Assembly: GCA_965206595.1 (NCBI GenBank)
Contig: OZ242214.1
Span: 4,000,001-4,064,000, forward strand
Length of the DNA stretch: 64,000 bases
Direction: 5' to 3'
DNA from: Candidatus Latescibacterota bacterium
Lineage (GTDB): Bacteria > Latescibacterota > UBA2968 > UBA8231
Shown here: piece by piece, positions 1 through 64,000 of the stretch
How the letters are laid out: each line of letters opens with the position of its first letter
Position numbering within the stretch: position 1 is the stretch's first letter
The notes under the pieces: model-generated
Databases searched by the model: none
Seen by the model: the letters and a program-made list of their open reading frames with translations, nothing else
Told to the model about the DNA's origin: nothing
Program-made: the position numbers and the translations under genes

Positions 1-102
1 CTTTCGATGTGGCTGCTCGTCTTCGCCGCCACCGTGCTCCTCAGCCTCATCCCGGGACGGCAGATCTCGCGCATCCCCGTCGCCGACGTACTGCGGGCCT
101 GA
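1..102 (+). CDS. ABC transporter permease (LolE/FtsX-like), C-terminal fragment, partial at window edge
   Basis: Frame 1 reads LSMWLLVFAATVLLSLIPGRQISRIPVADVLRA*, a typical permease C-terminus (last TM helix then P.R.I.R..V.D.LR). It ends 4 bp before an ABC ATPase. Confidence 0.75.
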   Translation, partial: LSMWLLVFAATVLLSLIPGRQISRIPVADVLRA

Positions 103-106
103 AGCG

Positions 107-796
107 ATGAACGCACCTATCGTACGCCTCGAGGGGGTCGTCAAGGAGTACGGCGAAGGGGAGGTCGCGACCCGCGCCCTCGCCGGGATCGACCTCGAGA
201 TCCATCCCGGGGAGTTCGCCGCCGTCGCCGGGCCCTCCGGCTCCGGCAAGAGCACCCTGCTCAACGTCGCCAGCGGCCTCGACCGGACCACCGAGGGCAG
301 GGTGTTCGTCGCCGGCGAGGAGATCACCTCCGCTTCGGGGAGCCGGCTCAGCGAGCTGCGCCTGCGGCACATCGGCTTCGTCTTCCAGGCCTACAACCTC
401 ATCCCGGTGCTGACCGCCTTCGAGAACGCCGAGTACATCCTCATGCTGCAGGGGGTGCGGCTGCGGGAGCGGCGCGAAAGGGTGATGGAGCTGCTGGCGC
501 AGGTCGGTCTCGCCGGCATGGAGCACCGCTTTCCCCACGAGCTCTCCGGCGGGCAGCAGCAGCGCGTCGCCATCGCCCGGGCCATCGCCTCGGAACCGGC
601 GCTGGTGCTGGCGGACGAGCCGACCGCCAACGTCGACCAGACGACCGCCTCGTCGCTGATGGACCTGATGGCGCAGCTGAACGAAGAGCGGGACACGACC
701 TTCCTGTTCTCCTCCCACGACCGGCACGTCCTCGAGCGCGCCCGGCGCCTGCTGACCCTCACGGACGGCCGCATCACCGGCGATACGGCCCGGTGA
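107..796 (+). CDS. ABC transporter ATP-binding protein (LolD/MacB-type)
   Basis: Walker A GPSGSGKS, signature LSGGQQQR, Walker B VLADEPT, H-loop SSHD; 229 aa. Confidence 0.95.
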   Translation: MNAPIVRLEGVVKEYGEGEVATRALAGIDLEIHPGEFAAVAGPSGSGKSTLLNVASGLDRTTEGRVFVAGEEITSASGSRLSELRLRHIGFVFQAYNLIPVLTAFENAEYILMLQGVRLRERRERVMELLAQVGLAGMEHRFPHELSGGQQQRVAIARAIASEPALVLADEPTANVDQTTASSLMDLMAQLNEERDTTFLFSSHDRHVLERARRLLTLTDGRITGDTAR

Positions 797-1020
797 AGTA
801 GTGCCCCGGCGCGATGGTTCGGGTACGAACCGGGGGGCAAGGCGCGCCAACTCCGCGTATGGGTGGAATACACCGTGCAAGCGCAACACCGCGAGCCGGG
901 ATGCACCGGCGATTCGAATCGAGGCGGAATGCATGTACCAGCGAGTTGGTTGATGCCGGTCGATAATGTGCCCGGCAGCAGGCCGGGCCGCCGCCCCGTG
1001 GGATTTTCCCACCTGCTCCG

Positions 1021-2295
1021 GTGACCGGAATGAGGCCGGTCGCCGCCGCCTGCTTCGGCGCCGCGCTCTCGGGGCTGCCGGCGGCCGGGAGCGCCGCGGC
1101 GGATTTCGACGCCAACCTCCGGACCACCAGCGTGGCGGCGCGCAACTACCACCAGCCGCTGCTCTGGGGCCGGGAAAACGGCGCCGACGGCCGCACCGAC
1201 CTCGCCCTGCGCCTCATCGCCTCCGGCCGCCCGAATCAGCGCATGCGCTGGGAGGCGCACGCCGTCCAGAACCTGGCGCTGACCACCTTCGCCAACGCCG
1301 CGGCCGGCTCCGCGAACCTGCTGGGGGCCGGCGGCACCGAGGTTCCCTACCGCCTTGCCGGCGCGCGCTGGGAGTGGGGGGACGCCGGCGACGTCAGGGC
1401 ATCCGGGCACCTCGACCGCGCCCATCTCAGGATCGCCCTGGAGCGCGCCGACATCACCGCCGGGCGTCAGGCGATCACCTTCGGCAAGGCCTGGTTCTGG
1501 AACCCCCTCGATATCTTCCTGCCGTTCGGCTCCACCCAGTTCGACCGCGACTACAAGCCCGGCGTCGACGCCCTGCGCGTCGATCTCCCCCTCGGCGACT
1601 TCTCGGGCGCCACCCTGGTCGCGGCGCCGGGGCGGGCGCAGTCCGGAGCCCAGCCTGGGGGGGAGGACGCCTGGTACCGCAGCGCCCTGGTGGCGCGCGC
1701 CTATGGAAACGCCCGCGGCTGGGATGTCGCCGCGCAGGGAGGGAAGATTCTCGGGGGGTATCAGCTCGGAGGAGCCGTGACGGGAGAGCTGGGCGGCCTG
1801 CAGCTGCGCGGGGAAGCGGCATGGTTCGCCGCGCAGGACGGGACCGGGGCCGGGGCTTCGGGCGGTTCAGCGGTTGGCGACCACCTCGCCGCGGTCGCCG
1901 GCGCCGGCCGAGGTTTCGCCGTCCGCGACCTCCAGCTGCAGGCCGAGTACTTCTACAACGGCGCCGCGCGCGGCGACCTGAAGGAACGGTTCGCCCTGGT
2001 AGTCGATGGCCGTCTGAGGCACGCGAGCCGCCACCTTCTCGGCGGGCTCGCCAGCGGCCGGATTCACCCCCTGGTCAGCGGCTCCCTCGCCGGGCTGTGG
2101 GGGATCGGGGACGGCTCATGGCTTGCGCAGCCCGGCCTGGTCTGGTCAGCCGCGAACGAAGTCGAGGTGGTCGCCGGGGCGGTGATCGCACGGGGTAGGC
2201 GGCCGGTTGGGGGCACTGCCGAAGACCTCAGGTTCCGCAGCGAGTTCGGAACCTATCCCGACTTCTACTACCTCGAGACCAAGCTCTACTTCTGA
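1021..2295 (+). CDS. Putative outer-membrane beta-barrel protein associated with the ABC transporter
   Basis: Signal-peptide-like N-terminus, GRQ.I.FG...FWNPLDIF...D..KPGVDALR motif, C-terminal ..ETKLYF with terminal aromatic residue. Confidence 0.7.
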   Translation: MTGMRPVAAACFGAALSGLPAAGSAAADFDANLRTTSVAARNYHQPLLWGRENGADGRTDLALRLIASGRPNQRMRWEAHAVQNLALTTFANAAAGSANLLGAGGTEVPYRLAGARWEWGDAGDVRASGHLDRAHLRIALERADITAGRQAITFGKAWFWNPLDIFLPFGSTQFDRDYKPGVDALRVDLPLGDFSGATLVAAPGRAQSGAQPGGEDAWYRSALVARAYGNARGWDVAAQGGKILGGYQLGGAVTGELGGLQLRGEAAWFAAQDGTGAGASGGSAVGDHLAAVAGAGRGFAVRDLQLQAEYFYNGAARGDLKERFALVVDGRLRHASRHLLGGLASGRIHPLVSGSLAGLWGIGDGSWLAQPGLVWSAANEVEVVAGAVIARGRRPVGGTAEDLRFRSEFGTYPDFYYLETKLYF

Positions 2296-2336
2296 GAAGC
2301 AGGCCTCTCCCTCCCCGATGACAGCCTTCGTCAAGG

Positions 2337-4768
2337 CTACTTGAGCAGAAGCAGCCGCCGCGTCTGCTCCCCGCCCGGGTACTGCAGGCGGGTCACATAG
2401 ACGCCGGCCGCGGCCGCGGTGCCCCCCTGATCGCGCGCGTCCCAGTGGACCTGGTAGGAGCCGGCATTCTGGAACTTTTCCACCAGCGTCCGAACCCGCT
2501 GGCCCAGGACGTTGTAGACCTCCAGCCGCACCGGTCCGGCGTCGGCCAGGCGGTAGACGAGCCGGGTGCCGGCATTGAAGGGATTGGGATAGTTGGGCGC
2601 CAGGGCGCTGAGGGCGGGAAGGCCGGATTCGGGAAGAAAGGTCGAGACTGAGGTCTCGGGTCGGGAAACCGCCAGGGCGATGCTCCCTGCCCCGCCCAAT
2701 CCCGTGATGAGGGTTGCCTCGTTGCCCTGCAGGTCGGACAAGTGGATTGAACCCCCCTGCGACCAGTACAGCCTGCCTTCGACCCCATCCACGACGATGG
2801 CATCCGACCCCACGGGGATGCCGAGGGACTCCAGGTCGCTGCCGTCCAAATTAGAGCGGTGGAGGCTGCCGGGGAATTCCGGATTCTCGTGTTGGCTCCA
2901 TGAGTACAAGCGCCGGATCACTGAATACATCTTGCCACCAACCGGGTCCAGGGCTATACCGCCCACGCCGGGCCTCGGGAACCAGCCATCGGTGTGAAAG
3001 CTGTAATGCAAAAGGACTTCAGCATTTGTACCGGCCAGCCCGGCTCGTCCGATGCTGTACGTCATATCATCCCCGTTTTCGAAACGCCAAGCCATCCAGT
3101 ACATCGTGCCGGCCCCCAAGTCCAGGGCGATCCCTGCCATTCCATCAGGACCGGGCGGGATTGCGAGGTTCTCCACGTTGCCGCCGTCCAGGTCCGCCCG
3201 GTGAATCACACTCGTGTCCCGGTTCGTCCAGTACATCTTTCCCCCGGGCACATCCAGGGCAATCCCCCCAGGGGCTGTCAATCCTCCGGCGAGATCCTCG
3301 ATATTATCGCCATCGAGATCCGCCCGGTGGATCCTGTTCGTTCCCCGGTCCGTCCAGTACATCCTGTTTCCGGCCAGGTCCAGGGCGAGGCTGACAGGAG
3401 CCCTTCTTACCTCCGCGATCAGGGTCTCGGCATGGGTTCCATCCCGATCGACCCGCCGGATTCTCTCCGTTCCCGGTTCCGTCCAGTACATCCTGTCGCC
3501 GACCGGGTCGAAGGCGATTCCTCCGGGATATTCTGCACCGGTGAACAAGGGGGCGGCATGGGAGCCGTCCAAGTCCGCCCGGTAGATCACTTGGGCGTCC
3601 GTCCAGTACATCCTGCCGCCCTTCAGGTCCACAGCAAGACTTCTCGGCACCGGTTGCCCGTCAAAGGTGACGAGAGTCTCGCTGTTCGAGCCGTCCAGGT
3701 TCGCCCGGTGGATGCCCTGGCTGTCCGACCAGTAGATCCTGCCTCCGGGTACGTCCAGGACGATGTCAACGGTGTTAATGCCGTCAACGCTGTTTATGCG
3801 CAGGCATGGGCTGTTGCCGGTGCCGTCCAGGTTGGCTCGCCTGATGGATTCCTCGTCCACCCAGAACATGGTTCCTGCACTGACGTTCAGGGCGATGTCC
3901 ACCATCGGGGCAAATTGCCATTCCTCCCACACGAGGTCCTCCGGTGAGGAGCCGTCCAGGTTCGCGCGCTTGACCCCGCCATTCCACCACTCTCCGATTT
4001 CAAAATCAAAGTAGCGGCGGTTGGCCGTGTAATAGACCTTGTCTGCATCGAGATCCAAGGCAATCCCCATTGGATGCTCCTGCCCGGTAACCAGGATGGT
4101 TTCCGGATTCGAGCCGTTCAGATCACTCCGTTGGATCTTGCCGGCGTGTCCGTTCCATTTCGTCCAGTACATCTTGCCTGCGGCGGGGTCCAGGGCGATC
4201 CATTCCGGGCTCCCGCCTCCATCGACCACGATCTGGATATTGGAGCCCCCATCCAGGTCGGCCCGCCGGATGTCCCCCGAGCCCAGGTCCGTCCAGTATA
4301 TCCTTCCCTCCGGCGGGGGCGGGGGGTCACAGGGGGGTACGTCGCCAAAGGCAAATGGCGAATCCCCCACGCAAATCATTTCGTTGCCGGTGAAGTCCAC
4401 AAGGACCGGATTCTGACGAAATAGCTCGACCAGTCCGCGCCCAAGGGACCCGCTCAACCGGTTGTGGGAAAGGTCCATCCTCCAGAGCTTGGCCAATTGA
4501 CCCAACTCGGGCGGAATCGGTCCGCTCAAGACATTGCGGGAAAGGTCCAAATCCACCATGGAAGCCATGCGACCTAATTCAGGTGGAATCTGCCCCGTCA
4601 GATCGTTTTCGGAGAGATTTAAGACCCTTAACAAGGCCAATTGACCCAACTCGGGCGGAATCGGTCCACTCAAGGCATTGCGGGAGAGGTCCAACCTTTC
4701 CAAGGCAGCCATGCGACCCCAAGTCAGGTGGAATCTCTCCCGTCAGATCGTTTTCGGAGAGGTTCAAG
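2337..4768 (-). pseudogene. LRR + YWTD (LDL-receptor class B) beta-propeller protein with C-terminal FlgD-Ig/T9SS-like domain; 5'-truncated by IS1380 and frameshifted near 4717
   Basis: ORF 2337..4712 has plant-type LRRs (LDLSRNALSGPIPPELGQL), many MYWTD repeats and a NYPNPFN...VYNVLGQRVRTL tail. One more LRR (LNLSENDLTGEIPPDLG) lies out of frame at 4715-4768 and stops at the IS end. No signal peptide remains. Confidence 0.8.
4491..4768. repeat. ~144-bp tandem repeat encoding LRR pairs
   Basis: ggccaattgacccaactcgggcggaatcggtcc occurs at 4491 and 4635. Confidence 0.85.
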
Positions 4769-6628
4769 CCTTTGTTATTCATTCAACCCGCGCATAAGCG
4801 GACATAGGCGCTTCCGAGACCCCTTCGCTTAGCCTCAGAGGCTTGCGTTCCTTCTATAGTCGGCTTTTTGGGTAGAGCCGTCTCCTTATCTCTACCGACC
4901 TTGTTGAAATTGTACGCGCCTTCTCGAAGACGCTTGCCTTTGCGAGCCCATCATCCCGACCGACCCGGCCTGCGCTTACGCCATCGCCGCGTCCACCGGT
5001 TTGAGCGTGGCCAGAAATCTCCACAGACGATCCCAGGCAGCCGCCGTCCCTTGGGTCAGGATGACGCCCACCCTGCGCCCATGCAAGGTGACGCGGGACG
5101 GCAGGCGCAGGTAGCGCCGTCGAAAACTGTCCAGGCTCAGGGCCGTCGTCGAGCGTCCGTATGTGCGGGGCCGCCCGCGTCGGGCCTCGGCGCGTTCGGC
5201 GGCCTGGCGGCCCAGGTGAAGCAGGTTGTAGGCCAGCAGGTTCAAGGTCAGAAGCGCCTGGTTGGCAGCGAAGGCATCCCGGGACGGGGTGCGCTGACGC
5301 GGCTCTCGACCCCGGTAGTGTTGCTTGCGACGGGTGGTAGAGGAGAGCTGAGGCTGGAGGGTGGAGCTCAACTCGCCGAGCATGCGCTCGAAAAGGCCGC
5401 GCTGACGATAAAAGGCGACCAGGTCGCGGCCGCTCATCGTCTGGGGACTCTGGTCGGTGATCAGGAAGAAGTGGCGGGCGATGGGCAGCTCTTCCGTCTC
5501 GGAAGGGACCAGGACCAACACCACCCGCCGGGGCTGCGCCCAGGACCTGGCTTGATAGCGCAGCTCGCGACAGCGAAAACCCTCTTCCCGCAGCTCTTCC
5601 GGGTGCTGCGCCAGCTCCTGCTGATAGCCTTCCACCCAGGCACGAGCCAGCTCCTCCAGGCGCGCATTCTTCTTGATGCGCGCCACGTACGAGGTGTCGG
5701 CCCGCGCTTCCAGCTCACTCAGGAAAGACCCGCTCACCGAGGCCGCGTCGAAGCGCAGGATGAGGCGCCGGGCCAGATGCGACTGAATCCAGTCCAAGCG
5801 CTTGCCGAGAGCCTCTGAGGCACCCTCATGGGCGTGCACGTTGCCCGGCCGCAGCACGGCACCGAAGAAATCGCCCGTCTGCGCCGAGCCGAGGAGCAGG
5901 GGATGGTACCCCGAGGCGTGGAAGTAGCCGTTGTATTCGACCCCCGCCTGGTGCCCGTGCGCCGGCATCGGCAGGGCATCCATGTCGACGGCCAACTCCT
6001 CGTATTTCATCCGTCCTTCCAGCAGCCGGCAACGAGACCGGGCGCTGCGCAGGACGGCTTCCTCCAACACCTCGCGGTTATAGGCAGTCGAGGCTTGCTC
6101 GAGCAGGCGCGACAGCGTCGGCTGACTGGCCAGTCCCTGCGGCCGGTCTTCGTCGCCGCTGCGCAACGGCGCCTGCCCTTTGCGATCGCTGACCGCCAGA
6201 CGCAGGATCGGATCTTGGCGCAACGCGTCGGCGTCGGCGGCGTGGGTCCAGCCCTGTGCCAGCAGCACGATCTGTGTGCGCAGCAGCTCCGGCAGCGGGT
6301 GCGTGATCTGGTCTTGGGTACGGAGATCCTCGAAGTGGGCGTCGACCCAATCCAGAACCCGGCTGTGTTCGAGCAGTTGACGCAACATCAGCGCACCGGT
6401 GTCGCTGCCAAGGTGGGTGGGGCGGGCTTCGATGTGGATGGAGCGGTTGAAAGACGGCTGAATCGGCCCGGCTTGCTCGGACTCGGTGTGTGACGGTAAT
6501 TCACCCATTGGGTGTCCTACTGTGTGATGGGTTCAAAGGGCGATACTGCCTTGTGTTTCCCTCTGAAATCTAAGCATGGGAGGCACCCAGTACAGCCCTC
6601 TCCACTAAAATTCCATGAATAACAAGGG
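4769..6628 (-). mobile_element. IS1380-family insertion sequence
   Basis: Terminal inverted repeats CCTTTGTTATTCAT (4769-4782) and ATGAATAACAAGGG (6615-6628) match at 13/14 and enclose a single DDE transposase. No target-site duplication. Confidence 0.88.
4976..6508 (-). CDS. IS1380-family DDE transposase
   Basis: SDTGALML, D.D.LRQDP, LASQPTLSR, D.D...HGHQ...YNGYF...YHPL, LRPGN, FYRQRG..E motifs. Confidence 0.92.
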   Translation of the reverse strand: MGELPSHTESEQAGPIQPSFNRSIHIEARPTHLGSDTGALMLRQLLEHSRVLDWVDAHFEDLRTQDQITHPLPELLRTQIVLLAQGWTHAADADALRQDPILRLAVSDRKGQAPLRSGDEDRPQGLASQPTLSRLLEQASTAYNREVLEEAVLRSARSRCRLLEGRMKYEELAVDMDALPMPAHGHQAGVEYNGYFHASGYHPLLLGSAQTGDFFGAVLRPGNVHAHEGASEALGKRLDWIQSHLARRLILRFDAASVSGSFLSELEARADTSYVARIKKNARLEELARAWVEGYQQELAQHPEELREEGFRCRELRYQARSWAQPRRVVLVLVPSETEELPIARHFFLITDQSPQTMSGRDLVAFYRQRGLFERMLGELSSTLQPQLSSTTRRKQHYRGREPRQRTPSRDAFAANQALLTLNLLAYNLLHLGRQAAERAEARRGRPRTYGRSTTALSLDSFRRRYLRLPSRVTLHGRRVGVILTQGTAAAWDRLWRFLATLKPVDAAMA

Positions 6629-7102
6629 ATGAAGGTAGTTGATCGTTGGGGAAGGGCGTCTGGGAACGCCGTAGTCTGTGGTTGCCTCCCCTACGAACGC
6701 GGTTGCCCCACCTACCGAAGCGGAAGTGGTCACAGGCGGAGCGACTCGGATGCCGAGGACATCGTTGACGTTGACTTGGTTCTGGAGTGCCTCGACATCT
6801 GATTTGACCAAGTCCTCGAGCGACGAAAAGTGCTCGCGCACTATATCCCTCAACATTCCCTGGATGTTGACCAGCGGTTTGTATCCGTTGATGTAGGGGA
6901 ACCCCAACTCGATCAGGACTGCGCTGATGTTCTGGTGCTTGCGCTCCACCGCGCCGCGCGTGCGGCCATCCAACCGAGCACGGAGGGCCTCGTTGTGGGC
7001 AGCTTTGTTGAACGGTTCACCGCGAAGTTCCGAAGCCAGCATATCGAGGTAGTCTCGAACAGTGGCTTCAACTTCCTGTCTGCTCCAATCGCTGAACTGC
7101 AT
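6629..7102 (-). pseudogene. N-terminal part of an HNH/DUF3883-type endonuclease gene, truncated by IS1380
   Basis: DWS..EVEATV.DYL.ML..EL.G..FNK...N..L...L.GRT.GAVE.KHQNISAVL..LG.PYI.GYKP is an N-terminal domain I recall preceding HNH or DUF3883 nucleases. The frame runs into the IS inverted repeat and stops at 6605. Confidence 0.7.
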
Positions 7103-7215
7103 GGTTCAGCATCGTACGAACGAGTACGAGGAACGCACAACTGGAACGGCGAATGCCCGGCAGTGGGAATGCCTCCGTCTTTCCACTTGCTGACCCACCT
7201 CGGGCACCTCCCTCC

Positions 7216-8484
7216 TCAGCCCGGCAGCAGGGCGTTCCACTGTGCCTCGCGGTCGGGATGGGGAGCGTTGGTCACCTGTTTCTTGCCATCGACGTAGATC
7301 CTCAGGTAGGAGGTCTCCAGGTCCGCGGTCTCGTGCAGCACGAGGCCGTCGATGCGGCAGCGCCGCGCCGCCCGGACGATGCTGCGCAGCTCCTGCGGCG
7401 TCGGGGTCCGCTTGGACAGGTTTCCCTCCCCGTCGTGGAAGTGGCAGATCATGTTCAGCCAGGTGAAAAGCTTCTTGCCGAAGCGCGCCGTCGTGTCGCT
7501 GTAGACCTCCCCCACCGACGGGTCGCAGGGGTTGAGGCGGCTGGTCACCACCACCACCGCGTCCACCAGGTCCTCGCGGCACCACCGGCCCAGGTCCATG
7601 CGGGCCCTCAGCAGGGCGCGCTCGGGGTTCTCCTTCTTCGAGTGTCCGGCGATGAGGATGTCGGGCTCCTCCGAGGTGCCCACCCAGACGGGCAGGGTCC
7701 CCGCCGCCTCGCGGACCTCCCGCAACAGCACCGTGTACGAGTCGCCGCGGATCCTCTGCAGGCGCCAGGCCAGCCAGGGGAGCTCCCGGATGCGCGAAGG
7801 CGGGGCGTCGACCCCGGTCTCCTCGCGCAGCTGTTTCAGCCAGGGCTCGTTGTACCCGTACCCGTCGTCCTCGTCCGGCTCGCCGGCATGGCTGCGGAAG
7901 CAGACGAAGAGGCCGTCCACGCCGTACTCCCGCACCTCCTCGAGGTGGTCGAGGTAGTACCGCCTTGCCTCTTCGTAGGCGTAGCAGGGGATCCCGGGGT
8001 GGTGGCTGCGGCCGTCGAGGCCCGACCAGTAGAGATGGGGGCGCTCGTCGTAGAAGGGGGAGGTGTTGCGCCCCCAGTGGCGGACGATGTGGAAGTCCTG
8101 CAGGGTCGCCCAGGCGAAGAGACGGATGCCGTTGCGCCGGGCGCTGTCGACGGCAACATCGAGGGGGTCCATGCCAGACAGCAGCTGCTCCCACGCCTCG
8201 GACTGGTCCGCAAGGCTCGGCACGGAGCGGCTGCGGTAGAGCCCCCGGGCGCCGGCAAGGGTGCGCCAGAGGATGGTCTCCACCCCGCGGCGGCGGGCCT
8301 TCTCGAAGATCTCGTCGATGTAGGCGGCCTCGGCGGCCCGGGGATCGTGCATGAGGAGCACGCCGTGGTCCAGGGTGAGGATTACCTCCCGGTCCGGTCC
8401 GGTGCCGGTCTCGCTTTCCGGCTTCGTCGGGCCGGCCCCGGCTTTGGGGCCCAGGTCCGGGGAATGGGCCCCGGCTGCAGTCAT
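7216..8484 (-). CDS. Putative glycoside hydrolase-like TIM-barrel protein (GHL10/DUF187-like)
   Basis: Only the C-terminal 422 aa of ORF 7216..10473 look protein-like: ETILWR, DPLDVAVDSARRNGIRLFAW, YGVDGLF, YGYNEP. Start is ATG 8484 or GTG 8493, overlapping the upstream stop. Confidence 0.6.
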   Translation of the reverse strand: MTAAGAHSPDLGPKAGAGPTKPESETGTGPDREVILTLDHGVLLMHDPRAAEAAYIDEIFEKARRRGVETILWRTLAGARGLYRSRSVPSLADQSEAWEQLLSGMDPLDVAVDSARRNGIRLFAWATLQDFHIVRHWGRNTSPFYDERPHLYWSGLDGRSHHPGIPCYAYEEARRYYLDHLEEVREYGVDGLFVCFRSHAGEPDEDDGYGYNEPWLKQLREETGVDAPPSRIRELPWLAWRLQRIRGDSYTVLLREVREAAGTLPVWVGTSEEPDILIAGHSKKENPERALLRARMDLGRWCREDLVDAVVVVTSRLNPCDPSVGEVYSDTTARFGKKLFTWLNMICHFHDGEGNLSKRTPTPQELRSIVRAARRCRIDGLVLHETADLETSYLRIYVDGKKQVTNAPHPDREAQWNALLPG

Positions 8485-8489
8485 CCCAG

Positions 8490-10847
8490 TCACTCCCGCG
8501 CGGTAATCTGGAAAGCGTAGAGGCGGGCGCGGTCGAGGGTGAACCGCAGGCGCACGGCCTGTCCCCGCCAGGGAGCCAGGTCGGCGACCACCTCGTCCAC
8601 GGCGTCCCCCTCGAAGACCGCCGCCTCCGGTCCCAGGGGATCCCCCGCCTCGTCGGCCAGCTCGACGCGGATGGAGCCGCCCCGGTCCGTGGCCGCATTG
8701 AGGCGCAGCTCGTCTCCGTCCACGCGGATCGGGCGGGTGCCGAGACGGCCGCACCCGTCCACCGGCTCGGCGTGGGCCACGCGGAAGGGCCGGCAGCGGG
8801 CGAAGGCCGGCTGGTACCGGGTCTCCTTGCCGTCGGCCCAGTAGCCCTCCCAGGTGGTGAAGTAGGGGGCGTCGGCGTGGTTGGGACAGCTGCGGCGGAA
8901 CTCCTCCAGGTCCTTCCACCCGGACATGATCCCGTAGCCGTTGTGGCGCGTGTTGATGGCCGTGTAGTGGTACCACCACAGGCCGCCGAGCTCGCTGTAC
9001 ATATAGATGTCGCGGATCATGCCGAAGTCGTAGGTGCCCGGGCCGTTGGACTCGATGAGGCTGTGCCGGTGCCCGGTGAAGCGCTTGAAGTGCAGCAGGT
9101 CGCGGGTCCAGATCAGCTCCGGCTCCTGCGTCTGCTCGATCCCCCAGTGGAGCAGCACCGAGCCGAGGTAGAGGTTCCGCCGCGGGAAGGCCTGGTTGAC
9201 CTTGTGCTTCCCCTTGTTGAGCGCGGGACGGCCCGGCGCGTCCCCCGGGGTGCCGAAGCGCTGCATGAGCCCCATGGCGTAGAACTGTGACCCCAGCCGG
9301 TCGTGTCCGTCCGGGCCCAGCACGAAGCGGCGGTCGTAGGTGATGCCGTCGGCGGTGGACATGACCGCCAGGCAGCGCAGGGCGAGGTGCATGTTGTCGT
9401 AGGTGGCGCCGTGGGGCGGGTAGGCGGGCGAGGCGGGGCGGAAGTAGAAGTGAAGCCGCTTTCCGTCCGACTCCTCCACGTGGCAGCGGATCGTCTCGCT
9501 GGTGTGCATCAGGTCCATGCCGACGCCGAGGTAGAGGACCGGCTCCCGCGTCAGCACGAGGTAGAGGTCGCCGCGCTGCTCGAAGGGCCAGAACTCCCCC
9601 TTGCGGGGACGGAAGGCCCCGCTCTCCCCGCCCTCTCCGTCCTGGTTTTCGAGGCTCCTGCAGCGGGAGGGGAAGTCCTCCTTGGCCGAGGCGATGAAGA
9701 CGTGGTCGATGTCGACGGGGCCGTCCCTCCCCGCATCGTAGAAGCGGAACTCCGCGTGCTCCAGGGCGTGGGCCCTCTGCCGTTCCGCCGGGGTGGGATC
9801 GCGGTCGTCGCTGAGGATGTTGTTGGCCGTGGAGCCGTCGTACTCGACGAGCCCGAGGGCCGGCTTCTCCCAGCTCTCGCCGTCCTCGCTGACCAGCAGC
9901 ATGCGCAGGCGGCTGCGCTCCTCGCGCGTGTCCTCCCGCTCGATGCGCCCGCCGCCGTTGCGGTAGACGGCCTCGTAGCGTCCGGCTTCCTCGTTCCAGG
10001 TCACGGACTCGAGGCCGAGCATCTCCTCGTCGTGGGGTTCGGTGGTGGCGGCCAGGGGCGCCGGGTTCTTGTCCATGGTGTCGGGGACGAACTGGACGCC
10101 CTCGGCCTCCTCGAAGCTGTAGTCGTCGACCAGCACCTCGGGATAGCCGGCCAGCTCGAGCACCTCCGGGGGCGGCGGCCCGGCGCCGGCCTGCTTCCAG
10201 AACTTGCGCACGCACCAGGGTCCCACCGGCTCGCCGCCCACCAGCGGCCGCAGGCGGATCCAGTACTCGCCGGGGCCCCAGCCGGCGATGGAGAAGGAGT
10301 GCTCCTGCAGCTCGTGGGTCAGGCTCAGGCGCCAGGGGCCGGCCAGGGGGGCGGAGCCTTCGCGGGAGGTGACGTCCGCCTCCACCTCGCAGCGGCTGAC
10401 GCGGCGGCGACGGATGCGGTAGAGGAAGCGGGCCTCGTCCTCGTCGAGGAACAGGGCCTGCCGCGGCGCGCACTCGATGATCTGCGGGCGGGCGTCGACG
10501 GCGATGACCATGCGGTCGGAGGGGAAGAAGCCGTGGGGGTCGAGGATGGTGGACCCGGAGACGATCACGCGGCCCTCGGCCATCAGCTGCACGTCGAAGC
10601 GGTACTCCCCCATGAGCCAGCTGTCCTCCCAGAGGCCGGGCCTGGGGTCGTGGCGCCCGTCGTCGACCAGCGGATAGAGGATGGGGACGCGGGCCTTGCC
10701 GTCCCGCACCTCCACCTCCTCCACCGTCAGCTCCTGGACGTATCCCTGGGGCTGGCGAACCCGGACCCGGGCGGTCAGGTTATCGGCGCCAGGCGGGCAG
10801 TCCAGGACCAGGCTCTTCCACCAGTAGCTGTTCTCGATGAACTCCAT
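8490..10847 (-). CDS. Hypothetical protein with GH32/GH43-like beta-propeller and C-terminal beta-sandwich
   Basis: SEDGESWEKPALGLVEYDGSTANN and terminal LRLNA...GSIRVEL.D..G...VRLRFTLDRARLYAF motifs; GAGG RBS before ATG 10847. Confidence 0.6.
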   Translation of the reverse strand: MEFIENSYWWKSLVLDCPPGADNLTARVRVRQPQGYVQELTVEEVEVRDGKARVPILYPLVDDGRHDPRPGLWEDSWLMGEYRFDVQLMAEGRVIVSGSTILDPHGFFPSDRMVIAVDARPQIIECAPRQALFLDEDEARFLYRIRRRRVSRCEVEADVTSREGSAPLAGPWRLSLTHELQEHSFSIAGWGPGEYWIRLRPLVGGEPVGPWCVRKFWKQAGAGPPPPEVLELAGYPEVLVDDYSFEEAEGVQFVPDTMDKNPAPLAATTEPHDEEMLGLESVTWNEEAGRYEAVYRNGGGRIEREDTREERSRLRMLLVSEDGESWEKPALGLVEYDGSTANNILSDDRDPTPAERQRAHALEHAEFRFYDAGRDGPVDIDHVFIASAKEDFPSRCRSLENQDGEGGESGAFRPRKGEFWPFEQRGDLYLVLTREPVLYLGVGMDLMHTSETIRCHVEESDGKRLHFYFRPASPAYPPHGATYDNMHLALRCLAVMSTADGITYDRRFVLGPDGHDRLGSQFYAMGLMQRFGTPGDAPGRPALNKGKHKVNQAFPRRNLYLGSVLLHWGIEQTQEPELIWTRDLLHFKRFTGHRHSLIESNGPGTYDFGMIRDIYMYSELGGLWWYHYTAINTRHNGYGIMSGWKDLEEFRRSCPNHADAPYFTTWEGYWADGKETRYQPAFARCRPFRVAHAEPVDGCGRLGTRPIRVDGDELRLNAATDRGGSIRVELADEAGDPLGPEAAVFEGDAVDEVVADLAPWRGQAVRLRFTLDRARLYAFQITARE

Positions 10848-10914
10848 GGCTGTCCTCGCCGCAGGAAAATAGCCGGCTGGCGGGTCTCCGTCAGCGGGAT
10901 GGAGGCGTTGCGGC

Positions 10915-11053
10915 CGACACCAGCTGCTGCCCGGCCCGTGGCGGTCGCTGCGGATCGTGCCCGCCCTGGCCGTCCCGCCTTCATCGGGCACCCTGCCGGC
11001 TCCATGCGTAGGTTGTCAGCGAACTGCGAAGGCACCGATATCGGTGCCTTCGC
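10915..11053 (+). repeat. Internally deleted IS91/ISCR-like 3'-end relic (copy A), ending in a 28-bp perfect palindrome
   Basis: gcggtcgctgcggatcgtgcccgccctg and tcagcgaactgc...accgatatcggtgcctt match the 22407-22787 copy. Palindrome GCGAAGGCACCGAT|ATCGGTGCCTTCGC at 11026-11053. Confidence 0.7.
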
Positions 11054-11064
11054 GCGAAGGAGGA

Positions 11065-12168
11065 ATGATGGGAAAACTGGAACGGGACGGGCGCGTCATC
11101 GTCGCCGAAGGGGGGATTTGCCCCTCCCTGGAACGCCTGAGCAACGGCGACCTGCTGGTGGCATATCGGGACGACACCCAAAGCATGACGTGCGTGAGCG
11201 TGACGCGCTCCACCGACTGCGGCCGGACGTGGCGCAAGGAGCACACCTTCGCCTACGGCGCCTCGGCGGAGCGGGCGGACGAACAGTTCTACGGCCATCA
11301 CGGCATGGCGCAACTCGCCGACGGCACCATCCTGCTGCCCTACAACGTCTACGGAACCAGCTACAGCGGCGTCTACAACCGCACCGTGTGCGTGCGCAAG
11401 TCGGTGGATCAGGGGCACACCTGGTCGGAGCCGATCGTGGTGGTTCCCGGCCCGGGCCCGGCTGCCGGCTGGGCCGCGGCGGTTTCCTACGGCAAGATCC
11501 GCACCCTCCACGACGGCACCGTGATCCTGCCGGTCATCGGCCGCCGCGAGGGCGACCGCTTCGGCCGCCACGGGTTCCTGACCTCCAGCGACGGCGGCGA
11601 AACCTGGGAGCGCTACGTCACCGCCGCCTGCGACCGCTACTCGGGCGACGAAGCCGATTTCCTGCAGCTTCCGAGCGGCCGCATTCTGTGCGTGAACCGC
11701 GATCCCTCCAACACCCACGGGCACGGGGTCGGCCCGCTGTTCTGCACCTGGAGCGACGACGGCGGAGCCACCTGGAGCAGCCACGAAATGGTGGGCTGGT
11801 CGGACCCGCGCTACGGCCACTCCCCGGCGCTGTTTCTCACCAGGACCGGCACCGTGGTCTGCGGCTACCGGCACGTGGCCGAGATGGACCACCTGCATAT
11901 CGGCAGCGTGGCGTTCTGTTACGTCAAGGAGGAGGGGCTGGACTGGAGCGGCGAGACCCACATCTACGGCGGCCCCATGTCCCTGTCGTTCCTGATGCAG
12001 TTCGACGCCATGGGGATGGGCTACCCCAGCTTCGCCTACGCCGACGACGAGCGCATCCTGGTGGTGCACCACACCCAGCCGCCGCCGGCGGTCGGGAAGC
12101 GAGATATCGAGGGGGTGTTCTACGTGGAGCGGGACGAGGAGCCGGCCTGGCGCGGCGACGTGAGCTGA
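11065..12168 (+). CDS. Sialidase-family (BNR/Asp-box repeat) protein
   Basis: Four Asp-boxes: STDCGRTW, SVDQGHTW, SSDGGETW, SDDGGATW. Also GYPS motif and GGAGG RBS. Confidence 0.85.
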   Translation: MMGKLERDGRVIVAEGGICPSLERLSNGDLLVAYRDDTQSMTCVSVTRSTDCGRTWRKEHTFAYGASAERADEQFYGHHGMAQLADGTILLPYNVYGTSYSGVYNRTVCVRKSVDQGHTWSEPIVVVPGPGPAAGWAAAVSYGKIRTLHDGTVILPVIGRREGDRFGRHGFLTSSDGGETWERYVTAACDRYSGDEADFLQLPSGRILCVNRDPSNTHGHGVGPLFCTWSDDGGATWSSHEMVGWSDPRYGHSPALFLTRTGTVVCGYRHVAEMDHLHIGSVAFCYVKEEGLDWSGETHIYGGPMSLSFLMQFDAMGMGYPSFAYADDERILVVHHTQPPPAVGKRDIEGVFYVERDEEPAWRGDVS

Positions 12169-12286
12169 GGCCGCTTGGGCCGGGTTTCGACGGGCTGTCG
12201 TTGCCGGGCCCCCTGTGTTTCAGGAGACACCATGGTATCCTGAGAACACGGGGGGCCGCAGCTCATCTGGAAGAGAACCGCCGGGA

Positions 12287-14485
<2,199 letters not shown>

Positions 14486-14885
14486 TTAACGGGGTTCTCG
14501 TTTCCGGACAAGGGATTCCGGCTCGGGAAATGGCGCAGGTTGGGGGGCACCACCCTTCGGCTGTAACGGCGGTACGGAGGACGGGTAGGGGTGAGGTGGG
14601 CATGGCGTCGGGGGCCCTCCTCGATTCGAGCTGCTCCGCCTGCGAAAATGCCCTGGGGTGGACGGCCCTGCTGGCCCGGGTGCTTTTTCGCGGACCTCAG
14701 CGGATGTCCGGCCACTGACCGAGTGAAGACAGTCTTCGCCGCGCCCTGGAGATGTTCCCCCAGGGCACGGTCCGCAACGCCGCCGAAAAAGCCTGTGGGG
14801 CCACCAAGAGGGGCCACCCCGCCCCTTGACCCCTGCCACAGTGGCAATTACGTACCCGTAACCAACCTCGATGGAGGTAAATACC

Positions 14886-15173
14886 ATGGCCGCCCCTGAA
14901 ACAACCCTGGTCGATGTCTCCGACTTGGTCCGTTCCGCCCTCCCTGAATTCCTCGGCGACGGCATAGTCATAGCCGACGTATACTCGGAATTCCTGCCAG
15001 GACCCGACGGTGATGACTATATCAGAACTACGGTGATCCTGGAGGATGATCACCCTGAACTCGATGCACGAACCCTGAACAAGTTCTCTCTGCACATCGC
15101 CCCGCTCTGCATGCAACGAGGCTTCGACCGACCGACCATCGCCTATGCCAACAGAAGCGAGATTCCGGTATGA
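14886..15173 (+). CDS. Hypothetical protein (95 aa)
   Basis: Strong GGAGGT RBS before ATG 14886 and natural amino-acid composition; family not recognised. Confidence 0.65.
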   Translation: MAAPETTLVDVSDLVRSALPEFLGDGIVIADVYSEFLPGPDGDDYIRTTVILEDDHPELDARTLNKFSLHIAPLCMQRGFDRPTIAYANRSEIPV

Positions 15174-15255
15174 CTGCCAGCAGCACCCAACCGGCCTTTC
15201 ATAATGCACTTTCAACGGAGTAACCGCGCTCGAAAAATCTGACAGGAGGGCTTTT

Positions 15256-16611
15256 GTGAACGACGATGTATTGCTGAGGTTCCTACGCAAGGGACTAATC
15301 GACGTAGGAGGCGATGACGACAAGCTCGGCCACTTGAGGCAAACGGCAGCCGATCTGGCCGGAATCCTCGAAAAGAGCCCGGCCAAGGCTTCGGCGTTCG
15401 CTCTTGTGGCGTTCGATCCTGATGTGCCGCCCAATGACCCGACCATCGCTGAGGCGGAAGAAGCACTACGCAAACGTTGGGAGACCTACGTCAATACATT
15501 TGCCGACACGCCAGTTGCGGTGTTTCGAGCCATGCTGTTGGATGCAGTGATCAAAGCCTGCGAGAAAAACGACACGGTGGCCGCGGCATTCGTTGCATCC
15601 GCGCGAAACGTGCTTCCGTTCATGGAGGTTGGCGAAGAGCGGGAAATCTGGGCTGACGTCGTCGCTGAAATCGAGAGGAAAGTGGAGGAGCGTGCTGAGA
15701 GGGAATGGGCAACACCTGAGTCGATTTCCGTGCCGGATATCAAGTTTGAGTCTGCCTCTGAGGTCGATATTCGTATTGTATCGAAAAAGACAAAGGCATC
15801 GAGCCTCAAGCCAAAGTTTGAGGCAGCTGCAGGACCTCACTCCATTAATCCTGAGGGAATACAGGGAGACACCGAAGGAAATCAGTACATGCCGCATGGC
15901 AATCCATATGAGTGGGTCTACCAGTTTGGCACGCTGATGGCTGAGGCTGTTGGAGATGCGATAAATCGGGCGGTTGGAAGTCTGTCTGTCGAAGGGCTCG
16001 ACCTGCCCGAATTTTCCCAAGACATAACGAACGTGATGTCCGAGCACCTCACGACCACATTGCAAGCCGTCAGCAGCGCCACGACCGGACTTCAGCGGCG
16101 TACGAATTTGCTGTGGTGGAAGGAGGCACTGTTTTCCCCGAGCGCTCGGAAGAGCTATCGCGAAATGTTGACATTCGACGCGGCGATGCTGATGGCTTTC
16201 GACATGCACCGAAATATCCCGACCTTCTCACCCGCGAGCGTCGCCGCGTTCCTGCGGGAGACGGTCATTGCGTTGCCAACGATGGATCAGGACGAGAAGG
16301 TTGCGATCAGGGAATTGGTAGAGAAGGCCCGCGATACCAGCATTCTGGAGGAGCTGAGAACGGAGGTAGGCAAACTGGTCGCCGCTCCTGCGGGTCGCAG
16401 CTCGATTCTCGGATTGATAGGGCATTCGGAGGCTGTGCCGCGAATCGACGACGGCACGTTTCGGGACTTCGTCGGGGTCAAGCCCGACACAATGCTCACC
16501 TTGCCGGATTGGTCGGTATGGATATTTCGCGAGCTTCAGGCGACTCGGGCCATTGCGGAAGCCTCCGCTCCCAAGCGGCGGACGGCTAGGGAGCGGAGGG
16601 CTGGGAAATAA
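15256..16611 (+). CDS. GTPase-associated system all-helical protein (GASH-like)
   Basis: AGGAGG RBS plus GTG start, predominantly helical-looking sequence, LLWWKEALFSPS...SYR motif, first gene of a double-GTPase operon. Confidence 0.75.
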   Translation: MNDDVLLRFLRKGLIDVGGDDDKLGHLRQTAADLAGILEKSPAKASAFALVAFDPDVPPNDPTIAEAEEALRKRWETYVNTFADTPVAVFRAMLLDAVIKACEKNDTVAAAFVASARNVLPFMEVGEEREIWADVVAEIERKVEERAEREWATPESISVPDIKFESASEVDIRIVSKKTKASSLKPKFEAAAGPHSINPEGIQGDTEGNQYMPHGNPYEWVYQFGTLMAEAVGDAINRAVGSLSVEGLDLPEFSQDITNVMSEHLTTTLQAVSSATTGLQRRTNLLWWKEALFSPSARKSYREMLTFDAAMLMAFDMHRNIPTFSPASVAAFLRETVIALPTMDQDEKVAIRELVEKARDTSILEELRTEVGKLVAAPAGRSSILGLIGHSEAVPRIDDGTFRDFVGVKPDTMLTLPDWSVWIFRELQATRAIAEASAPKRRTARERRAGK

Positions 16612-16616
16612 ACGCC

Positions 16617-17567
16617 ATGGCGGAATGTCCCCGGGAGACATGTTGGCCGGATATGGGCTGTAGTCTGGGCCACCTCGACCTCTCGAAGTGTCCGGCGCTG
16701 AAAGCGGACCGCACGGAAAAGGAGGACGAGGAAGCGTTGACGGAAGCGGCGGCCATGCCCTGGTCGGGAGGCGCGCTCGGGCTTACAGACCTCGGTTTCG
16801 TCGCAGGTCGGAACAAGCCGATCGTGCTGGCGATCATAGGACCGCATAAGGCGGGCAAGACCACGTTACTGGGAGCTTGGTATCTGTTGCTCGGAAAAGG
16901 TTTCCGACTGGACGACAAGCTGCGATTCGCAGGTTCCTGCTCGCTCGGCGGATGGGAGGTTGTTGCAAGCTCGCTACGGTGGGAGCCGGGTTCAATTCCT
17001 CCCGCGTTCCCACCGCACACGACCAGTAGCAATACACGCATCCCGGGATTGCTCCACTTGGCGTTCAGGCACGGGCAGGATCATCGCAGGGACTATGTGA
17101 TGACGGATGCGCCCGGCGAATGGTTCCAGAAATGGGCGATCAAGAGCGATGCGCCAGAGGCGGAAGGCGCGCGATGGGCTGCCGAACACGCCGACGCGTT
17201 CCTGTTGGTAGCGGATCGCGAAGCCTTGGCGGGAGAGGAAAGGGGCGCCGCCCGCAGCGGAATTCAACTGCTCGCGCGACGCTTGGCGGATGAGCTTAAA
17301 GGGAGGCCCGTCGCCCTTGTCTGGACGAAAGCGGATGTTTCGATCACGAGCAAGATGGAAGAAGCAGTGCGAAGCGCGGTGCGGAGGGTGATCCCGGAAG
17401 CCGTCGAGTTTGAGGTCAGCATCATGCCCGAGTCCGACAGTGCTGAGAACGAGCAGGGGTTCCTGAACCTTCTTGGCTGGGCTCTGGATGTCCGCCGACC
17501 GGCCGTACAGCTCCCTGAACCGGCGAGCGGCAATCTCGATCCCGTGTTCAGATTTGGTGCGAGATAG
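16617..17567 (+). CDS. TRAFAC-clade GTPase (double-GTPase system) with N-terminal Cys/His cluster
   Basis: G1 GPHKAGKTT, G3 DAPGE, G4 WTKAD; N-terminus CPRETC...CSLGH...C. Confidence 0.85.
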   Translation: MAECPRETCWPDMGCSLGHLDLSKCPALKADRTEKEDEEALTEAAAMPWSGGALGLTDLGFVAGRNKPIVLAIIGPHKAGKTTLLGAWYLLLGKGFRLDDKLRFAGSCSLGGWEVVASSLRWEPGSIPPAFPPHTTSSNTRIPGLLHLAFRHGQDHRRDYVMTDAPGEWFQKWAIKSDAPEAEGARWAAEHADAFLLVADREALAGEERGAARSGIQLLARRLADELKGRPVALVWTKADVSITSKMEEAVRSAVRRVIPEAVEFEVSIMPESDSAENEQGFLNLLGWALDVRRPAVQLPEPASGNLDPVFRFGAR

Positions 17568-17570
17568 ACA

Positions 17571-18404
17571 ATGGGAGTGCCCGACAGGTCGATCCTGGTG
17601 ATCGGGGAATCCGGCGTTGGCAAGTCTCACTACGGAGGCCAGCTGCTGAAGCGGCTGATGAAAGAGGACGGGCGCATCCGAATGGCGGGAGCAGCGGCCA
17701 ATCTGGAGCCCTTCGAAGCCGTTATGGCCAGACTGGATGCTGGGGTGTCGGCGGACCATACTTCCACTGCGGTCTACCATGAGAGCCGCTGGCCGGTTAT
17801 CGATGAAGAGGGACGCAAGGCCAACTTGATCTGGCCCGATTACGGCGGCGAGCAAATCAAGAACATCATCGACAAGAGGCGTCTTCCGCATGCCTGGCTG
17901 AACCGGATCGCCCAGTCCTCGGCTTGGCTCCTGTTGATTCGTCTGCAAAGGGCTCGGGTCGAGGATGACATCTTCTCCCGTCCTCTGACATCGCTGGAGG
18001 AGAGCAGCAGAGAGCCTGGGGAGGCGCCGTTGTCCGATCAGGCCCGCTTGATCGAGTTGCTGCAAATGCTGGCATATGTCCACTCCAAATCAGATAGCCG
18101 TAGGGACCGGCTACCGTGCCTCGTTGTTCTCCTGACATGTTGGGACGAGATGAAGAGTCCAGGGAGGCCGGTCGATGTCTTGCAGGAACGCCTCCCGATG
18201 TTTGGCGAATTCGTCGATAGCAATTGGGAGGATTCTTCGGTACTCGGACTCTCTGCTCTGGAACGAGCGCTGGACAAAGAGGTACCCGACGAGAGCTATA
18301 TCGCTCAAGGCTCGGAACAGTTTGGCTACGTGATTCTGGAGGACGGCAGTCGCTCCACCGATTTGACGCTGCCGATCCGGAAGCTTCTCGCCGAACCGGC
18401 GTGA
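17571..18404 (+). CDS. Second TRAFAC-clade GTPase (double-GTPase system)
   Basis: G1 GESGVGKS, G3 DYGGE, variant G4 LTCWD; starts 3 bp after the first GTPase. Confidence 0.85.
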   Translation: MGVPDRSILVIGESGVGKSHYGGQLLKRLMKEDGRIRMAGAAANLEPFEAVMARLDAGVSADHTSTAVYHESRWPVIDEEGRKANLIWPDYGGEQIKNIIDKRRLPHAWLNRIAQSSAWLLLIRLQRARVEDDIFSRPLTSLEESSREPGEAPLSDQARLIELLQMLAYVHSKSDSRRDRLPCLVVLLTCWDEMKSPGRPVDVLQERLPMFGEFVDSNWEDSSVLGLSALERALDKEVPDESYIAQGSEQFGYVILEDGSRSTDLTLPIRKLLAEPA

Positions 18405-18426
18405 CACTGGCGTCGGAGTTCGGGCC

Positions 18427-20931
18427 ATGCAGGTAGAGCAAGCCTTGTATGGCGAGTGTCGGGGTGGACACTCCCTGCTGGTGTCGAGCGTTAACGACGC
18501 GGTGTCGACGGCCATCGTCCAGCGCCTTGATCTACCCGATACGGCACCGCCGGGTGTCGAGTGGTCGCCGTTCCTTCGTGGCTTTCCGTACGAAGATCGA
18601 TATGTGCTGTCGCGGACGTTCCGCGATACAGGTGCAACGCGGGGCGGAATGGTCTTCTCGCACGCTCTCCTCGCTCCCCTGGATGAAATGGGGGAAATGT
18701 CGGATCTGCGGCCTCTTCTGAATCTGCTCGCAGTTTCAGACCAGCAACGGCCGGATGCGGTTACGCTGCAACTCGATGGCATAGAAACGGGGCTTCCGCA
18801 TGCTGAGGACCTGACGGAGGCCGCAGAGGCGCTGGGGACGAAAGCACAACTGCCGGTTGTGCGGCTTGGCCATGTGGGGTTTGATGACCTTGTCGTCGCT
18901 TTGTGGGCGCACCTGTCACCGCAAATCCGCCGAGGGTTCGCTTTTCGCCTCAGTTTCGACCCGCGTGATCTTGTGGAAACGCCGATGCCGGCGCTGGTAT
19001 GTACGCCCCGCGGGATGGAGGCGCGCTGGTCTGAGTATCCAGTGATCCGTTCGCCGGAGCGCCGGGAACCGGGCTCGCTCGCCGGGGCGATACTGAGCGG
19101 TCACGGAAAGGCAGCTCCCCTCGTCGAATTCATGCACGACGTGGGCGTCAAGCCGGCGACGTTTTCTGAGCTGCGATTGGTAGAGCAAGCCTATTGCCTC
19201 GACATTGGCGAGCCGACGTTTGAGCGATGTGTCGGAACCGTGAGGCTGATCGGGAAGCTGTCACCCGCTGCAGATGAGGGCGAAGAGGGGAAGAACGCTC
19301 TTGTCCGACGGTTGTGTGATCAACTGTCGGCAGCCAGCGCTGAAGATATTCTGCGGGTGCGGAACCTCGAGCTTTACGCTTTCCCCTCTCCGAACCGGGT
19401 GTGGAAGGCGCTCGAGGGATGGGTGGCCAAGAACAGCTTTTCCCCGGACCAGGATGTGGAAATGCTGTCCGTGTTTGAGGACGCCACCGCTGGCACCAAT
19501 GCTGTCCATGAGTGGGGAACCGCGGTACTGGACGGGTTGGCGGTCGCGACGGGCTCGCGCAGGACCTCCTTTCCCAAAGCCTTCTGGCGCTGGTTTCAGA
19601 CTCAACCCGAAATCGTAACCGCCGTGTTCCGCCATGTCCCCGTGGAAGCCGGCGTGGAGGAACGGTTGGCGAGGGCAACGCCGCGCAATCTCGATGAAGC
19701 GGCGGCGAAGAGACTCGCGACGGACGCTTTGTCTCGCGGATGGCTCTGTCTGCACGGGGCGGTGCTGGCGGCCATTGTCTCAACGTCGGATGCGGCGCGG
19801 CGCCAGGTCGCGGTCGATACCGATCTATCGTTCGTCGAAGGTCTCCGGTGGGCTCTTCGACACGCGAAGCCGGCAGAGGTCGTCAAGTGTGCGCTGGAGA
19901 TTGATGACCCGCGCCTGCCACGGCTTGCCGGTGAAGCTGTTGCCAAGGCACCAAGGCTATTGTCCAAGGTCAATCTCACGGCGATCAAGGCGCAGGCGAT
20001 TTGGCGCGAAGCTCTAACCATCGATCCTGAGACTTGGCGGGGCCCAGCCGATCCGCAGGTCGCGTTTCGTTCGATTCTCGATCATCGGTTGAGCGGCGGC
20101 GAGACGGATACTTCGCTGATTGAACGACTGTCGGATACACCCGTCGCAGATCTCGGAGGCTATCCGCGGCGGGTAGAGATTTGGTCGCGCATTGGTGGCG
20201 CGGCACTCCAAAAGCTACTGGCGAGAACCGCCAAAGGGTGGCTCGGGCAAGCAGCCAAGGTCGGAGTTCCGTTTGTCCCCGAACGGGAACTGCAAATCGC
20301 GATCTTGGAGAGCGAGGAGCTTGAGCAGACGCTGTACGCACTAATCCCCAACGGTGTTGGCGGCCTCGTTCGAATTGTGGCTGCTCTGAATCGGTACGAC
20401 GAGCAACGGTTTCTACGCTTGTTGGAAAAAGTGCTATCGCGCACAGCCTTGGTGGCAACTGAGGACGCCGAGGTTGTTGGACGTCTGGTGCTGGAACGTA
20501 GATGGGTGGACGTCACTGCCGAGCTGGTCGATCAATATCGAAGCGGACGGCGGGATCTTGAACCCGCGCTCCGAGCCTGTGGTGACATTCTCGGTTTCTG
20601 GGATCGTTTCGTTCTTGGGGTAGCACCGGTGTCGGAGGGGGAGAAGTGGAAGGGCTTCGAGGAGATGGCTGTCCAGCTCTACCCGGGCGGTCCGGACGAC
20701 CGCGAATTATGGGAGCGTGCGGGTGGAGACAACGCCGACTTGCCAACGCGGGATGATGGGCGGTCAAGATGGCGCAGAGCGGTGCGAGAGATGCGAAATG
20801 GAAGGGGACCGACTGCCCCGGAGCTGTTGGCCGCAATGATGGAGGATTTCCAAAACAATGAACGGATCCGCCATCTCGCCGGGGATCCTGTATTTAGTGG
20901 AGGCGTCCGGGATGATTTCCAAGATGAATGA
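18427..20931 (+). CDS. GAP1-N1 domain protein with C-terminal effector-associated domain (EAD1-like)
   Basis: N-terminus EQALYGE..GGHSLL..S...D....RGGMVFSHAL; C-terminus LYPGGPDDRELWERAGGD...GRSRW is homologous to the tail of the next gene. Confidence 0.78.
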   Translation: MQVEQALYGECRGGHSLLVSSVNDAVSTAIVQRLDLPDTAPPGVEWSPFLRGFPYEDRYVLSRTFRDTGATRGGMVFSHALLAPLDEMGEMSDLRPLLNLLAVSDQQRPDAVTLQLDGIETGLPHAEDLTEAAEALGTKAQLPVVRLGHVGFDDLVVALWAHLSPQIRRGFAFRLSFDPRDLVETPMPALVCTPRGMEARWSEYPVIRSPERREPGSLAGAILSGHGKAAPLVEFMHDVGVKPATFSELRLVEQAYCLDIGEPTFERCVGTVRLIGKLSPAADEGEEGKNALVRRLCDQLSAASAEDILRVRNLELYAFPSPNRVWKALEGWVAKNSFSPDQDVEMLSVFEDATAGTNAVHEWGTAVLDGLAVATGSRRTSFPKAFWRWFQTQPEIVTAVFRHVPVEAGVEERLARATPRNLDEAAAKRLATDALSRGWLCLHGAVLAAIVSTSDAARRQVAVDTDLSFVEGLRWALRHAKPAEVVKCALEIDDPRLPRLAGEAVAKAPRLLSKVNLTAIKAQAIWREALTIDPETWRGPADPQVAFRSILDHRLSGGETDTSLIERLSDTPVADLGGYPRRVEIWSRIGGAALQKLLARTAKGWLGQAAKVGVPFVPERELQIAILESEELEQTLYALIPNGVGGLVRIVAALNRYDEQRFLRLLEKVLSRTALVATEDAEVVGRLVLERRWVDVTAELVDQYRSGRRDLEPALRACGDILGFWDRFVLGVAPVSEGEKWKGFEEMAVQLYPGGPDDRELWERAGGDNADLPTRDDGRSRWRRAVREMRNGRGPTAPELLAAMMEDFQNNERIRHLAGDPVFSGGVRDDFQDE

Positions 20932-22079
20932 ACCGCGCCGAACTGGAGGCGGGGGGCGTGGATGAAGCCTTGGAAAGGGCGGCCGAGGTGACAGGGGATT
21001 TTGCCACCGGACATGCCATCGTCATCGGCGTCGCGAATTACAGGAACGTGCCGGGGCTGCCCGAAGCGGTGCTGAATGACGCGCGGGACGTGGCCGCGGT
21101 CCTGCGATCCAACGCCTACTGTGGATATGAGCCACGTGACGTGCACGTGTTGCTCGACAGCGACGCCACGCTGGAGCGGATCAGGGCAGCCTTGGCTACC
21201 GTGGCCAAGACCAGCCGACCGGAGGACACGGTCGTCATCTTCTTCTCCGGGCATGGTGCCCTTCTCGGTGATCCCGTCGACCCCGAAAGCGCGCTACTGC
21301 CGGTCGAATGCGATGGACGGACACTGGATAGCACGAGCTTGTCCGAGGCGGAATTCTCTTCCGCACTTCGGGGATTCGCCGCTAAACGTCTGCTTGTCCT
21401 GATCGACGCTTGCCACTCCGCAGGCGCCGGGAGCTTCAAGGGCGGAGGAGCGGAGGAGTTACGGTCTCTCGGCTATAGCGAAAAGTCTCTTGGACGCCTG
21501 GCCCAGGGCGTCGGCCGCGTCCTTATCGCGTCTTCCCGGGCCAGCGAAGTATCCTGGGTACTGCCAAAGGCTCGGAACAGCGTGTTCACCTCCCATCTTT
21601 TGGATGCGCTGCGGGGCCAGGCGCGCACGAGCGGGGACGGGCTGATTCGGGTGTTCGAGGTCTTCAATCATGTCTCGGAGATGGTGCAGCGCGAGATGCC
21701 GGGGCGTCAGCATCCGGTCTTCAAGGCGAGCGACCTTGAGGACAATTTCCCTGTCGCGCTCGACCGGGGCGGGGTGAAATCGGACGCTACGGCGTCGGAT
21801 GCAGTAGGGGAGTCCGATGTCTGGAGCCAAATGGCAGAGATGATGCCGGGTCTTTATCCAGCAGGGCCGATGGATCAGGAAGTCTGGGCGCGTGCGGGCG
21901 GTGATCCGTCTCGCTTGCATCTGCAGGAGACAGGGCGGGTCGCCTGGTTCAAGGCTTTGCGTATGCTCCGTCAAGGTGGTGGAGGGGCAGGAATTCGCAA
22001 AGGAAGCCTGATTGAAACTGCGCTTGAGGACTACCCCCACCATCCGGTTTTGCGTGCACTACTGCGTGCACTACTGTGA
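20928..22079 (+). CDS. Caspase-family (peptidase C14) effector with C-terminal EAD1-like domain
   Basis: Catalytic dyad motifs FFSGHG and LIDACHS; tail LYPAGPMDQEVWARAGGD...GRVAW; ATGA overlap with the upstream gene. Confidence 0.88.
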   Translation: MNRAELEAGGVDEALERAAEVTGDFATGHAIVIGVANYRNVPGLPEAVLNDARDVAAVLRSNAYCGYEPRDVHVLLDSDATLERIRAALATVAKTSRPEDTVVIFFSGHGALLGDPVDPESALLPVECDGRTLDSTSLSEAEFSSALRGFAAKRLLVLIDACHSAGAGSFKGGGAEELRSLGYSEKSLGRLAQGVGRVLIASSRASEVSWVLPKARNSVFTSHLLDALRGQARTSGDGLIRVFEVFNHVSEMVQREMPGRQHPVFKASDLEDNFPVALDRGGVKSDATASDAVGESDVWSQMAEMMPGLYPAGPMDQEVWARAGGDPSRLHLQETGRVAWFKALRMLRQGGGGAGIRKGSLIETALEDYPHHPVLRALLRALL

Positions 22080-22282
22080 GGTGAGGCCTGTCTTTTCTGA
22101 CACGCACCCGCAAGGTCCGCCGCGCGTCCCTCCGGCCCCATGCAACGGGGGCATGGATATCTTGCCAGAAGGAATTTTCTTTCCTGACACCGGAGTGTTA
22201 ACCGACGCGGACCGAAGAACCTGGGAGATGGCTCCAGCAAGGGAACGGCCACTGCATGGTGAGAAACGCATGGCCGTCATCG

Positions 22283-22354
22283 CTAGTGTTCTCGGTTAAA
22301 GAGACGGCATTGAATTTTGGACCTTTACCAGCTTGACATCGTCCCGGTTTCGAT
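22283..22354 (-). mobile_element. IS630 terminal relic (~70 bp)
   Basis: ctagtgttctcggttaaagagacggcattgaattttggacctttaccagcttgacatcgtcccggtttcgat is a diverged copy of 29684-29754. Confidence 0.75.
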
Positions 22355-22406
22355 GTCGCCCCACCACCACCGAAAAGGATCCCATTGGTATGAAAGGGCA
22401 ATCAAT

Positions 22407-22787
22407 CGACCTCAGCGGCTGTCCGGCCTGTGGCGGTCGCCTGCGGATCGTGGCCGCCCTGACCGATCCGGCCTCGATCCGGACCTGTCTGGAGGGGGTA
22501 GGGCTGCCGGCGGTGCCCCCGCCGAGGGCCCCGCCTCAGCCGCAGTTCAAGTTCGCCGTTTGACCTCCTCCGCATTGGCTCCCTGCGCGGTGAGCGGTAC
22601 GGAGGAGGGCGCCCTCAAGTACCGGGTTGACCCCTGAAAGGCGCCAAAATCCTTTACAACGGTAGTCGGAGCAGTCCCGAACGATTCGGTGCGAGGACAA
22701 GCAATTCACCAGGGACCCTGCTGGACCCTCGCGTACGATTTCAGCGAACTGCATAGTACCGATATCGGTGCCTTATTTTTCCTATAC
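22407..22787 (+). mobile_element. IS91/ISCR-like relic: transposase C-terminus plus oriIS-like end (copy C, most complete)
   Basis: Encodes CPACGGRLRIVAALTDPASIRTCLEGVGLP..PPPRAPP*, typical of Y2 HUH transposase C-termini. About 220 bp later it ends in TTCCTATAC, like the ISCR oriIS end as I recall it. Confidence 0.75.
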
Positions 22788-22924
22788 TCTTCACCTTCCC
22801 GCATCTCGGCAAGCTGCTCGTGGGCGAGTTGACAAGCGCCGACGTGCTCCACCCGAATTCCTGAATGCACCGACCGCTGTGTGCCCGAAGTCTGGCATCC
22901 GAATAAGAAGGGGCTGAAACCGGC

Positions 22925-24607
22925 ATGACGAACGAAGTAATCACCACCGACTTGGCCGACGCCGAAATCCTCTGGAAGTCGGCCGACACCCTGCGCGGCC
23001 AGATCGATGCTGCCGAGTACAAACACGTCGTACTCGGCCTGCTCTTCCTGAAGTACATTTCCGACTCCTTTGAGGCACGGCGCGACGAGCTCAAGGGGGA
23101 ACTGGAAGCCGACGACATCAGCGGGCCTCAGATCGAAAGCCTGCTGGAGAACCGCGACGAGTACACTGCCGAGCGGATCTTCTGGGTGCCGCCCGAGGCA
23201 CGCTGGCAGAACCTCCAGAACCAGGCCGCGCGGCCGGACATCGCCACGCTGATCGACGACGCCATCCTCACCATCGAGCGCGACAACCCGAACCTCAAGG
23301 GCAAGCTGCCGCGCGACTACGCCCGTCGCGGCATCGCGCCGGAGAAGATGAAGGGGTTGATCGACCTGATCGCCGACATCGGCTTCAGGGGCGATCGCGC
23401 CAAAGCCCGCGACACGCTCGGCCGCGTCTACGAGTACTTCCTGGGCAAGTTCGCCCAGGCCGAGGGCAAGCTCGGCGGCGAGTTCTTCACGCCGCGCTGC
23501 ATCGTGCGGCTGCTGGTCGAGATGCTCGAGCCGTACGAGGGCCGCGTCTTCGACCCCTGCTGCGGCTCGGCCGGCATGTTCGTGCAGTCCGAGCGCTTCG
23601 TGGAAGCCCACGACGGGCAGAAGACCGACATCTCGATCTTCGGTCAGGAGTCCAATCCCACCACCTGGCGGCTGGCGCACATGAACCTGGCTATCCGCGG
23701 CATCGAGGCCAACCTTGGCTCTCAGCCCGCCGACAGCTTCCTGCGCAACCTGCACCCCGACCTCAAAGCCGACTACATCCTCGCCAATCCGCCGTTCAAC
23801 ATCTCGGACTGGTCGGGCAAGCTTCTGGCCGACGACGTGCGCTGGCGCCACGGTACGCCACCCGTCGGCAATGCCAACTACGCCTGGATCCAGCACTTCA
23901 TCCACCACCTGGCCCCGCCTGACGGGCATGGCGGCGGAGTCGCCGGCTTCGTCATGGCCAACGGCTCGCTCTCCACCGGCTCCGGCGGTGAGGGCGAAAT
24001 TCGCCAGCGCATCGTCGAGGCCGATCAGGTGGATTGCATCGTCGCGCTGCCAGCGCAGCTCTTCCTCACCACCGGCATCCCCGCCTGCCTCTGGTTCCTC
24101 ACGCGCGACAAGACCGGCAGGAACCTCAAGAAAGGCGGGCGTGACCGCAGGGGCGAGACGCTCTTCATCGACGCCCGCAAGCTCGGCACGATGCAGACCC
24201 GTACCCTCCGCGTGCTCACCGGCGGCGACGACGGCGAAAGCATGTTGGCCGATGGCATGGGCGACCCCAATTTCGATTCCGACCTCGGCCGCATCGTCTA
24301 CACCTTCCGCCAGTGGCGGGGCGAGCCCGCGCCGGGTTGGTGGGTCGAAGCGCAGCATGGCAAATGGGCGTACAGCGACATTCCCGGCTTCTGCAAGGCG
24401 GATACGATCGCGGGAATCGGCAAGCACGGCTTCGTACTCACCCCCGGCCGCTACGTTGGCGCCGAGGAGCAGGCCGACGACGGCGAACCGTTCGCGAAGA
24501 AGTACCCGCGGCTGCTGGGGGAGTTGGAGGTGTGTTTTCGGGAAGGGGAGCGACTGATGGCTGTGGCCCGTGAACGGGTGCTAAGGGTTGAGAGTGATGC
24601 CAACTAG
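22925..24607 (+). CDS. hsdM: Type I restriction-modification methyltransferase subunit
   Basis: [39 protein letters not shown]. Confidence 0.95.
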
Positions 24608-25922
24608 GTGGCCCATGCGCTCAGTCCTCGAGCTCCAGGATGAAGGGACCTTACTCGTCGCGGACGGCAATCACGGTGAGTACCGTCCGCGCAGTGATGA
24701 GTTCGGCCAAGGAGAGTATGCGTTCATTCGGGCAGCAGACCTGGAAAACGGACAAGTGCTCTTCGACGCAGTGCAGCGGATAAACGACCAGGCCCTGGCG
24801 CGGATTCGGAAGGGCGTTGGCCAAGGCGGCGACGTCCTCTTCTCCCACAAGGGCACGGTTGGTAAGCTCGCGCTCGTTCCGCTCGACGCCCCTCCTTTCG
24901 TCTGCTCGCCTCAGACCACGTTTTGGAGGACGCTCGATGAGGAGCGTCTTGATCGGCGATACCTGTACTACTTCATGCGCTCCAACGCATTCACAGACCA
25001 GTGGATGGCGCGAAGTAATGAGACCGATATGGCGGCTTACGTCAGCCTCACGGCGCAGCGGCAGTTAAATGTTGCTCTGCCAGAAATCGACGAACAACGC
25101 GCCATCGCCGGTGTTCTCGGTGCGCTGGACGACAAGATTGAGCAGAACCGGCGTACGGCGCGGGCGCTGGAGCGACTGGCGCAGGCGATCTTCCAGGCGT
25201 GGTTCGTCGACTTCGAGCCGGTAAAGGCCAAAGTCGCCGGCGCGGCCTCCTTCCCCTCTTTAGCCCAGCCCGTCTTCGACGCCCTGCCCACCCGCTTCGG
25301 CGATTCTGAGATCGGCCCCGTGCCGAAGGGGTGGGAGCTGAAGCCGATCGCAAACATTGCGACGTTCCTGAACGGACTGGCACTTCAGAAGTACCCGCCT
25401 CGCGGCGATGGCGAAGACCTGCGCGCGGTCAAGATCGCCCAACTCCGCAAGGGTTCAGCAGAAGGTGCCGCCTGGGCGAACAGCGATGTGGCCGAGCAGT
25501 ATGTGATCGGCGATCGTGATCTGTTGTTCTCGTGGTCGGGCACCCTCGAAGCCGAGTTCTGGTTCGGCGGCAAGGGCGCGCTGAATCAGCACCTGTTCAA
25601 GGTCACGTCGTCGCACTTCCCGAGTTGGTTTTGCCTACTTTGGATTCGGCAGCACCTGCCGTGGTTCCGCGCCATCGCAGCAGGTAAGGCAACAACGATG
25701 GGGCACATCAAACGTGGACACCTTCAAGAAGCGCCGGTCGTCGTCCCTCCGAATGAGGTTCTTCATGAAGCGAACGAAGTGATTGGTACGCTCTACGATC
25801 TCTTCGGCCAGCTGATGATTGAATCGCGGAAGCTGGCGGCGATGCGCGACGTGCTCCTTCCGAAGTTGCTGTCCGGCGAAGTGCGGGTACGGGTGGACGG
25901 AGGCGCCGATGGTGAGTCATGA
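24597..25922 (+). CDS. hsdS: Type I R-M specificity subunit
   Basis: Two TRDs separated by [18 protein letters not shown]...LE..AQAIF.AWFVDF; ends [16 protein letters not shown]. Confidence 0.93.
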
Positions 25923-26631
25923 CCGCCCCTTCGAACTCCATAGCTGTCGCGAACTCTTCGAACGGTATCCAGCCTCAACGTCGTTGAGACCGGCAGTCGA
26001 GGTCATCGAACGGACAATCCAGGATGAACCTGGCATTGCATTCACACACTGCCGAGGCTTACTGGAAACCGTATGTGTGACGATACTCGCGGACCGCGGC
26101 ATAGAGATCCCGCCGAATCCAAAGCCGAACTGGCTCATGACACAGGCAATAAAGACACTGCAACTCACAGCGCTGAACCCCGACGACAAGGCAGCTGAAG
26201 ATGGCGTTGCTAGTATCCTGCGGGGACTGAATTCACTGGTTGACGGTGTCGTGGCCTTGCGCAAGAGCCAAGGTGTCGGGCCACATGGTCGGGACGCGCT
26301 GGCATCTGTGCTTTCTGTTGATTATGCGATGCTGACCGCGACAGCGGTAGATGCGGCTGTCGGGCTTATGTTCCGGCTACATCAAGAGCAAATCGGCCGC
26401 GATCCGATCAACCACTTGAGATTCGGAGTTCACGCAGATTTCGACAGTTTTCTTGACGGCAAGTACTCAGACATCGAGATCGAAGAGGTTCCGGTCAGTG
26501 CGAGTCAGGCGCTTCATCACCAGGATCCCTTGGCTTATCGCAAGAGCCTTGTGGAGTTCAGAAACCGATCCGAAGCGGAGAACGAGGAGATAGCGGAAGG
26601 CGAGAGCATTTCCGAGGACGCCGATGGATGA
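25909..26631 (+). CDS. Abortive-infection C-terminal (Abi_C/HEPN-like) family protein
   Basis: A...CRGLLETVC.TIL...ILRGL..LV.G...LR...G..PHGRD pattern; overlaps both hsdS and hsdR. Confidence 0.7.
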   Translation: MVSHDRPFELHSCRELFERYPASTSLRPAVEVIERTIQDEPGIAFTHCRGLLETVCVTILADRGIEIPPNPKPNWLMTQAIKTLQLTALNPDDKAAEDGVASILRGLNSLVDGVVALRKSQGVGPHGRDALASVLSVDYAMLTATAVDAAVGLMFRLHQEQIGRDPINHLRFGVHADFDSFLDGKYSDIEIEEVPVSASQALHHQDPLAYRKSLVEFRNRSEAENEEIAEGESISEDADG

Positions 26632-29600
26632 ACTGACTGCAGAACTCGCTGCCGCTGCGTGGTTTGAGTCTGTAAGGATTCCCGTCATGTCGGCATCCGA
26701 ACTGACCGAAGAGCGTCAGTTGGTACCGGGAACCGTGATTCTGACCACGGTATTGAGCGGTGTTTTGCGTCGTCTCAACCCCGATATGCCGCACGACAGC
26801 ATCGAGGAGGTCGTGCGCATCCTGTCGCGCCCGCCACACCCGACGCTGATCCAGAACAACCGTTGGTTCCATGCGCAGGTCACCGACGGCGTCGAGATTG
26901 AGTACCAAGAATCGAACAGCGGCGAGACTCGCGGGGACCGCGCGAGGCTGGTCGATTTCGACAACCCGGTCGCGAACGATCTACTGGTACTGCGCCAGCT
27001 CAGCGTCGCCGGACCGTCGGGCAAGATCATCCGCCCGGACCTGACAGTGTTCCTGAACGGGCTGCCGGTCGCGTTGATCGAGCTAAAAGACCCGACGGAC
27101 ATCCAGGCAAACCTGGGCGTGGCCATCGACCAGCTCGACCGCTACATGCAGACCGCCCCGGACCTGTTCGTGTCAAACCTGGTGCTTGTGGTCTCGGACG
27201 GCATGCTGACTCGCGTCGGCTCGATCACCAGCGGGCGCAGCCTCTTCATGCCCTGGCGCCCGATCGACGATCGTGAGGGCGGCGGCCCGCCGACTCTGGA
27301 GGCGCTGATACGGGGCCTGTTTGATTCCCGGATGTTGGTGGACTACCTGCGGACCTGTGTCACTTTCGAGGAGGACGAGCGGGGCGAGATCGCCAAGAAG
27401 ATCGCGGGCTACCACCAGTTCCGCGCGGTGCGCAAGGCGCGCGCCAGCGTGCTTACGCGCCTTAAGCCGCCGGCCGGCACGGGCGACGGTCGCGGGGGCG
27501 TGATCTGGCACACCCAGGGCTCGGGCAAGTCGCTGACCATGTTGATGTTGGCGGGGGGCCTGATCCGAGAGTCGCGCATGACCAACCCGACGATCGTCAT
27601 GATCACCGACCGCAACGATCTGGACGATCAGCTCTTCGACACCTTCGCCGCCGGGCGTGCGCTGCTTCGGCACGACCCGGTCCAGGCCGCGAGCCGGGAA
27701 CATCTCAAGGCGCTGCTCGACCGCGCGGCGGGTGGAGTGGTGTTCACGACGATTCAGAAGTTCGCCGAGGCGCACGGCGTGGTCTCGGAGCGCTCGAACA
27801 TCGTCGTCATGGCCGACGAGGCACACCGTAGCCAGTACGGTTTCGTCGAGGGCGGCGCGCGCTGGATGCGCGAGGCGCTGCCGAACGCCACTTTCGTCGG
27901 CTTCACCGGCACGCCGCTGGAGCACGACGACAGAAACACGATCCACGTATTTGGCGAATACGCGGACGTCTACGACATCCGCCAGGCCGTCGAGGACGGC
28001 ACGACCCGGCCGCTCTACTACGAATCCTGCATCATCAAACTGAAGGTGGACGAGGAGGGCGCGCGCGTCGCCGAGAAAGAGGTTGAGTATGTAGCCAACC
28101 GCGACCGACGCGGGGAAGGGGCGGAGGACAGTATCCGAGTCCCGCTGGAGTCCCTGGTCGGCGGCCAGGAGCGCATCAAACGCCTGGCGGCGTTCATCGT
28201 CGAGCACTGGGAGAAGCGCCGCGCCGCGATGGAAGGCAAGGCGATGGTGGTGACCATGAGCCGCGACATTGCCGCGCGGCTGTACGAGGCGATCCGCGCG
28301 CTGCGCCCGGACTGGCACGACGTCGACGACGAACGGGGGGCGATGAAGGTGGTCGTGACCGGCACCGACGAAGATCCCGAGCCGCTCAGGAACCATGTCC
28401 GCACCAAGGCCGCACGCAAGCGTCTGGCGGAGCGCTTTAAGGCCCCCCACGACGACCTGCGCCTGGTGATCGTCTGTGACATGTGGCTCACCGGCTTCGA
28501 CTGCCCACCAGCGCACACCATGTATCTGGATAAGCCGCTGGCCGGGCACAGCCTGATGCAGGCCATCGCGCGCGTGAATCGTGTCTACGGCGACAAGCCC
28601 GGTGGACTGATCGTGGACCTGCTGGGCCTAGCCGAGCAGTTGGGAGATGCGCTTGCGACTTACACCCAAGCCGGCGGCACGGGCAAGGCCGTCAGGAGAG
28701 TGCAGAACGAGGCTGTCCCTGCCATGCAAGCGGCCTTCAAGAAACTACGTGGCTTCTTCCACGGTTGCGACTACGAGCAGGCGCTCGACGCCAAACCGCA
28801 AGCCGTGCTTCTGGTGTATCTGCGCGCGATCGATCACGTCTTTGGGCAGAACGACGGCTGGAAGCGCCTGCGCACGCTGGTCAAGGAGTTGTCGGCGGCC
28901 TTCGCGCTGGCGGTTCCGCGCCCGGAGACCGAAGCCATCACGGCGCACCTCGCCTTCTTCCAGCGCGTGGTCGCGATGATTCGTAACCGATTGGCTGACG
29001 ATACCGGCGGTGGCGCCGGTCACGCTCGGCAACGCGACATCGACGCCGCAGTGCGCCAAGTTATCGGCGGCGCGATCGATGCCGACGAAGTAATCGACCT
29101 GTTCGCCGTCGCGGGGCTGTCGGACGCCCGCCTCGACATCCTTAGCGATGAGTTCCTGGGTCGGGTGGCGGCACTGGAGCAGAAGAACCTGGCCTTGGAG
29201 ACGCTGCGCAAGCTGCTCAATGACCAGATTCGTATCACCGAGCGCACGAACATTGTCCAGAGCCGCAAGTTTCGCGAGGCCCTCGAAGACGCGATGCTGC
29301 GCTATACGAACAGGGCGATCACCACCGCGGAGATGATCTCGCAGCTGATCGACTTGGCGAAGAGCCTGCGGGACGCGCAGCGCCACGGCGAAGAACTCGG
29401 CCTGAGCGGCGGGGAAACTGCCTTCTACGACGCCCTGGCGGAGAACAGATCAGCTAGGGAAGCGATGCAGAGCGATACGCTGCGTCTCATGGCTCGGAAA
29501 CTGACCGAAATGGTCAAGAGCATGCCCAAGCTTGACTGGACCCATCGCGAGTCCGTACGGGCGAGCCTGCGGCGCAATGTTCGTCGGTTGCTGGCAAAGT

Positions 29601-29683
29601 ACGGCTACCCTCCGGATCTGGCCGAGGACGCGACGCAGCTCGTTTTGCGACAGGCGGAGCTATCAACGGAGAACTCGGAGTAG
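26624..29683 (+). CDS. hsdR: Type I restriction endonuclease subunit R
   Basis: RPD...NGLP...IELK nuclease motif, [45 protein letters not shown]. Confidence 0.95.
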
Positions 29684-30560
29684 CTAGTGCTCTGTTAAAG
29701 AGCCGGCATTGAGTTCTGGGCCTTCACCAGCTTGGCATCGTACCGGTTTCGATTTCGCAATACGAGATACTACATGCGCTGGCCAACTTCTCGATGGTCC
29801 CTTGGGTCGCTGTTCTTGATGACGAAGTAGTGGGCGGCCGTAAGGTGGCATTCCAGACGATTCATCCAGGAGGCGTTGGTAGCGGTGAAAACCAGGAAGA
29901 CCTGATTTCGCCGACACCATTGCCGGATCTTTTCGGTCGTGTGCGTCGACAAATTGTCCAGGATGAGGTAGATGCGCTGGGCCTTGCGGTACCGGCGCCG
30001 GATGGCCTTGAGGAAGGTGAGCACCGCCGAGGCGTGCTTCTTGCGCTTGTGATGCATCTACAGGACGTCCTCGTGGACGTTGTAGGCGCCGAAGAAATAG
30101 CTGACGCCGCCGTGCCGGGTGTAGGTGGCCCGGTGTCGCACCGGGTGCTTGTGCGGCGCCCACGAGGAGCCGCCATGAGGCTTGATCTGCACCGGCCCCA
30201 TTTCGTCGAAGCAGACTACGACCGAGTCCTTCGGCGCTCGCCGGTAGAGTCGGTCGATGCGTTTTTTTTCGAGGAGAAATCTGGATCCTTCGACTCCTTC
30301 CAGGTGCGGGTCCGTTGGCAGGTGACCTATGCCGGTCCAGGACTTTGCCGATGGTCACGTGCGAGACCTTGGGGATCATCTGGCGCCCGACCAGACAGTC
30401 CGTCAGCTTGCGCAGCGACCACTGATTGAAGGGTTGGCCGAAGGCCCGAGGAGGCATCCTGGCAATCTCCACGACCACCGACTCGTCTTCGGGTGTCAGC
30501 GTCGGGGTGCGCCCCGGATGGGCTCGAGTGCGCAGCGACGCCAGCCCTTCCTCGTTGTAT
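29684..30560 (-). pseudogene. IS630-family transposase pseudogene / truncated IS
   Basis: PF..WSLRKL, CFDEMGP, ILDNLSTH, ASWMNRLE spread over several frames. A7 slippery run at ~30263, in-frame TAG at ~30058, 5' end missing. Confidence 0.85.
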
Positions 30561-30583
30561 TGTCGCAGCAGCTGGCGGAGCGC

Positions 30584-30693
30584 GGGGTAGGGCTGCCGGC
30601 GATGCCCCCGCCGAGGGCCCCGCCTGAGCCGCTGTTCGATTTCGCCGCCTGACCTCCTCCGCGATGGGCTCCCGGCACCGGTAATTTCCTAAC
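30584..30693 (+). repeat. IS91/ISCR-like relic (copy D)
   Basis: ggggtagggctgccggcgatgcccccgccgagggccccgcct...ttcgccgcctgacctcctccgc matches 22495-22575 and ends in ATTTCCTAAC. Confidence 0.8.
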
Positions 30694-30873
30694 GGATTCC
30701 TTGTTCGCGACGTGGAACCCCATCGGGATGACTTGAGGGCACGGGTCAGCGGTCTTGCGTCGGGTTCTGGGGAGGGAACGCGGATCGAGCTGCTTGCGCT
30801 CTACCTGCCATTCGAGAGCCTGGATGGCATTGGGGAGGCGATGGTTCAAAGGCGTTCAGGAGCGGAACAATGA
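30694..30873 (+). pseudogene. C-terminal remnant of the helicase partner gene (possibly HamA-like)
   Basis: Start-less frame GFLVRDVEPHRDDLRARVSGLASGSGEGTRIELLALYLPFESLDGIGEAMVQRRSGAEQ* whose TGA overlaps the helicase ATG. Confidence 0.6.
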
Positions 30874-33800
30874 GCCTGTCTTCTGGAGCATTGGAGGCGC
30901 TGAACGAACATTGGGCGGTCGCTGCCATCGGGACCGATGAGTTGGAGCGTGCGGGGGAACTGGTCGACCAGCGGCTCGCACAGCGAGCAGTCGGCAGGCA
31001 GATCAGCTTTTCCTTCGCGGAAAGCTCTGACGACGAACCCTTCCTGGTGCGTGTGGCGCTCGCTTTCGAGCTCGCCGCGATCGAGGGTTTGGATGAGCTG
31101 AGCCGTCCGGCGGGGGAGAACCTGTCCCTCAGGGACCAAGCAGTGGCGGCTTCGTTCCGTGCGTTTGACATCCGCCGTCTCCTCCCGGTGCCGGCGGAGA
31201 CCCATGAGCGTCTGTTCTTCGTGCTTCAGCTCTCCGCCATCGCTTATTGCGGCGATCGTTGGTCTGACTTGCGGCGCTGGTATCGGGAGCAGGGAGAGGC
31301 CCTGAAGGCGCCGAGTGCGGCGGATGCGGAATGGGACCGCAGGCTCCTTTACAGGCTGTTCGATTGCTGGGTCCGGCTTTTCCGCAAGGAGGGCTGGGAC
31401 GATCTGGATCGCATCCGCGAGATCATATCCGGCCTTCGTGAGGACCAGAGAACCCAGGAAGAACGTCGTCTGCAAAACGGTTCGAAGGCGGTGGACCGGG
31501 CAATCGCCCTGCGGTTGGCGGCTCTCTACAACTGGGCGAAAGCTACGGAGACACTCGCGAGCTACATGCTGCAAGGCCAACCAGGCGATCCGTTCGGTAC
31601 GCTGGACAAGCACTTCGAGGCAGGGATCAAGTCGGCGGCCGCTTCGGGGGATGCGCAGCACGAAGTGGTTCTGCGATGGCTCCACGCGACGTCGCGCATC
31701 ATGGTGACGAATTCGCTCTGGTGGGCAACCCGGACGGTCAACTCGCGAACCTCGGACTTCGTGCGCTCTCTCACGCACCGCGAGCACCAGGCGATGTTCG
31801 AGCTATTGCCGCCACAGCGCGCCGCGCTGCTCGAACAGGGGCTGCTGGACCAGGCGAAGACCGCGATTGTGGTCGATCTGCCCACCTCCGGCGGGAAGAC
31901 GCTGCTCGCGCAGTTCCGAATACTCCAGGCGCTGAACCAATTCCAGGCCGAGGAGGGATGGGTCGTCTACGTTGCGCCGACCCGTGCGCTGTCGGCGCAG
32001 ATCACGCGGCGCCTGCGCACGGATTTCGAGCCGATCGGCTTGCGCGTTGAGCAGTTGACCGCGGCGGTCGAGGTGGACGCCTTCGAGGAAGAGTTACTGG
32101 CCGACAGGAGCGAGCCGTTCGACTTCCTGGTCGCGACGCCCGAGAAGCTGTCGCTGGTGATCCGGAACAGCAAGGTGGATCGTCCTCTCGCGCTGGTGGT
32201 GATGGACGAAGCCCACAATCTGGAGGCGGAGGGCCGGGGCCTGCGGATCGAGCTGTTGCTGGCGACGGTGAAGCGGGACTGCCCGCAGGCAAACTTCTTG
32301 CTGTTGATGCCCTACGTGGAGGGAGCGGAGTCGGTAGCGCGCTGGCTTGCGCAGGACATCGACGCGGGGAACGCGATCAGCCTCGGTACGGTACCGTGGA
32401 AGCCGAACGAGCGGATTATCGGCCTCTTCCGGGCCGTGGCCGACGCCAGCGCGCGCGGGGGTTGGCACCTCGATTTCGAGACGCTGACCGCTAGCGAGAA
32501 GGCGATGCCGCTTCACGGAACGCACCGCGTGGGAGGTGTAAAGCCGATCGACGTGCCAAAGAGCCAGGTGCTTGCGAAGGGCGGGCAGAAGGGACTCGGA
32601 CTGCAGACTGCGGCGATCAGCGCGGTGATGTCGGCGCGAGGCACGAGTGTTGCGGTGGCCAACAACATTCGCACGGTCTGGAAGATGGCGGGGGAAGCGG
32701 CGCGGAGCCTCCCCGAGATGGAGGAAGTGCCTTCGGACATAAGGCTGGTTCAGGACTTCGTGCGCACCGAGATCAGCGCCGACTTCAGGCTGGTCGGCAT
32801 GCTTGAGAAGGGCGTGGGCGTGCACCATGCGGGGCTGTCCGACGATGTCCGGGCGCTGATGGAGTGGCTTGCGGAGACGGGCAGCCTGCGAATGCTGTGC
32901 GCGACGTCGACGATCGCCCAGGGCATCAACTTTCCGGTGTCGTCGGTCTTTCTGTCCTCGCGCTATGTGCCGCAGGGGACGAGATCGGTGGAGATCGCGC
33001 CGCGGGAGTTCTGGAACCTCGCCGGGCGCGCAGGAAGGATCGGTCACGACAGCGTCGGTGTAGTGGGGCTGTCCGAAGGGACCGATCGCGATGCCTTGAT
33101 CAAGTTCGTGAGCCGTAACACCGGTGCGCTCGTCTCACGTCTCGTGGTGCTTCTGGACGAGCTGGCAGCGCAGGGGTCGTTGGCGCAGCTGTCGGATGTG
33201 CTCTGGAAGGATCAGTGGGAGGATTTTCGCTGCTACATCGCACACCTGTGGGCGGAGAAGAAGAACTTGGATGCGGTCCTTGCGGATTCCGAGCAGCTTC
33301 TGAGGCAGACCTCGGATACACTTCGATGCGGAACGATCCGCAGCAGAGACAGAAGGCGGATGCCCTTCTCGATGCGACGCAGAGCTACGCGCGCGAGCTC
33401 GCCGAGATGCCTCAGGGAATCGCGGAGCTTGCGGATTCCACCGGGTTCTCGCCGGAAGGGGTCCGCGCGGCAATGGGTGGCATCGGCAGTCTGGAGAGCA
33501 GGCTCACCGTGTCGGACTGGGCGCCGGAGAGCCTGTTCGGCAGCGGTGGCAGAATGGCGGACCTGTTCGGGGTCATGTTGAGGGTGCCGCAGCTCAAGCA
33601 GGACTTGAATGAGTTGGGGGGGCAAGGGTTCGATCGGAGCCGGATCTCCGAGATCACCAACGACTGGGTGAACGGAAAGGGTCTGGAAGCGATCGCGAGG
33701 GAGTATTTCAGCCGCGAAAACGACGACGAAGTGGGCACGGCGGCCCTGACGGATGCGTGCAGGGCGATCTATCGCACCATTGTCAACAGCGGAACATGGG

Positions 33801-34147
33801 GTGTTTCGGCGCTGAGTCGGGTGTCGGGGATCGATTTCGACGCGCTTTCCGAAGCCGACAAGCGGCGGATCAACGCACTGCCCGCCATGATCTATCACGG
33901 CGTAAGCAGCGAAGATGCGGTACTCATGCGGATGAATGCCGCCCCGCGCAGCGCGGCCGAGGCGTTGGGGAGCCTCTACCGGGATGTCACCGGTGAGGAT
34001 GAGGGGCGGTATTCGGTGGGAACGGCGCGGCGTTTCCTGCAGGGACTGGGCGCCGATGAATGGGACGGGGTGAGACCGGCAGGCGCGCCGCTGTCCGGCA
34101 CGGGATATAAGCGGGTCTGGGAGGTTCTCTCCGGAGAGGCGAGCTGA
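30870..34147 (+). pseudogene. Ski2-like DEAD/DEAH helicase (HamB-like), frameshifted near 33311
   Basis: LPTSGGKT, ATPEK, DEAH, GVHHAGL, TSTIAQGINFP, NLAGRAGR. Protein-like sequence switches frame at CAGACCTCGGATAC into ORF 33215..34147. Confidence 0.8.
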
Positions 34148-34180
34148 CGGCGCTCGATCCTCAGCCCAACCGCCGCCAGC

Positions 34181-34235
34181 CTACTGAAGCCGCAACTCCT
34201 CCGACACCTCGGCAAGCAGATCATTGGTCTTCTCT
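34181..34235 (-). repeat. Copy 1 of the DUF499 gene 3' end
   Basis: ctactgaagccgcaactcctccgacacctcggcaagca is nearly identical to 36387-36424. Confidence 0.9.
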
Positions 34236-34559
34236 AAAAGCAAGCAAATTTGATGTTGAAGCTCGTGTAGTTCTTCCGCGATCTCTTGAGGGGGATTCTG
34301 ATCGAGGGCTTTTTTTTACGATCTCGGCGGCCTTTTTTGGCTGGTTGCAGTCCAATGCAAGCGTCGCAGCACTGCGGTGCAGTACCGAGTAGGTCGGTTC
34401 GATCCGTCCCTCCGCTTCCAATTGGGCGATCGCCCCAAGTTCGTATTTCAATGCTTGAACAAAAAAATCGTGTGCCTGTTCTCGCCGGCCGTGTAGGCGC
34501 TCTACAAAAGCAAGTTCGGCAAAATCCATGGCCTTATTGTGGGAATCGTTGACGCTCAT
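34181..34559 (-). pseudogene. Small helical (TPR-like) protein, frameshifted in a homopolymer and fused to a DUF499 tail copy
   Basis: H..AM..AE.A...IEPT.SVLHRSAATLALDC. Removing one base from the T8 run at 34310-34317 gives KKALDQNPPQEIAEEL...EKTNDLLAEVSEELRLQ*. Confidence 0.6.
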
Positions 34560-34715
34560 TTTCCGGCACCTCAGCAAGCGGTTGTCCAAACTCAACTACG
34601 ATTACGTACGCTGGTAGAGACCCGTCTGACGGGTCTGTCTGTTTTAGCTTCTGTCTCATTCTTGCTTGCACATCGCTATCGCTGCCCTTGCGTATCCCCG
34701 ATTTCCGCCGCTAGC

Positions 34716-34794
34716 CTACTCAAGCCGCAAGTCCTCCGACATCTCGGCAAGCAGGGCGTTGATCTTCTCCACCGCCTCCGGGCTGGGGGCGGTC
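34716..34794 (-). repeat. Copy 2 of the DUF499 gene 3' end
   Basis: Encodes TAPSPEAVEKINALLAEMSEDLRLE* versus native TAPSPEAVEKIKDLLAEVSEDLRLQ*. Confidence 0.9.
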
Positions 34795-34817
34795 AACCAC
34801 CCCGTCATAGCTAAGTG

Positions 34818-35004
34818 GGCGGCCTTGCTCGCGGATATTTGGCCCCTGACGGATCCTGCCCCGATCCGGACTTGTCGGACCGGACTTGTCGGAATGGTGT
34901 AGAGTTACCGCCTGTGCCCCGCGGAGGGTACCGCCTCAACCGCAGGTCGAAGTCGCCGCCTGACCTAATCGCGGTATGCTCTCTGTGCCGCGAGCGGTAC
35001 GGAG
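34818..35004 (+). repeat. Degenerate IS91/ISCR-like relic (copy E)
   Basis: ccctgacggatcctgccccgatccggac, ccgcctcaaccgcaggtcgaagtcgccgcctgacct and gagcggtacggag are collinear with copy C. Confidence 0.7.
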
Positions 35005-35150
35005 TGCATACTCAAGAACCAGATTGACCTTGGTACGTGCCGAGATCCTTTTTCAATTGATGCTTGGAACATCCCGGATCTTCTTTAGGAAGACAAGCGA
35101 ATCGAATAGAATCGTCGATAGGGAATATCTTTGAGGTTGCCATTAATGAT

Positions 35151-35957
35151 TTATCTATTAGTCAGCTCCTCTATGTAACAAGGGTTTATTTCGATCTCCT
35201 CATTTCTTAATGAACATTCATATAAATTCGTATGAGATGGAAGTATTTTGCCAAGTAATTTTTTATCCTCAGTCGGGGTTCTTAATCCAAAAATGACAGA
35301 TTTAGGCCGCAATCCAGACATACGCCTTTCTTCATTTTGGATCTCAAACCACATATGAAATTCATGTGTCAGTCTCCATTCTCTCTCATAGCTCCATTCT
35401 TCACGTTTTACATACAAATATTCTTTTAAAAATTGTAATGGATTTTCAATAAATTGAGGTATTGAAGCTTTCCAATTAATATCACTTGTATAATTAACTT
35501 TGTCGCACAGATCTGACCTTAAATCTCCAACTCTGTCGAATTCCAAGCACAAACCTTTGTGTGAATCTGCATAGTGAGACCACATAAGAGTGCTATAGGG
35601 AGAAGAGGAAAAGCAAGCGAATCCTAATTGGGAAATTAAATTCTCGTGAAATCTTATTATCCTATCCCTTAATTCAGGATCTTCCCTGTTCTCGAAATTT
35701 TTGAAATATTTCAAATGCAATGCGCTTGATTTCATCAATTCAATGGCTCGATTCAAATCGAAAGATAACTCAAAGCATGACTCGGCTTTCATGATTTTGT
35801 TAAAGGAAACGATATTGTCGAAGGGGTCATTGAATGTGCTGGGGTCGCCGAGCCAGACATATTCCTGAACCAAACAATCCAAAGAATTTTTGTTAATGGA
35901 GTAAAATTTGAACAAAGAGCTCGGATCATCGAAATTTATCTCATGGTTTTTTAACAT
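35151..35957 (-). CDS. DUF2971 domain protein (AT-rich, foreign)
   Basis: FNDPFD, ACFS......LMWSHYADSHKGLCLEFD, K..EWSYE.EWR; GGAGG RBS; far more AT-rich than its flanks. Confidence 0.88.
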   Translation of the reverse strand: MLKNHEINFDDPSSLFKFYSINKNSLDCLVQEYVWLGDPSTFNDPFDNIVSFNKIMKAESCFELSFDLNRAIELMKSSALHLKYFKNFENREDPELRDRIIRFHENLISQLGFACFSSSPYSTLMWSHYADSHKGLCLEFDRVGDLRSDLCDKVNYTSDINWKASIPQFIENPLQFLKEYLYVKREEWSYEREWRLTHEFHMWFEIQNEERRMSGLRPKSVIFGLRTPTEDKKLLGKILPSHTNLYECSLRNEEIEINPCYIEELTNR

Positions 35958-36032
35958 CACGTCCTCCAATTTATCTTGTGCAATTGCCAAGTTAAGGGCA
36001 CCTTCGGTATTGAAATCAGAATTACCGCTCCA

Positions 36033-36377
36033 CTTCAGCGGTTGTGGCGGACGCCTGAGAATCATCGCCGCCCGCCTCGATCCGAACCTGTCTGGAGGGG
36101 TAGGGCTGCCGGCGATGCCCCGCCGAGGGTTCCGCCTCAACCACAGTTCGAGTTCGCCGCCTGACCACCTCTGCCATTTGGCTGCCGGCAGGTGAGCCAT
36201 ACGGAGGCGGGAGCCCTCAAAGTACCGGGGTGACCCCTGAAAGGCGCCGAAATCCATTTCAGAGGATTGGGGCAGTCCCGACCGATAAAGTGTGAAGACA
36301 AGCGATCTATCAGAGACCCTGATGGACCCTTGTGCACGTCTCAGCGAACGGCCCGATATCGGGGCCTTTCTCCTAAT
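36033..36377 (+). repeat. IS91/ISCR-like relic with oriIS-like end (copy F)
   Basis: Collinear with 22407-22787, including gtaccggggtgacccctgaaaggcgcc, gcagtcccga and tcagcgaac..ccgatatcgg..TCCTAAT. It ends 9 bp from the DUF499 stop. Confidence 0.85.
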
Positions 36378-36386
36378 AATGACTGC

Positions 36387-39300
36387 TTACTGAAGCCGCA
36401 AGTCCTCCGACACCTCGGCAAGCAAATCTTTGATCTTCTCCACCGCCTCCGGGCTGGGGGCGGTCTCCCCTCCTACCTCGATGCCGACCGTAAACCTGAG
36501 CTCGTTTCCAACGGCGGCCTTTAGCAGCTCCGGCACCTGGTCGGCCAGGTCCTGGATCTGGTCGGCCTCAAGAACCGCCTCTGCACGGGGCAACCCTCGG
36601 GTCCTGCTTCCCGACCCGTATAGGGGTTTCTCCTTTTCGTGAACTCCGCCGGCCGGCACCTGGAGGATCACGTGCTGGGCGCCCGCCAGGTCGCACGGCC
36701 ATTCCGCGCTGTCCCTTGTCGGCTCGATCCAGCGCGCCCGGATGGCCGACGCGATGGCTGATCGCACCGTGGTCCAGGGCAGATTGGCGCCAAGCTTGGC
36801 TGAGAGGGCGGTGGCAAGGGCGAGGGTGTTTGCCTTGCCGTCCTTCCAGGCGTCGGGGATCGACTCGGCCATCAACTCGGCAACTTCGATCGGCTCAGGC
36901 CGCGGCCTGAGTTTCGCGGCGGCCGTGAGGATTCCCGCCGGCACCGGCTCGTCGAGGATCGAGGCCGGTCCGCTCGTCAGCCAAACCAACCCCTGCTCGA
37001 CGGCCTGCGAGATGGCCGTTTCCAGGTGAGCCGGTTCGCATTTCGGGATGACCAGGATCTCCTCATACCCCTCCCGCGGCAGGCTCACGGTGTGGCCGCC
37101 GCCAAAGTAGTCGAAGACATCCTGCACGCTGATTTCCTCCGCCCGCCACAGCCCGGGGAGCTTCTCGTGCACGAGGAGGTCCGGGGCGATCCCGCTCAAC
37201 TCGGCTGCTTCGGGAAGCAGCACCTCCAGAGCCGGGTCCTGCAGGGCCGTCTCGTCCACGTCCGTGCGCCAGAAGGTGCGGGCGGTGCGGTCCGGGCGTA
37301 CGAGCCGCGCCACCCAGGTTCCCTGCCGGACTCCGTCCACGACCGTGTCCAGGACCTCTTTCGGCCGCAGCATCTTGGGCAGCTTGGGAAACTGCGCGAA
37401 GGCGCCCACGAGGTCCTTGACGCGGCGGGAGTCCTCCCCCTCGCGCCACAAGTCGTAGGGACCGCCCGGCACCATCGCCTCCGAGCTGACGGCGGTTTCC
37501 TGGATGCGCGACCGCTGGTCCGCCTTGATGATCGTGAACAGAGGCTCCCCGGTGACCACGACCTTGAAGGCGTGAACGGTGTTGTTCTCGTCGACGGTGA
37601 CGACCACGGAGTACGCCTGCCGCACGGCCTCCGGGATGCGTCTCCTCGCGGACTCCGTCTCTGTGGCGAGCATCTGCTCGCGGAGCGGATCGATGGGCTG
37701 ATCCTTGAGCTGCTCGCGGACCTCCACCCACCCGAGGTACTCCCGGACCCGCGTGCGCACCGCCTCGAGACCGTCCCGGGAAGGCACGGCCAGGACCACG
37801 GCGTTGCGGAAGACCCGGGGATGGTCCCGGGAGGTCCTCTCCTCGAGGAAGCGCTTGGCCGGAGCGCTCGGCTTGCCGGACTCGGAGGCCGCCTGCGGCC
37901 CGAGGACGGCGTAGTGGAAGTCGCCGTCGTCGCCGATATCGCTCGGTCTCTCCGGCAGGTTGTGCACCTTGGCGCCGGCCGCGGAGGCGCCCGAGGTGAG
38001 AGCCCTCTCCTTGTCGATGGCGTCGATGAGCTGCGATTCGACGAGTGTGGACGGCACCCGGTTGCTGCAGGCCTCGTGGTGCATCTGGCGCAGGTTGGGC
38101 CGGTTGCCCAGCCGCCACGCCCTCGGCAGTTCCCCCTCCGAGCCGGTCTCACCGGTGGCGATCTCCGCCTCGTCCAGGAACCACGACTGCTCCGTCCAGC
38201 GCCGCAGGGCCTTCTCCAACTCGATCCTGTCCGGATGGCCCGCTCCGAGCAGCACCATCAGGTCCCGGGTCAGGGCCTTGTGGCCGATGGGCTGGGAGCT
38301 CAGGAAGACCGAGACCACGGCCTGCTCCGTCTCCCGGTGTGCCAGGCCGGCCGCCTCGTCCTGGATCATGCGCGCCTTTTCCAGCTCGCCTTCGAGAATG
38401 GGCCGCCACTCCTGGGGCCGGCCGGTATCCGTGTCGACGCTGGCAATGGAAGCGAGCTCGCCGGCCGCCTCGGCCAGGCCATCCTTTCCCGGCTCGTGCA
38501 GAAAGACGTTGGGCCCCACGAGCGGGCTGGTGTCCCACCCGGCGACATCGCGCAAGGCGATGGCGAAGGTGCGCAGGATGCCACGGGTGCGCTGGAAGCC
38601 GTCGAGCTGGGTCCAGCGGGTGTAGAAGACCTCCGTGAGATCCGGGTGGAAGGGATAGCTGTTCAGGTAGCGCTCCTCGGCGCTGGCCCGCTCCTTCCCG
38701 GTCTGGTCGTCGAGGGCGGCGATACTGCCCACCGCCGAGGTCACATGCGGGCGGAAGACGCTCTGATCGCGGATCGACTCGGGGGTGAAGAAGCGGCGCC
38801 GCAGGACCTCGGCCACGTCCTCCTTGCTCACCGGACTGGCGTCCTCCTCCATCTGGCGGCCGAAGACCTCGGAGACATCGAGCAGCAGCTCCTGGCCGAG
38901 GTCGTCATGCTTCCTCGGGTCGGAGGCGAGCAGCGAGGCCACCATGGCGCAGCGGTCCACCTTGACCACCGCCTGCGTTAGGTACTGGAAGAAACTGACC
39001 AGGCGTCCCCGTGACTCCCCGGAAGCCTCGGCCAGCACCCGCAGGTACATCAGCACCTCGTCGAGCAGCACCAGCGTCGAGAGTCCGTCTCTCTGCGGCC
39101 TGGATAGCAGCTCCACCACCAGCGGCTCCGCGGGCGGGGTGTCGCGCTCCGCGTCCTTGCCGTCTGCGTGGATGAGCCGCAGGCCGTCCGGCCCCGCCAA
39201 CTGAAAGGCGAGGATGCTCCACGGGTGCTTGAGCATCCTGACCTCGCCATCCGGCCCCGGCGTCTCGACCCCCTTCTCCAGGTCGATCTTGTCGAAGCAG

Positions 39301-39704
39301 AGCGCCGCGACCCGGGCCTGCGGAGGCCTGAAGCCGATGTGCGCCTCAAACTCCTGCACGGCCGGCAGGGCGGGAAGCGCCGCCGGGTCGTGGACCAGGT
39401 GCCTCAGCGCGATGAGCGTGTGCGTCTTGCCGCCGCCGTAGTTGACGGAAAGCTTGCGGTACGCCTTGTCGCTGCGGCCGTCGAGCCGGTGGCAGACGTC
39501 CTTGACCAGCTCCCGCAGGTTCAGGGTGGGAAAGGTGAGGGCGAAGAACTCCTCGGGCCGCTCGTACACCGGCCGCTGGCCCTTCTGCATCACCACGTCG
39601 TAGAGGTCGGCAGCGAAGACGGCCAGCGACAGCTCCCCCGTCTTCAGGTCGTCGCGCAGCTGCACTACCTCGTGCCAGGGTTTCCGGGATGTCTTGGTTG
39701 TCAT
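36387..39704 (-). CDS. DUF499 AAA+ ATPase (BrxC/PglY-related)
   Basis: KPW.EVV.LR.D...FAADL, YGGGKTHTLIAL, LLDE, SYPFHP, FQRTRGILR, FRNAVV; 1105 aa. Confidence 0.9.
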   Translation of the reverse strand: MTTKTSRKPWHEVVQLRDDLKTGELSLAVFAADLYDVVMQKGQRPVYERPEEFFALTFPTLNLRELVKDVCHRLDGRSDKAYRKLSVNYGGGKTHTLIALRHLVHDPAALPALPAVQEFEAHIGFRPPQARVAALCFDKIDLEKGVETPGPDGEVRMLKHPWSILAFQLAGPDGLRLIHADGKDAERDTPPAEPLVVELLSRPQRDGLSTLVLLDEVLMYLRVLAEASGESRGRLVSFFQYLTQAVVKVDRCAMVASLLASDPRKHDDLGQELLLDVSEVFGRQMEEDASPVSKEDVAEVLRRRFFTPESIRDQSVFRPHVTSAVGSIAALDDQTGKERASAEERYLNSYPFHPDLTEVFYTRWTQLDGFQRTRGILRTFAIALRDVAGWDTSPLVGPNVFLHEPGKDGLAEAAGELASIASVDTDTGRPQEWRPILEGELEKARMIQDEAAGLAHRETEQAVVSVFLSSQPIGHKALTRDLMVLLGAGHPDRIELEKALRRWTEQSWFLDEAEIATGETGSEGELPRAWRLGNRPNLRQMHHEACSNRVPSTLVESQLIDAIDKERALTSGASAAGAKVHNLPERPSDIGDDGDFHYAVLGPQAASESGKPSAPAKRFLEERTSRDHPRVFRNAVVLAVPSRDGLEAVRTRVREYLGWVEVREQLKDQPIDPLREQMLATETESARRRIPEAVRQAYSVVVTVDENNTVHAFKVVVTGEPLFTIIKADQRSRIQETAVSSEAMVPGGPYDLWREGEDSRRVKDLVGAFAQFPKLPKMLRPKEVLDTVVDGVRQGTWVARLVRPDRTARTFWRTDVDETALQDPALEVLLPEAAELSGIAPDLLVHEKLPGLWRAEEISVQDVFDYFGGGHTVSLPREGYEEILVIPKCEPAHLETAISQAVEQGLVWLTSGPASILDEPVPAGILTAAAKLRPRPEPIEVAELMAESIPDAWKDGKANTLALATALSAKLGANLPWTTVRSAIASAIRARWIEPTRDSAEWPCDLAGAQHVILQVPAGGVHEKEKPLYGSGSRTRGLPRAEAVLEADQIQDLADQVPELLKAAVGNELRFTVGIEVGGETAPSPEAVEKIKDLLAEVSEDLRLQ

Positions 39705-40039
39705 GTTGTCCTCGCGGAAGGATGGATTCGCACCACCTCGCTAGGCCGGATCTCACCAAGGAGTCGCTCCAGCTCAGGCACCAGGTCCCCCAAGGCCTCG
39801 AGGGTCTTGCTGGACGGGCGCAGGATCGCAACACCCAAGTCGAATTGCCACAATGGTTGCTGGTCGGGGAGGCTATTGTCCATGGTCACCAGAACATCGA
39901 AGTGCTTTTTAGCCGCGTGTAGTAATGCCCCGTTCTTGAGACCCTTCCAGCCGCGGTATTCCACCGTCTCCACCATCAGTTCCTCTTTGAAGTATAGCCT
40001 GAGTCGGATCGGAATATCCTCATCAAGAAGTACTCGCAT
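39701..40039 (-). CDS. DUF5615 PIN-like putative toxin
   Basis: MRVLLDEDIP...GWKGLKNGALL..A...FDVLVT.D. Confidence 0.85.
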   Translation of the reverse strand: MRVLLDEDIPIRLRLYFKEELMVETVEYRGWKGLKNGALLHAAKKHFDVLVTMDNSLPDQQPLWQFDLGVAILRPSSKTLEALGDLVPELERLLGEIRPSEVVRIHPSARTT

Positions 40040-40280
40040 TCCGCTCCCTCATGTGATCCAGTCCTTGGGAAGCAAGCTCGAGGAATGAATCTAGTTGCCA
40101 CCGCTCGACCGTGGGGTAATCCTGGAGAAACTCCTCGATGGAGTGCCCACCCTTGAGGTAAGCCACCAAGCTGTCTACCGGGACGCGCGTGCCGGCAAAC
40201 ACCAGATCGCCACTATGGACTTCTGGATCACGCCGGACAACCTTCTCCAGCGAGATTTCCCTGCGCACCGAGGTTCCCAT
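40023..40280 (-). CDS. DUF433 putative antitoxin
   Basis: DPEVHSG..VF.GTRVPV..L..YL..G.SIEEFL.DYP. Confidence 0.9.
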   Translation of the reverse strand: MGTSVRREISLEKVVRRDPEVHSGDLVFAGTRVPVDSLVAYLKGGHSIEEFLQDYPTVERWQLDSFLELASQGLDHMRERNASTS

Positions 40281-40956
40281 CTCCACTCCTCCTCTCTGAG
40301 GTAAGCTCCCTGAGTTTCTCCCTGAAGTATCGAAAACTCGGAGATGCGTTTTTCTCCACGTCCAACTCCGGGACGATTCTCTCCGCCCAAGTTGACTTTT
40401 CCCTGCCCACGGCCGACCAACCCTTCCCCTTCAGCACACTGGAGCCGCCCCTGAACACGGCGTCCGCGAGAAACTCCCAGGTTCCGCAGATCGAGTCGTT
40501 CCTGTAACGCTTGAGGACATCCTCCCTCGCTTGCGGATAGGCTGCCCTGATCGCGGGAAGGTCGCCCAGCAGCCATGCCTCCCCCTCCTCTACGGCGATG
40601 CAGAAGCGGGTCTCCGGTCTCGGGTTGCAGTGCTCCAGGACTCCAAGGAGTTCTTGGCGAAAGGTCCTCCGGCATCTGTCATCCAGGTCACAAACCACGA
40701 TGACCACAGCGCGGTAGCTGGCGCCATACCCGGCAAAGGTCTTCCCATTTCCCCGGAGCAACCTCGGAAGCTGGTCGAGCAGGAGGCGCTTCGTCGCCTC
40801 AGTGCCACCCGTCAACCCCCTTGGAATGCGCCCGACCCCCTTGTACGCATGAACCCGAAAGGTGTGCTGATCGTCCACGATCTTCGGAACCAAGATGTCC
40901 AGCGCTCGCTTGCCCGAAGTATCTTCGACGAGGATCTCGAAGTGCACTCTGATCAC
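40228..40956 (-). CDS. DUF4276-like TOPRIM-fold protein
   Basis: ILVED.SG, VVCDLDD, EEGEAWLLGD, N.SPSF; GTGA overlap with the ATPase stop. Confidence 0.8.
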   Translation of the reverse strand: MIRVHFEILVEDTSGKRALDILVPKIVDDQHTFRVHAYKGVGRIPRGLTGGTEATKRLLLDQLPRLLRGNGKTFAGYGASYRAVVIVVCDLDDRCRRTFRQELLGVLEHCNPRPETRFCIAVEEGEAWLLGDLPAIRAAYPQAREDVLKRYRNDSICGTWEFLADAVFRGGSSVLKGKGWSAVGREKSTWAERIVPELDVEKNASPSFRYFREKLRELTSERRSGDGNLGAQGNLAGEGCPA

Positions 40957-42275
40957 CTGGCGTCGAGGTACTCGCTGAACCAAAGACCGCCCAACGGCAA
41001 TCCTTCCTCGACCATGTTGTTCACAGTCGGATCGTCGCTGGCTCGTCGAATCTTTGAAAGACCATCCTCACCCTTCTCCAGAATCCAGACTTCCTCCGGG
41101 GAAAGCGCATCGACGAAATACGGCTGGTGTGTCGTAACAAAGACCTGCGAGCCCTTGCTTCCGGTCGCATGTTCCCGGAATTCGTTGGCCAGGGTCTCCA
41201 GGAGTTTATGATAAAGGCCGTTTTCCGGTTCCTCGATGCAGAGGAACGGCGCCGGATCCGGATCCTGGAGCAGCAGCAGGTAGGCGAAAACCTTCAGCGT
41301 CCCGTCGGATACTTGCTGGGCATAGAAGGGATCCTGAAAGCTCCTGTCGTTGAATTGCAGGAGCAGCCGGCCGTCATTGGTTCTTTCCGTGTCGATCCGA
41401 TCTATGCCCGGTATCCTTCCGGCTATCTCCTTCAAGACAGCCTTGAAACGTTGCGGATGTTCGCGCTCCAGGAATTGCACGACGTTGCCGAGATTGTCCC
41501 CTTGACTATTCAGATGTCTCTGAGGACCGGCCAGCGGCAAACTGCGAGCCGCGGCCGGGGTGAAGTAACTCAGGTACCATCCTTCGATAAAGCGGCGGAA
41601 TGCGGAGATTCGCGGATGTTGCTTCAAGGCGCCAACCGTAGCAATGCCAAGCCTGTGGCGGTCTTCCAACTCGATCTGTTCGGTCTCGTTGGGCTCCTCC
41701 TTCCTGCTCAGTCTTATCAGCTCTTCCACCTTCAATCGCTTCTTCTCGATATCGTCTTCCGCGATTGCTTCGTCCACCAAGCCCTTCATGTGGATGTCCC
41801 TCGCTTCATACCCTTCATCTCCCTTCCATGCCACACCCCGGCCGTCACTCAGCCACAAGAACGAGAACGGTCGCCCATAGCTCTGGTTTCTCCTTCTCTG
41901 TCTGAGACGCTCTCGCGATACATAAGGACGACCCGACTCGTCTGACTCTATGGCGATCTCATAGGTAATCGGACGGGCTCTTCCTTGTTCCCGGTAGTAC
42001 ACCTCGAACTCGACAGGCCCCGTCTCCCCCTGGGTCCGCAGCTTCTCGAAGCCGCCGCGACCCCGGGCGTCGCAAGCCTCTTCGACACCGAGTCTCAAGG
42101 CGTCGGCCAGGAATCCGAATGCATCGAAGAGAACACTCTTCCCTACTCCGTTCCTGCCGATCACCGCTGTCATGGGAGTGAGAGGTCGGTTCTCCTGTTC
42201 GTTCCACAGGCGCCCCAATGTCACATCCCTGAGCAGCTTGAAGTTCCTTACTCGAAACCCCTCTATCTTGGTCAT
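40953..42275 (-). CDS. AAA_21/AAA_15 ABC-type ATPase
   Basis: GRNGVGKS, SDGTLK, IEEPENGLY, TTHQP. Confidence 0.92.
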   Translation of the reverse strand: MTKIEGFRVRNFKLLRDVTLGRLWNEQENRPLTPMTAVIGRNGVGKSVLFDAFGFLADALRLGVEEACDARGRGGFEKLRTQGETGPVEFEVYYREQGRARPITYEIAIESDESGRPYVSRERLRQRRRNQSYGRPFSFLWLSDGRGVAWKGDEGYEARDIHMKGLVDEAIAEDDIEKKRLKVEELIRLSRKEEPNETEQIELEDRHRLGIATVGALKQHPRISAFRRFIEGWYLSYFTPAAARSLPLAGPQRHLNSQGDNLGNVVQFLEREHPQRFKAVLKEIAGRIPGIDRIDTERTNDGRLLLQFNDRSFQDPFYAQQVSDGTLKVFAYLLLLQDPDPAPFLCIEEPENGLYHKLLETLANEFREHATGSKGSQVFVTTHQPYFVDALSPEEVWILEKGEDGLSKIRRASDDPTVNNMVEEGLPLGGLWFSEYLDAR

Positions 42276-42279
42276 TTCT

Positions 42280-42687
42280 TCAGTCCTCCCGGCAGGTTGC
42301 CCGCTTCTCCGCCCACTGGATTACAGCCTCGGCGATCTCTATCGCATCCCGGTACGCCTCTTCGGACACAGGCTGGTCAACGCCTGGATAGCGCGTGTCC
42401 ACGGCATAGGGGGTGAGTCCCACAGCGCGACGAATCCTGTCCGGGACATCCTCACCATTCTCTTCAAGCATCGAGAGCAGAAGGGCCAGGTTGTGCACGT
42501 AAGGGAAATCGATGTTGCGCAAGATCATCACGGCCTTGACGGCCTTCTCGGCGGCTTGCTGCGCCTGAAAGCACAGGTCCTCCAAGTAGGCACCGGGGAC
42601 GCGGTTCCCCGCCATCGCGAGATTGCTTCTGGCGCGGTTCAGCCACTCGCGAGGATCATCCGGAGGAAACCGCTCAGGTGGACTCAT
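42280..42687 (-). CDS. HEPN domain protein
   Basis: WL.RA..NL..A, CFQAQQAAEKAVKA, HNL..L, Y...TRYP. Confidence 0.9.
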   Translation of the reverse strand: MSPPERFPPDDPREWLNRARSNLAMAGNRVPGAYLEDLCFQAQQAAEKAVKAVMILRNIDFPYVHNLALLLSMLEENGEDVPDRIRRAVGLTPYAVDTRYPGVDQPVSEEAYRDAIEIAEAVIQWAEKRATCRED

Positions 42688-42985
42688 AGACCACCCTTCC
42701 TTCCTGCAGCGCCGGCTTGATGACCAACGCATGGCTGTCCTTGTAGCGCTCTACGTCCGACGGCGAGACCAGGATCGCATCGACCGCGACCCGAACGCCG
42801 TACAACTTCTCGTAGATCCGGGTCCTGAGATTCGCGTCTCCTCCCTCTTTGATAATGAGAAGATCCACGTCGCTGTTCGGTGTCATGGCGCCCCGGGCAG
42901 CGGACCCGAAGAGGACGATGCGCTCCGGCTGTGCCACCTCCACGACGCGCCGGATGATGTCATCCAGGGTGTCTTGGTCAATCAC
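42674..42985 (-). CDS. Minimal nucleotidyltransferase (MNT) antitoxin
   Basis: LFGSAARG....SDVDLL; overlaps the HEPN gene. Confidence 0.92.
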   Translation of the reverse strand: MIDQDTLDDIIRRVVEVAQPERIVLFGSAARGAMTPNSDVDLLIIKEGGDANLRTRIYEKLYGVRVAVDAILVSPSDVERYKDSHALVIKPALQEGRVVYEST

Positions 42986-42997
42986 TTGGTGCTCGCC

Positions 42998-43570
42998 TCA
43001 TGTGACGCCGGCAGCGGTCCCCAGACGCCCGGCAAGGGCATCGAAATCCTCGGGACACTTCTGCCGAATCGCATCGATCCGGCGCGATGCCTCTTCTCCC
43101 AGAGGCTTGCGGCCACCGCCGGGCGCGTCTGACAAGCCGCGTTCGACGACAAACCGGTCGAAGTACTCCTCCTTGACTTGGATCTCCGCGCGCACCTCCG
43201 CCCAAGTCCAATCATCCGGCAACCTCAGGCCCGCAAGGACCCAGGTCTCGATTTCCTCCCAGGCATTCTCGGCCAGGAAGGCCCGATCGCTGCCGAATTG
43301 CACCTCGAGACGGTCGAGGCTCTGGCGACGATTCGTGTCGCCGTCACGATCAATGATCAGGATGAAGATATCCGTCATTTCCCCATGCTTTCTGACCACC
43401 TCTGCCATGCGTTCCGACTTCAGCGCTTCCCGGAAGCCACCGAGTAGGGGATCACGGCAAACCTCAACCTGCACATGCCGCCTACCAATAGATCGAAAGA
43501 GCCTTGAGAAAAGAGGTTTCAGAATGTACTGATCCTTGCGGAAATCCTCGGGGATGATGAGGACGTTCAC
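42998..43570 (-). CDS. TOPRIM-like partner of ABC ATPase
   Basis: LIIPED..D, IIDRDGD, EEIETWVL, CPE; GTGA overlap with the ATPase stop. Confidence 0.72.
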   Translation of the reverse strand: MNVLIIPEDFRKDQYILKPLFSRLFRSIGRRHVQVEVCRDPLLGGFREALKSERMAEVVRKHGEMTDIFILIIDRDGDTNRRQSLDRLEVQFGSDRAFLAENAWEEIETWVLAGLRLPDDWTWAEVRAEIQVKEEYFDRFVVERGLSDAPGGGRKPLGEEASRRIDAIRQKCPEDFDALAGRLGTAAGVT

Positions 43571-44874
43571 TCGCCGTCTCCCTCCGCTTCCTCGTAGTTT
43601 TCGGTGAAGGCCAGGGCGGTCTCCATCCAGCCTTCCATAAGCAGCCCTCCCAACCCGCTCCCGGACTTCCGCAGTTGTCTTGCGTTGGGCAGTTCGGCAA
43701 CCAGGCGAATGATGGCATCGTCCGAGTCTTCCAACCGGCAAACGATGGACATGTCCTCGAAGGTGGTGTCGTTGACAAGAGTCAGCAGATCCGGCGCATG
43801 GGTGGTGGTGATCATCTGAACTCCTCCCTTTGCGGCCTGCTTTTCGATCAGTTCCAGCAAGAGCGACTGGCGCGCCGGGTGAATTCCGGTGTCGATCTCC
43901 TCGAAGAAGTACAATCCATTGGACCTCTTGCCGAGCAGCAGGGCCAGCAGGGCGAGGAACCGGAGGGTGCCGTCCGAGGCGCTATAGGCGGATACCGTTC
44001 TCTCGTTGCCCTCCAGGATTTGGAGATGGACTCGACCGCTGGGGTCATGTGGAAATCTTAGATCCCTTACATCCATGGGGGTGAGTTCTCGCAGCCACGC
44101 CGTCAGGACATCCTTACGTTCGGCATCCGAGCAGAGGGCTTTGAGCACCACGGCCAGGTTCTCGCCTGAGTCTCCCAGGACAGTGTGACCAGGAAGGGCC
44201 GGCTCCCGCATGCGCTCCGGGGACAACTCCAGAAAGCGCATGCCGGCGAAGATGGCCATCGTCTGTAGAATGTGTGGATCCAGAAACTCCTTGCTGGGCT
44301 GGGATATCGATATGGGTTCACCCATTGTCTCCACCATAGAGTCGAGTTCCTTTTGGAAGGTAGGATCTCTCTCTCTGATCGATAGGAAGATTCTGTAAAG
44401 CAGGGGATAGCCATCCGCCGGCGTTGGTACGGAAGCAGCTCGATCGGGATTGCTGTTAACGGTGAAAGACCGGTGCTCCTTCGCATATCCCGGCTTGATT
44501 CTTCCGGTAAGTTTCTCTCGTGCAATCCGGAACTCATTGTTCTCTCTTTCGTATCCAACTTCGATCAAATAGCATACGTCTGCGGCCTTCAATTGGATGC
44601 CCACCTCAATTGAGAACCCGGATTGTCCGAACCTGACAATCTCATTCGCTGCTCCCCGGATCGGCTCCCACGCCCGCTGACCGCCGGGGCCGTACTTGCC
44701 GCCGATGATCTCCGCCAGCGTATAGCCCCGGCCGATGCCGTGCAGGAAGCGGAAAGCATCGCGGATATTGCTTTTGCCGCTGGCATTCGCGCCGACGATT
44801 ACGGTGAACGGGCCGACGCGCAGGGTCTCGTCGGCGAAGTTCTTGAAATTCACGAAGCGAATGGATGTAATCAT
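43567..44874 (-). CDS. AAA_21 ABC-type ATPase
   Basis: GANASGKSN, SDGTLR, FEEIDTGIHP, TTHAP. Confidence 0.92.
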   Translation of the reverse strand: MITSIRFVNFKNFADETLRVGPFTVIVGANASGKSNIRDAFRFLHGIGRGYTLAEIIGGKYGPGGQRAWEPIRGAANEIVRFGQSGFSIEVGIQLKAADVCYLIEVGYERENNEFRIAREKLTGRIKPGYAKEHRSFTVNSNPDRAASVPTPADGYPLLYRIFLSIRERDPTFQKELDSMVETMGEPISISQPSKEFLDPHILQTMAIFAGMRFLELSPERMREPALPGHTVLGDSGENLAVVLKALCSDAERKDVLTAWLRELTPMDVRDLRFPHDPSGRVHLQILEGNERTVSAYSASDGTLRFLALLALLLGKRSNGLYFFEEIDTGIHPARQSLLLELIEKQAAKGGVQMITTTHAPDLLTLVNDTTFEDMSIVCRLEDSDDAIIRLVAELPNARQLRKSGSGLGGLLMEGWMETALAFTENYEEAEGDGE

Positions 44875-47800
44875 CGAACTTCCTCCGGTCTGTGCTCGGC
44901 TCCTCCGAACTGAAGCTGCCTCTGCCGCGGCGCCTGGACGCCGCCGCGGCCGGCCGCGTGGTTGCTCACCGACTCCAGAAGTGAGCGCTCCTCCGAGCCT
45001 TCGTCGGCCAACTCGATCAGGGCCTGGAGGATCTGGTTGAACAAGCGATTACGGGGCAGGCCGCGGGTATCGAGGTAGTCATTCACCTTGACCTGGTCCC
45101 CGGCGCGCCAGAGGTGCATGAGCTTGTGCACCTGGTCGATGAGGGGGGCCGGCCGTCCCCCTTGGCCCTCCAGGCCGAGGTTGCGGCCCTTTCTCCGCTG
45201 CCAGGGCTTCAGCTTCACCTTGGCGCCGCCGCCCGTCTCCTCTGCCTCTTCGGGCGCGTCCTCCTCCTCCTCGACTTCGTCCACGGCTCCCCTCCTGCCC
45301 GGCTGGGTCAGAAGGTCGTGCTGGTTGACCAGGGCGGAGTCGGAGAGGTTGCAGGACAGAGCGTAGAGGATGCAGCCTCCCACGGGAGCTTCCCCCAGAC
45401 CGAAGTCATTTCGGTGGAGCAGGTAGTAGGTGGTGACGTCGTCAAGGCCGGTCTCGGACTCCTGCCCATCTGCCTGCGGTGCCGCGTCATCCTGGATGAG
45501 CACGCGACCGACCACGAAATCGACAACCATGCGCCGCACTTGGCGCAGGAATTCCGACACGGACATCTGCTGGCCCGGGGCGTTCGCCTTCTTGACCACG
45601 GGATACTTGCTGAAGGCTTCGAGGGCCGGGCCGGTGGCGGCCCACACGAAGTCGGGGCCGCGGATGCCGGCGTCCCAGAAATCTCGCAGTTGTTGGGTGA
45701 TGTTCTCGCGCATTTCGTCGAGGACTTTGTTGTCCCAGCCGGGGCGCGTGGCGGACCGCTTCTTGCAGACGATCCATATAGACGACGCCAATGAAGCGCG
45801 GCCATAGTTTCGAACTCCACCTCGCATTTCCGTAGCAATGGGCCAACTTCCGTCTACGACAAATCCTGCTCGAATAATGGCTGAGACTAATGTTTCCCAA
45901 GCATCAGGCTGTTTATTCGCAAAGACGACGATGAGTCGCCCACTGGGCTGTAACGCCTTATGACAGGCTTGGAACGCACGGGCCATGCCGTCTTCGTAGT
46001 TCTGTTTGGACAGCTCTTTGTTGCCACCAAATCTGCTGGCATCGTCAATCAATTCGCCGTCGTGATCGTCTGTGCTCCACTTCGGCCCTAGAGATTTCCG
46101 AAATAATCTGTCGAACTCATCCGAAATACCGAATAATGTCCGTCGCAACCAAATGTAGAAAAAGTCCATTAAATCAGAGTAAGGAATTGCGTCATAGTAT
46201 GGAGGATCGGTGACAACTACATCGTGCTGCTCAGCGGGTATCATCGCACTTTGGCACAGTACCGTTGGCGAAGGGTTGTTTTGGATGGTAGCAGATCCCA
46301 TGGAGTCCAGAACCCTCACAACACTTGAAATCCCGCCAGCGAATAGTCGATCTACAGGGGCAAGGGGATTTCCCTCCGCGAAATCCCAAGTGATTGGCAG
46401 CGCAAACCTCAAGAAGGTTTGTTTGACCTCGGATGCAACAGGCTCCCATATGCAAAGAGAACTCATATAGTTAATCGCACGATCTAATGATGCGGCAAGC
46501 ATTACTACGGCTACTGCAAAAAAATTATCTCCAACTCCATCATCTTGGAGGGATTCGCTTGTCCAAATTTCCCTTGTCGATTTGATGAGGGTACCAATCG
46601 CGAATAGCTGCCGATTCGTGAACAGCTTCCGCCAAGTGTCGAACCCATACAAGGGAACACGAAACCCCAGAGCTTCTTTGCTTGGCAGGGGCTCCTCCGG
46701 CAACCCGAACGGAATATCCTGATAGAGCTTTTGAAGCCGGTCCTCGGTCACCTCCGCCGAGGCCCGCTCGTGGTCCGTGGGCAGGCGGTACTCCTTCCCC
46801 TTCAGCCCATCCACCACCACGGCCGTCATCACCGCATCCAACCGTCCGGCGCGACCTTCCAGACGGATGTCCTCCATGGTCGCGATGGCGCCGCAGCAGG
46901 GGCAGGCAGCGCCGGTGCGCGACATGGTGCCCGCGCCGAGACGCCGGTCGTGTTCGCGCCGCTGGGCCCCGTTGCCGCCGTTCTGCGGCACCTCGCTCTG
47001 CACACCGAAGACGACGCCGGATTGGTCGGCCTTGGGCTCCATGGTCAACAGCACTCGCTTCCGGTCCTTCCTGCACAGCCAGCGGGTCTTCAGCAGGGGC
47101 AGCTCGGCCCGGCACTGCTTGCAGGCCACGGTGCGCGCCCAGAGATAAGCCACCGCCGACTTGGCGACCCAGCGCGGGTTGTGCTGGTTCTTCAGATAGT
47201 CCTCGTCGAATTCGGCGTTGAGGGGATCGACCTGGGGCGCGCCCGCGTCGTCGACCTCCAGCAGCCGCATGCGCCGGGGCTCGAAGTCCCCGCCCGGCTT
47301 CAGCGCCTCGAACTCGGCATAGGTCGGGTAGCAGGAGGCCAGCTCCTTGCGCGCCCTCGCTAGCACCCACCGGCCCCAGGCGCGCACATGCCAGGCGAGG
47401 TCCGCACTGTCAATCCGGTCACCACCGGGAAGAGCGTCGAGCTGAACGCCGCTGCCGTCGCCGTGTCCCAGGCGGTCAAGAAAACTCCGCAGCCGGGCGC
47501 CCTTGAAACCCTTGGCCTTCAGGAAGGCCTCCATGAACTCCCGGTCCTCCAACGCGAACCCGGGCAGCGGCCGGGTCTGGCCGGCGAGCTTCTGCGGGTA
47601 CTCGAGGGTGCACTTGAGGATGAACCAGGCCACCGGGTTGATGTCCATGGCCGTCACCTCGCACCCGAGACGCATGGCTTCGAGCGGAATCGCGCCGCCG
47701 CCCGCGAAGGGGTCGAGGACCTTTGGCGCCCTGCCGCCGTAGGCCTTGCGGATCTCAGCGCGGAACCACTCCAGGTCCGGGCCTTTCTCCCGGCCCCAGT

Positions 47801-48116
47801 GGAGGATGCCGCCGTCTGTCTCCTCCCTCACACGCTCGACCACGCGGCCGTTCACGCGCTTGCGCTCGGTCCTCTCGATGACCCGCCCTGCCATCCGTTC
47901 AAGGACCGCCTTGCGCTCCTCGGGATTGCCCGGGTCGGGCAGAAGGGTCGCGATCAGGGCCGCCCGGCAGGCGGCCAGCGGCCTGCGCGCGGGCCAGATG
48001 TGGAGGGTGGAGATGTGGCCGTGACGCACGTTCTTCTCGTGCACGGAGTCGAGAGAGACCTGCTTCAGCGGGAAGGCGACTTCGATGAGGCGTTTATCAA
48101 CCACTTGTTCACTCAT
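44871..48116 (-). CDS. DUF1156-containing amino-DNA methyltransferase
   Basis: LIEVAFP...HISTLHIWPARRPL, DPFAGGGAIPLEA, CxxC zinc motifs, TDPPYYD.I.YSDL.DFFY.W. Confidence 0.92.
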   Translation of the reverse strand: MSEQVVDKRLIEVAFPLKQVSLDSVHEKNVRHGHISTLHIWPARRPLAACRAALIATLLPDPGNPEERKAVLERMAGRVIERTERKRVNGRVVERVREETDGGILHWGREKGPDLEWFRAEIRKAYGGRAPKVLDPFAGGGAIPLEAMRLGCEVTAMDINPVAWFILKCTLEYPQKLAGQTRPLPGFALEDREFMEAFLKAKGFKGARLRSFLDRLGHGDGSGVQLDALPGGDRIDSADLAWHVRAWGRWVLARARKELASCYPTYAEFEALKPGGDFEPRRMRLLEVDDAGAPQVDPLNAEFDEDYLKNQHNPRWVAKSAVAYLWARTVACKQCRAELPLLKTRWLCRKDRKRVLLTMEPKADQSGVVFGVQSEVPQNGGNGAQRREHDRRLGAGTMSRTGAACPCCGAIATMEDIRLEGRAGRLDAVMTAVVVDGLKGKEYRLPTDHERASAEVTEDRLQKLYQDIPFGLPEEPLPSKEALGFRVPLYGFDTWRKLFTNRQLFAIGTLIKSTREIWTSESLQDDGVGDNFFAVAVVMLAASLDRAINYMSSLCIWEPVASEVKQTFLRFALPITWDFAEGNPLAPVDRLFAGGISSVVRVLDSMGSATIQNNPSPTVLCQSAMIPAEQHDVVVTDPPYYDAIPYSDLMDFFYIWLRRTLFGISDEFDRLFRKSLGPKWSTDDHDGELIDDASRFGGNKELSKQNYEDGMARAFQACHKALQPSGRLIVVFANKQPDAWETLVSAIIRAGFVVDGSWPIATEMRGGVRNYGRASLASSIWIVCKKRSATRPGWDNKVLDEMRENITQQLRDFWDAGIRGPDFVWAATGPALEAFSKYPVVKKANAPGQQMSVSEFLRQVRRMVVDFVVGRVLIQDDAAPQADGQESETGLDDVTTYYLLHRNDFGLGEAPVGGCILYALSCNLSDSALVNQHDLLTQPGRRGAVDEVEEEEDAPEEAEETGGGAKVKLKPWQRRKGRNLGLEGQGGRPAPLIDQVHKLMHLWRAGDQVKVNDYLDTRGLPRNRLFNQILQALIELADEGSEERSLLESVSNHAAGRGGVQAPRQRQLQFGGAEHRPEEVR

Positions 48117-48135
48117 GCAGCTGCTCGTCGCCCGT

Positions 48136-49641
48136 TCAGATGTAGAATCGAAAGGTGGGTTGCCGGTTAGTAACGGTCGGATTGCTCACAAGTATCTCTC
48201 CCACTGCATCAGAGAACTTCACAGTAACCGGCTGGGTGTCGCCAGCATTACAGGCGTTGTAATTGAGCTTCGTCAGACCGAGAATATCCCGAGCCACATC
48301 AACAATATCCGCCTCTCCATGCTGAATATCGATCTGGAGAGGCACCGGCGTTTCCCATCCATCGTAGGTTCCGAGACGCGGTTTGAACCCGGACCCGAAC
48401 AAATATCCCCGAGTTCCTGAATGCCTCCACAAGGTGCCGCGAAGCACCGGCCACGGTCTGTCCGGCCGGTACAGTCGCGGACCATCGTGCCAAGGACGCA
48501 CGCGAATGCCGACGACCTTCAGTCCCTTCGGGGCAGCAGACCTGTATCCTTTGAATTCCTCCGCACTGATGTCAGATCTCGAGTGGAGAAAGACTTCGGT
48601 CAAGCTCTTCCCATGTAGCTGAGTATATGTATCAAGTGCGCCCTTCAGTAGATCGTGTGCCGCTTTGGCTGTAAGACGAAACTGCTTCTCTATTGGAGAA
48701 TACCAGGGTCCATAGTTCCCCAAGAATACCACCCCATCCCCATCGTCAAGGAACATTTGGGCGGCACACGCGGCACTCTTCGGCCCGTCCCTGGCATCGG
48801 TCCTACGGAACGCAAGCCCGACATAGCACACGCCTTCTCTGGCAGTAGCCAGCTTCCATGGCTTCCCACCTCCCTTGTAGTACATCGTGGTCGACAAATT
48901 CCACATGCGATCTGACAACGGAGTCAGCTGCCGTGCCCCAAAAGGATTCTCGTCGTTGAGTCTCAAAGCCGATTCACGCACGATTTGAATCGGAACCCCA
49001 TAAACCATCGTCCGTGCTTTGATCTGCCTCCGGAAATCCAGCGACAGTTCGTACTGCTCTGGCGGGAACCTCGAAAAAGCATCGAGCTGACCCCTCCTAC
49101 GCGACTCTCGTCTCCTCTTGGAAATGACCTCCCCGGTCGGCTGTAGCACACGAGACATCGTCCGGCAAGTTTGATGTATTTCGTCAGGCACCACGCAGAC
49201 CATGAGGCTTACATGCTCCTCAATCTTCTGCAAATGCTCAAACGTCGAGAGGTACTGGTTCACGGCGGCAAAAACCCGCTCGTGGGGATCATGGCGATTA
49301 GCCACATCACTCAGTTTGTGGCTATCGAGTGCCTGTTGCCAAACAGGTTCGGTTCGCCAATCACACGAGAAGGCTGCCTCAAAGCCCGGGTACGGTGGCC
49401 ACAAGCGATGGCGGTCATCCGGGGCATCTGTCCATGGGCGGTGCATCGCACTCGACCACGCGGAAAACAGCTCCATACCTGCATGTGTGCCAACCACACC
49501 GTAGGATAGAGCTGCTGGATGACCGGGAGCGTCCGCGTCGTACGGGCCGAACAGAGACAGCCCATCACGCGGATGGGCGACCGCTTGACCGTACCGGAAT
49601 TCCAGTGCTGGCTCGTCCAGAATCACTATCTCCCTCAACAT
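48136..49641 (-). CDS. Short prokaryotic Argonaute (MID-PIWI, catalytically inactive), SPARTA-type
   Basis: EP.LEF...PRDGL.LFGP, FRRQIKA, PIQIVRES, YYK.GGKPWKL, LTKLNYN, PVTVKF...VGEIL, C-terminal FYI. Catalytic Asp positions read VGLAF and LHSRS. 501 aa. Confidence 0.93.
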   Translation of the reverse strand: MLREIVILDEPALEFRYGQAVAHPRDGLSLFGPYDADAPGHPAALSYGVVGTHAGMELFSAWSSAMHRPWTDAPDDRHRLWPPYPGFEAAFSCDWRTEPVWQQALDSHKLSDVANRHDPHERVFAAVNQYLSTFEHLQKIEEHVSLMVCVVPDEIHQTCRTMSRVLQPTGEVISKRRRESRRRGQLDAFSRFPPEQYELSLDFRRQIKARTMVYGVPIQIVRESALRLNDENPFGARQLTPLSDRMWNLSTTMYYKGGGKPWKLATAREGVCYVGLAFRRTDARDGPKSAACAAQMFLDDGDGVVFLGNYGPWYSPIEKQFRLTAKAAHDLLKGALDTYTQLHGKSLTEVFLHSRSDISAEEFKGYRSAAPKGLKVVGIRVRPWHDGPRLYRPDRPWPVLRGTLWRHSGTRGYLFGSGFKPRLGTYDGWETPVPLQIDIQHGEADIVDVARDILGLTKLNYNACNAGDTQPVTVKFSDAVGEILVSNPTVTNRQPTFRFYI

Positions 49642-49651
49642 CGGCACCCTA

Positions 49652-51052
49652 CTAATCTGCCTTGGCATCCTCGACCTCCGCGTCGTCCTCCCAATACCAC
49701 GCGGTGTACGCCTCATCGGGCTCGTCCACCAAATCGTCGTGGATACGAAGGGGAGCTTTCGAAACAATCGGCATGGCGCTGATGACGAGTTGCTGCTCTC
49801 CCTCCGGCCCGAAGCGGATATACAAATCCTCATCCGCCAGTAGCTGCGCTATACCGAGGGTTCTTGCGGCCCACTCTCTGTTGAACCATGTCTTGCATAG
49901 ATGTTTGCGGCGAGAGAGGATTCTCTGCTTCGTGAGCAGTGTGCCACTCGCATCTGTAAGGTAGACGCGATTCCTGAGCAACAGGACGAATGGGTCGATT
50001 GTGTCCGTCAGTACCGAAAACGATGGACTCAAGTGGTATCGGTATACCTCTCCCCCATCCCTGGTAGGATAGGTACGCTCCCCGACTCCGCTGAACCAGC
50101 TCCTCTTTCCATCGGGGAAGGTGAATGACACGCGGTCGTTACCTAAGAATCCCCGTGGGAGATACCACTGGCCCGTTTTCCTCGTGTTCCTCCTGTTCCT
50201 CCTCCCTCCCTCACGTCCGGGCTCCGCGGTGACGGAGTATTCCATTCCCGCATCCCTCAGAAGGGAGTCCAGACATCTATGAATCAGGCTAACCACCAGG
50301 TCACGCGTGTCAATTCCATCCACCTCCGCTGTGTCCTGCCAGGGAACTCTTCCCACACACTGAAATCGAGTACGTGCGCTCACGGCAGAAGGTGGGTCCT
50401 CAAACGCGAGTACACGGCGGCCGAACACATCCCGACAGGCCCACTCTCTCCGCAATGCGCGACGCTCGCCCCTGGAGAGATTGCTCTCAGCCTCGTACTT
50501 GTGAATGTATCGCGGCGTTTGCACAACCTCGAAGCAGTTGCTAATCAACTCCTCGGGTTCCTCGTCGACGGCGCTCGTTCCAACGATTGAGGCTATAGCA
50601 ACGCGGCGGCCGTTATCCAACACTCGTGGCGCACCGACTGACTGGAGTTTCTTGAGCAGGGCAGTGAGCCCCTCAGCCCAACTGGGGCAGAAGGGGATAT
50701 AGTTGATGGGTTGAAGATTCCAAGTGATTTGGTCCGGGCGGAGTCCTTCGGTATTCAGCGGGATTACAAAGTCCTCAATGCCCAACTGGCTTCCAATCGC
50801 GGTGCCCTTCAGCCACTCTCCCTGCGGATTCGGCTTTTTCATCGATGCCTGCGATAGAAGTGCAAGCATACGGAAAGTGCGTTGATTGATCGCTTCATCG
50901 ATGTCCGAAGGCCAGTTCTCCCCACCAAGTAGCTTCAGGCGATCGTACCATACAGCGTACCCTTCGGCGGCAAGTCGTCGGGCAAGCCAGTCGCACAGTG
51001 CCGACTGCTCGGTCGCGTAACTGATGAAGATGTGATCGCGTTCTTGTTTCAT
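49652..51052 (-). CDS. TIR-APAZ effector (SPARTA NADase)
   Basis: TIR motifs IFISYA...WL..RL..EGY.VW.D...L.GGE.W and Glu in PQGEW; APAZ-like C-terminus RR...K.WFNREW; acidic tail; 10 bp upstream of the short pAgo. Confidence 0.9.
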   Translation of the reverse strand: MKQERDHIFISYATEQSALCDWLARRLAAEGYAVWYDRLKLLGGENWPSDIDEAINQRTFRMLALLSQASMKKPNPQGEWLKGTAIGSQLGIEDFVIPLNTEGLRPDQITWNLQPINYIPFCPSWAEGLTALLKKLQSVGAPRVLDNGRRVAIASIVGTSAVDEEPEELISNCFEVVQTPRYIHKYEAESNLSRGERRALRREWACRDVFGRRVLAFEDPPSAVSARTRFQCVGRVPWQDTAEVDGIDTRDLVVSLIHRCLDSLLRDAGMEYSVTAEPGREGGRRNRRNTRKTGQWYLPRGFLGNDRVSFTFPDGKRSWFSGVGERTYPTRDGGEVYRYHLSPSFSVLTDTIDPFVLLLRNRVYLTDASGTLLTKQRILSRRKHLCKTWFNREWAARTLGIAQLLADEDLYIRFGPEGEQQLVISAMPIVSKAPLRIHDDLVDEPDEAYTAWYWEDDAEVEDAKAD

Positions 51053-51077
51053 ATCAGTCCCGCCAGCACCCCCACAG

Positions 51078-51449
51078 TCAAGCCAAGGCCTCAATCCTCA
51101 CCTCGCCACGCGCCACCACTTCCACTCTCAGGCTGTGCCTCTTGAGCAATCCCATTCCTACGAGGGGAGTAGTATCGGCCGCAGCCACTTCCACCGGCCG
51201 GTCCTGCCCGTTCCACAACACTGTCCCAATGTACTCGTCGAATACATGTAGACTGCCGTCGGCGATTAGTGCCTGACCACGACCTTTCCAGGACAGATCC
51301 AGCCTGCGGATCAAGGCTGTTGGAAGGGTGAGATAGCCAGTGAAGCCGGTATCGATGATGGCCTCGACTTCCCGTCCCTCCCTGTCAACGCCGAGAAGGG
51401 TAAGGCGGATGGTTGCCTCCAGATTCTCGTTTACTGCACCCTCAATCAT
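51078..51449 (-). CDS. Clan AA (retropepsin-like) aspartic protease
   Basis: AIIDTGF.G.L.LP, LIADG, PLVGMGLL. Confidence 0.88.
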   Translation of the reverse strand: MIEGAVNENLEATIRLTLLGVDREGREVEAIIDTGFTGYLTLPTALIRRLDLSWKGRGQALIADGSLHVFDEYIGTVLWNGQDRPVEVAAADTTPLVGMGLLKRHSLRVEVVARGEVRIEALA

Positions 51450-51718
51450 GTCAGGCCACTGGCATGTGATGCGCCGAGCCGGTGTAGCGCACGGTGGCCG
51501 ATGCGGATCAACCAGGGCTGTGCATCGGGACAACGCGCAAACAGTTGGTCGGAGGCGGCAAGGGGATCGTCCCCCACCTCGAACTCGCCGGTCTCAATGT
51601 CAATCGCCACGATCCGTCCGCTGTTGCCCTCTTCCACCTGCGGCCTCACTCGTTGCTCGTAGATCTCCTGACCAAGCCGGGCGAACTCCTCTTTGCTATG
51701 GCGCGGCTGTCGTTCCAT
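51446..51718 (-). CDS. Small protein coupled to the aspartic protease (DUF5678-like)
   Basis: G.EIYE...P.VE....GRIVAIDIETGEFE...WLIRIG; AGGAG RBS; ATGA overlap with the protease. Confidence 0.75.
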   Translation of the reverse strand: MERQPRHSKEEFARLGQEIYEQRVRPQVEEGNSGRIVAIDIETGEFEVGDDPLAASDQLFARCPDAQPWLIRIGHRALHRLGASHASGLT

Positions 51719-51732
51719 GCTGTTCTCCTTTC

Positions 51733-52373
51733 TCAGATCTCGATCTCCGCCGCAGACTCTTGAGCCGAGCGGCCGGCGACGGATGCGTGCAGACACTGGA
51801 AGTCAGTCTCGTTCCTTCCCCGAGGGCCTGACCCCAAGGAAGCCGGATCGATGCGAGTCTGGCCGTTCAGCCGGCGAACCGCGAACAGCGACTCGTCCTC
51901 CAGCGGATCAGGCAGGATCGGGGAGTGCGTGGTGATGATATGCTGGATCTGGTTCAGGCTCTCTTGGGTCCTCAATAACTCCGCGATCAACTCGATCCGC
52001 CGCGGGTGGACTTCATCCTCCGGTTCCTCGATCCCTACCAGGGCCGGACCCTGGTCCACTCCTGACAGCGCCAGGAGACCAAGCATCCTGAGAGAGCCCT
52101 CCGACAGGACGCGGGCCGGAATGGCTATATCGCCTTCCTTGAGGCGGAGCTCGACCTCGCCGACATCGCTGACCTCCACCTCGATTCCATCGATGTTGGG
52201 CATCAGCGCTCCTTCAACGTGCGGCTCGTCCCCAGCTTGGAGAGCAGTTGCAGGGCATCCAGCAGATTGCTCTTGCCTGCGGCGTTCGGCCCGACGAGGA
52301 CGACGAGGGGGGAGAGGGTTACTTCGACGTCCTTCAGAGACTTGAATCCCCGGATATGGATTCGTCTCAGCAT
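51733..52373 (-). pseudogene. ABC-type ATPase with large internal deletion
   Basis: Walker A GPNAAGKSN (52203..52373) is joined out of frame almost directly to LSEGSLR, IEEPE and TTHSP. Confidence 0.85.
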
Positions 52374-52454
52374 GGTGGGCTCTCCAGCGCCTTCCACGCC
52401 GGCTTCCGGCCTTCATCATGGCACGGCCTCATCAATCGACAACGCAACAGAGGT

Positions 52455-52955
52455 TCATCCCAGGAAGGCATCGGGTTCCTGGTCAGGTTCTCTGGCCTTC
52501 AGTTTCCTGTCCTTGGTCCAGATGTGCACTCGCCCCCCTGCCCCCCGGTACCTTGTCTGCTTGAGCCTCCGGGCTTCGTCGATCAGTGTACCATCGCTCA
52601 AGTCAATGCCTTCGAGGACGTGAGTGTCGACAAAGCGTGCTACTGCCTCCCTGAGCCAGCGAGCCTCCCGCGAAAGCAAGACGGTCCATGGCATGCCTTC
52701 GTCGAGACTGGACAGGACGCTATCTCGCATCTTCCCGGCCAAAGACACCCGCTGATTGCCGTCCGCCACATCGGCGATATGGCTGGCCAACTCGTAGACG
52801 CAAGGCGCAGTGACGTACAGCCGCGCTCCGCTCCTAGCAGCATCGGAGACGCGCGTCTTTACTTCCTCAACTGCTTTCTCCGTCGAACACCCAGGAACGG
52901 CGAACAGCTCCAGCAGGTAGCTGGTATCGATCAGGTAGACCGACAGCGGGTTCAC
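52455..52955 (-). CDS. PIN-domain-like protein
   Basis: YLIDTSYL, VYEL, LSD...I, IWTKDRKL; start codon overlaps the ATPase stop. Confidence 0.75.
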   Translation of the reverse strand: MNPLSVYLIDTSYLLELFAVPGCSTEKAVEEVKTRVSDAARSGARLYVTAPCVYELASHIADVADGNQRVSLAGKMRDSVLSSLDEGMPWTVLLSREARWLREAVARFVDTHVLEGIDLSDGTLIDEARRLKQTRYRGAGGRVHIWTKDRKLKAREPDQEPDAFLG

Positions 52956-54241
52956 TACAGAGCCTCGACCCACTTCAGTACCTTGTCGCGTTGGCGTTCC
53001 TCGAACTCCGGTGCCAGGTACTGCTCGACGACACGACGCGAGACGAGATCCCCCAGCTGTCCGCGCTCAAGGAACTCATCGAACCTCGGAAGGTCGGTCA
53101 GCTCGATGAGATCCGCGGCTTCCCTGGTCTGGCTCCAAGTGCAGAGAACCACTCCCTTCATCTGCTCGTCCGTCAGGCTGTTCATGGTGGCGGGGTTGTG
53201 CGTGGTAACCAGTACCTTCAGCTTGCGTCGCTGAGTGGCATCGGCTATCGCGGCGGTCAATACCTCTACTCGACTCGGGTGGAGCCCGTTGTCGAACTCC
53301 TCCACGATGACGCGCGAGCCCTCCTGGACGGTATCCAGGGCCGTCAGGATGGCCAGGGTTCTCAGTGTTCCATCGGACAAGGCCCGGGCGTCCACGGTGA
53401 AACCTGTCCTCTCCTGAAGTCCGAAGATCACGTCCCCGAGATCGGTCGTGGTGAAGCTGAATTCTTCGTACGGCTCGTCGGGAAGCTGGCGTATTCGAGA
53501 CAGCAGCCCAGCCAGCGATGCCTGCTGTGCTTCGTCTCCTACGCTAAGGGCGTAGAGAACCGCCGACAGGTTGGCGCCATCCCGGGAGAGAACACTGTTA
53601 CCGATCCGCTCGTAACCATGCATCAATTTGGGATTCGGGTCGAAGACGAAGGAGGCCTGCAAGTGACGTATGACGATCCCCACCAGTCGATTGCAGTGCT
53701 TGAGATTGCGGTTCTTCTGTGCGATCTCCTGATACTGATATAGAACGGACCGTTCTGATGAGGCGGCGGTCTGGGGTTTCCTGCCACCGCGGGCGAAGTT
53801 GTCGTATCTCACCGTTAGATCTAGTGATGCTGATCCAGGATTCCTTGGAAGCGTTTCATAGATCACACGGTCGGCAAAGGTCAGTTCTTCAGCGGCAATC
53901 TGGGGATGCGGTTTCGTAAAGAGGCTCAGGATGTAGCAAAGCCTCTTTGGCTCTTCCTCCAGCTTCAAGCTAGCAGTGAATCCCAAAGTGAATCTATCTC
54001 CACCAGCTCGACCGCAAGCCTGAAGACCTCCCCGGATCTGAAGGCCGACGGACGGACGACCAACGTCCGCGATCTCATGGAGGGGTTGACCCCGGGCAAC
54101 GAAGGAAAGCAGCTCGATGGCCTCGATGACATTGCTCTTGCCCGAGCCGTTCGGTCCGATCAGAAGCGTGAACGGCCGGAGCAAGTCGATTTGGGTGTCC
54201 TCGAAGCCCTTGAAATCAGTAAGGTGATGCATTCTGGCCAC
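52955..54241 (-). CDS. AAA_21 ABC-type ATPase
   Basis: GPNGSGKSN, LSDGTLR, VEEFDNGLHP, TTHNP. Confidence 0.92.
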   Translation of the reverse strand: MARMHHLTDFKGFEDTQIDLLRPFTLLIGPNGSGKSNVIEAIELLSFVARGQPLHEIADVGRPSVGLQIRGGLQACGRAGGDRFTLGFTASLKLEEEPKRLCYILSLFTKPHPQIAAEELTFADRVIYETLPRNPGSASLDLTVRYDNFARGGRKPQTAASSERSVLYQYQEIAQKNRNLKHCNRLVGIVIRHLQASFVFDPNPKLMHGYERIGNSVLSRDGANLSAVLYALSVGDEAQQASLAGLLSRIRQLPDEPYEEFSFTTTDLGDVIFGLQERTGFTVDARALSDGTLRTLAILTALDTVQEGSRVIVEEFDNGLHPSRVEVLTAAIADATQRRKLKVLVTTHNPATMNSLTDEQMKGVVLCTWSQTREAADLIELTDLPRFDEFLERGQLGDLVSRRVVEQYLAPEFEERQRDKVLKWVEAL

Positions 54242-54509
54242 CTTGGAATGACTGGGTTTGTTTTCGGCTTGGCATCTTCCTTCCTACCGCCTCCATTCCC
54301 GCATCTTCTCCCTCTCCCGGACGAATCTCGCTTCTTCTGGCAACAGCTCGATGGCCCGGGGCCAGGCTTCCTCCACCGCCGGTGGGCTTCACGGGCCAGC
54401 AGGATCTTGCTCTGGGCAAACTCCAGAAGCGCCCGAGGATCCGGCGTACACCGAGTCCCCCGCCCGCTCGAAGTAGCTGAGCGGCGGGCTCGCGGAAGGC
54501 CGCCTGACC

Positions 54510-54582
54510 GGGCACCCGTTCCGACTCCACGCCGCGGCAATGGAGCAGATCGTCGAGGTTGATGGGGAGAATGGCGCTCATG
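54510..54582 (-). pseudogene. 5' stub of an AlbA_2/Schlafen-type protein gene
   Basis: MSAILPINLDDLLHCRGVESERV resembles the N-terminus of that family, then similarity stops. Confidence 0.5.
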
Positions 54583-54598
54583 GAGATGGATTCTCTTC

Positions 54599-56248
54599 TC
54601 ACATCCCCCACACCGTGACCGGGGCCCCGCCTTCGGTCTCGTCGCGGCGGTAGACCTTCTCTTCCCAGGACTTGCCCTCGGTGCGGTCGAAGATCACCAG
54701 GTGCCCTTCGGCCGACGCGCAGCGCTCCATGTAGCCCCGCGTCTGCTCCAGCCCTTCGCCAAGGGTCCGCTCCAGGCCCCGGTGCAGCACCTTGCACTCG
54801 ATGACCACCTTCTGCACCCCGCCCGCATCACCCGGCAGCGGCCACACCAGCAGCAGATCCGTGCGCAGGCGCCCGAGGCCGTACTCCCGCTCGATTCGCC
54901 CCCCGCTGTTGAGGATGCGCTGCAGAAACGCCTGCAGCAGCAACTGCGGCCCGGCCTCCTTGTACTGGAAACGCTCCACCCAGTGCTCGGAGTGCTCGCG
55001 GAAAAAACCCTGGAAGGCGGCCAGCAGCTTGCCCACATCCAGGGCTCCGCCCTCTCCGACGTACCAGGCCGGGTCGTGGGGGATCGACATCTCCTGGGTG
55101 GTCCAGGTCAGGTCGCGCGGGATCACCTCGCGGTAGATCGGGTTGGCGATGCGGACCGGGCTGTCCCGGGCCACCAAGCCGAGGTCGCGGACGTACTGCA
55201 GGTCGTCGGCGGCGATGGGCCCGGCGTCATCGGCGCCTCTCAGCAGCGGCTCGATCACCCTGCGCACCCGCTCCTCCTGGAGCTTGTCGGTGAGCTGGTC
55301 CAGATGCGTCTCCCGGAGCAGGATCAGTTGCTCGCGCGCATCCTGGATGGCCTCGGCGGTCACCTCCCGGCTTCGGTCGCGGCCAGCCTTGTTCCTGAAG
55401 CAGACTTCGTAGGCCAGGGCGTTGACCAGCCACGGCTGCCCTTGGGTCAGCTCCCAGATCGTGGCCCGCGCCTCCTCGCTGAAGGCCTGGCCGGTCTCCT
55501 CTGTGTGCTGCGCAAGCAGGGACTCAACCTCGTCGCGCGAGAAATCCTCGAGCCGCAAGGACTCGGCGATGATGTTGAAGGGGCTGCCGCCGGCGATGAT
55601 GGCGCCCTCGGACGACGAGCGGATGCGGTAGTCGCGCACCTCGCGCACCCCGCACAGGATGACGCTCTGGGGAAAACTCCGAGGGCGCTCCGGGTAGCCG
55701 GCTCGCAACTGCCGCAGCACCGCCAGCAGGCTGTCCCCGATCAGCGCGTCGATCTCGTCGAGCAGCAGCACCAGCGGCCGGGGGTCCGACTCGGCCCAGC
55801 GGGACAGGATCCCGTGTAGAGCAGCGGACGGGCCGGAGCCCTCGAAGATGCCTAGCCAGGCGTCAGCGACAAAAAGGTCGTCGAGGGTCTGGCGCGCCGC
55901 GCGGGCGAGGGCACTGAGGATCGCCCGCATCGCCGCTTCCAAGTCTTCCCGCGCCGCCTGGCCCGCCTCGACGTTCACGTAGACGCAGCGGTACTCCCCC
56001 GCGGCGCCGCTGTTGAGCAGATCTCTCAGAGCCAGCAGGGCCGAGGTCTTGCCGGTCTGCCGGGGCGCGTGCACCACGAAGTACTTCTGCTGCCGGATCA
56101 GCATCAGCACCTCGTCGCGGTCCAGCCGCTCCAACGGCGGCACGTGATAGTGATCCGCCGCCACGATCGGGCCCGCCGTGTTGAAGAACCGCCTGGCTGT
56201 CGTCGTCACTGGTCCCGCTCCCTCGCTGGGCGCCTTGCCTCTCGACAT
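54599..56248 (-). CDS. AAA ATPase with C-terminal PD-(D/E)XK nuclease domain (alternative start GTG 56209)
   Basis: FFNTAGP, APRQTGKTS, LLLDEID, EREY..G..RTDL...VIECK. Confidence 0.85.
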   Translation of the reverse strand: MSRGKAPSEGAGPVTTTARRFFNTAGPIVAADHYHVPPLERLDRDEVLMLIRQQKYFVVHAPRQTGKTSALLALRDLLNSGAAGEYRCVYVNVEAGQAAREDLEAAMRAILSALARAARQTLDDLFVADAWLGIFEGSGPSAALHGILSRWAESDPRPLVLLLDEIDALIGDSLLAVLRQLRAGYPERPRSFPQSVILCGVREVRDYRIRSSSEGAIIAGGSPFNIIAESLRLEDFSRDEVESLLAQHTEETGQAFSEEARATIWELTQGQPWLVNALAYEVCFRNKAGRDRSREVTAEAIQDAREQLILLRETHLDQLTDKLQEERVRRVIEPLLRGADDAGPIAADDLQYVRDLGLVARDSPVRIANPIYREVIPRDLTWTTQEMSIPHDPAWYVGEGGALDVGKLLAAFQGFFREHSEHWVERFQYKEAGPQLLLQAFLQRILNSGGRIEREYGLGRLRTDLLLVWPLPGDAGGVQKVVIECKVLHRGLERTLGEGLEQTRGYMERCASAEGHLVIFDRTEGKSWEEKVYRRDETEGGAPVTVWGM

Positions 56249-56299
56249 GCGGATGAATAATCGCCCATGTCCCCGGGCTTTCCCAATTCGCGGCCGGCC

Positions 56300-59200
56300 C
56301 TACTCCGACGCCTCCATCACCGACCCCGCCGCGATGGTGAAGGTGCGCGACTCCCGGTCCCCCACCACCAGCTTGGCGAAAGGGTTCTGCACCCGCATTA
56401 GACACGGACGGGGCGTGGCGCAGTCGAAGACGACGTAGAGCCAGTACCGTTCTCCAAGGTTGCAAGCCTTGATCCATTCGTTCTCGCTCATCTCCACGCC
56501 TTCGGTGCCAGCCCTTCCCTTGACTTCTATGGCTCGCGGTTCCATTCCCTCTCGGCGGGACAGGAGGTCGAAGCCCGGCCAGTCAGGCAGTCCGGCCCTC
56601 CTCGCCATCGCCGGCTTGCAGACATCCTGCACCTGGGCGCCCCGTTCCTCCTCGTAGGCGGTGGCTACCTCCATGGCGATGGCCTCGACATCGGCGTCGT
56701 AGCGCTCCGCCTCCCCGGCGTCCTGGGCCGGCACCACCAGGGCATGCACCAGGAATTCGGCTTCCCCCGCCCGGATGAGGTCCGGCTCCGACCGCATCTC
56801 GGCGAGCCGGTGGGCACGCACGGCGTTCAGGCTCCGCTGCCGTTCCCTGACCTTGGCCAACTCCTCGGCCGCCTGGCGGTCCCCGGCCCCCGCCTTCTCT
56901 CTGAGGCTGGACCGGGCGGCGGCCAGCTCGGCGGCCTGGTAGTCGAAGCCGCGGTTGACGAACTCCAGGCGCCTGGGCAGATCGTCCAGGCGGCGTTGGC
57001 GGTTCGCCTGCACGATCTGCTCGCTCACTTCCTCGTCAAGGAAATCTGCGGTCTCTCCGGCCATGCCGCGCGCCAGGGTGGCCAGGGGTACCCCGCCCGG
57101 GGCGATGCCGCCGGCTCCGCGCAGCAGAAGCAGGTGTTCGACGGGGCACTCCTTCACTGCGCCATCACTGGTCTGGCGCAGCCCGACGAGGCGCGACTCG
57201 ACCAATTGGGGTTCCCCTTCAGCCTGGCCGCGGGCGTCCAAGGGAGGTTGCTGCTGGACACTGACCCGCGCGATGTGAAACAGGTAAGCCTCAGTCGCAT
57301 AGGGGTCGCTGAACAATGCTCCACGCAGCCCTTCGGCTCCGAGACGCTCCCGCACCGCGGCCGAGAGGGTGTCGAAGACCGGCTCGCCGGGGTGCAGCCA
57401 GATCGCCTCTTCGCGGCTCTCGGGTTTGTACACGGTCAGCCGCTCCCTCGCCTCCTCCGGATAGGCTTCGAGGGCGGGCAACAGAGGGTCGGCCGCGCGG
57501 GGCCGGTCCGGCATCAGGCCGAAAGCGCCGCCCGGATCCCCTTCGAGGCGCAGGTCGAGGAGCGGCGCCGATCTCTCGACAAAACGGCGCACGTACCCGG
57601 GCAGCAGCCGGCGGTAGTTCTCCTGTTCCATCTCCTCGTTGAGATCGTCCAGCCGGCCGCGCACCTCGCCGCCGTCCCCGTAGAGGGAGCGCTCTCTTGC
57701 CGCAAGGGCCCGGACCTGCTCTTCCGTGAGGTGGCCTTCCATCTGACTGGCTGCGGCCTCGCCGCCGTCCTCACCGGTCACCGCTTGCTCCAGGTACGCC
57801 CGGACGGACAGCCCCTCGAAGAGACGGCCCACCACGTCGAAGACCTTGTCCGAGCTGAGCTGTTGGCGGATCGCTTCCAGCTTGTCGAGCAGCGTCTTGA
57901 GCACCCTACCCTCGCGCGTGCCGGCGGAGACGAGGTTGACGATGACTACCGGATCGTGCTTCTGGCCGTAGCGGTGGATGCGCCCCATCCGCTGCTCGAG
58001 GCGGGCCGGGTTCCAGGGGATGTCGTAGTTCACCATGAGCCAGCAGAACTGCAGGTTGATCCCCTCGCCGGCGGCGTCGGTGGCCACCAGGTAGGTGGCC
58101 CCGCCCTGGTCGGCCGGCCGGCGGAACAACTCGACCTGGCGTTCCCGCTCCGGGTAGGCCAGGCCGCCGTGGATCAGGGCGACGCGGCCGGTGTAGCCGA
58201 GGCCTTCGAGGCGGCGCACCAGGAATGCCGCCGTGTCCCGGTGCTCGGTGAAAATGATGAGCTTCTCGTCGCGGTAGTGCGGCGCCCCAAGCACCTCCCG
58301 CAGCTTCTCGAACTTGGACTCCTCGCCGGCGTCAAAGAGCTTCTGGGCCTTGTCGAGCAACCCGGCGACCTTGACACGCTCCGCCTCCAGCTCCGCGAGG
58401 GTGACCGCCACCGTGCCCTCGAGGGCCTGGCTCTCGAACTCCTCGTGCTGCTCCCCTTCGTCGCTGGCCGCCTCCTCGTCAGCGGTGCTCGTTTCGAAGA
58501 GGTCGTCGAGCCGGCCGAGGCGTTGCTGCCGCCTCGCGAGCTGCTCCTCGGTGAGGCGGCCGCTGCGGATGTCGTCGATCAGACCCTCCAGCTTCTCGAG
58601 GCGGCGCTCGAAGGAGCGCAGAAGGGCATAGGTGGAGCTGGCCAGGCGGCGCTGAAAGACGCTCATGGCCAGCCGGGCGGCGGAACGGTTCAGCGCCTTT
58701 GCCCAGTTGTAGTGATAGCGCATGTACTCGGTGGTCTCGTCGTACAGCTCCTGCTCACCGTCCGGTCCCTGGGACAGCTCGTAGCTGAGGGTGTCGCAGT
58801 TGCGCTGCGGGTAGAGCGGCCGATGGTCGAAGTGGACCATCTCCTCCTTGGTGCGGCGGATGAAGTGCCGCTGCCGGGAGTCGGGCGGGAACTCCTCGAA
58901 GGCGTCGAAGGTGGAAAGGGCATCCGGCAGCAGCAGGCGCCACAGGTAGTAGTAGGGGTGGTCCTTGCCCATGTGCGGGGTGGCCGTCAGCAGCAGCAGG
59001 TGCTGCGCGGACCAAGGGAGCTCCCACCGATCCTTGTCGTCGGACTCGGCGCCGGCCAGGGCCTCGGCCAGCCTGTAGCGGCCCGTCTTGCGCACCCGGA
59101 AGTCCGGCTGACGGTCCGCTGACAGCTTGTGAGCCTCGTCGAAGACCACGAGGTCGTAGGGGTCGGTCTGCGGGTCCTTGAGGTGGCCGAACATGCGCTC

Positions 59201-59884
59201 CCCCGCCAGGGTGTCGACGCTGACGATGACGAGGTCGCTCTCCGGGCCGAGGAAGGGGTTGCCGGCGCGCGCCTCGGTGCCGCCGACGATGCGGAAGGGC
59301 AGACGGAAGAGGGTGCGCATCTCCCGCTCCCAGTTTCCCACCAGGCCGGCAGGGGGCACGACGAGCACGCGCCGCAGGAGCCGGCGGGACAGCATCTCGC
59401 GCACGTACAGACCGGTCATGATGGTCTTGCCGGCGCCGGCGTCGTCGGCCAGCAGGAATCGTAGCGGGGACTGCTGGAGCATCCGCTGGTACACGGCGAT
59501 GCGCTGATGCGGGAGCGGGTCGATCAGCGATGTCTCGGTGGCGAAGGCGGGATTGAAGAGGTGGCCGCTGGCGAGGCGATGCGCCTCGGCGACGGCCGAG
59601 ACCGCCTCCGGATCGGCGGAGAAGTCCATGCTCGGGGGCCCGGTTGGACCTTCATCGGCCGAGGGCTGATCCGCCCCTTCTGCCGGCAGGTTCTCCAGCT
59701 CGACGACGCGCCGCCAGGCCAGGTTGTTGGGGCGGGACTGTCCGTTCTCCCAGCGGTTGACGGAGGCAAAGGAGACGCCGACGAGCTCCGCGAACTGCGC
59801 CTGCGTCAGACCCCGGAGGCCCCGGATGCTCTTGATCCGGCGGGGGTAATCTCCGGGAATTCCGTCCGTTAGAGCTGGTGACAT
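56300..59884 (-). CDS. XRE-HTH / SNF2 helicase / DUF3883 nuclease fusion
   Basis: LTQAQFAELVGVSFASVNRWENG; PLPHQ, LLADDAGAGKT, DEAH, LTATPH, EGINLQ, PWNPARLEQRMGRIHRYGQ; GFDL.S...IEVKGR...NEW. Confidence 0.93.
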   Translation of the reverse strand: MSPALTDGIPGDYPRRIKSIRGLRGLTQAQFAELVGVSFASVNRWENGQSRPNNLAWRRVVELENLPAEGADQPSADEGPTGPPSMDFSADPEAVSAVAEAHRLASGHLFNPAFATETSLIDPLPHQRIAVYQRMLQQSPLRFLLADDAGAGKTIMTGLYVREMLSRRLLRRVLVVPPAGLVGNWEREMRTLFRLPFRIVGGTEARAGNPFLGPESDLVIVSVDTLAGERMFGHLKDPQTDPYDLVVFDEAHKLSADRQPDFRVRKTGRYRLAEALAGAESDDKDRWELPWSAQHLLLLTATPHMGKDHPYYYLWRLLLPDALSTFDAFEEFPPDSRQRHFIRRTKEEMVHFDHRPLYPQRNCDTLSYELSQGPDGEQELYDETTEYMRYHYNWAKALNRSAARLAMSVFQRRLASSTYALLRSFERRLEKLEGLIDDIRSGRLTEEQLARRQQRLGRLDDLFETSTADEEAASDEGEQHEEFESQALEGTVAVTLAELEAERVKVAGLLDKAQKLFDAGEESKFEKLREVLGAPHYRDEKLIIFTEHRDTAAFLVRRLEGLGYTGRVALIHGGLAYPERERQVELFRRPADQGGATYLVATDAAGEGINLQFCWLMVNYDIPWNPARLEQRMGRIHRYGQKHDPVVIVNLVSAGTREGRVLKTLLDKLEAIRQQLSSDKVFDVVGRLFEGLSVRAYLEQAVTGEDGGEAAASQMEGHLTEEQVRALAARERSLYGDGGEVRGRLDDLNEEMEQENYRRLLPGYVRRFVERSAPLLDLRLEGDPGGAFGLMPDRPRAADPLLPALEAYPEEARERLTVYKPESREEAIWLHPGEPVFDTLSAAVRERLGAEGLRGALFSDPYATEAYLFHIARVSVQQQPPLDARGQAEGEPQLVESRLVGLRQTSDGAVKECPVEHLLLLRGAGGIAPGGVPLATLARGMAGETADFLDEEVSEQIVQANRQRRLDDLPRRLEFVNRGFDYQAAELAAARSSLREKAGAGDRQAAEELAKVRERQRSLNAVRAHRLAEMRSEPDLIRAGEAEFLVHALVVPAQDAGEAERYDADVEAIAMEVATAYEEERGAQVQDVCKPAMARRAGLPDWPGFDLLSRREGMEPRAIEVKGRAGTEGVEMSENEWIKACNLGERYWLYVVFDCATPRPCLMRVQNPFAKLVVGDRESRTFTIAAGSVMEASE

Positions 59885-59924
59885 TCTGCCTTCTATCCTT
59901 CTGCGGTAGATTCGGTTACGCCAG

Positions 59925-59976
59925 ATTGTACCCAATGGTCCCGTGATTTGTCAAATCGCTTATAGCATGTGCTATA
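59925..59976 (-). promoter_or_regulatory. Sigma70-type promoter with two overlapping or adjacent palindromes
   Basis: Minus strand TTGACA (59954-59949), 18-bp spacer, TACAAT (59930-59925). Inverted repeats GATTTG-T-CAAATC (59945-59957) and TATAGCA-TG-TGCTATA (59961-59976). Confidence 0.7.
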
Positions 59977-60021
59977 TTTCGCGCCTTCCGATTTTTAGGT
60001 AGAGACAGTCCTTGGCAGCCA

Positions 60022-60087
60022 CGTAACCCTTACACACCTTCTCAGCGAACGGTATGGTACCGAAATAGGTGCAGTATTTTTCCTAAT
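60022..60087 (+). repeat. oriIS-like relic (copy G)
   Basis: tcagcgaacggtatggtaccgaaataggtgcagtatttttcctaat versus 22741 tcagcgaactgcatagtaccgatatcggtgccttatttttcctatac. Confidence 0.75.
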
Positions 60088-60353
60088 CGCGAGGTCGCCC
60101 GGTGACCCCGCACGATGTTTTAGAGGAATCTCGCGGGCAAGATGGGTGATAAGCAGTCGATGCGACATGAGTGCGCTTCTCAGGAAAGGCTTCGAGTGGC
60201 GGCCGGCAGAAGCGGCCAGGTCGGTGTCGGAGCGGCTGATCTCCGGCCCCTCGGGCGAGCGGTGAAATGGGGAGATGGAGGCATGAGCGGGCGTAGAGTT
60301 GGAGAGCTGGGTAGGTCGCGTTGCAGGGTCGCCGGTTGAGCGTTGGTGAGCGC

Positions 60354-61470
60354 ATGAAGTCGGAGGAATTCGAAGCCGGAGTCTGGATCGAGCGGCTCGC
60401 GCGAGCGCTTCCCGGGTTGTCAAAGACTCAGGGGCCGTTCCTGAAGGAATATTGGCAGCAAAATCCGCGCGTGAATGTCGTGGTCGACGGGCGGGACGAG
60501 ACGCCGTTTCCATTAGACGATCTGCGAATGCTCTATGCCCAGGCCGCTCACGGCTTCGGCGAGCATGCGTACTACGCGCCGCTGCGGGCGGGGATGGACC
60601 CGGTTCGCACCCTCCTGCGATCGCATCCCACGCTGTGGGGCGCCGTGGGTCCCCGCATCGACAACGACGATTTTTGGGTGCAGATCCATGGTCATGGCAG
60701 CCTGACGTCGCTCACGGACCTGATCGGGGGGCTGATGGCGCGCGCGGACGAACTGCCGGGGGACGGTTTCCACGAAGCCGCAGGAGAGTTACACGCCTTG
60801 CTCCACTCTGCCAGTGGCGGTAACTCCTCGGCTGAGCCGGGCGGTCTCGACATCGGATACGATGTGGTGCTGTTCCATGGCCTGTGCCTGGAAGAGGAAA
60901 TCGACATAGGAGGCGGGCTCACGATGCTGCCGTTCGAGCGGGCGCGGGCCTTCGTGGACGAAGAGGTGCTGAAGGACATGGCGCCGGACGTCGTCAGGTT
61001 TCGGGATTGGCGGCTGGTCGGGGCGGTGGTGAGGCCGTTCCAGTGGAGGCCGGTGTTCCGCCGGAGGGGCGACCTGACGGAGACGGATGCGGAACCGCCC
61101 GGACCGTTCGGGCCGGATGCGCTGGAGTTTCTGGAATTGCTGGCTGTGTCGCACCGAGTGCCGATCGTGTGTTTGGCGGTGGTTCGGGAGTGTCTGAGCC
61201 GGTCCGCTTGCCGGCTGCTCGGACAGGCGCACAATCACGGAGGGGTGCAATGGGGCCGTCCGGTCCATCGGTTCCATCCCTTTGCAAAACCCCCCGGGCC
61301 TCGGTCAGAGGTGGTCGCGGAAGCGAAAACGGCGTATGGCGAACGGAAGAGCCAGCGTTACGGGAAGCTGGCGCCGGTTGTGGCGCGGCTCGCCGAAGCG
61401 CTTGCGAGGGACGGACGGTTTTCGGCGGAAGACAAGATCCTGGACGTCGCCATCGCACTGGCCAGGCACT
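60354..61470 (+). pseudogene. ApeA/HEPN-like protein lacking its C-terminus
   Basis: Ends RLAEALAR...EDKILDVAIAL, then continues as low-quality sequence that reads through into the next gene. Confidence 0.5.
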
Positions 61471-61583
61471 CGGGAGCCGGGACCATTGGATCGAGCTCGT
61501 GGACCGCGAACAGCGAGAGGTCACGGCCGAAGACTTGGAACGCTGGGAGCATGAGGCGCCGCAGGCGTTCGAGTGGGGGTGAC

Positions 61584-62552
61584 ATGAACGTGAGACGCAA
61601 TGATGAATACCTGAGAGAGGCGGTCGCGGCGGCGGCGCGTGCTCGGGACGCGATGAAGCCGGTCTTTGACTTATGCCAGGGACTGCGACAGGCGATGCAG
61701 CCCTTTGCCGATCTGCAAGAGCAGATCGTGAAGATTCAGGCGCAAATCCGGAAATCGCACGAGCAGAACCTGGCGGTGGTGCGGGAAATCCAGGGCCATG
61801 CGCGGTTTACGAGCGCCGTTGCAAAGCTCGATCTTGGACCGTTGAAGGCCGTGGCGGAACAACTGGCAAATGATGTCCGCAGGGCGCAGGCGTTCGACAC
61901 AGCGGGATGGCTCCCCCACCACAGCACGCCGCTCGATCAGGTGGAGAAATGCGCTGGCGATAGCGACACGATTCACGCGCTTCTGTCCAGCTACTACAAG
62001 GAGCGGTGGCGCGAAGTGCGCCAGAACATTGAGACGCGGCTGACCGAGTACGGGCTGGACGAAGAAGCGAAGGAAACGTTTGGCGAGGCGCTAACGGCTC
62101 ACGAGACTGGTCTCTATCGCAGTGTCTGTCGCCTCTTGTTTCCGGAGATCGAGCGGGTTGCCCGCAAGGAACTGCACGGCGACAAGATGGAACGGATAAC
62201 CAGCCAGCATGTGCTGCGTAAGGTTGCGGGCTGCATCCCCATATCAGCGATGGAGCCCGGAGGCTTCCTCGGACTGAACCTGTTCGACCGGCTGTCGAAT
62301 CATCTCTACGAAACGGCGTACGACGAAGACGCCAGGCAACGTCTCGCGAGGGATCCGGTACCGAACCGGCATGCCGTAGTGCACGGTCTGGTAGTGTATT
62401 CGTCGATGCAGAACAGTCTGAACGCCATCTTCATGACGGATTACATCTTTCTGGTTATCAGCTTGTTGAAGGTGCTGGAGGACCCGCCGCGGAAAGCCAG
62501 GAAGGAGAGCGGGCGCGAGCCCGGTGAACCCGGGCTCCGATCGGAAGGGTAG
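61584..62552 (+). CDS. Helical protein with C-terminal HEPN-like RxxxxH motif
   Basis: GGGGGT RBS before ATG 61584; EAL.AH..GLY...LL.PEIE and PNRHAVVHG. Confidence 0.65.
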   Translation: MNVRRNDEYLREAVAAAARARDAMKPVFDLCQGLRQAMQPFADLQEQIVKIQAQIRKSHEQNLAVVREIQGHARFTSAVAKLDLGPLKAVAEQLANDVRRAQAFDTAGWLPHHSTPLDQVEKCAGDSDTIHALLSSYYKERWREVRQNIETRLTEYGLDEEAKETFGEALTAHETGLYRSVCRLLFPEIERVARKELHGDKMERITSQHVLRKVAGCIPISAMEPGGFLGLNLFDRLSNHLYETAYDEDARQRLARDPVPNRHAVVHGLVVYSSMQNSLNAIFMTDYIFLVISLLKVLEDPPRKARKESGREPGEPGLRSEG

Positions 62553-62760
62553 AGGACAGCGGCTTCGCCTACTGGACACCGACGTCAGGACGGACATTCC
62601 TTGCGTTCGACGCCGCCAAGTGGGAATTCGGGAGCTTCCCAGGGCCTCAAGCTGACAGGTTGAACATGCCTGTAGCGAAATCGGCTGGGTCAATCAACGT
62701 CGCATGGCCTTGCCGTGGGGTGAGGCGCGCACCTGAACTTCCTAACTCGCGGGTCCCTTC

Positions 62761-63528
62761 GTGCCGATAACGACCACCTCTGACCTCAGTCAGGTTTCCT
62801 TTGACTCGGACACCATGCAGGTCCTTTCGGTGTCCGGCAGTGACAAGGATTTCGTGTTCCCTCTGATCCAGGGACCGATCAACTTCTCGGTCGTGCGATC
62901 CGATGGCTTGGTTTCAAACCGTTGGGGAGTCACCATCAACCAAAAAAAAGGCGACGCGTACGTCTATAGTCGCGACGTTCCAGATGCCGAAAAAGTCAGT
63001 CTGCACGCGTCGGGACGGCAGCACATCTCCATCACGAGTGAAACGGCGAAACGCACAGGGGCTGATTATCGGTTCGGGCCCGTCTGGACCGAGCCGCAGT
63101 TTGACACGGAAGCCGTAGCCACCTTCACCCTCGTATTTCCGCCCTGGGGTGTTGGCCGAGATGCATCGGAAACCCCTGTGAATCCGAGCAAGGATGAACT
63201 GCTAATCATCGGTCACAAGGAGAAGCTTGTGCTTGTGAGTTTCTTCATCGTTGACGCCGGACGAAATATGCGAGGACGAATCCCTCACTTCGCCCTTGCG
63301 CAACTGTCGATCAGAGAAGGCAAGACGCTCCACATGATCGCGTGGAAAGAGCCGCAAAATGGCTTGATGGATCGGGTACGTGCGACGTTCCCCCAGATCT
63401 CCAGCACGTTTTCCCAACGAGGGCACGGGGAGGACGACTACACCTTGTGCCTGTCCGGGTTTCGGGCACCCAACTCCGCCTACATGGTGGTGGTACCTGT
63501 CAAATACACGGCGTCAGCACCCGAATGA
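62761..63528 (+). CDS. Hypothetical protein (start uncertain)
   Basis: 255-aa ORF of natural composition with KVSLHASG motif; family not recognised. Confidence 0.65.
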   Translation: MPITTTSDLSQVSFDSDTMQVLSVSGSDKDFVFPLIQGPINFSVVRSDGLVSNRWGVTINQKKGDAYVYSRDVPDAEKVSLHASGRQHISITSETAKRTGADYRFGPVWTEPQFDTEAVATFTLVFPPWGVGRDASETPVNPSKDELLIIGHKEKLVLVSFFIVDAGRNMRGRIPHFALAQLSIREGKTLHMIAWKEPQNGLMDRVRATFPQISSTFSQRGHGEDDYTLCLSGFRAPNSAYMVVVPVKYTASAPE

Positions 63529-63628
63529 TCTTACGATGGCTGGTCACTTGCTGAAATCAAGTCCGACCTAGGCTTGAATCTCTGCCATCGTCCCAGCCGC
63601 CCGCCGCCGAGTTCCGCCATCCGCGACC

Positions 63629-64000
63629 TCACTCCAAGTGCATCGACGTGTGGCTCTTGATGGCCGCGCAGACGTCCGGTCGCCGGACCCTCAACACTTC
63701 GTCGAAGACTTCCTGGACGAAAGGGGCGACCCAGTATTGCGAGTCCTCTTCGGGCGTCATGCCGCATTCTAGGTAGTCCACGTAGTCTCTGGACATCATG
63801 TAATGCCCGTTCATGAAGAACACGCACGCCAGATGCAGCACGAAGAGGTCCGCGACATCGCTTTCGATCCTGTCCAGAACGGGATGCCTGTCTACGTAGA
63901 CGTCCTTGTCGTTCAGCAGCACGAACTGGAAGTCGTTGAAGTGCATGTGGCCGTTGGACCGGTCGCGTATGCCCTTGTACCGGTCGTCGCTCTTCAGCAG
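63629..64000 (-). CDS. Hypothetical protein, C-terminal part (partial at window edge)
   Basis: Open frame to the edge ending ..DYLECGMTPEEDSQYWVAPFVQEVFD..HTSMHLE*. Confidence 0.65.
   Translation of the reverse strand: MLKSDDRYKGIRDRSNGHMHFNDFQFVLLNDKDVYVDRHPVLDRIESDVADLFVLHLACVFFMNGHYMMSRDYVDYLECGMTPEEDSQYWVAPFVQEVFDEVLRVRRPDVCAAIKSHTSMHLE

Follow-up and report, generated by a model that had tools for sequence, protein, structure and literature searches.

How the modules of a bacterial defense island come to lie next to one another is a question raised sharply by one region of a Candidatus Latescibacterota genome (GTDB lineage Bacteria; Latescibacterota; UBA2968; UBA8231), where short related segments recur between genes. 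We analyzed a stretch of 64,000 nt from this genome (GCA_965206595.1, contig OZ242214.1, positions 4,000,001 to 4,064,000, forward strand), hereafter called the window. A first-pass annotation had read the segments as relics of the oriIS end of IS91/ISCR elements, serving as capture sites that assembled the island loosely in the manner of integron cassettes. We asked what the segments are, how they arose, and whether they have a particular tie to defense genes.

Searching the window by blastn with positions 22250 to 22850, and with all junctions, gave seven related segments, every one on the plus strand (Table 1). The matches to 22250-22850 were 36043-36368 (78% identity over 349 nt, E = 2e-73), 30584-30676 (89% over 93 nt, E = 2e-29), 34861-35051 (71% over 196 nt, E = 5e-19), 10915-10988 (83% over 76 nt, E = 1e-14), 10980-11050 (79% over 71 nt), and 60042-60085 (84% over 44 nt, E = 1e-7); the sole minus-strand hits were the palindrome pairing with itself, which confirms the uniform strand that had been annotated. 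Identity among the window copies is 71 to 89% by blastn, so they are not near-identical recent fragments set in different flanks. A weak trace annotated at 14569-14722 is real: it comprises two colinear translated transposase matches (residues 377 to 422, then FADLSGCPA past a frameshift) and a 21-nt match of 95% at 14693-14713. To its left, at 14520-14555, a weak 36-nt match to the transposase start region (E = 0.02) hints that this copy, relic a2, is an internal-deletion derivative. A 13-mer at 62734-62746 did not survive as a further copy, since it aligns with nothing else in the window and is not separable from chance (TTCCTAWNC, 2 found versus 1.2 expected; the 13-mer with up to 2 mismatches, 2 found versus 0.5 expected).

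Table 1. Relics, defense modules, and other features of the window (positions are those of the window; ~ marks approximate values)
Feature	Position	Strand	Content	Site
Relic A	10915..11053	+	Transposase codons ~426-450, internal deletion, then palindrome region; no TTCCTA terminus	Between divergent genes 8490-~10849 (minus) and sialidase-like BNR gene from ~11068 (plus)
Relic a2	14563..14722	+	Degenerate, frameshifted transposase codons ~377-432; no tail	Between catalase-peroxidase gene and GTPase-associated system
Relic B	22402..22787	+	Best kept copy; in-frame codons 424-476 at 22402-22563, 224-nt tail at 22564-22787	
Relic C	30584..30695	+	Codons 455-476, first ~29 nt of tail, ~175-nt internal deletion, then TAATTTCCTAAC; palindrome lost	
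Relic D	34816..35103	+	Degenerate codons ~414/443-476 and ~140 nt of tail; no palindrome or terminus	
Relic E	36037..36378	+	Codons ~431-476 with indels; full tail with palindrome; variant terminus CTCCTAATA	Adjoins hmaC 3′ end
Relic F	60026..60088	+	Last ~60 nt of tail only: TCAGCGAAC..., decayed palindrome, TTTTTCCTAATC	Between hmaA start and gene at 60321
13-mer TGAACTTCCTAAC	62734..62746	+	Not confirmed as relic	
GTPase-associated conflict system	15256..22079	+	GASH, DO-GTPase2, DO-GTPase1, GAP1-N1/EAD1, caspase/EAD1	Left of relic B
Type I restriction-modification	22925..29683	+	hsdM, hsdS, Abi_C gene, hsdR	Between relics B and C
IS630-like transposase pseudogene	29684..30583	-	N-terminal HTH_32, then out of frame	5′ side cut by relic C; adjoins hsdR stop codon
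PDC-M23B/Hachiman-like helicase	30870..34147	+	Overlapping ORFs 30870-33581 and 33215-34147	Between relics C and D
Extra hmaC 3′ ends	34170-34259, 34705-34794 (within 34170..34794)	-	88-91% identical to 36385-36465	Copy 34705-34794 is followed by relic D
PDC-S31 (DUF2971) gene	35151..35960	-	Start approximate	Between relics D and E
Hma system	36387..59935	-	hmaC 36387-39704, hmaB 44871-48116, hmaA 56300-59935	Between relics E and F

On alignment, each relic is recognizable as some of the 3′ end of an IS91-family (HUH Y2) transposase gene and/or its ~220-nt tail, the transposase part extending over the last ~100 codons at most. The peptide encoded by 22393-22563 matches 207 proteins at E ≤ 1e-3; full-length matches of 475 to 480 aa (for example P0057, P0063, P0064, P0083, P0084, and P0112) combine PF14319, an N-terminal zinc-binding domain, with PF04986, the Y2 HUH transposase, and share the same CxxCGG...FEFAA tail. 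Both domains are also carried by L007:2815-4314, and the relic B peptide is 81% identical to P0057 at the amino acid level. The segments had been annotated as noncoding, which holds for the tail; the 5′ part of every longer copy comes from the coding region of the transposase. Database ORFs of ~122 aa were considered as a separate small gene and rejected, as their start is an internal methionine, Met354, within longer relics. Against a plasmid collection, relic B gave no blastn match, and its peptide gave by tblastn weak matches only, the best (E = 2e-3) to ISCR-like transposases.

Of the transposase, the window keeps the C-terminal tail alone, with neither PF14319 nor PF04986 (Pfam scan of 61 window ORFs, covering the small ones in part). 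A tblastn search of the window with six full-length transposases as queries revealed no N-terminal or middle fragment and no intact IS91 transposase, as annotated, and the left-end (terIS) regions of L005 and L007 were unmatched in the window beyond one 36-nt hit (E = 0.02). As derived fragments, the segments trace back to a transposase gene with PF04986 and PF14319, the origin that marks the IS91/ISCR group; as complete elements with terIS and an intact transposase they do not belong to it, and are relics, not elements. The DDE transposase ORF at 4976-6508 is unrelated.

The tail ends in a recognizable way. In relic B, a subterminal palindrome at 22756-22771 is followed by a T-run and the terminus TTCCTATAC at 22779-22787, a canonical terminus kept by this copy alone among those in the window. 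Two features annotated for several copies are each present in four: the pair TCAGCGAAC-N-CCGATATCGG, its spacers measuring 10, 9, 3, and 9 nt (in the 60-kb copy the reading is CCGAAATAGG), and a TTCCTA or CTCCTA end (at 22779, 30689, 36370, and 60080); the internal losses described were likewise found, in the copies at 10915 and 30584. In 10 ends from the window and loci L002 to L007, CCTATAC lies 198 to 266 nt past the stop codon; the distance is 55 nt in 2 short-tail copies, and 4 further tail-only ends were read in L002 and L005; an ISCR-like element on an Escherichia coli plasmid (L001) has GAACTTCCTATAC 235 nt past its stop. The palindrome sits 8 to 15 nt ahead of the end, giving the subterminal palindrome and terminal motif of an oriIS end, and by analogy the ...TTCCTATAC end, which has the position and motif of oriIS, would be the origin of transfer. 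After CCTATA, 11 of the 13 CCTATAC-type ends read CTTN, beyond which the flanks diverge; the C is invariant, so CTT is possibly the element's own rather than the target's. The four ends of the L004 type read C followed by NNN. IS91 is described as needing a tetranucleotide, CTTG or GTTC, adjoining oriIS (PMC13181058). Together these results uphold the annotation of co-oriented relics of IS91/ISCR oriIS-type ends in intergenic junctions.

For comparison, we used at least seven related loci from other genomes, a small sample seeded with the C-terminal peptide. The relics proved strongly biased in what they keep and how they point. Across the window and L002 to L007, the terminus is kept in 22 of 32 elements and residues below 100 in only 2 of 32. 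Database-wide, 103 short ORFs (30 to 260 aa) match residues 421 to 476 versus 28 for residues 1 to 56, and on contigs of at least 3 kb the counts are 95 and 18; many of these database ORFs derive from longer relics. All six other copies in the window agree in orientation with the first, and in the loci listed 17 of 19 nonseed elements agree with the seed (P = 3.6e-4). The 5′ boundaries cluster at residues 411 to 439 (12 of 25), and no motif was found that explains this cluster.

These biases bear on the simplest alternative, that ordinary full-length insertions decayed by random deletion, their orientation and position being chance and the segments having no further meaning. The copies do vary in age and preservation and carry internal deletions and frameshifts, and islands gather mobile-element debris, here including the IS630-like pseudogene and a DDE transposase. 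Random decay predicts that 5′ and middle fragments should be no rarer than 3′ fragments, however, and N-terminal residues occur in none of the seven window copies and in just the two elements of the larger set, with the database-wide excess pointing the same way; co-orientation, at 23 of 25 in the window and the loci listed (P = 1e-5), also argues against chance. We regard this alternative as already disfavored and highly improbable.

Among the loci listed, 2 to 6 elements lie within 10 to 20 kb of one another in 6 of 7, and the clusters are co-oriented in all six multicopy loci, which are themselves from Candidatus Latescibacterota genomes. L004 holds four 214-nt tails that are 98 to 99.5% identical and have three different 5′ extents; they point to recent activity in that genome, not in the window, and gene conversion between neighboring repeats could also explain them. 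Shared orientation might arise with no array mechanism at all if short dead-on-arrival copies, each inserting singly and always favoring the same strand of the single-stranded DNA at replication forks, survived only in dispensable DNA such as islands. HUH transposases act on single strands, and a bottom-strand circle is described as the active IS91 intermediate (PMC13181058); relics A and F, moreover, are short inserts in divergent intergenic regions, for which cargo is unnecessary. In two genomes (L003/L005 and L004/L007), by contrast, pairs of clusters lie ~40% of the contig apart in the same orientation, the chance of a shared replichore being 0.16 and 0.20, which is weak evidence that assumes closed chromosomes with antipodal origin and terminus. 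Insertion at forks also leaves the half-genes that abut oriIS ends unexplained, and we judge it unlikely. GC skew in the window and loci is dominated by gene orientation and is uninformative on replication direction.

The tails might instead have been kept for the sake of neighboring genes, stopping transcription between cassettes by their palindrome and T-run or driving it outward from a promoter. A terminator-like score was obtained for the palindrome at 22756-22771 with the CTTATTTTTC that follows it, relic A has a strong hairpin (12-bp stem, -17 kcal/mol, z = -2.98), and outward promoters driving downstream genes are described for the ISCR1 oriIS region (PMC6218425). The next gene is co-oriented at 15 of 22 ends, a proportion that is not significant (P = 0.067). 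Hairpins of relics B, E, and F and of the locus copies fold no better than shuffled sequences (z = -0.1 to -2.1), the palindrome is wholly absent from two relics, and no sigma-70-like promoter was found in 22300-23000, which includes the gap between relic B and hsdM, with the caveat that the promoters of this phylum may differ. A regulatory role of this kind seems very unlikely.

Turning to the island, seven intergenic junctions carry relics and five of these lie in the defense island, so that the annotated placement at module junctions is right in that each relic is intergenic and too broad in that only 5 of about 16 island junctions have one. The Hma system in particular has other modules between its genes (a DUF433/DUF5615 pair, HEC-01, HEPN/nucleotidyltransferase, PDC-M07 twice, short pAgo with TIR-APAZ at 48136-51094, and an AAA ATPase), and no relic was found at any inner junction of the operon. 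A 77-nt copy of the 3′ end of the IS630-like pseudogene (86% identity) lies at 22283-22359, left of relic B. We considered these two IS630-like segments (22283-22359 and 29684-30583) as the missing IS91 5′ half or terIS and rejected this, given the opposite strand and the HTH_32 match, which we take to be an IS630-type N terminus. The IS630 remnant shared by the left sides of B and C, together with the three copies of the hmaC end, indicates that other processes, such as duplication and replacement, also shaped the junctions.

Could the relics nonetheless form a working capture platform that built the island? A Y2 transposase supplied in trans would run from one oriIS to the next upstream oriIS or beyond, and the cassette between them would leave as a single-stranded circle and reinsert next to another oriIS. 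Whole systems are delimited by relics (the GTPase system, type I restriction-modification, PDC-M23, PDC-S31, and Hma), arrays of 3 to 5 units spaced ~2 to 4 kb apart recur in L003, L004, and L005, and the near-identical L004 tails show recent copying. In all four recognizable cases the DNA to the right of an oriIS end starts mid-gene, co-oriented, and the 5′ half of the cut gene is absent from the other side of the relic; such starts are what capture predicts if a block whose left end is arbitrary was set down beside a resident oriIS. Precedents have been described in an IS91-bounded circle with catabolic genes (PMC5737581) and in one-ended transposition that moves up to tens of kilobases (PMC13181058, PMC6354349). 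Against this, relics are missing from 11 of the roughly 16 island junctions, the window and the loci listed gave no cassette that was repeated or set in a second context, window termini are mostly degenerate, and no transposase source is known for the source genome. We find such a platform doubtful for the island. More broadly, arrays of co-oriented oriIS tails in Latescibacterota might be a working, integrase-free cassette system, in which a trans-acting Y2 transposase runs from oriIS to next oriIS, a defense or metabolic block flanked by two tails exits as a single-stranded circle and inserts next to a different tail, and reinsertion of circles assembles and rearranges head-to-tail arrays, of which this island would be one; we hold this to be improbable.

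The suggested tie to defense did not extend to relatives: a clear defense cluster was found in 1 of the 7 loci listed, and the genes between relics in those loci are mostly metabolic, often 5′-cut, and rarely defensive. Neither the window and the loci nor any two loci have a cassette in common; the relic sequence alone is shared. In the window itself, two of seven relics flank the sialidase-like and catalase-peroxidase genes. The relics are not supported as a defense-specific device, nor the island as a defense-dedicated, integron-like capture platform.

Taking together the observed identity, orientation, 3′ bias, clustering in relatives, and nondefense neighbors, we consider it probable (roughly 0.6) that the relics are directional by-products of rolling-circle, one-ended transposition of an IS91-family element common in Candidatus Latescibacterota. 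In descriptions of related elements, oriIS is the start of transfer, and oriIS-containing fragments can be mobilized in trans and carry adjacent DNA (PMC13181058, PMC6354349). We infer every mechanistic step of this account. Strand transfer would begin at oriIS, proceed back across the transposase gene, and end imprecisely. Because the oriIS end and its neighboring tetranucleotide would suffice in cis, with the transposase working in trans, early or late termination would directly yield copies that have oriIS and lack the rest, and these could be moved again; the opposite type of fragment, lacking oriIS, would not be produced. Units would then pile up head-to-tail in flexible DNA, where a resident oriIS/tetranucleotide junction is plausibly a good insertion site, or clusters might arise by another route, as whole blocks carried by one-ended transposition; the relics would also supply direct repeats for homologous recombination. 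They are possibly still mobilizable in trans, and a few of the island's cassettes may owe their arrival or present order to them, but present-day activity in the window is unlikely because the copies are old and four of seven termini are damaged or missing.

The finding is mainly the correct annotation of a known kind of scar, and it names and orients repeats that an annotator would otherwise take for anonymous junction sequence of the island. It indicates that an IS91-type element has had a major part in shaping the flexible DNA of a little-studied phylum: the oriIS-keeping bias, head-to-tail clusters, and half-genes at ends match what one-ended rolling-circle transposition should leave behind, met here outside plasmids and resistance islands. 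No published account of IS91 relics as organizers of a defense island turned up in a limited literature search. The association with defense genes in the window does not generalize and calls for caution; if the arrays were active, they would offer an integrase-free route for moving defense and metabolic cassettes.

Several known systems resemble this arrangement. Integrons also have co-oriented short repeats that separate gene cassettes in one array, but they depend on an IntI tyrosine recombinase, attI, and attC, whereas the relics are transposase-gene tails and transposon ends; a Pfam scan of 61 window ORFs detected no integrase family, and no attI or attC-like sites were seen. Copies of ISCR elements truncated at the 5′ end are frequent in resistance islands. 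The likeness to ISCR lies in an IS91-like Y2 transposase, an oriIS ~170 to 240 nt past the stop, and a ...TTCCTATAC-type end (L001), along with a variable region of adaptive genes on the oriIS side and an oriIS region with regulatory potential, as described in PMC6218425. ISCR cargo differs in being resistance genes, and the ISCR-like plasmid copy shows low identity at the protein level, ~53 to 57% over 30 residues (E = 4e-3); according to PMC6218425 and PMC9376610, ISCR transposition itself has never been demonstrated. In cIS91sdpA of Sphingobium herbicidovorans, two IS91 copies with oriIS conserved 167 bp past the coding sequence are reported to bound an 11-kb block that exists as a circle and for which arrival by one-ended transposition was proposed (PMC5737581); there, full elements bound the block and the circle was detected by sequencing, whereas here relics alone are known, from assembled sequence. 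Helitrons likewise transfer directionally by a rolling circle, and their imprecise termination picks up fragments of genes, as described in PMC4778049; they are eukaryotic and use a Rep-helicase fusion protein, so the likeness is one of mechanism only, not membership. IS801/CRR1 on Pseudomonas syringae virulence plasmids is described as occurring in complete and truncated, ori801-keeping copies, 1 to 8 per plasmid, next to adaptive genes; its transposase acts in trans, with one-ended transposition from ori801 to GAAC/CAAG, ori801 fragments can be mobilized in trans, and each copy is also a recombination site (PMC6354349). That system, with its virulence cargo on proteobacterial plasmids, has its activity established by experiment, while the relics described here, known from sequence, are much shorter and older and lie in a chromosome-like region of a Latescibacterota genome among defense and metabolic neighbors.

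Sensitive blastn searches of the window (G+C, 63%) with two query sets, 22250-22850 and every junction, recovered five of the segments related to relic B, the best kept of them: relics E (36043-36368; 78% over 349 nt; E 2e-73), C (30584-30676; 89%), D (34861-35051; 71%), A (10915-10988 and 10980-11050), and F (60042-60085). A weak trace reported in the first-pass annotation, here relic a2, was upheld by two colinear translated matches and one 21-nt match, which brings the related segments to seven, all on the + strand. The motifs listed there were found in the copies as described, and a 13-mer at 62734 proposed as a further copy aligned with no other sequence and is at chance level for a motif so short. 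Pairwise identity among the window relics is 71-89% with no trend from left to right; they are therefore old and unequal in age.

The segments had been labeled noncoding, which misses their origin, as the 5' portion of the longer copies is transposase coding sequence. Positions 22393-22563 in relic B translate as ...DLSGCPACGGRLRIVAALTDPASIRTCLEGVGLP...FKFAV*, a peptide with 207 database matches at E<=1e-3. Those of full length are 475-480 aa, carry PF14319 (IS91 zinc-binding) and PF04986 (Y2 transposase), and share this C-terminal tail. When six full-length transposases were searched against the whole window by tblastn, the pieces obtained started at residues ~377, 424, 431, ~443, and 455, all C-terminal, and residues 1-370 had no match anywhere in the 64 kb; relics A (start at about residue 426) and F, which has no coding part, owe their placement to blastn alignment with relic B, not to tblastn.

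Downstream of the stop codon is a tail of ~220 nt with a short palindrome and the terminus ...TTATTTTTCCTATAC. The distance from the stop to CCTATAC is 198-266 nt in 10 ends from the window and the related loci listed and 55 nt in 2 copies with a common tail deletion, and 4 additional tail-only ends were read directly in the related loci listed. In an E. coli plasmid, an ISCR-like element with both Pfam domains has GAACTTCCTATAC 235 nt past its stop. Elements of the IS91 family begin transfer at oriIS, the end that follows the transposase gene; subterminal palindromes are present there, and an adjacent CTTG/GTTC is required (PMC13181058). CTTN directly follows CCTATA in 11/13 ends from the window and the loci listed, with divergent sequence beyond, a flank that fits the IS91 tetranucleotide and would fit equally well if CTT were the element's own sequence. 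Because the coding 3' end, palindrome-bearing tail, and conserved terminus match the IS91-family pattern, the window segments are almost certainly oriIS-end relics of an IS91-family element, in agreement with the original IS91/ISCR assignment.

Relics, neighboring features, and island modules (window coordinates unless a locus is named)
Feature	Position	Strand	Remarks
Relic A	10915-11053	+	codons ~426-450 fused to palindrome region; without terminus
Relic a2	14563-14722	+	coding scrap with frameshift
Relic B	22402-22787	+	in frame; 81% protein identity to P0057; canonical terminus
Relic C	30584-30695	+	~175 nt of tail gone, palindrome included
Relic D	34816-35103	+	without palindrome or terminus
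Relic E	36037-36378	+	indels; variant terminus
Relic F	60026-60088	+	final 60 nt of tail only
GTPase-associated system	15256-22079		followed by relic B
77-nt copy of IS630-like 3' end	22283-22359		immediately left of relic B
Type I restriction-modification	22925-29683		between relic B and IS630-like pseudogene with relic C
IS630-like transposase pseudogene	29684-30583	-	immediately left of relic C; abuts hsdR stop codon
PDC-M23B helicase, split	30870-34147		after relic C; followed by two hmaC 3' fragments and relic D
hmaC 3' end, three copies	34170-34259, 34705-34794, 36385-36465		direct copies
PDC-S31			between relics D and E
Hma system	36387-59935		between relics E and F; gene of unknown type after relic F
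L004 tails	3251-3468, 6188-6401, 10330-10541, 13580-13797	all one strand	oriIS-proximal
Gene 3' halves beside oriIS	L003 4789-5061, 10759-11043; L004 3478-4005, 10561-11118	co-oriented with terminus	

A scan of genome contigs with the relic B peptide returned at least seven loci, all of those listed coming from Candidatus Latescibacterota MAGs, with nucleotide identity to relic B reaching 89% among the loci listed, which makes this phylum the probable source of the window. Mapping of transposase pieces and three tail types placed at least 25 elements in loci L002-L007 (at least 32 including the window), at 2-6 elements per 10-20 kb in 6/7 of the loci listed. The terminus is kept in 22/32 elements of the window and the loci listed, and residues below 100 in just 2 of these 32, a near-intact gene in L007 and an internal-deletion derivative in L005. 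Among the loci listed, 17/19 nonseed elements have the orientation of the seed copy (P 3.6e-4), and the co-orientation first noticed in the window was confirmed, as 6/6 other copies match the first.

Fragments in databases show the same bias toward the oriIS end. With P0057, a full-length transposase, as the query and subject proteins restricted to 30-260 aa, there were 28 matches to residues 1-56 (28 candidates) against 103 to residues 421-476 (114 candidates), or 18 versus 95 once those with a longest contig of <3 kb were removed; the removed rows (10 N-terminal, 8 C-terminal) were likely cut by contig ends. Since ORF calling should favor fragments from the N-terminal side, where the native start codon lies, the C-terminal excess is real. 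Random decay of ordinary insertions is disfavored by this asymmetry and by the orientation of the copies, and we find it scarcely credible. The 5' boundaries fall at residues 411-439 in 12/25 defined cases from the window and the loci listed; no motif explaining this cluster was found, and many database relics extend further 5'.

IS91 transfer runs from oriIS to terIS, the opposite end, and termination fails in 1-50% of events, adjacent DNA then being carried along (one-ended transposition). The only sequence needed in cis is the final 82 bp with the tetranucleotide; the transposase can be supplied in trans, and the active intermediate is a bottom-strand circle (PMC13181058). Fragments bearing ori801 of IS801 can likewise be mobilized, and its one-ended events stop at GAAC/CAAG (PMC6354349). 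Transfer that always began at oriIS and stopped at a variable point would predict several of the features observed here: fragments that keep oriIS and are unequal at the other end, a scarcity or absence of terIS-only fragments, and foreign DNA whose left end is arbitrary. Head-to-tail clusters would follow if a resident oriIS/tetranucleotide junction were a preferred landing site or, alternatively, if blocks traveled together. We infer these steps and put the probability of such a one-ended rolling-circle origin at about 0.6; the window relics are then probably old scars of that process. Single insertions with a strand bias could also produce co-orientation, but two genomes each have a pair of clusters separated by ~40% of the contig and recorded in the same orientation, and the chance of a common replichore is 0.16 and 0.20, assuming closed chromosomes with antipodal origin and terminus, an arrangement unlikely if the bias is strict; this explanation is distinctly unlikely.

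Four 214-nt tails in L004 lie on one strand, 2.9-4.1 kb apart, with 98-99.5% identity and three different 5' extents, and one is joined onto a 3'-cut relic of another subfamily. Such near identity implies recent copying or gene conversion and, judged from sequence, would be the family's best sign of recent activity. Two of these tails have the identical left boundary CGCGGTCAC... and look like a discrete mini-element. Among the loci listed, where the gene to the right of an oriIS terminus is recognizably cut, it is co-oriented and lacks its 5' part in 4/4 cases, and in all four the missing part was not found on the relic's other side; the 3' halves (cytidylate kinase, acetolactate synthase small subunit, UxuA, and ketopantoate reductase) begin 0-190 nt from the terminus. 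A regulatory role of the tails, which a terminator-like match and a downstream gene co-oriented at 15/22 ends (a nonsignificant trend) would suit, seems to us very improbable.

The island order, read from Pfam and PADLOC scans of the window, is dense in defense modules, and a relic is present at 5 of ~16 junctions by the module count from those scans. The inner junctions of the Hma operon showed no relic, no repeat, and no trace of a mobile element, and relics A and a2 flank genes for a sialidase-like protein and a catalase-peroxidase, neither of them defense. Genes between relics in the related loci listed are mostly metabolic by Pfam (GFO/IDH/MocA oxidoreductases, PhyH, enolase-superfamily enzymes, UxuA, and others); PADLOC scored 7/91 ORFs there, and the single clear defense cluster among these loci, type I R-M plus Septu in L008, has a weak relic several kb away. 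A working cassette-capture array of oriIS units would account for the whole-system spacing and the half-genes at oriIS ends; however, no duplicated cassette was found in the window or the loci listed, defense genes are not enriched among those loci, and most island junctions lack a relic; this model is unlikely. A defense-dedicated platform is not supported. On the preferred one-ended origin, a few cassettes may have been brought in or rearranged by the window relics, which also supply direct repeats for recombination.

Both IS630-like remnants, left of relics B and C, begin at GCTAG adjoining the preceding cassette and represent either a duplicated composite junction or two independent insertions. 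The three hmaC 3' ends are 88-91% alike, which suggests repeated replacement at an oriIS/hmaC junction; a longer C-terminal piece of a different HmaC may be present as ORF 34221-34595.

Several other features were observed. The minus-strand genes hmaC, hmaB, and hmaA span 23.5 kb, with other defense modules set among them: a DUF433/DUF5615 (toxin-antitoxin-like) pair, HEC-01, HEPN/nucleotidyltransferase, two PDC-M07-type ATPase sets, a short pAgo with TIR-APAZ (48136-51094), and an AAA ATPase. The PDC-M23B/Hachiman-like helicase consists of two overlapping ORFs, 30870-33581 (profile 3-792) and 33215-34147 (profile 793-1060), probably as the result of a frameshift; the window showed no PDC-M23A partner. 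The GTPase-associated conflict system looks complete (GASH, DO-GTPase2, DO-GTPase1, GAP1-N1 with EAD1, and caspase with EAD1), and PADLOC 2.0 recognized the caspase alone. Also on the minus strand are an intact-looking DDE transposase (4976-6508; DDE_Tnp_1_4; 510 aa), an adjoining PDC-S36-like ORF (6605-7102) matching only the first half of the profile, and a large secreted-type protein (2337-4712) with leucine-rich repeats, eleven ~126-nt YWTD/LDL-receptor class B repeats, and a C-terminal FlgD_ig domain, which also occurs in proteins of L002 and L003. Between two relics of L003 (2440-4281, minus) is a DUF6527/ThiF-like E1/multi-ubiquitin set, detected by Pfam only and unscored by PADLOC 2.0, that is a predicted ubiquitin-like conflict system.

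Our literature search found no report tying IS91 relics to a defense island. The closest known cases to the window relics are the ori801-bearing fragments of IS801/CRR1 on Pseudomonas syringae plasmids (PMC6354349), ISCR elements in resistance regions (PMC6218425), and an IS91-bounded catabolic block for which a circle was detected (PMC5737581). Given these precedents, the element belongs to a familiar type; what is new is the phylum and the location beside defense genes.

Follow-up and report, generated by a model that had tools for sequence, protein, structure and literature searches.

GTPase-centric conflict systems of the GAP1-N1 type have been in print since 2020, when Kaur et al. (eLife, PMC7159879) described the exact architecture that concerns us here, namely GAP1-N1 proteins with a C-terminal EAD1 together with an effector that also bears EAD1, caspases included. 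In the parts of that account dealing with these systems, homotypic coupling of the EADs was proposed and recruitment favoured, GAP1-M and GAP1-C domains are expected features, and proteolytic cascades were discussed as a theme; a caspase was a minority effector in the survey, the commonest being the calcineurin-like phosphoesterase. Similar arrangements are described for the bacterial CARD-like gasdermin systems (Wein et al., bioRxiv 2023, PMC10312443), in which the protease and the NTPase regulator both carry a death-fold adaptor, the latter at its C-terminus, the effectors vary, and the CARD-like adaptor proved experimentally essential for anti-phage defence. Type IV Thoeris, as described by Rousset et al. 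(bioRxiv 2024, 10.1101/2024.10.24.620036), likewise ends in a caspase-family effector with no substrate gene in its operon; this protease degrades cell proteins indiscriminately and is activated by a small molecule, N7-cADPR, from a TIR protein.

The window analysed here, a stretch of 64,000 nucleotides from a Candidatus Latescibacterota bacterium, carries a cassette with GASH, two DO-GTPases (one with a putative N-terminal Zn ribbon), a GAP1 with an N1 domain and a C-terminal EAD1, and an EAD1-bearing effector gene downstream, in the order described for a GAP1-N1-type system; in these components nothing essential differs from the published description. RefSeq already names the homologues by the same scheme, and together with the description of Kaur et al. 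this makes the cassette a computationally predicted system of a known kind. For the window alone, the result is an ordinary one: a predicted system that was already known, lying in a defence island, has been annotated correctly. New are the conservation of all five genes in 21 of 24 related loci carrying an EAD1-caspase, spread across several phyla, the relatives on plasmids and on a Leptospira phage record, and a 16-kb insertion with a Type I R-M system relative to a genome of the same genus. Being intact, widely conserved and equipped with one simple effector and a single adaptor pair in its genome, the cassette is a good entry point for experiments, whose outcome would bear on EADs as homotypic couplers, on EAD1 as a death fold, on GTPase gating of bacterial caspase-type cell death and on the origin of apoptosome- or inflammasome-like signalling.

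Gene content of the cassette

Five co-oriented, closely spaced ORFs occupy positions 15256-22079 of the plus strand, where the first-pass annotation had placed five tightly coupled genes; the gaps between them measure 5, 3 and 22 nt, and the GAP1 and caspase genes overlap by 4 nt. The features are as follows, with the Pfam matches of all five proteins exceeding the curated cut-offs.

15256-16611, plus strand: GASH, an all-helical constant component of 451 aa with a GTG start (Pfam PF19994, 2.3e-98)
16617-17567, plus strand: DO-GTPase2 with an N-terminal four-Cys zinc-ribbon-like segment, 316 aa (Pfam PF19993, 6.5e-65)
17571-18404, plus strand: DO-GTPase1, 277 aa (Pfam PF19975, 1.4e-74)
18427-20931, plus strand: GAP1 scaffold, 834 aa (Pfam PF20012, 5.8e-28, and PF19955, 2.4e-10)
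18433-18729, plus strand: GAP1-N1 domain of the GAP1 scaffold, residues 3-101 (PF20012, 5.8e-28)
20638-20883, plus strand: EAD1 of the GAP1 scaffold, residues 738-819 (PF19955, 2.4e-10)
20928-22079, plus strand: caspase/metacaspase-like protease, 383 aa (PF00656, 1.1e-23, and PF19955, 3e-8)
21006-21749, plus strand: Peptidase_C14 domain of the protease, residues 27-274 (PF00656, 1.1e-23)
21822-22073, plus strand: EAD1 of the protease, following a linker, residues 300-382 (PF19955, 3e-8)
22407-22787, no strand assigned: copy of a dispersed repeat of about 380 bp, forming the right boundary of the cassette (blastn)

The GASH match spans positions 2-397 of the 398 in the PF19994 profile and residues 7-431 of the protein, the N-terminus being kept from residue 1 among homologues and residues 151-275 being the most variable part (identity 0.31-0.40). 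The two GTPases form a paralogous pair with a conserved Walker B glutamate, and all their signature residues were invariant in the 23 sequences compared: in DO-GTPase2 the cysteines C4, C9, C15 and C25, the Walker A lysine K81, DAPGEW and WTKxD, in DO-GTPase1, a single-copy gene in this genome, the Walker A lysine K18, WP[DE]YGGEQ and [ST]CWDE, and in both a Walker B of the D-x-x-G-E type (D-A-P-G-E and D-Y-G-G-E) along with G4-like motifs. From the pattern of the four N-terminal cysteines of DO-GTPase2 we infer a putative zinc ribbon, a segment that no model matched. The ORF bearing GAP1-N1 follows DO-GTPase1 and encodes the protein that is least well conserved among the five; its mean identity of 0.46 falls to about 0.4 over residues 200-730. 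Apart from GAP1-N1 and EAD1 it matches no family of the Pfam copy searched at E ≤ 1, its middle and C-terminal regions being unassigned, and the precomputed Pfam lists of 120 homologues likewise hold solely these two families.

The protease has the caspase fold family PF00656 and a His/Cys dyad, H109 and C162, that is invariant in all 42 aligned homologues. Its catalytic cysteine motif, D-A-C-H-S, aligns with D-S-C-H-S-G of metacaspases, and metacaspase-1 (7qp0, 9e-7) is its best sequence match in the PDB. The neighbourhood of the cassette contains no conserved sixth gene, the ORFs up- and downstream having no homologues in 66 loci and the intergenic DNA not being conserved. An ORF at 14697-15473 on the minus strand was considered as a sixth gene and rejected, its matches being antisense shadows of the GASH N-terminus.

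These results bear out much of the first-pass annotation: its list of parts and the assignment to the GTPase-centric systems of the Aravind group agree with the corresponding description by Kaur et al. (PMC7159879), the profile search it proposed for GASH, DO-GTPase, GAP1-N1 and EAD1 matched every family, and its claims of an intact dyad and of no obvious substrate in the operon hold. It also knew of no resolved mechanism, which is in line with our literature search: no other paper naming these families and, for the four core proteins, neither an experimental paper nor a solved structure was found, and sequence and profile searches of the PDB with GASH, both GTPases and GAP1 gave no relative and nothing below E 0.08. 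Overall, the two GTPases and the scaffold appear to control the caspase-like protease via a small adaptor domain common to scaffold and protease.

Genomic setting and distribution

The cassette is chromosomal and lies within a defence island, with a Type I R-M system directly 3' of it, followed by many PADLOC systems, and with Hma among its neighbours. Searched against the PADLOC v2 models, the four core proteins gave no match, and the cassette is therefore not a listed defence system. Its GC content of 0.55-0.63 lies beside 0.67-0.72 in the flanks, GAP1 was found in none of 40 relatives, and cassette plus Type I R-M system form a 16.2-kb insertion at a site where the same-genus genome has 1.3 kb. 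The defence island and these signs of horizontal transfer suggest a possible role in conflict with invaders.

The related loci were gathered via the caspase alignment, a query with the single GAP1 protein having found none, and they reveal that the cassette moves as a unit between phyla. Close homologues occur in cultured, non-pathogenic bacteria, among them Pseudomonas chlororaphis and Bradyrhizobium hereditatis. In three of the 21 loci the caspase gene runs convergently to the core, so coupling in one operon is not obligatory. In a raw census without background control, R-M genes flank five of the 21 loci and mobile-element genes nine, the latter being integrase, transposase, Tn7-like or T4SS genes within 8 kb. 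GAP1 relatives were also found on eight plasmid records, five of them conjugative. Elsewhere, closely similar EAD1 domains are joined to PNPase, to PNPase plus TIR or to trypsin, with the caspase absent. In the Leptospira phage record a PNPase gene comes after the four core genes known from the cassette, and an integrase is adjacent; these fusions and the phage record fit an unchanging core whose effector can be exchanged.

The repeat at the right boundary, of which the copy in the window is one of 36 blastn matches in its own genome, has many more copies in the same-genus genome; in the window, additional ones occupy 30584-30676 and 36043-36368. A 57-aa ORF within the repeat was considered as the tail of an IS91-family transposase and dropped for want of a Pfam match. 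A scan for promoters and terminators was uninformative (one promoter-like site against 1.8 expected), and an Rfam search of 14300-36500 returned nothing at E ≤ 0.1.

The EAD1 pair and its relation to death folds

Both tails are EAD1 by Pfam and align with each other over 57 positions with 25 identities (BLASTP, E 6e-12), as expected from the claim of a common C-terminal domain on scaffold and caspase. Besides these two, the genome of 7,053,161 bp has no EAD1 match anywhere, and the likeness of the tails is thus not a matter of chance. The same EAD is accordingly present on a core protein and on the effector. The tails are nevertheless not equivalent, given that a four-glycine loop is invariant in those of the caspases and absent from those of GAP1. 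In the EAD1 tree the two lineages form two clades (support 99/96) with several well-supported sister pairs common to both, a pattern that fits co-inheritance of both lineages. In a mirror-tree comparison the distances of the two EAD1 tails correlated least among the domain pairs (r 0.62), with a partial r of 0.02 after removal of the GTPase signal, and hence no specific EAD1-EAD1 co-evolution signal emerged from a test that is weak for domains this short.

The first-pass annotation had also regarded EAD1 as a death-like domain and credited that view to the Aravind group. The predicted model of the caspase EAD1 (pLDDT 94.2) does resemble CARD and death folds, though with modest Z: its helices at 3-17, 24-30, 44-56, 66-76 and 81-90 and a three-residue helical turn at 35-37 make up a six-helix bundle of about 90 residues, and closest to it in structure comes the Apaf-1 CARD, with entries for CED-4/CED-3 and the caspase-9 CARD next. 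Sequence gives no such likeness, as 0 of 47 EAD1 tails matched the CARD, Death, DED or PYRIN Pfam families of the Death clan at E ≤ 10 and a PDB profile search with EAD1 gave no death-fold chain at E ≤ 10. The attribution has to be amended: the Death-like domain of Kaur et al. (PMC7159879) is EAD3 (bDLD1), and for EAD1 that paper states only an all-alpha fold and a distant relationship to EAD6 and EAD7.

It is possible, though we consider it doubtful, that EAD1, which is the most frequent of the bacterial effector-associated domains, represents a genuine, sequence-diverged CARD-like death fold. The cassette would then be a GTPase-driven bacterial 'apoptosome', its metacaspase-like executioner being coupled through a CARD-like pair to a switch made of TRAFAC GTPases and not of a STAND protein. 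If true, death-fold signalling in bacteria would be connected with no fewer than two NTPase switch classes that are unrelated to each other.

Possible modes of action and comparison with known systems

The explanation we prefer, to which we give about even chances, is that of a horizontally acquired, intact GAP1-N1-type conflict cassette directed against invaders, whose GTPase-switched, EAD1-tethered protease would bring about abortive infection. An invader cue would be sensed, and the switch thrown, by the GTPase pair together with GASH and those parts of GAP1 that vary, and EAD1 of GAP1 would bind EAD1 of the protease, tethering it to the scaffold. Depending on nucleotide, the scaffold would then rearrange or oligomerise, bringing the protease domains together and activating them, and the degradation of many cell proteins would stop growth before the invader finishes its cycle. 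Cleavage would probably take place after Arg or Lys, the protease being of metacaspase type. No dedicated substrate gene would be needed, a situation for which the indiscriminate protease of type IV Thoeris provides a precedent.

The identical parts could also work with the opposite sign of the adaptor contact, EAD1 of GAP1 sequestering an inactive protease until a trigger or GTP hydrolysis frees it to self-assemble via its own EAD1 and become active. The position of the adaptor at the C-terminus of the cassette's regulatory protein would suit such an inhibitory tether, as would the glycine loop that sets the caspase tails apart, but Kaur et al., where they discuss the coupling, favour recruitment, and we regard the inhibitory version as unlikely. 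A further reading dispenses with bulk proteolysis and lets the protease process a defined target, be it GASH, GAP1 or a host protein encoded elsewhere, as the true effector. Cascades being a theme in the sections of Kaur et al. on these systems, and GASH being without an assigned role, such a target is conceivable, and weak hints come from the correlation of distances between caspase EAD1 and GASH (partial r 0.56) and between the caspase domain and the GAP1 middle region (partial r 0.61), both after removal of the GTPase signal. However, the cassette conserves no additional gene, its transfer between distant phyla argues against a lineage-specific host substrate, and PNPase, TIR or trypsin in the effector slot implies no protease substrate; we consider a dedicated target improbable.

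The records on plasmids and on the Leptospira phage beside an integrase, together with the mobile-element genes near nine of 21 loci, speak for a weapon or addiction module that serves plasmids, ICEs or prophages by competitor exclusion or post-segregational killing. Here, however, the cassette is chromosomal and keeps company with R-M, Hma and other systems in a defence island, and we judge this role very improbable. It is common for mobile elements to carry defence systems, so that this role overlaps with the preferred explanation of an anti-invader cassette and does not exclude it.

Like the animal apoptosome (Apaf-1/caspase-9 CARD; CED-4/CED-3), the cassette combines an NTPase-controlled scaffold and a caspase-family protease that carry the same small helical adaptor. 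The apoptosome, however, has a STAND ATPase and the cassette a TRAFAC-class GTPase pair plus GASH: Pfam revealed no STAND (NB-ARC/NACHT) domain in the five proteins, the NTPases being DO-GTPases. Known from its genes and a predicted model, the cassette further differs in its C-terminal adaptors, its metacaspase-like protease and an EAD1 without sequence similarity to CARDs; by analogy, it may work like an apoptosome, but it is not a member of the STAND-NTPase platform family. The systems of Wein et al. (PMC10312443), as described there, rely on an NLR-like ATPase and on trypsin-like proteases, with a gasdermin or a nuclease/phospholipase as a separate effector, whereas the cassette has no effector besides the protease itself and has the GTPase/GAP1/GASH set as its regulator. 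Unlike type IV Thoeris, it has no signal-making enzyme, an adaptor domain taking the place of the ligand sensor. Within NCBIfam, the caspase domain matches best NF047832, 'caspase, EACC1-associated type' (1.2e-29), with a score of 103 bits under the 140-bit cut-off; it thus resembles the caspase of the two-gene EACC1-caspase system (system 4 of Kaur et al. 2020), but the cassette contains no EACC1 gene and the partner of its caspase is GAP1.

Composition of the GAP1-N1 cassette

The first-pass annotation described five tightly coupled genes at 15256-22079, and indeed five plus-strand ORFs were found there, separated by 5, 3 and 22 nt, with the last two overlapping by 4 nt. The HMM check it proposed for GASH, DO-GTPase, GAP1-N1 and EAD1 yielded Pfam matches for all of these families, every assignment on the five ORFs exceeding the curated cut-offs:

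15256-16611, + strand: GASH, 451 aa (Pfam GASH, 2.3e-98)
16617-17567, + strand: DO-GTPase2, 316 aa (Pfam DO-GTPase2, 6.5e-65)
17571-18404, + strand: DO-GTPase1, 277 aa (Pfam DO-GTPase1, 1.4e-74)
18427-20931, + strand: GAP1, 834 aa (Pfam GAP1-N1, residues 3-101, 5.8e-28; EAD1, residues 738-819, 2.4e-10)
20928-22079, + strand: caspase, 383 aa (Pfam Peptidase_C14, residues 27-274, 1.1e-23; EAD1, residues 300-382, 3e-8)

GAP1 and the caspase had been said to end in a shared domain. Their tails align pairwise with 25 of 57 identities (E 6e-12), both match Pfam EAD1, and a six-frame search of the genome (7,053,161 bp) revealed EAD1 at these two places only; the observation is therefore confirmed and not due to chance. 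A second Peptidase_C14 domain elsewhere in this genome (contig C1, 2302161-2302826, within an 851-aa open frame) consequently lies in a protein without EAD1. His109 and Cys162, the dyad reported as intact, are unchanged in all 42 aligned homologues of the caspase-EAD1 protein. Among PDB entries, metacaspase-1 (7qp0) is the best sequence match of the caspase (E 9e-7), and its Cys motif lines up with that of the metacaspase. An Asp precedes the catalytic Cys by two residues, and we take it to be the S1 residue that confers Arg/Lys specificity in metacaspases. Across 23 sequences of each GTPase, GTPase2 displayed invariant C4, C9, C15 and C25, a Walker A motif with K81, a D-A-P-G-E-W Walker B and W-T-K-x-D, and GTPase1 a Walker A motif with K18, W-P-[DE]-Y-G-G-E-Q and [ST]-C-W-D-E. 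By its motif, the four-Cys segment of GTPase2 fits the zinc ribbon described on one GTPase by Kaur et al. (PMC7159879).

GTPase-centric systems and their GAP1-N1 subtype were defined computationally by the Aravind group, as the first-pass annotation stated (Kaur, Burroughs, Iyer, Aravind, eLife 2020; PMC7159879). There, the subtype is made up of GAP1 and GASH together with two DO-GTPases, of which one bears a Zn ribbon (section 28); its effectors vary and include caspases, and GAP1-N1 systems are counted in 262 organisms, without association with multicellularity (P 0.9998, Table 1). The window cassette is this published subtype; the identification is correct as well as complete, the system is known but predicted only, and the window adds one more intact member to it. 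A homologous set of five genes, carried by a Skermanella plasmid, bears the RefSeq names “GTPase-associated system all-helical protein GASH”, “GTPase domain-containing protein”, “hypothetical protein”, “effector-associated domain EAD1-containing protein” and “caspase family protein”. A full-text literature search on these families returned two Aravind papers only and no experimental paper, a few later papers mentioning EADs in passing, without tests; PADLOC v2 holds no model for any of the four core proteins (GASH, both GTPases and GAP1), and neither sequence nor profile searches found PDB relatives of them. The kind of system is therefore known, and the searched literature and PDB copy yielded no resolved mechanism for it, in line with the first-pass annotation. 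The locus is unsurprising to a specialist, yet a clean entry point into an untested class of bacterial caspase control.

The EAD1 adaptor and proposed control of the caspase

EAD1 had been taken to be a proposed death-like domain, which is not what Kaur 2020 (PMC7159879) says: there, bDLD1 is EAD3 and not EAD1, while EAD1 is described as all-alpha and a distant relative of EAD6 and EAD7, with death domains cited as functional precedent. The 2021 Aravind follow-up also keeps EAD1 separate from the bDLDs. What is added here is a model-based argument for a CARD/death-like EAD1. AlphaFold2 predicted the caspase tail as a compact helical bundle (pLDDT 94.2, pTM 0.85). Foldseek gave no match below E 2 for this model; the highest TM scores, about 0.5, were to death domains, and 43 of the 50 listed rows carried CARD, death domain, DED or pyrin titles or were apoptosome or RIG-I proteins in which the alignment covered the first ~90 residues, where their CARDs lie. 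The other seven stood at ranks 2, 3, 15, 31, 32, 34 and 45. Death-clan Pfam families matched 0 of 47 tails at E<=10, and a PDB profile search with EAD1 returned no death-fold chain. Judged from the model, the topology is probably death-like, with homology unproven.

Alignment of these 47 tails (24 caspase, 23 GAP1) revealed G21, P22, W28, R30, G33, W48 and G58 as invariant in both kinds, and a four-Gly loop that is invariant in caspase tails and missing from GAP1 tails. In the EAD1 tree, the two kinds split cleanly (support 99/96), several well-supported sister pairs being common to both clades, and both clades conflict with taxonomy. The clean split and the common pairs indicate that the tails diverged before the cassette spread and travel together. 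In a mirror-tree analysis of 21 taxa, a weak test, the two tails displayed the lowest correlation of all domain pairs (r 0.62) and, after removal of the GTPase signal, no specific sign of co-evolution (partial r 0.02). In noisy distance data from 21 loci, with the same signal removed, the caspase EAD1 correlated best with GASH (partial r 0.56) and the caspase domain with the middle region of GAP1 (partial r 0.61); neither correlated with the GAP1 EAD1.

The published mechanism, in refined form, is the most likely reading. An invader would be sensed by the two GTPases together with GASH and the variable parts of GAP1, which would then change state; the EAD1 pair would tether the protease to GAP1, and assembly would bring protease domains together and activate them, upon which a metacaspase-type protease, probably Arg/Lys-directed, would degrade cell proteins and abort the infection. 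As had been observed, the cassette contains no obvious substrate gene. This is no obstacle, because the caspase-like protease of type IV Thoeris, a system alike in this respect, kills by indiscriminate proteolysis (Rousset et al.).

The main rival leaves these parts unchanged and reverses the adaptor contact, with the EAD1 of GAP1 restraining the protease as an inhibitory tether. It is suggested by bacterial gasdermin systems, in which toxicity appears once the NLR-like ATPase has its C-terminal CARD-like domain deleted (Wein et al., section 7). Further rivals are a specific proteolytic cascade and a cassette that serves chiefly in contests among mobile elements.

Related loci in other genomes

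At E<=1e-5, 707 of 8000 scored candidates qualify as relatives of the caspase-EAD1 protein (66-100% identical among the best 120), and GAP1 has 280 at E<=1e-3, the best 120 being 59-100% identical, with both Pfam domains, GAP1-N1 and EAD1, carried over. A scan of species-representative genomes revealed 66 related loci. Full caspase-EAD1 was present in 24 (L005-L028), and 21 of these had all five genes, counting L016, whose GTPase2 match spans no more than residues 1-243 of 316. The three others seem to be decayed: L005 has a GASH match over 1-354 only, displaced from the other genes, L006 lacks GASH and has a truncated GTPase2, and in L009 GAP1 is reduced to its C-terminal part. The remaining 42 showed caspase-domain matches only or none, except L029, a cut contig that also carries a partial GAP1 tail.

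Hosts include Binatia, Alpha- and Gammaproteobacteria, Acidobacteriota, Gemmatimonadota (Palauibacter) and Actinomycetota (Micromonospora, Actinomadura), and, among cultured organisms, Pseudomonas chlororaphis PCL1601, Bradyrhizobium hereditatis, Bombella, Gluconacetobacter, Luteimonas, Solimonas, Tropicibacter, Poseidonocella and Yersinia similis. The five-gene caspase form emerges as a conserved, mobile cassette crossing phyla, with cultured hosts. In 3 of the 21 complete loci (L008, L011, L013) the caspase gene is not co-directional with the core of four genes but convergent, meeting GAP1 tail to tail, so that effector and core are not co-transcribed in every case. Mean identity to the window proteins was 0.52 for GASH, 0.58 and 0.59 for the GTPases, 0.46 for GAP1 and 0.57 for the caspase; the variable stretches, GASH 151-275 and GAP1 200-730, are candidate sensing surfaces.

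Relatives of GAP1 are also carried by 8 plasmid records, of which 5 are conjugative. The Leptospira phage record KF114878 (2963-9548) encodes GASH, DO-GTPase2, DO-GTPase1 and GAP1-N1+EAD1, with a PNP_UDP_1 protein as the fifth gene product and an integrase next to the system; no EAD1 was detected on this phosphorylase at Pfam E<=0.01. The record, of a phage or plasmid-prophage, also has an annotated peptidase U49 protein. Among 1.84 billion cluster representatives, a profile of the 47 tails matched 864 at E<=1e-3, of which 686 also pass E<=1e-10. In 23 scanned of 150 listed representatives, architectures besides GAP1 and caspase were PNPase, PNPase+EAD1+TIR and trypsin with two EAD1, and in many EAD1 was the sole recognised domain.

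Acquisition and the surrounding defence island

The GC content is 0.55-0.63 over the cassette versus 0.67-0.72 in its flanks, and a search of 40 relatives, 2 from the same genus, 22 from the same family and 16 from the same class, did not find GAP1. Neither same-genus genome matches 15256-22079. In one of them, G002, the counterparts of the katG-like gene (window 12285-14498) and the PDC-M23B-type helicase (window 30692-34000) are 92% and 94% identical and lie 1,287 bp apart, versus 16,193 bp in the window, whose extra DNA is the cassette plus a Type I R-M system; the cassette is thereby delimited as part of a 16-kb insertion. A segment just upstream of GASH (14857-15198) is 89% identical to G002 contig C3, 6405303-6405658, just past the helicase gene. 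Given this location, the insertion was accompanied by local rearrangement.

Downstream lies a defence island with the Type I R-M system and its AbiJ/Abi_C gene, PDC-M23B, PDC-S31, Hma, HEC-01, PDC-M07 and a TIR-PNTD protein:

25819-26631, + strand: Abi_C/AbiJ-like gene between hsdS and hsdR, overlapping the hsdS end
30870-33581 and 33215-34147, + strand: overlapping PDC-M23B ORFs (PADLOC model positions 3-792 and 793-1060)
35151-36257: PDC-S31-like gene, at the edge of a low-GC stretch
36387-39704, - strand: HmaC
40228-42275: HEC-01A/B, among the Hma genes
43567-44874 and 52455-54241: PDC-M07, among the Hma genes
44871-48116, - strand: HmaB
48136-49833, - strand: 565-aa ORF after the TIR protein
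49652-51094, - strand: TIR protein, PADLOC “Aga_TIR-PNTD1-PNTD2” (Argonaute-associated class)
54599-56248: STAND-like AAA_35 protein, among the Hma genes
56300-59935, - strand: HmaA

Since consecutive parts of one PDC-M23B model fall on two ORFs, the helicase gene looks split or frameshifted. GC drops to 0.477 at 34001-36000 versus 0.62-0.67 on either side. The Hma genes are dispersed over 23 kb (36387-59935, - strand), and a Pol-beta nucleotidyltransferase is also situated among them. The 565-aa ORF, with no Pfam match at E<=1, might be a divergent short Argonaute partner. Within 8 kb of the cassette, 5 of the 21 complete loci have R-M genes, 3 other defence or toxin-antitoxin-type genes and 9 integrase, transposase, Tn7-like or T4SS genes, counts that stand without background control (123 of 125 flank ORFs scanned).

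A dispersed repeat of ~380 bp (blastn) forms the right bound of the cassette:

22407-22787: dispersed repeat
30584-30676 and 36043-36368: further copies

The copies fall between defence modules: one follows the caspase gene, one follows hsdR and one precedes HmaC. They could mark cassette boundaries or recombination sites. The repeat has no Rfam match, and the 57-aa ORF it encodes, with a C-x-x-C motif, has no Pfam match. The repeat gave 36 blastn hits in its own genome, itself included, and dozens in a same-genus genome, often clustered at a spacing of 3-15 kb.

Follow-up and report, generated by a model that had tools for sequence, protein, structure and literature searches.

A SPARTA short Argonaute module embedded in the Hma operon of a Candidatus Latescibacterota bacterium

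The 64,000-nucleotide stretch of Candidatus Latescibacterota DNA analysed here (the window) carries a short prokaryotic Argonaute (pAgo) and a TIR-APAZ partner, the two subunits of a SPARTA system, within an operon of restriction-like appearance, an arrangement that raises the question of whether the two defences act as one or are simply inherited together. The surrounding operon is of the Hma type, with the helicase-nuclease HmaA, the methylase HmaB, the ATPase HmaC and three cargo slots, and SPARTA occupies the first inter-gene slot, between hmaA and hmaB, in the same minus-strand orientation as the Hma genes (Table 1). PADLOC profiles recover all three core proteins (HmaA, 5.8e-161; HmaB, 9.7e-119; HmaC, 3.7e-74), and Pfam assigns Helicase_C, SNF2-rel_dom and NOV_C (2.6e-15) to HmaA, DUF1156 to HmaB (8.7e-19) and DUF499 to HmaC (1.6e-16). 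HmaA, whose likely start is ATG 59884 within a listed reading frame that opens at TTG 59935, features GAGKT, DEAH and D...EVK motifs; HmaB presents the motifs FAGGG (residue 137) and DPPY (residue 637), with a hypervariable segment at residues about 501–700. HmaB and HmaC score under the NCBIfam equivalog cut-offs, and we therefore consider the window Hma to represent a divergent subfamily.

Table 1. Features of the Hma operon and its cargo in the window (positions of the window; all on the minus strand)
Feature	Position	Strand	Basis
Sigma-70-like promoter match (11 of 12; TTGACA-18-TACAAT) immediately upstream of hmaA	59925..59954	-	
HmaA: N-terminal HTH_3, SNF2/DEAH helicase, C-terminal NOV_C nuclease domain	56300..59884	-	Pfam, PADLOC
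Slot 1 cargo upstream of SPARTA	51078..56248	-	Pfam, PADLOC
Slot 1: AAA_35 ATPase	54599–56248	-	
Slot 1: PDC-M07A ABC ATPase	52955–54241	-	
Slot 1: ATPase remnant	51733–52419	-	
Slot 1: clan-AA aspartic-protease-like gene	51078–51533	-	
TIR-APAZ gene, predicted NADase effector subunit of SPARTA	49652..51052	-	Profile and solved-chain matches
Short pAgo gene (MID+PIWI)	48136..49668	-	PADLOC, PDB chains, MID pocket residues
Spacer, pAgo stop to HmaB start, 19 nt	48117..48135	-	Read directly
HmaB, DUF1156 amino-methyltransferase, 1081 aa	44871..48116	-	Pfam, PADLOC, motifs
Slot 3 cargo, HmaB to HmaC	39701..44874	-	Pfam, PADLOC
Slot 3: PDC-M07A-like ATPase with partner of about 200 aa		-	
Slot 3: MNT-HEPN pair	42280–42985	-	Pfam
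Slot 3: HEC-01A ATPase with DUF4276-like partner		-	
Slot 3: DUF5615 PIN-like gene	39701–40039	-	
HmaC, DUF499 ATPase, 1105 aa	36387..39704	-	Pfam, PADLOC

All 16 genes between 59884 and 36387 share a single strand, and several of their junctions are short-gapped or overlapping, including 4-nt overlaps of HmaB with the gene that follows it and of the DUF5615 gene with HmaC. This layout suggests that hmaA, hmaC and everything between them are probably transcribed unidirectionally from a promoter upstream of hmaA. Between positions 43000 and 61000 the match in front of hmaA is the one promoter-like site, a count that is not significant alone given a mean of 2.9 in shuffled sequences, together with six terminator-like sites against a shuffle mean of 10.6, so that the scan says little about operon structure apart from that site, and the same motif scan returned neither a promoter-like nor a terminator-like site in the spacer that separates pAgo from HmaB. 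A preliminary sequence-only reading of the locus had placed an intact SPARTA 19 bp upstream of the methylase, and this description holds: both reading frames are full length, the HmaB ATG lies at 48116, and bases 48117–48135 separate it from the pAgo stop.

On sequence grounds the gene pair is a canonical SPARTA, with both genes full length and E-values far beyond chance. Read from the sequence, the TIR-APAZ frame runs from ATG 51052 to a TAG stop at 49652 and encodes 466 residues, which match Pfam TIR_2 (E = 2.1e-19), the PADLOC profile Aga_TIR-PNTD1-PNTD2 (3.4e-65, model positions 2–421 of 430) and the TIR-APAZ chains of solved SPARTA structures (about 4e-19, with nine distinct PDB sequences at E <= 0.001). 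The alignment to these chains covers mainly the TIR domain and the similarity is moderate only; counted along it, Glu79 is the counterpart of Glu77 in the solved chains, so that the catalytic glutamate, whose exchange for alanine (E77A) yields the catalytically dead mutant of the Map and Crt proteins in the literature consulted, is present. The protein ends in an acidic C-terminal tail, and homologues spanning at least 70% of it are encoded in 71 of 80 related loci. The pAgo gene terminates at TGA 48136–48138 and has two candidate starts, ATG 49668 (510 aa) and ATG 49641 (501 aa), the former preceded by GGAGG six nucleotides upstream and overlapping the TIR-APAZ stop. Its product aligns with PADLOC pAgo_I (1.3e-166, model positions 3–493 of 493) and with the solved SPARTA Argonaute chains from end to end (residues 2–507, 9e-98 to 4e-93). 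The Pfam profile search found no match to the Piwi model, and Pfam alone would thus overlook SPARTA here. According to the portions of the literature available, the SPARTA pAgo clade lacks the DEDX tetrad, and by its clade membership together with that tetrad loss the window pAgo is likewise predicted to be catalytically inactive.

Among the MID pocket residues named in PMC11851103, the pAgo retains K217, Q228, I229, K265 and N471, that is, five of seven in the guide 5′-phosphate pocket, plus the C-terminal I510, with changes relative to the solved system at H207 (R213 here) and Y148 (H165). These two substitutions could be taken as signs that the window SPARTA is a decaying, non-functional passenger, as could the ATPase remnant in the same slot, the deletion of SPARTA in two relatives (L016 and L017) and a possible TIR-APAZ frameshift in a third (L005). 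We regard such decay as very improbable in view of the uninterrupted, full-length frames relative to both profiles and solved chains, and of the retained catalytic glutamate, pocket residues and C-terminal isoleucine. Furthermore, R213 is invariant across an 18-sequence alignment of pAgo relatives down to 57% identity, and is therefore better viewed as a trait of the clade than as a lesion.

To what extent the arrangement recurs was examined in the best 80 SPARTA loci out of at least 579 relatives in the collection. The order HmaA-…-TIR-APAZ-pAgo-HmaB is shared with the window by 13 of these 80 nearest loci, and the 14 Hma-embedded pAgos form one clade (SH-aLRT 97), which occurs in metagenome-assembled genomes labelled Latescibacterota, Chloroflexota and Poribacteria. 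Five further loci (L014, L025/L031, L038 and L044), assigned to three or four more lineages, have SPARTA within or next to different Hma systems, whose HmaA, HmaB and HmaC genes are bona fide by PADLOC. SPARTA thus meets Hma in at least four separate lineages among the 80 loci, the union label requiring four to five changes on the pAgo tree, and its placement varies by lineage: between hmaA and hmaB or between hmaC and hmaB, following hmaB or hmaC, or ahead of hmaA. Pfam profiles were run on 58 of the 119 large neighbouring frames that came into question (L012–L043), the remaining 61 being judged by tblastn alone; within the 58, DUF1156 and DUF499 appear only at L014, L025 and L038, matching the tblastn result. 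The co-occurrence check that the sequence-only reading had called for is hence answered in the affirmative, with the same block in 13 loci and an association in five others. A chance, one-off adjacency of SPARTA and Hma was considered and is ruled out by the recurrence in 13 of 80 loci and the single pAgo clade.

Within the block itself, what surrounds SPARTA is fluid. Among the 13 relatives, slot 1 can be as short as 12 nt or as long as 4.8 kb and slot 3 measures between 0.15 and 4.7 kb, each with differing gene content. The pAgo lies no more than 60 nt from HmaB in 10 of the 13, and extra defence-type genes intervene in three (L003, L007 and L008). HmaA and TIR-APAZ diverge in parallel, their pairwise identities being correlated (Pearson 0.90), and SPARTA-linked HmaAs are scattered over the entire HmaA subfamily tree. 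Clustering at 68% identity or above gives at least 120 HmaA clusters versus about 53 pAgo clusters, a comparison confounded by the clustering, gene length and fragmentary contigs; under the same confounders, only three of the longest contigs, matched on size, are common to the listed HmaA and pAgo clusters.

Such recurrence can be read as the signature of a single pathway, in which the HmaA translocase/nickase, working on unmethylated invader DNA, would expose ssDNA to be sensed by guide-loaded pAgo, turning restriction that is under way or has failed into NAD+ depletion. Consistent with this reading are the block in the window and 13 relatives within a single pAgo clade, the close pAgo-HmaB spacing in most of them, the further Hma associations with their four to five changes on the tree, the report that the NOV_C domain of HmaA nicks supercoiled DNA (PMC11232893), and the circumstance that the available text of Koopal et al. 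leaves access to target ssDNA unexplained. Against it, SPARTA is functional alone in E. coli and APAZ is, across 283 RefSeq homologues, the only protein specifically tied to short pAgos in the sections of Koopal et al. at hand; the majority of related SPARTA loci are without Hma; additional cargo separates pAgo from HmaB in three of 13 loci; in L016 and L017, Hma is intact around a SPARTA that deletion has reduced to a remnant; and placement relative to the Hma genes changes between lineages. The composition of the SPARTA genes is also unlike that of the core: GC3 is 0.60–0.65 in the window SPARTA versus 0.86–0.90 in the Hma core and is lower than that of the core in 13 of 13 related loci, so that the SPARTA genes are compositionally foreign to it. 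On balance we consider a single pathway unlikely. Marginally more doubtful still is its narrower form, in which, within the HTH-HmaA subfamily, SPARTA would be a fourth module, kept as part of a composite system of restriction and Argonaute-triggered suicide and licensed by HmaA-made ssDNA; were it true, the repeated independent joining of SPARTA and Hma would reflect selection for synergy. The HmaA helicase-nickase could conceivably supply ssDNA to SPARTA.

The distribution of SPARTA outside Hma bears directly on this point. No Hma gene lies within 10 kb in 46 of the 65 evaluable rows of the pAgo tree, and the 21.5 kb available for the close relative L012 contain none. Among plasmids, a pAgo relative occurs in 78 records of the collection, with identity under 60% throughout, and an HmaB relative in 124; Hma was absent from all five plasmid SPARTA loci examined out of the 78, and no accession was common to the 40 pAgo and 60 HmaB matches listed. 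SPARTA is thus common outside Hma, which makes an independent function possible. Together with its activity alone in E. coli and the remnants in L016 and L017, this distribution speaks against the coupling of restriction to Argonaute-triggered death that had been put forward from the sequence: of that overall reading, the nesting and its recurrence stand, and the proposed coupling mechanism is unsupported.

A second component of the proposed coupling, the supply of SPARTA guide RNAs by neighbouring PIN/HEPN RNases, is in our estimation barely credible. It rests on proximity, the HEPN gene (42280–42732) and the DUF5615 gene being on SPARTA's strand, and both lie beyond HmaB, in another, highly variable slot. 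The HEPN gene is overlapped and preceded by an MNT nucleotidyltransferase gene (42674–42985; Pfam Polbeta 8e-11, NTP_transf_2 2e-10), and with its own MNT directly upstream it is expected to be the toxic member of a HEPN-MNT toxin-antitoxin pair. By tblastn, no SPARTA locus among the 80, the 13 that share the Hma block included, encodes a homologue of the window's HEPN or DUF5615 protein, and the two genes therefore cannot be conserved guide suppliers. In E. coli, moreover, Koopal et al. describe guides that come from the general transcriptome.

We therefore favour, with fairly good confidence, the view that the window SPARTA is an autonomous system embedded as cargo in the Hma operon, captured in a hotspot, inherited as part of the block and providing a second layer of defence by abortive infection. 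The linkage would then follow from capture in a known insertion hotspot and subsequent one-block inheritance, with no requirement for biochemical dependence, and inheritance as one block would link the transfer of SPARTA and Hma. In the proposed sequence of events, hmaA to hmaC would be transcribed in one direction and SPARTA probably co-transcribed with Hma. Hma would act first, on unmodified invader DNA, with self DNA methylated by HmaB and with HmaA combining SNF2 translocase and NOV_C nickase functions, and SPARTA would form the second layer independently of it. By homology to the Maribacter and Crenotalea systems, the mechanism known for SPARTA is predicted to hold for the window pair: the pAgo/TIR-APAZ heterodimer would take up 5′-phosphorylated small RNAs from the transcriptome, binding to complementary ssDNA of a highly transcribed, multicopy invader would induce tetramerisation, and the TIR domains would then hydrolyse NAD(P)+. 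Weighing against the cargo reading, the block shows more conservation than might be expected of a passive passenger, with all 14 Hma-embedded pAgos in one clade, SPARTA-linked HmaAs present across the subfamily tree and HmaA identities tracking those of TIR-APAZ, and the minimum of four SPARTA-Hma lineages is more than we would expect from defence-island clustering alone, an expectation set by judgement and not by a matched control.

That Hma operons harbour nested defence genes is itself already known, since two papers describe the hotspot, which affects about 63–67% of loci: Payne et al. report embedded genes in 931 of 1,485 Hma systems, with 22.8% of the embedded genes assigned to known systems and 96.7% oriented like the flanking system, and PMC11232893 gives insertions in 66.5% of hma loci, along with defence against T4 by HmaA alone via its nickase domain. 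The latter also places MCA3012 and MCA3014, candidates for TIR-APAZ and pAgo, beside hmaC in Methylococcus capsulatus Bath. SPARTA or pAgo as Hma cargo found no mention in the literature covered, which, among texts pairing Argonaute with DUF499 or Hma, took in Payne et al.; no paper among those listed combines 'Argonaute' with 'DUF1156'; and the main text of Payne et al. contains neither 'pAgo' nor 'SPARTA', its single mention of Argonaute not concerning cargo. Payne et al. raise the question of whether embedding brings linked transfer and co-regulation only, or synergy between a modification-based first-line and an abortive second-line defence. Since the part of Koopal et al. consulted presents APAZ as the only specific partner, the Hma-resident SPARTA clade offers a concrete natural test case, which the further independent SPARTA-Hma junctions strengthen and for which the operon is small enough to be cloned and dissected.

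Compared with the SPARTA systems of clade S2A (Maribacter polysiphoniae, Crenotalea thermophila and Bab), the window pair has the same order of TIR-APAZ then pAgo, with coding regions that overlap or abut and similar lengths (about 450–470 and 500–510 aa), and shares the catalytic glutamate, most MID pocket residues, the C-terminal isoleucine and the acidic TIR-APAZ tail. It differs in its moderate similarity, in the H207-to-Arg and Y148-to-His changes, and in its residence inside another defence operon, whereas the sole specific partner seen by Koopal et al., in the text available, is APAZ. Relative to Hma as described by Payne et al. (2021/2024) and, for Halomonas meridiana, in PMC11232893, the operon follows the same A-B-C order on one strand with inserted defence genes, and encodes the same NOV_C/DUF3883 SNF2 helicase, DUF1156 methylase and DUF499 ATPase; its version is divergent, with PADLOC scores below those of the L014 Hma genes, its HmaA bears an N-terminal HTH_3 domain, and its cargo is unusually heavy, with 12 further ORFs and gene remnants in two of the three slots. 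PrrC in EcoprrI, BrxU in BREX and Septu in Hma likewise set a death- or damage-inducing module into a modification-based host system with matching orientation. For PrrC, physical and regulatory ties to the host restriction-modification system are established; the trigger predicted for the window SPARTA, guide-target pairing, needs no input from Hma as far as known. Embedded modules of this kind are discussed by Payne et al. as a possible layered or back-up defence.

We find an intact SPARTA pair, consisting of a short pAgo and TIR-APAZ, inside an Hma operon whose genes from hmaA through hmaC are all carried on a single strand. The operon, which the sequence-only reading had described as restriction-like, proves to be an Hma system with PADLOC matches to the HmaA helicase-nuclease, the HmaB methylase and the HmaC ATPase. 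The proposed position of SPARTA directly before the DUF1156 gene also holds, with both genes matched in full and exactly 19 nt separating the pAgo stop (48136-48138) from the DUF1156 gene ATG (48116). TIR-APAZ matches Pfam TIR_2 (2.1e-19), PADLOC Aga_TIR-PNTD1-PNTD2 (3.4e-65, positions 2-421 of 430) and the TIR-APAZ chains of solved SPARTA complexes (about 4e-19), and its Glu79 aligns to Glu77 of the solved chain, the alanine mutant of which is catalytically dead (Koopal et al., PMC9097488). The short pAgo, whose start is either ATG 49641 or ATG 49668, the latter with a GGAGG six nt ahead of it, matches PADLOC pAgo_I (1.3e-166, positions 3-493 of 493) and, end to end, the solved SPARTA Argonaute chains (9e-98 to 4e-93). 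When the CrtSPARTA residue names of PMC11851103 are mapped via alignment to the solved chains, the MID pocket retains K217, Q228, I229, K265, N471 and the C-terminal I510, with H207 replaced by Arg213, invariant across the 18-sequence alignment of the window pAgo and 17 relatives, and Y148 by His165. Clade membership and the literature suggest that the DEDX tetrad is absent.

Features of the window, grouped by system (slot 1, hmaA to SPARTA; slot 3, hmaB to hmaC)
Feature	Position	Strand	Remarks
Sigma-70-like site	59954-59925	minus	TTGACA-18-TACAAT, upstream of hmaA
HmaA	56300-59884	minus	HTH_3, SNF2/DEAH helicase, NOV_C nuclease; PADLOC 5.8e-161
AAA_35/AAA_22 ATPase, 549 aa	54599-56248	minus	Slot 1, directly after hmaA
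PDC-M07A ABC ATPase		minus	Slot 1, between AAA_35 ATPase and ATPase remnant; profile searches
AAA_21 ABC ATPase remnant	51733-52419	minus	Slot 1; internal deletion and frameshift against L011 homologue
Clan-AA aspartic-protease-like gene, about 150 aa	51078-51533	minus	Slot 1, just upstream of TIR-APAZ
TIR-APAZ, 466 aa	49652-51052	minus	Pfam TIR_2, PADLOC, solved SPARTA chains
Short pAgo	48136-49668	minus	PADLOC pAgo_I, solved SPARTA Argonaute chains
HmaB	44871-48116	minus	DUF1156, FAGGG and DPPY motifs; PADLOC 9.7e-119
HmaB hypervariable segment	46017-46616	minus	Residues about 501-700
PDC-M07A-like ATPase and partner of about 200 aa		minus	Slot 3
DUF5615 PIN-like gene	39701-40039	minus	Slot 3, next to HmaC
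MNT nucleotidyltransferase, 103 aa	42674-42985	minus	Slot 3; overlaps HEPN gene start
HEPN gene	42280-42732	minus	Slot 3; paired with MNT
HEC-01A ATPase and small DUF4276-like partner	40175-42275	minus	Slot 3
HmaC	36387-39704	minus	DUF499; PADLOC 3.7e-74
DUF2971 gene	35151-36257		Adjoins low-GC stretch, beside hmaC
Type I R-M system	22925-29683		hsdM, hsdS, hsdR
Abi_C-domain gene	25819-26631		Embedded between hsdS and hsdR
GTPase-associated conflict system	15256-22079		GASH, DO-GTPase2, DO-GTPase1, GAP1-N1 with EAD1, caspase with EAD1

The hmaA start is likely ATG 59884, with GAAGG upstream, and the string of genes down to hmaC would be co-transcribed from the hmaA promoter. HmaA carries an XRE-type HTH_3 domain at its N-terminus, as do most of the at least 120 homologues listed, and since a strong sigma-70-like site lies just upstream, autoregulation of the operon is possible (59780-59954). 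Outside the operon the window holds further defence island content, including a DEAD helicase gene, and a low-GC stretch in the 34001-36257 region (0.477 for 34001-36000) lies immediately beside hmaC.

To place this arrangement among its relatives, one genome per species was scanned with a pattern from the 18-sequence pAgo alignment, yielding at least 599 pattern matches and at least 579 confirmed relatives, from which the best 80 by window similarity (L001-L080) were taken forward, each with flanks of up to 10 kb. Neighbours were identified by tblastn with 16 window proteins; a Pfam scan covered 58 of 119 large neighbouring ORFs, the remaining half being judged by tblastn alone. Of the 80 loci, 71 have a TIR-APAZ match that covers at least 70% of the query, and homologues of HmaA, HmaB and HmaC occur in 16, 16 and 13, respectively. 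The co-occurrence of short pAgo with DUF1156/DUF499 loci, named as a check by the sequence-only reading, is borne out: the window order HmaA-[slot 1]-TIR-APAZ-pAgo-[slot 2]-HmaB-[slot 3]-HmaC is common to 13 of these 80 nearest loci (L001, L002, L003, L005-L011, L013, L016 and L017), which are labelled Latescibacterota, Dehalococcoidia, Caldilineaceae, 'Chloroflexi bacterium' and Poribacteria and show 71-91% pAgo and 63-92% HmaA identity to the window.

The SPARTA-Hma block thus recurs in related genomes, and other cargo turns over around SPARTA. Across the 13 loci slot 1 spans 12 nt (L010) to 4.8 kb (L009) and slot 3 0.15 kb (L016) to 4.7 kb; slot 2 measures at most 60 nt in ten and holds extra genes in L003, L007 and L008 (OLD-like ATPase-TOPRIM with DUF2806; AAA_21 ATPase with an AbiJ-like gene). 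The window's AAA_35/AAA_22 ATPase, without a PADLOC match, has homologues in 4 of the 80 loci (tblastn) and a GC3 of 0.90 that resembles the Hma core rather than cargo. In the ATPase remnant, two different frames match residues 9-68 and 291-448 of L011's intact homologue (448 aa), and residues 69-290 are missing. SPARTA also exists without Hma, and Hma with a deleted SPARTA: L012 (72% pAgo identity) has no Hma gene in 21.5 kb of sequence, and L016 and L017 have lost the greater part of TIR-APAZ together with pAgo residues 1-214, and their remnant (9165-10891 in L016, the same in L017) comprises pAgo residues 215-510 and about 7% of TIR-APAZ, beside intact HmaA, HmaB and HmaC. The TIR-APAZ frame of L005 is interrupted, which may be an assembly error, and L004 (81% pAgo identity) is a 6.3-kb contig, too short to judge Hma linkage.

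Several cargo genes recur. In L002 and L011, too, the clan-AA protease-like gene lies just upstream of TIR-APAZ, and the copies of these two loci and the window share 64-94% identity; L013 has a 179-aa ORF between the two genes and, after HmaB, a second copy that is 50% identical. Four loci, L006 (7894-8418), L007, L016 and L017, have a 174/175-aa ORF in the interval from hmaA to TIR-APAZ, and the L006 copy, the one scanned, matches Pfam Zeta_toxin and AAA_33. The HEC-01A ATPase/DUF4276-like pair recurs in the HmaB-HmaC slot of L001, L007, L009 and L013 (ATPase 68-77% identity), and an AAA_21 and DUF4276 pair is reported between hmaC and hmaB in Syntrophus aciditrophicus (supplement, PMC11232893).

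In a quick IQ-TREE phylogeny of 81 pAgo rows, the 14 rows with the window arrangement form one clade with L004 (SH-aLRT 97). The label "any Hma gene within 10 kb" changes 5 times on this tree, and 4 times once 16 unlabelled loci below 12 kb are left uncounted (19 rows with, 46 without); because the 80 loci were kept from at least 579 relatives by window similarity, 19 of 65 is not an unbiased frequency of Hma linkage. A FastTree phylogeny of 135 HmaA sequences scatters the 14 HmaAs linked to SPARTA over the whole subfamily, and their groupings mirror the pAgo tree: (L007, L008, L013), (L006, L016, L017), (L001, L003) and (window, L011). Pairwise identities co-vary with those of HmaA for TIR-APAZ (Pearson 0.90) and pAgo (0.64), and HmaB co-varies poorly with all three (0.26-0.37) and with HmaC (0.63). 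HmaB residues about 501-700 look like a swapped target-recognition module, with identity to L011, the closest locus, at 20-40% versus 90-96% in the flanks and a GC3 of 0.47 versus 0.86 for the N-terminal part.

SPARTA looks compositionally foreign to the Hma core, also in related hosts that have the block in common, because its GC3 is the lower in the window (TIR-APAZ 0.65, pAgo 0.60; HmaA 0.88, HmaB residues 1-500 0.86, HmaC 0.89) and in all 13 related loci (0.47-0.63 below a flanking core of 0.59-0.89). Across those loci SPARTA keeps to its range whatever the GC3 of the core.

The sequence-only reading had further proposed a coupling of the two systems, in which neighbouring PIN/HEPN RNases could supply guides and the helicase/nuclease of the host operon could supply ssDNA. 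The first proposal is contradicted, since the HEPN gene is paired with MNT in what is predicted to be a HEPN-MNT toxin-antitoxin-type pair (42280-42985), and tblastn finds HEPN and DUF5615 homologues in none of the 80 related loci. The helicase proposal seems to us quite unlikely; highly transcribed multicopy plasmids activate SPARTA expressed on its own in E. coli (Koopal et al., PMC9097488). We favour a SPARTA that would act autonomously by its published mechanism, in a layered defence where Hma would come first and NAD+ depletion second.

PADLOC also identifies genuine Hma genes beside SPARTA in more distant loci, at junctions independent of the window's: HmaC (1.5e-228), HmaB (5.7e-258), a GIY-YIG-like ORF and SPARTA in L014; HmaC, DUF7680 and REase-TIR-APAZ with pAgo in L025, with HmaB and a PLD-helicase further on (L031 being a frameshift-rich relative); HmaC, then REase-TIR-APAZ with pAgo in L038; and SPARTA, one opposite-strand gene, HmaA (1e-173), SoFic and HmaB in L044. 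An opposite-strand S8 peptidase and AAA ATPase lie directly downstream of SPARTA both in L025, a cyanobacterial MAG locus (12360-15858), and on a Sphingobium plasmid (L081, 11569-14904). Another SPARTA clade, labelled Poribacteria, has a type IIG-like N6_Mtase/HSDR_N_2 gene at a fixed place upstream of SPARTA in L021, L032 and L041 (about 4400-6680) and downstream of it in L023 (11610-14819), so synteny of a whole clade with a modification enzyme is not confined to Hma.

Published surveys describe Hma as a recipient of such insertions. HmaA by itself protects against T4 via its NOV_C nickase, and insertions occur in 66.5% of hma loci, a region termed a defence-gene insertion hotspot (PMC11232893); among 283 RefSeq homologues, APAZ proteins are the sole proteins specifically associated with short pAgos (Koopal et al., PMC9097488). 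Table S7 of PMC11232893 lists Methylococcus capsulatus Bath MCA3005-MCA3014, where a TIR_2 gene (MCA3012) and a hypothetical gene (MCA3014) come directly behind hmaC (MCA3011) and may form a further SPARTA-Hma junction. Because Pfam assigns short pAgos no label, junctions of this kind would escape neighbourhood tables built on Pfam. The main text of Payne et al. (10.1101/2024.01.29.577857), as distinct from its figures and supplements, mentions neither 'pAgo' nor 'SPARTA'. We propose that SPARTA-Hma linkage probably reflects hotspot capture followed by joint inheritance. Payne et al. report embedded genes in 931 of 1,485 Hma systems; of the embedded genes, 96.7% are in the flank's orientation and 22.8% belong to known systems, and of all Septu systems only 0.7% lie within Hma. 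As explanations for embedding they consider a genomic sink, hitch-hiking, back-up and co-regulation.
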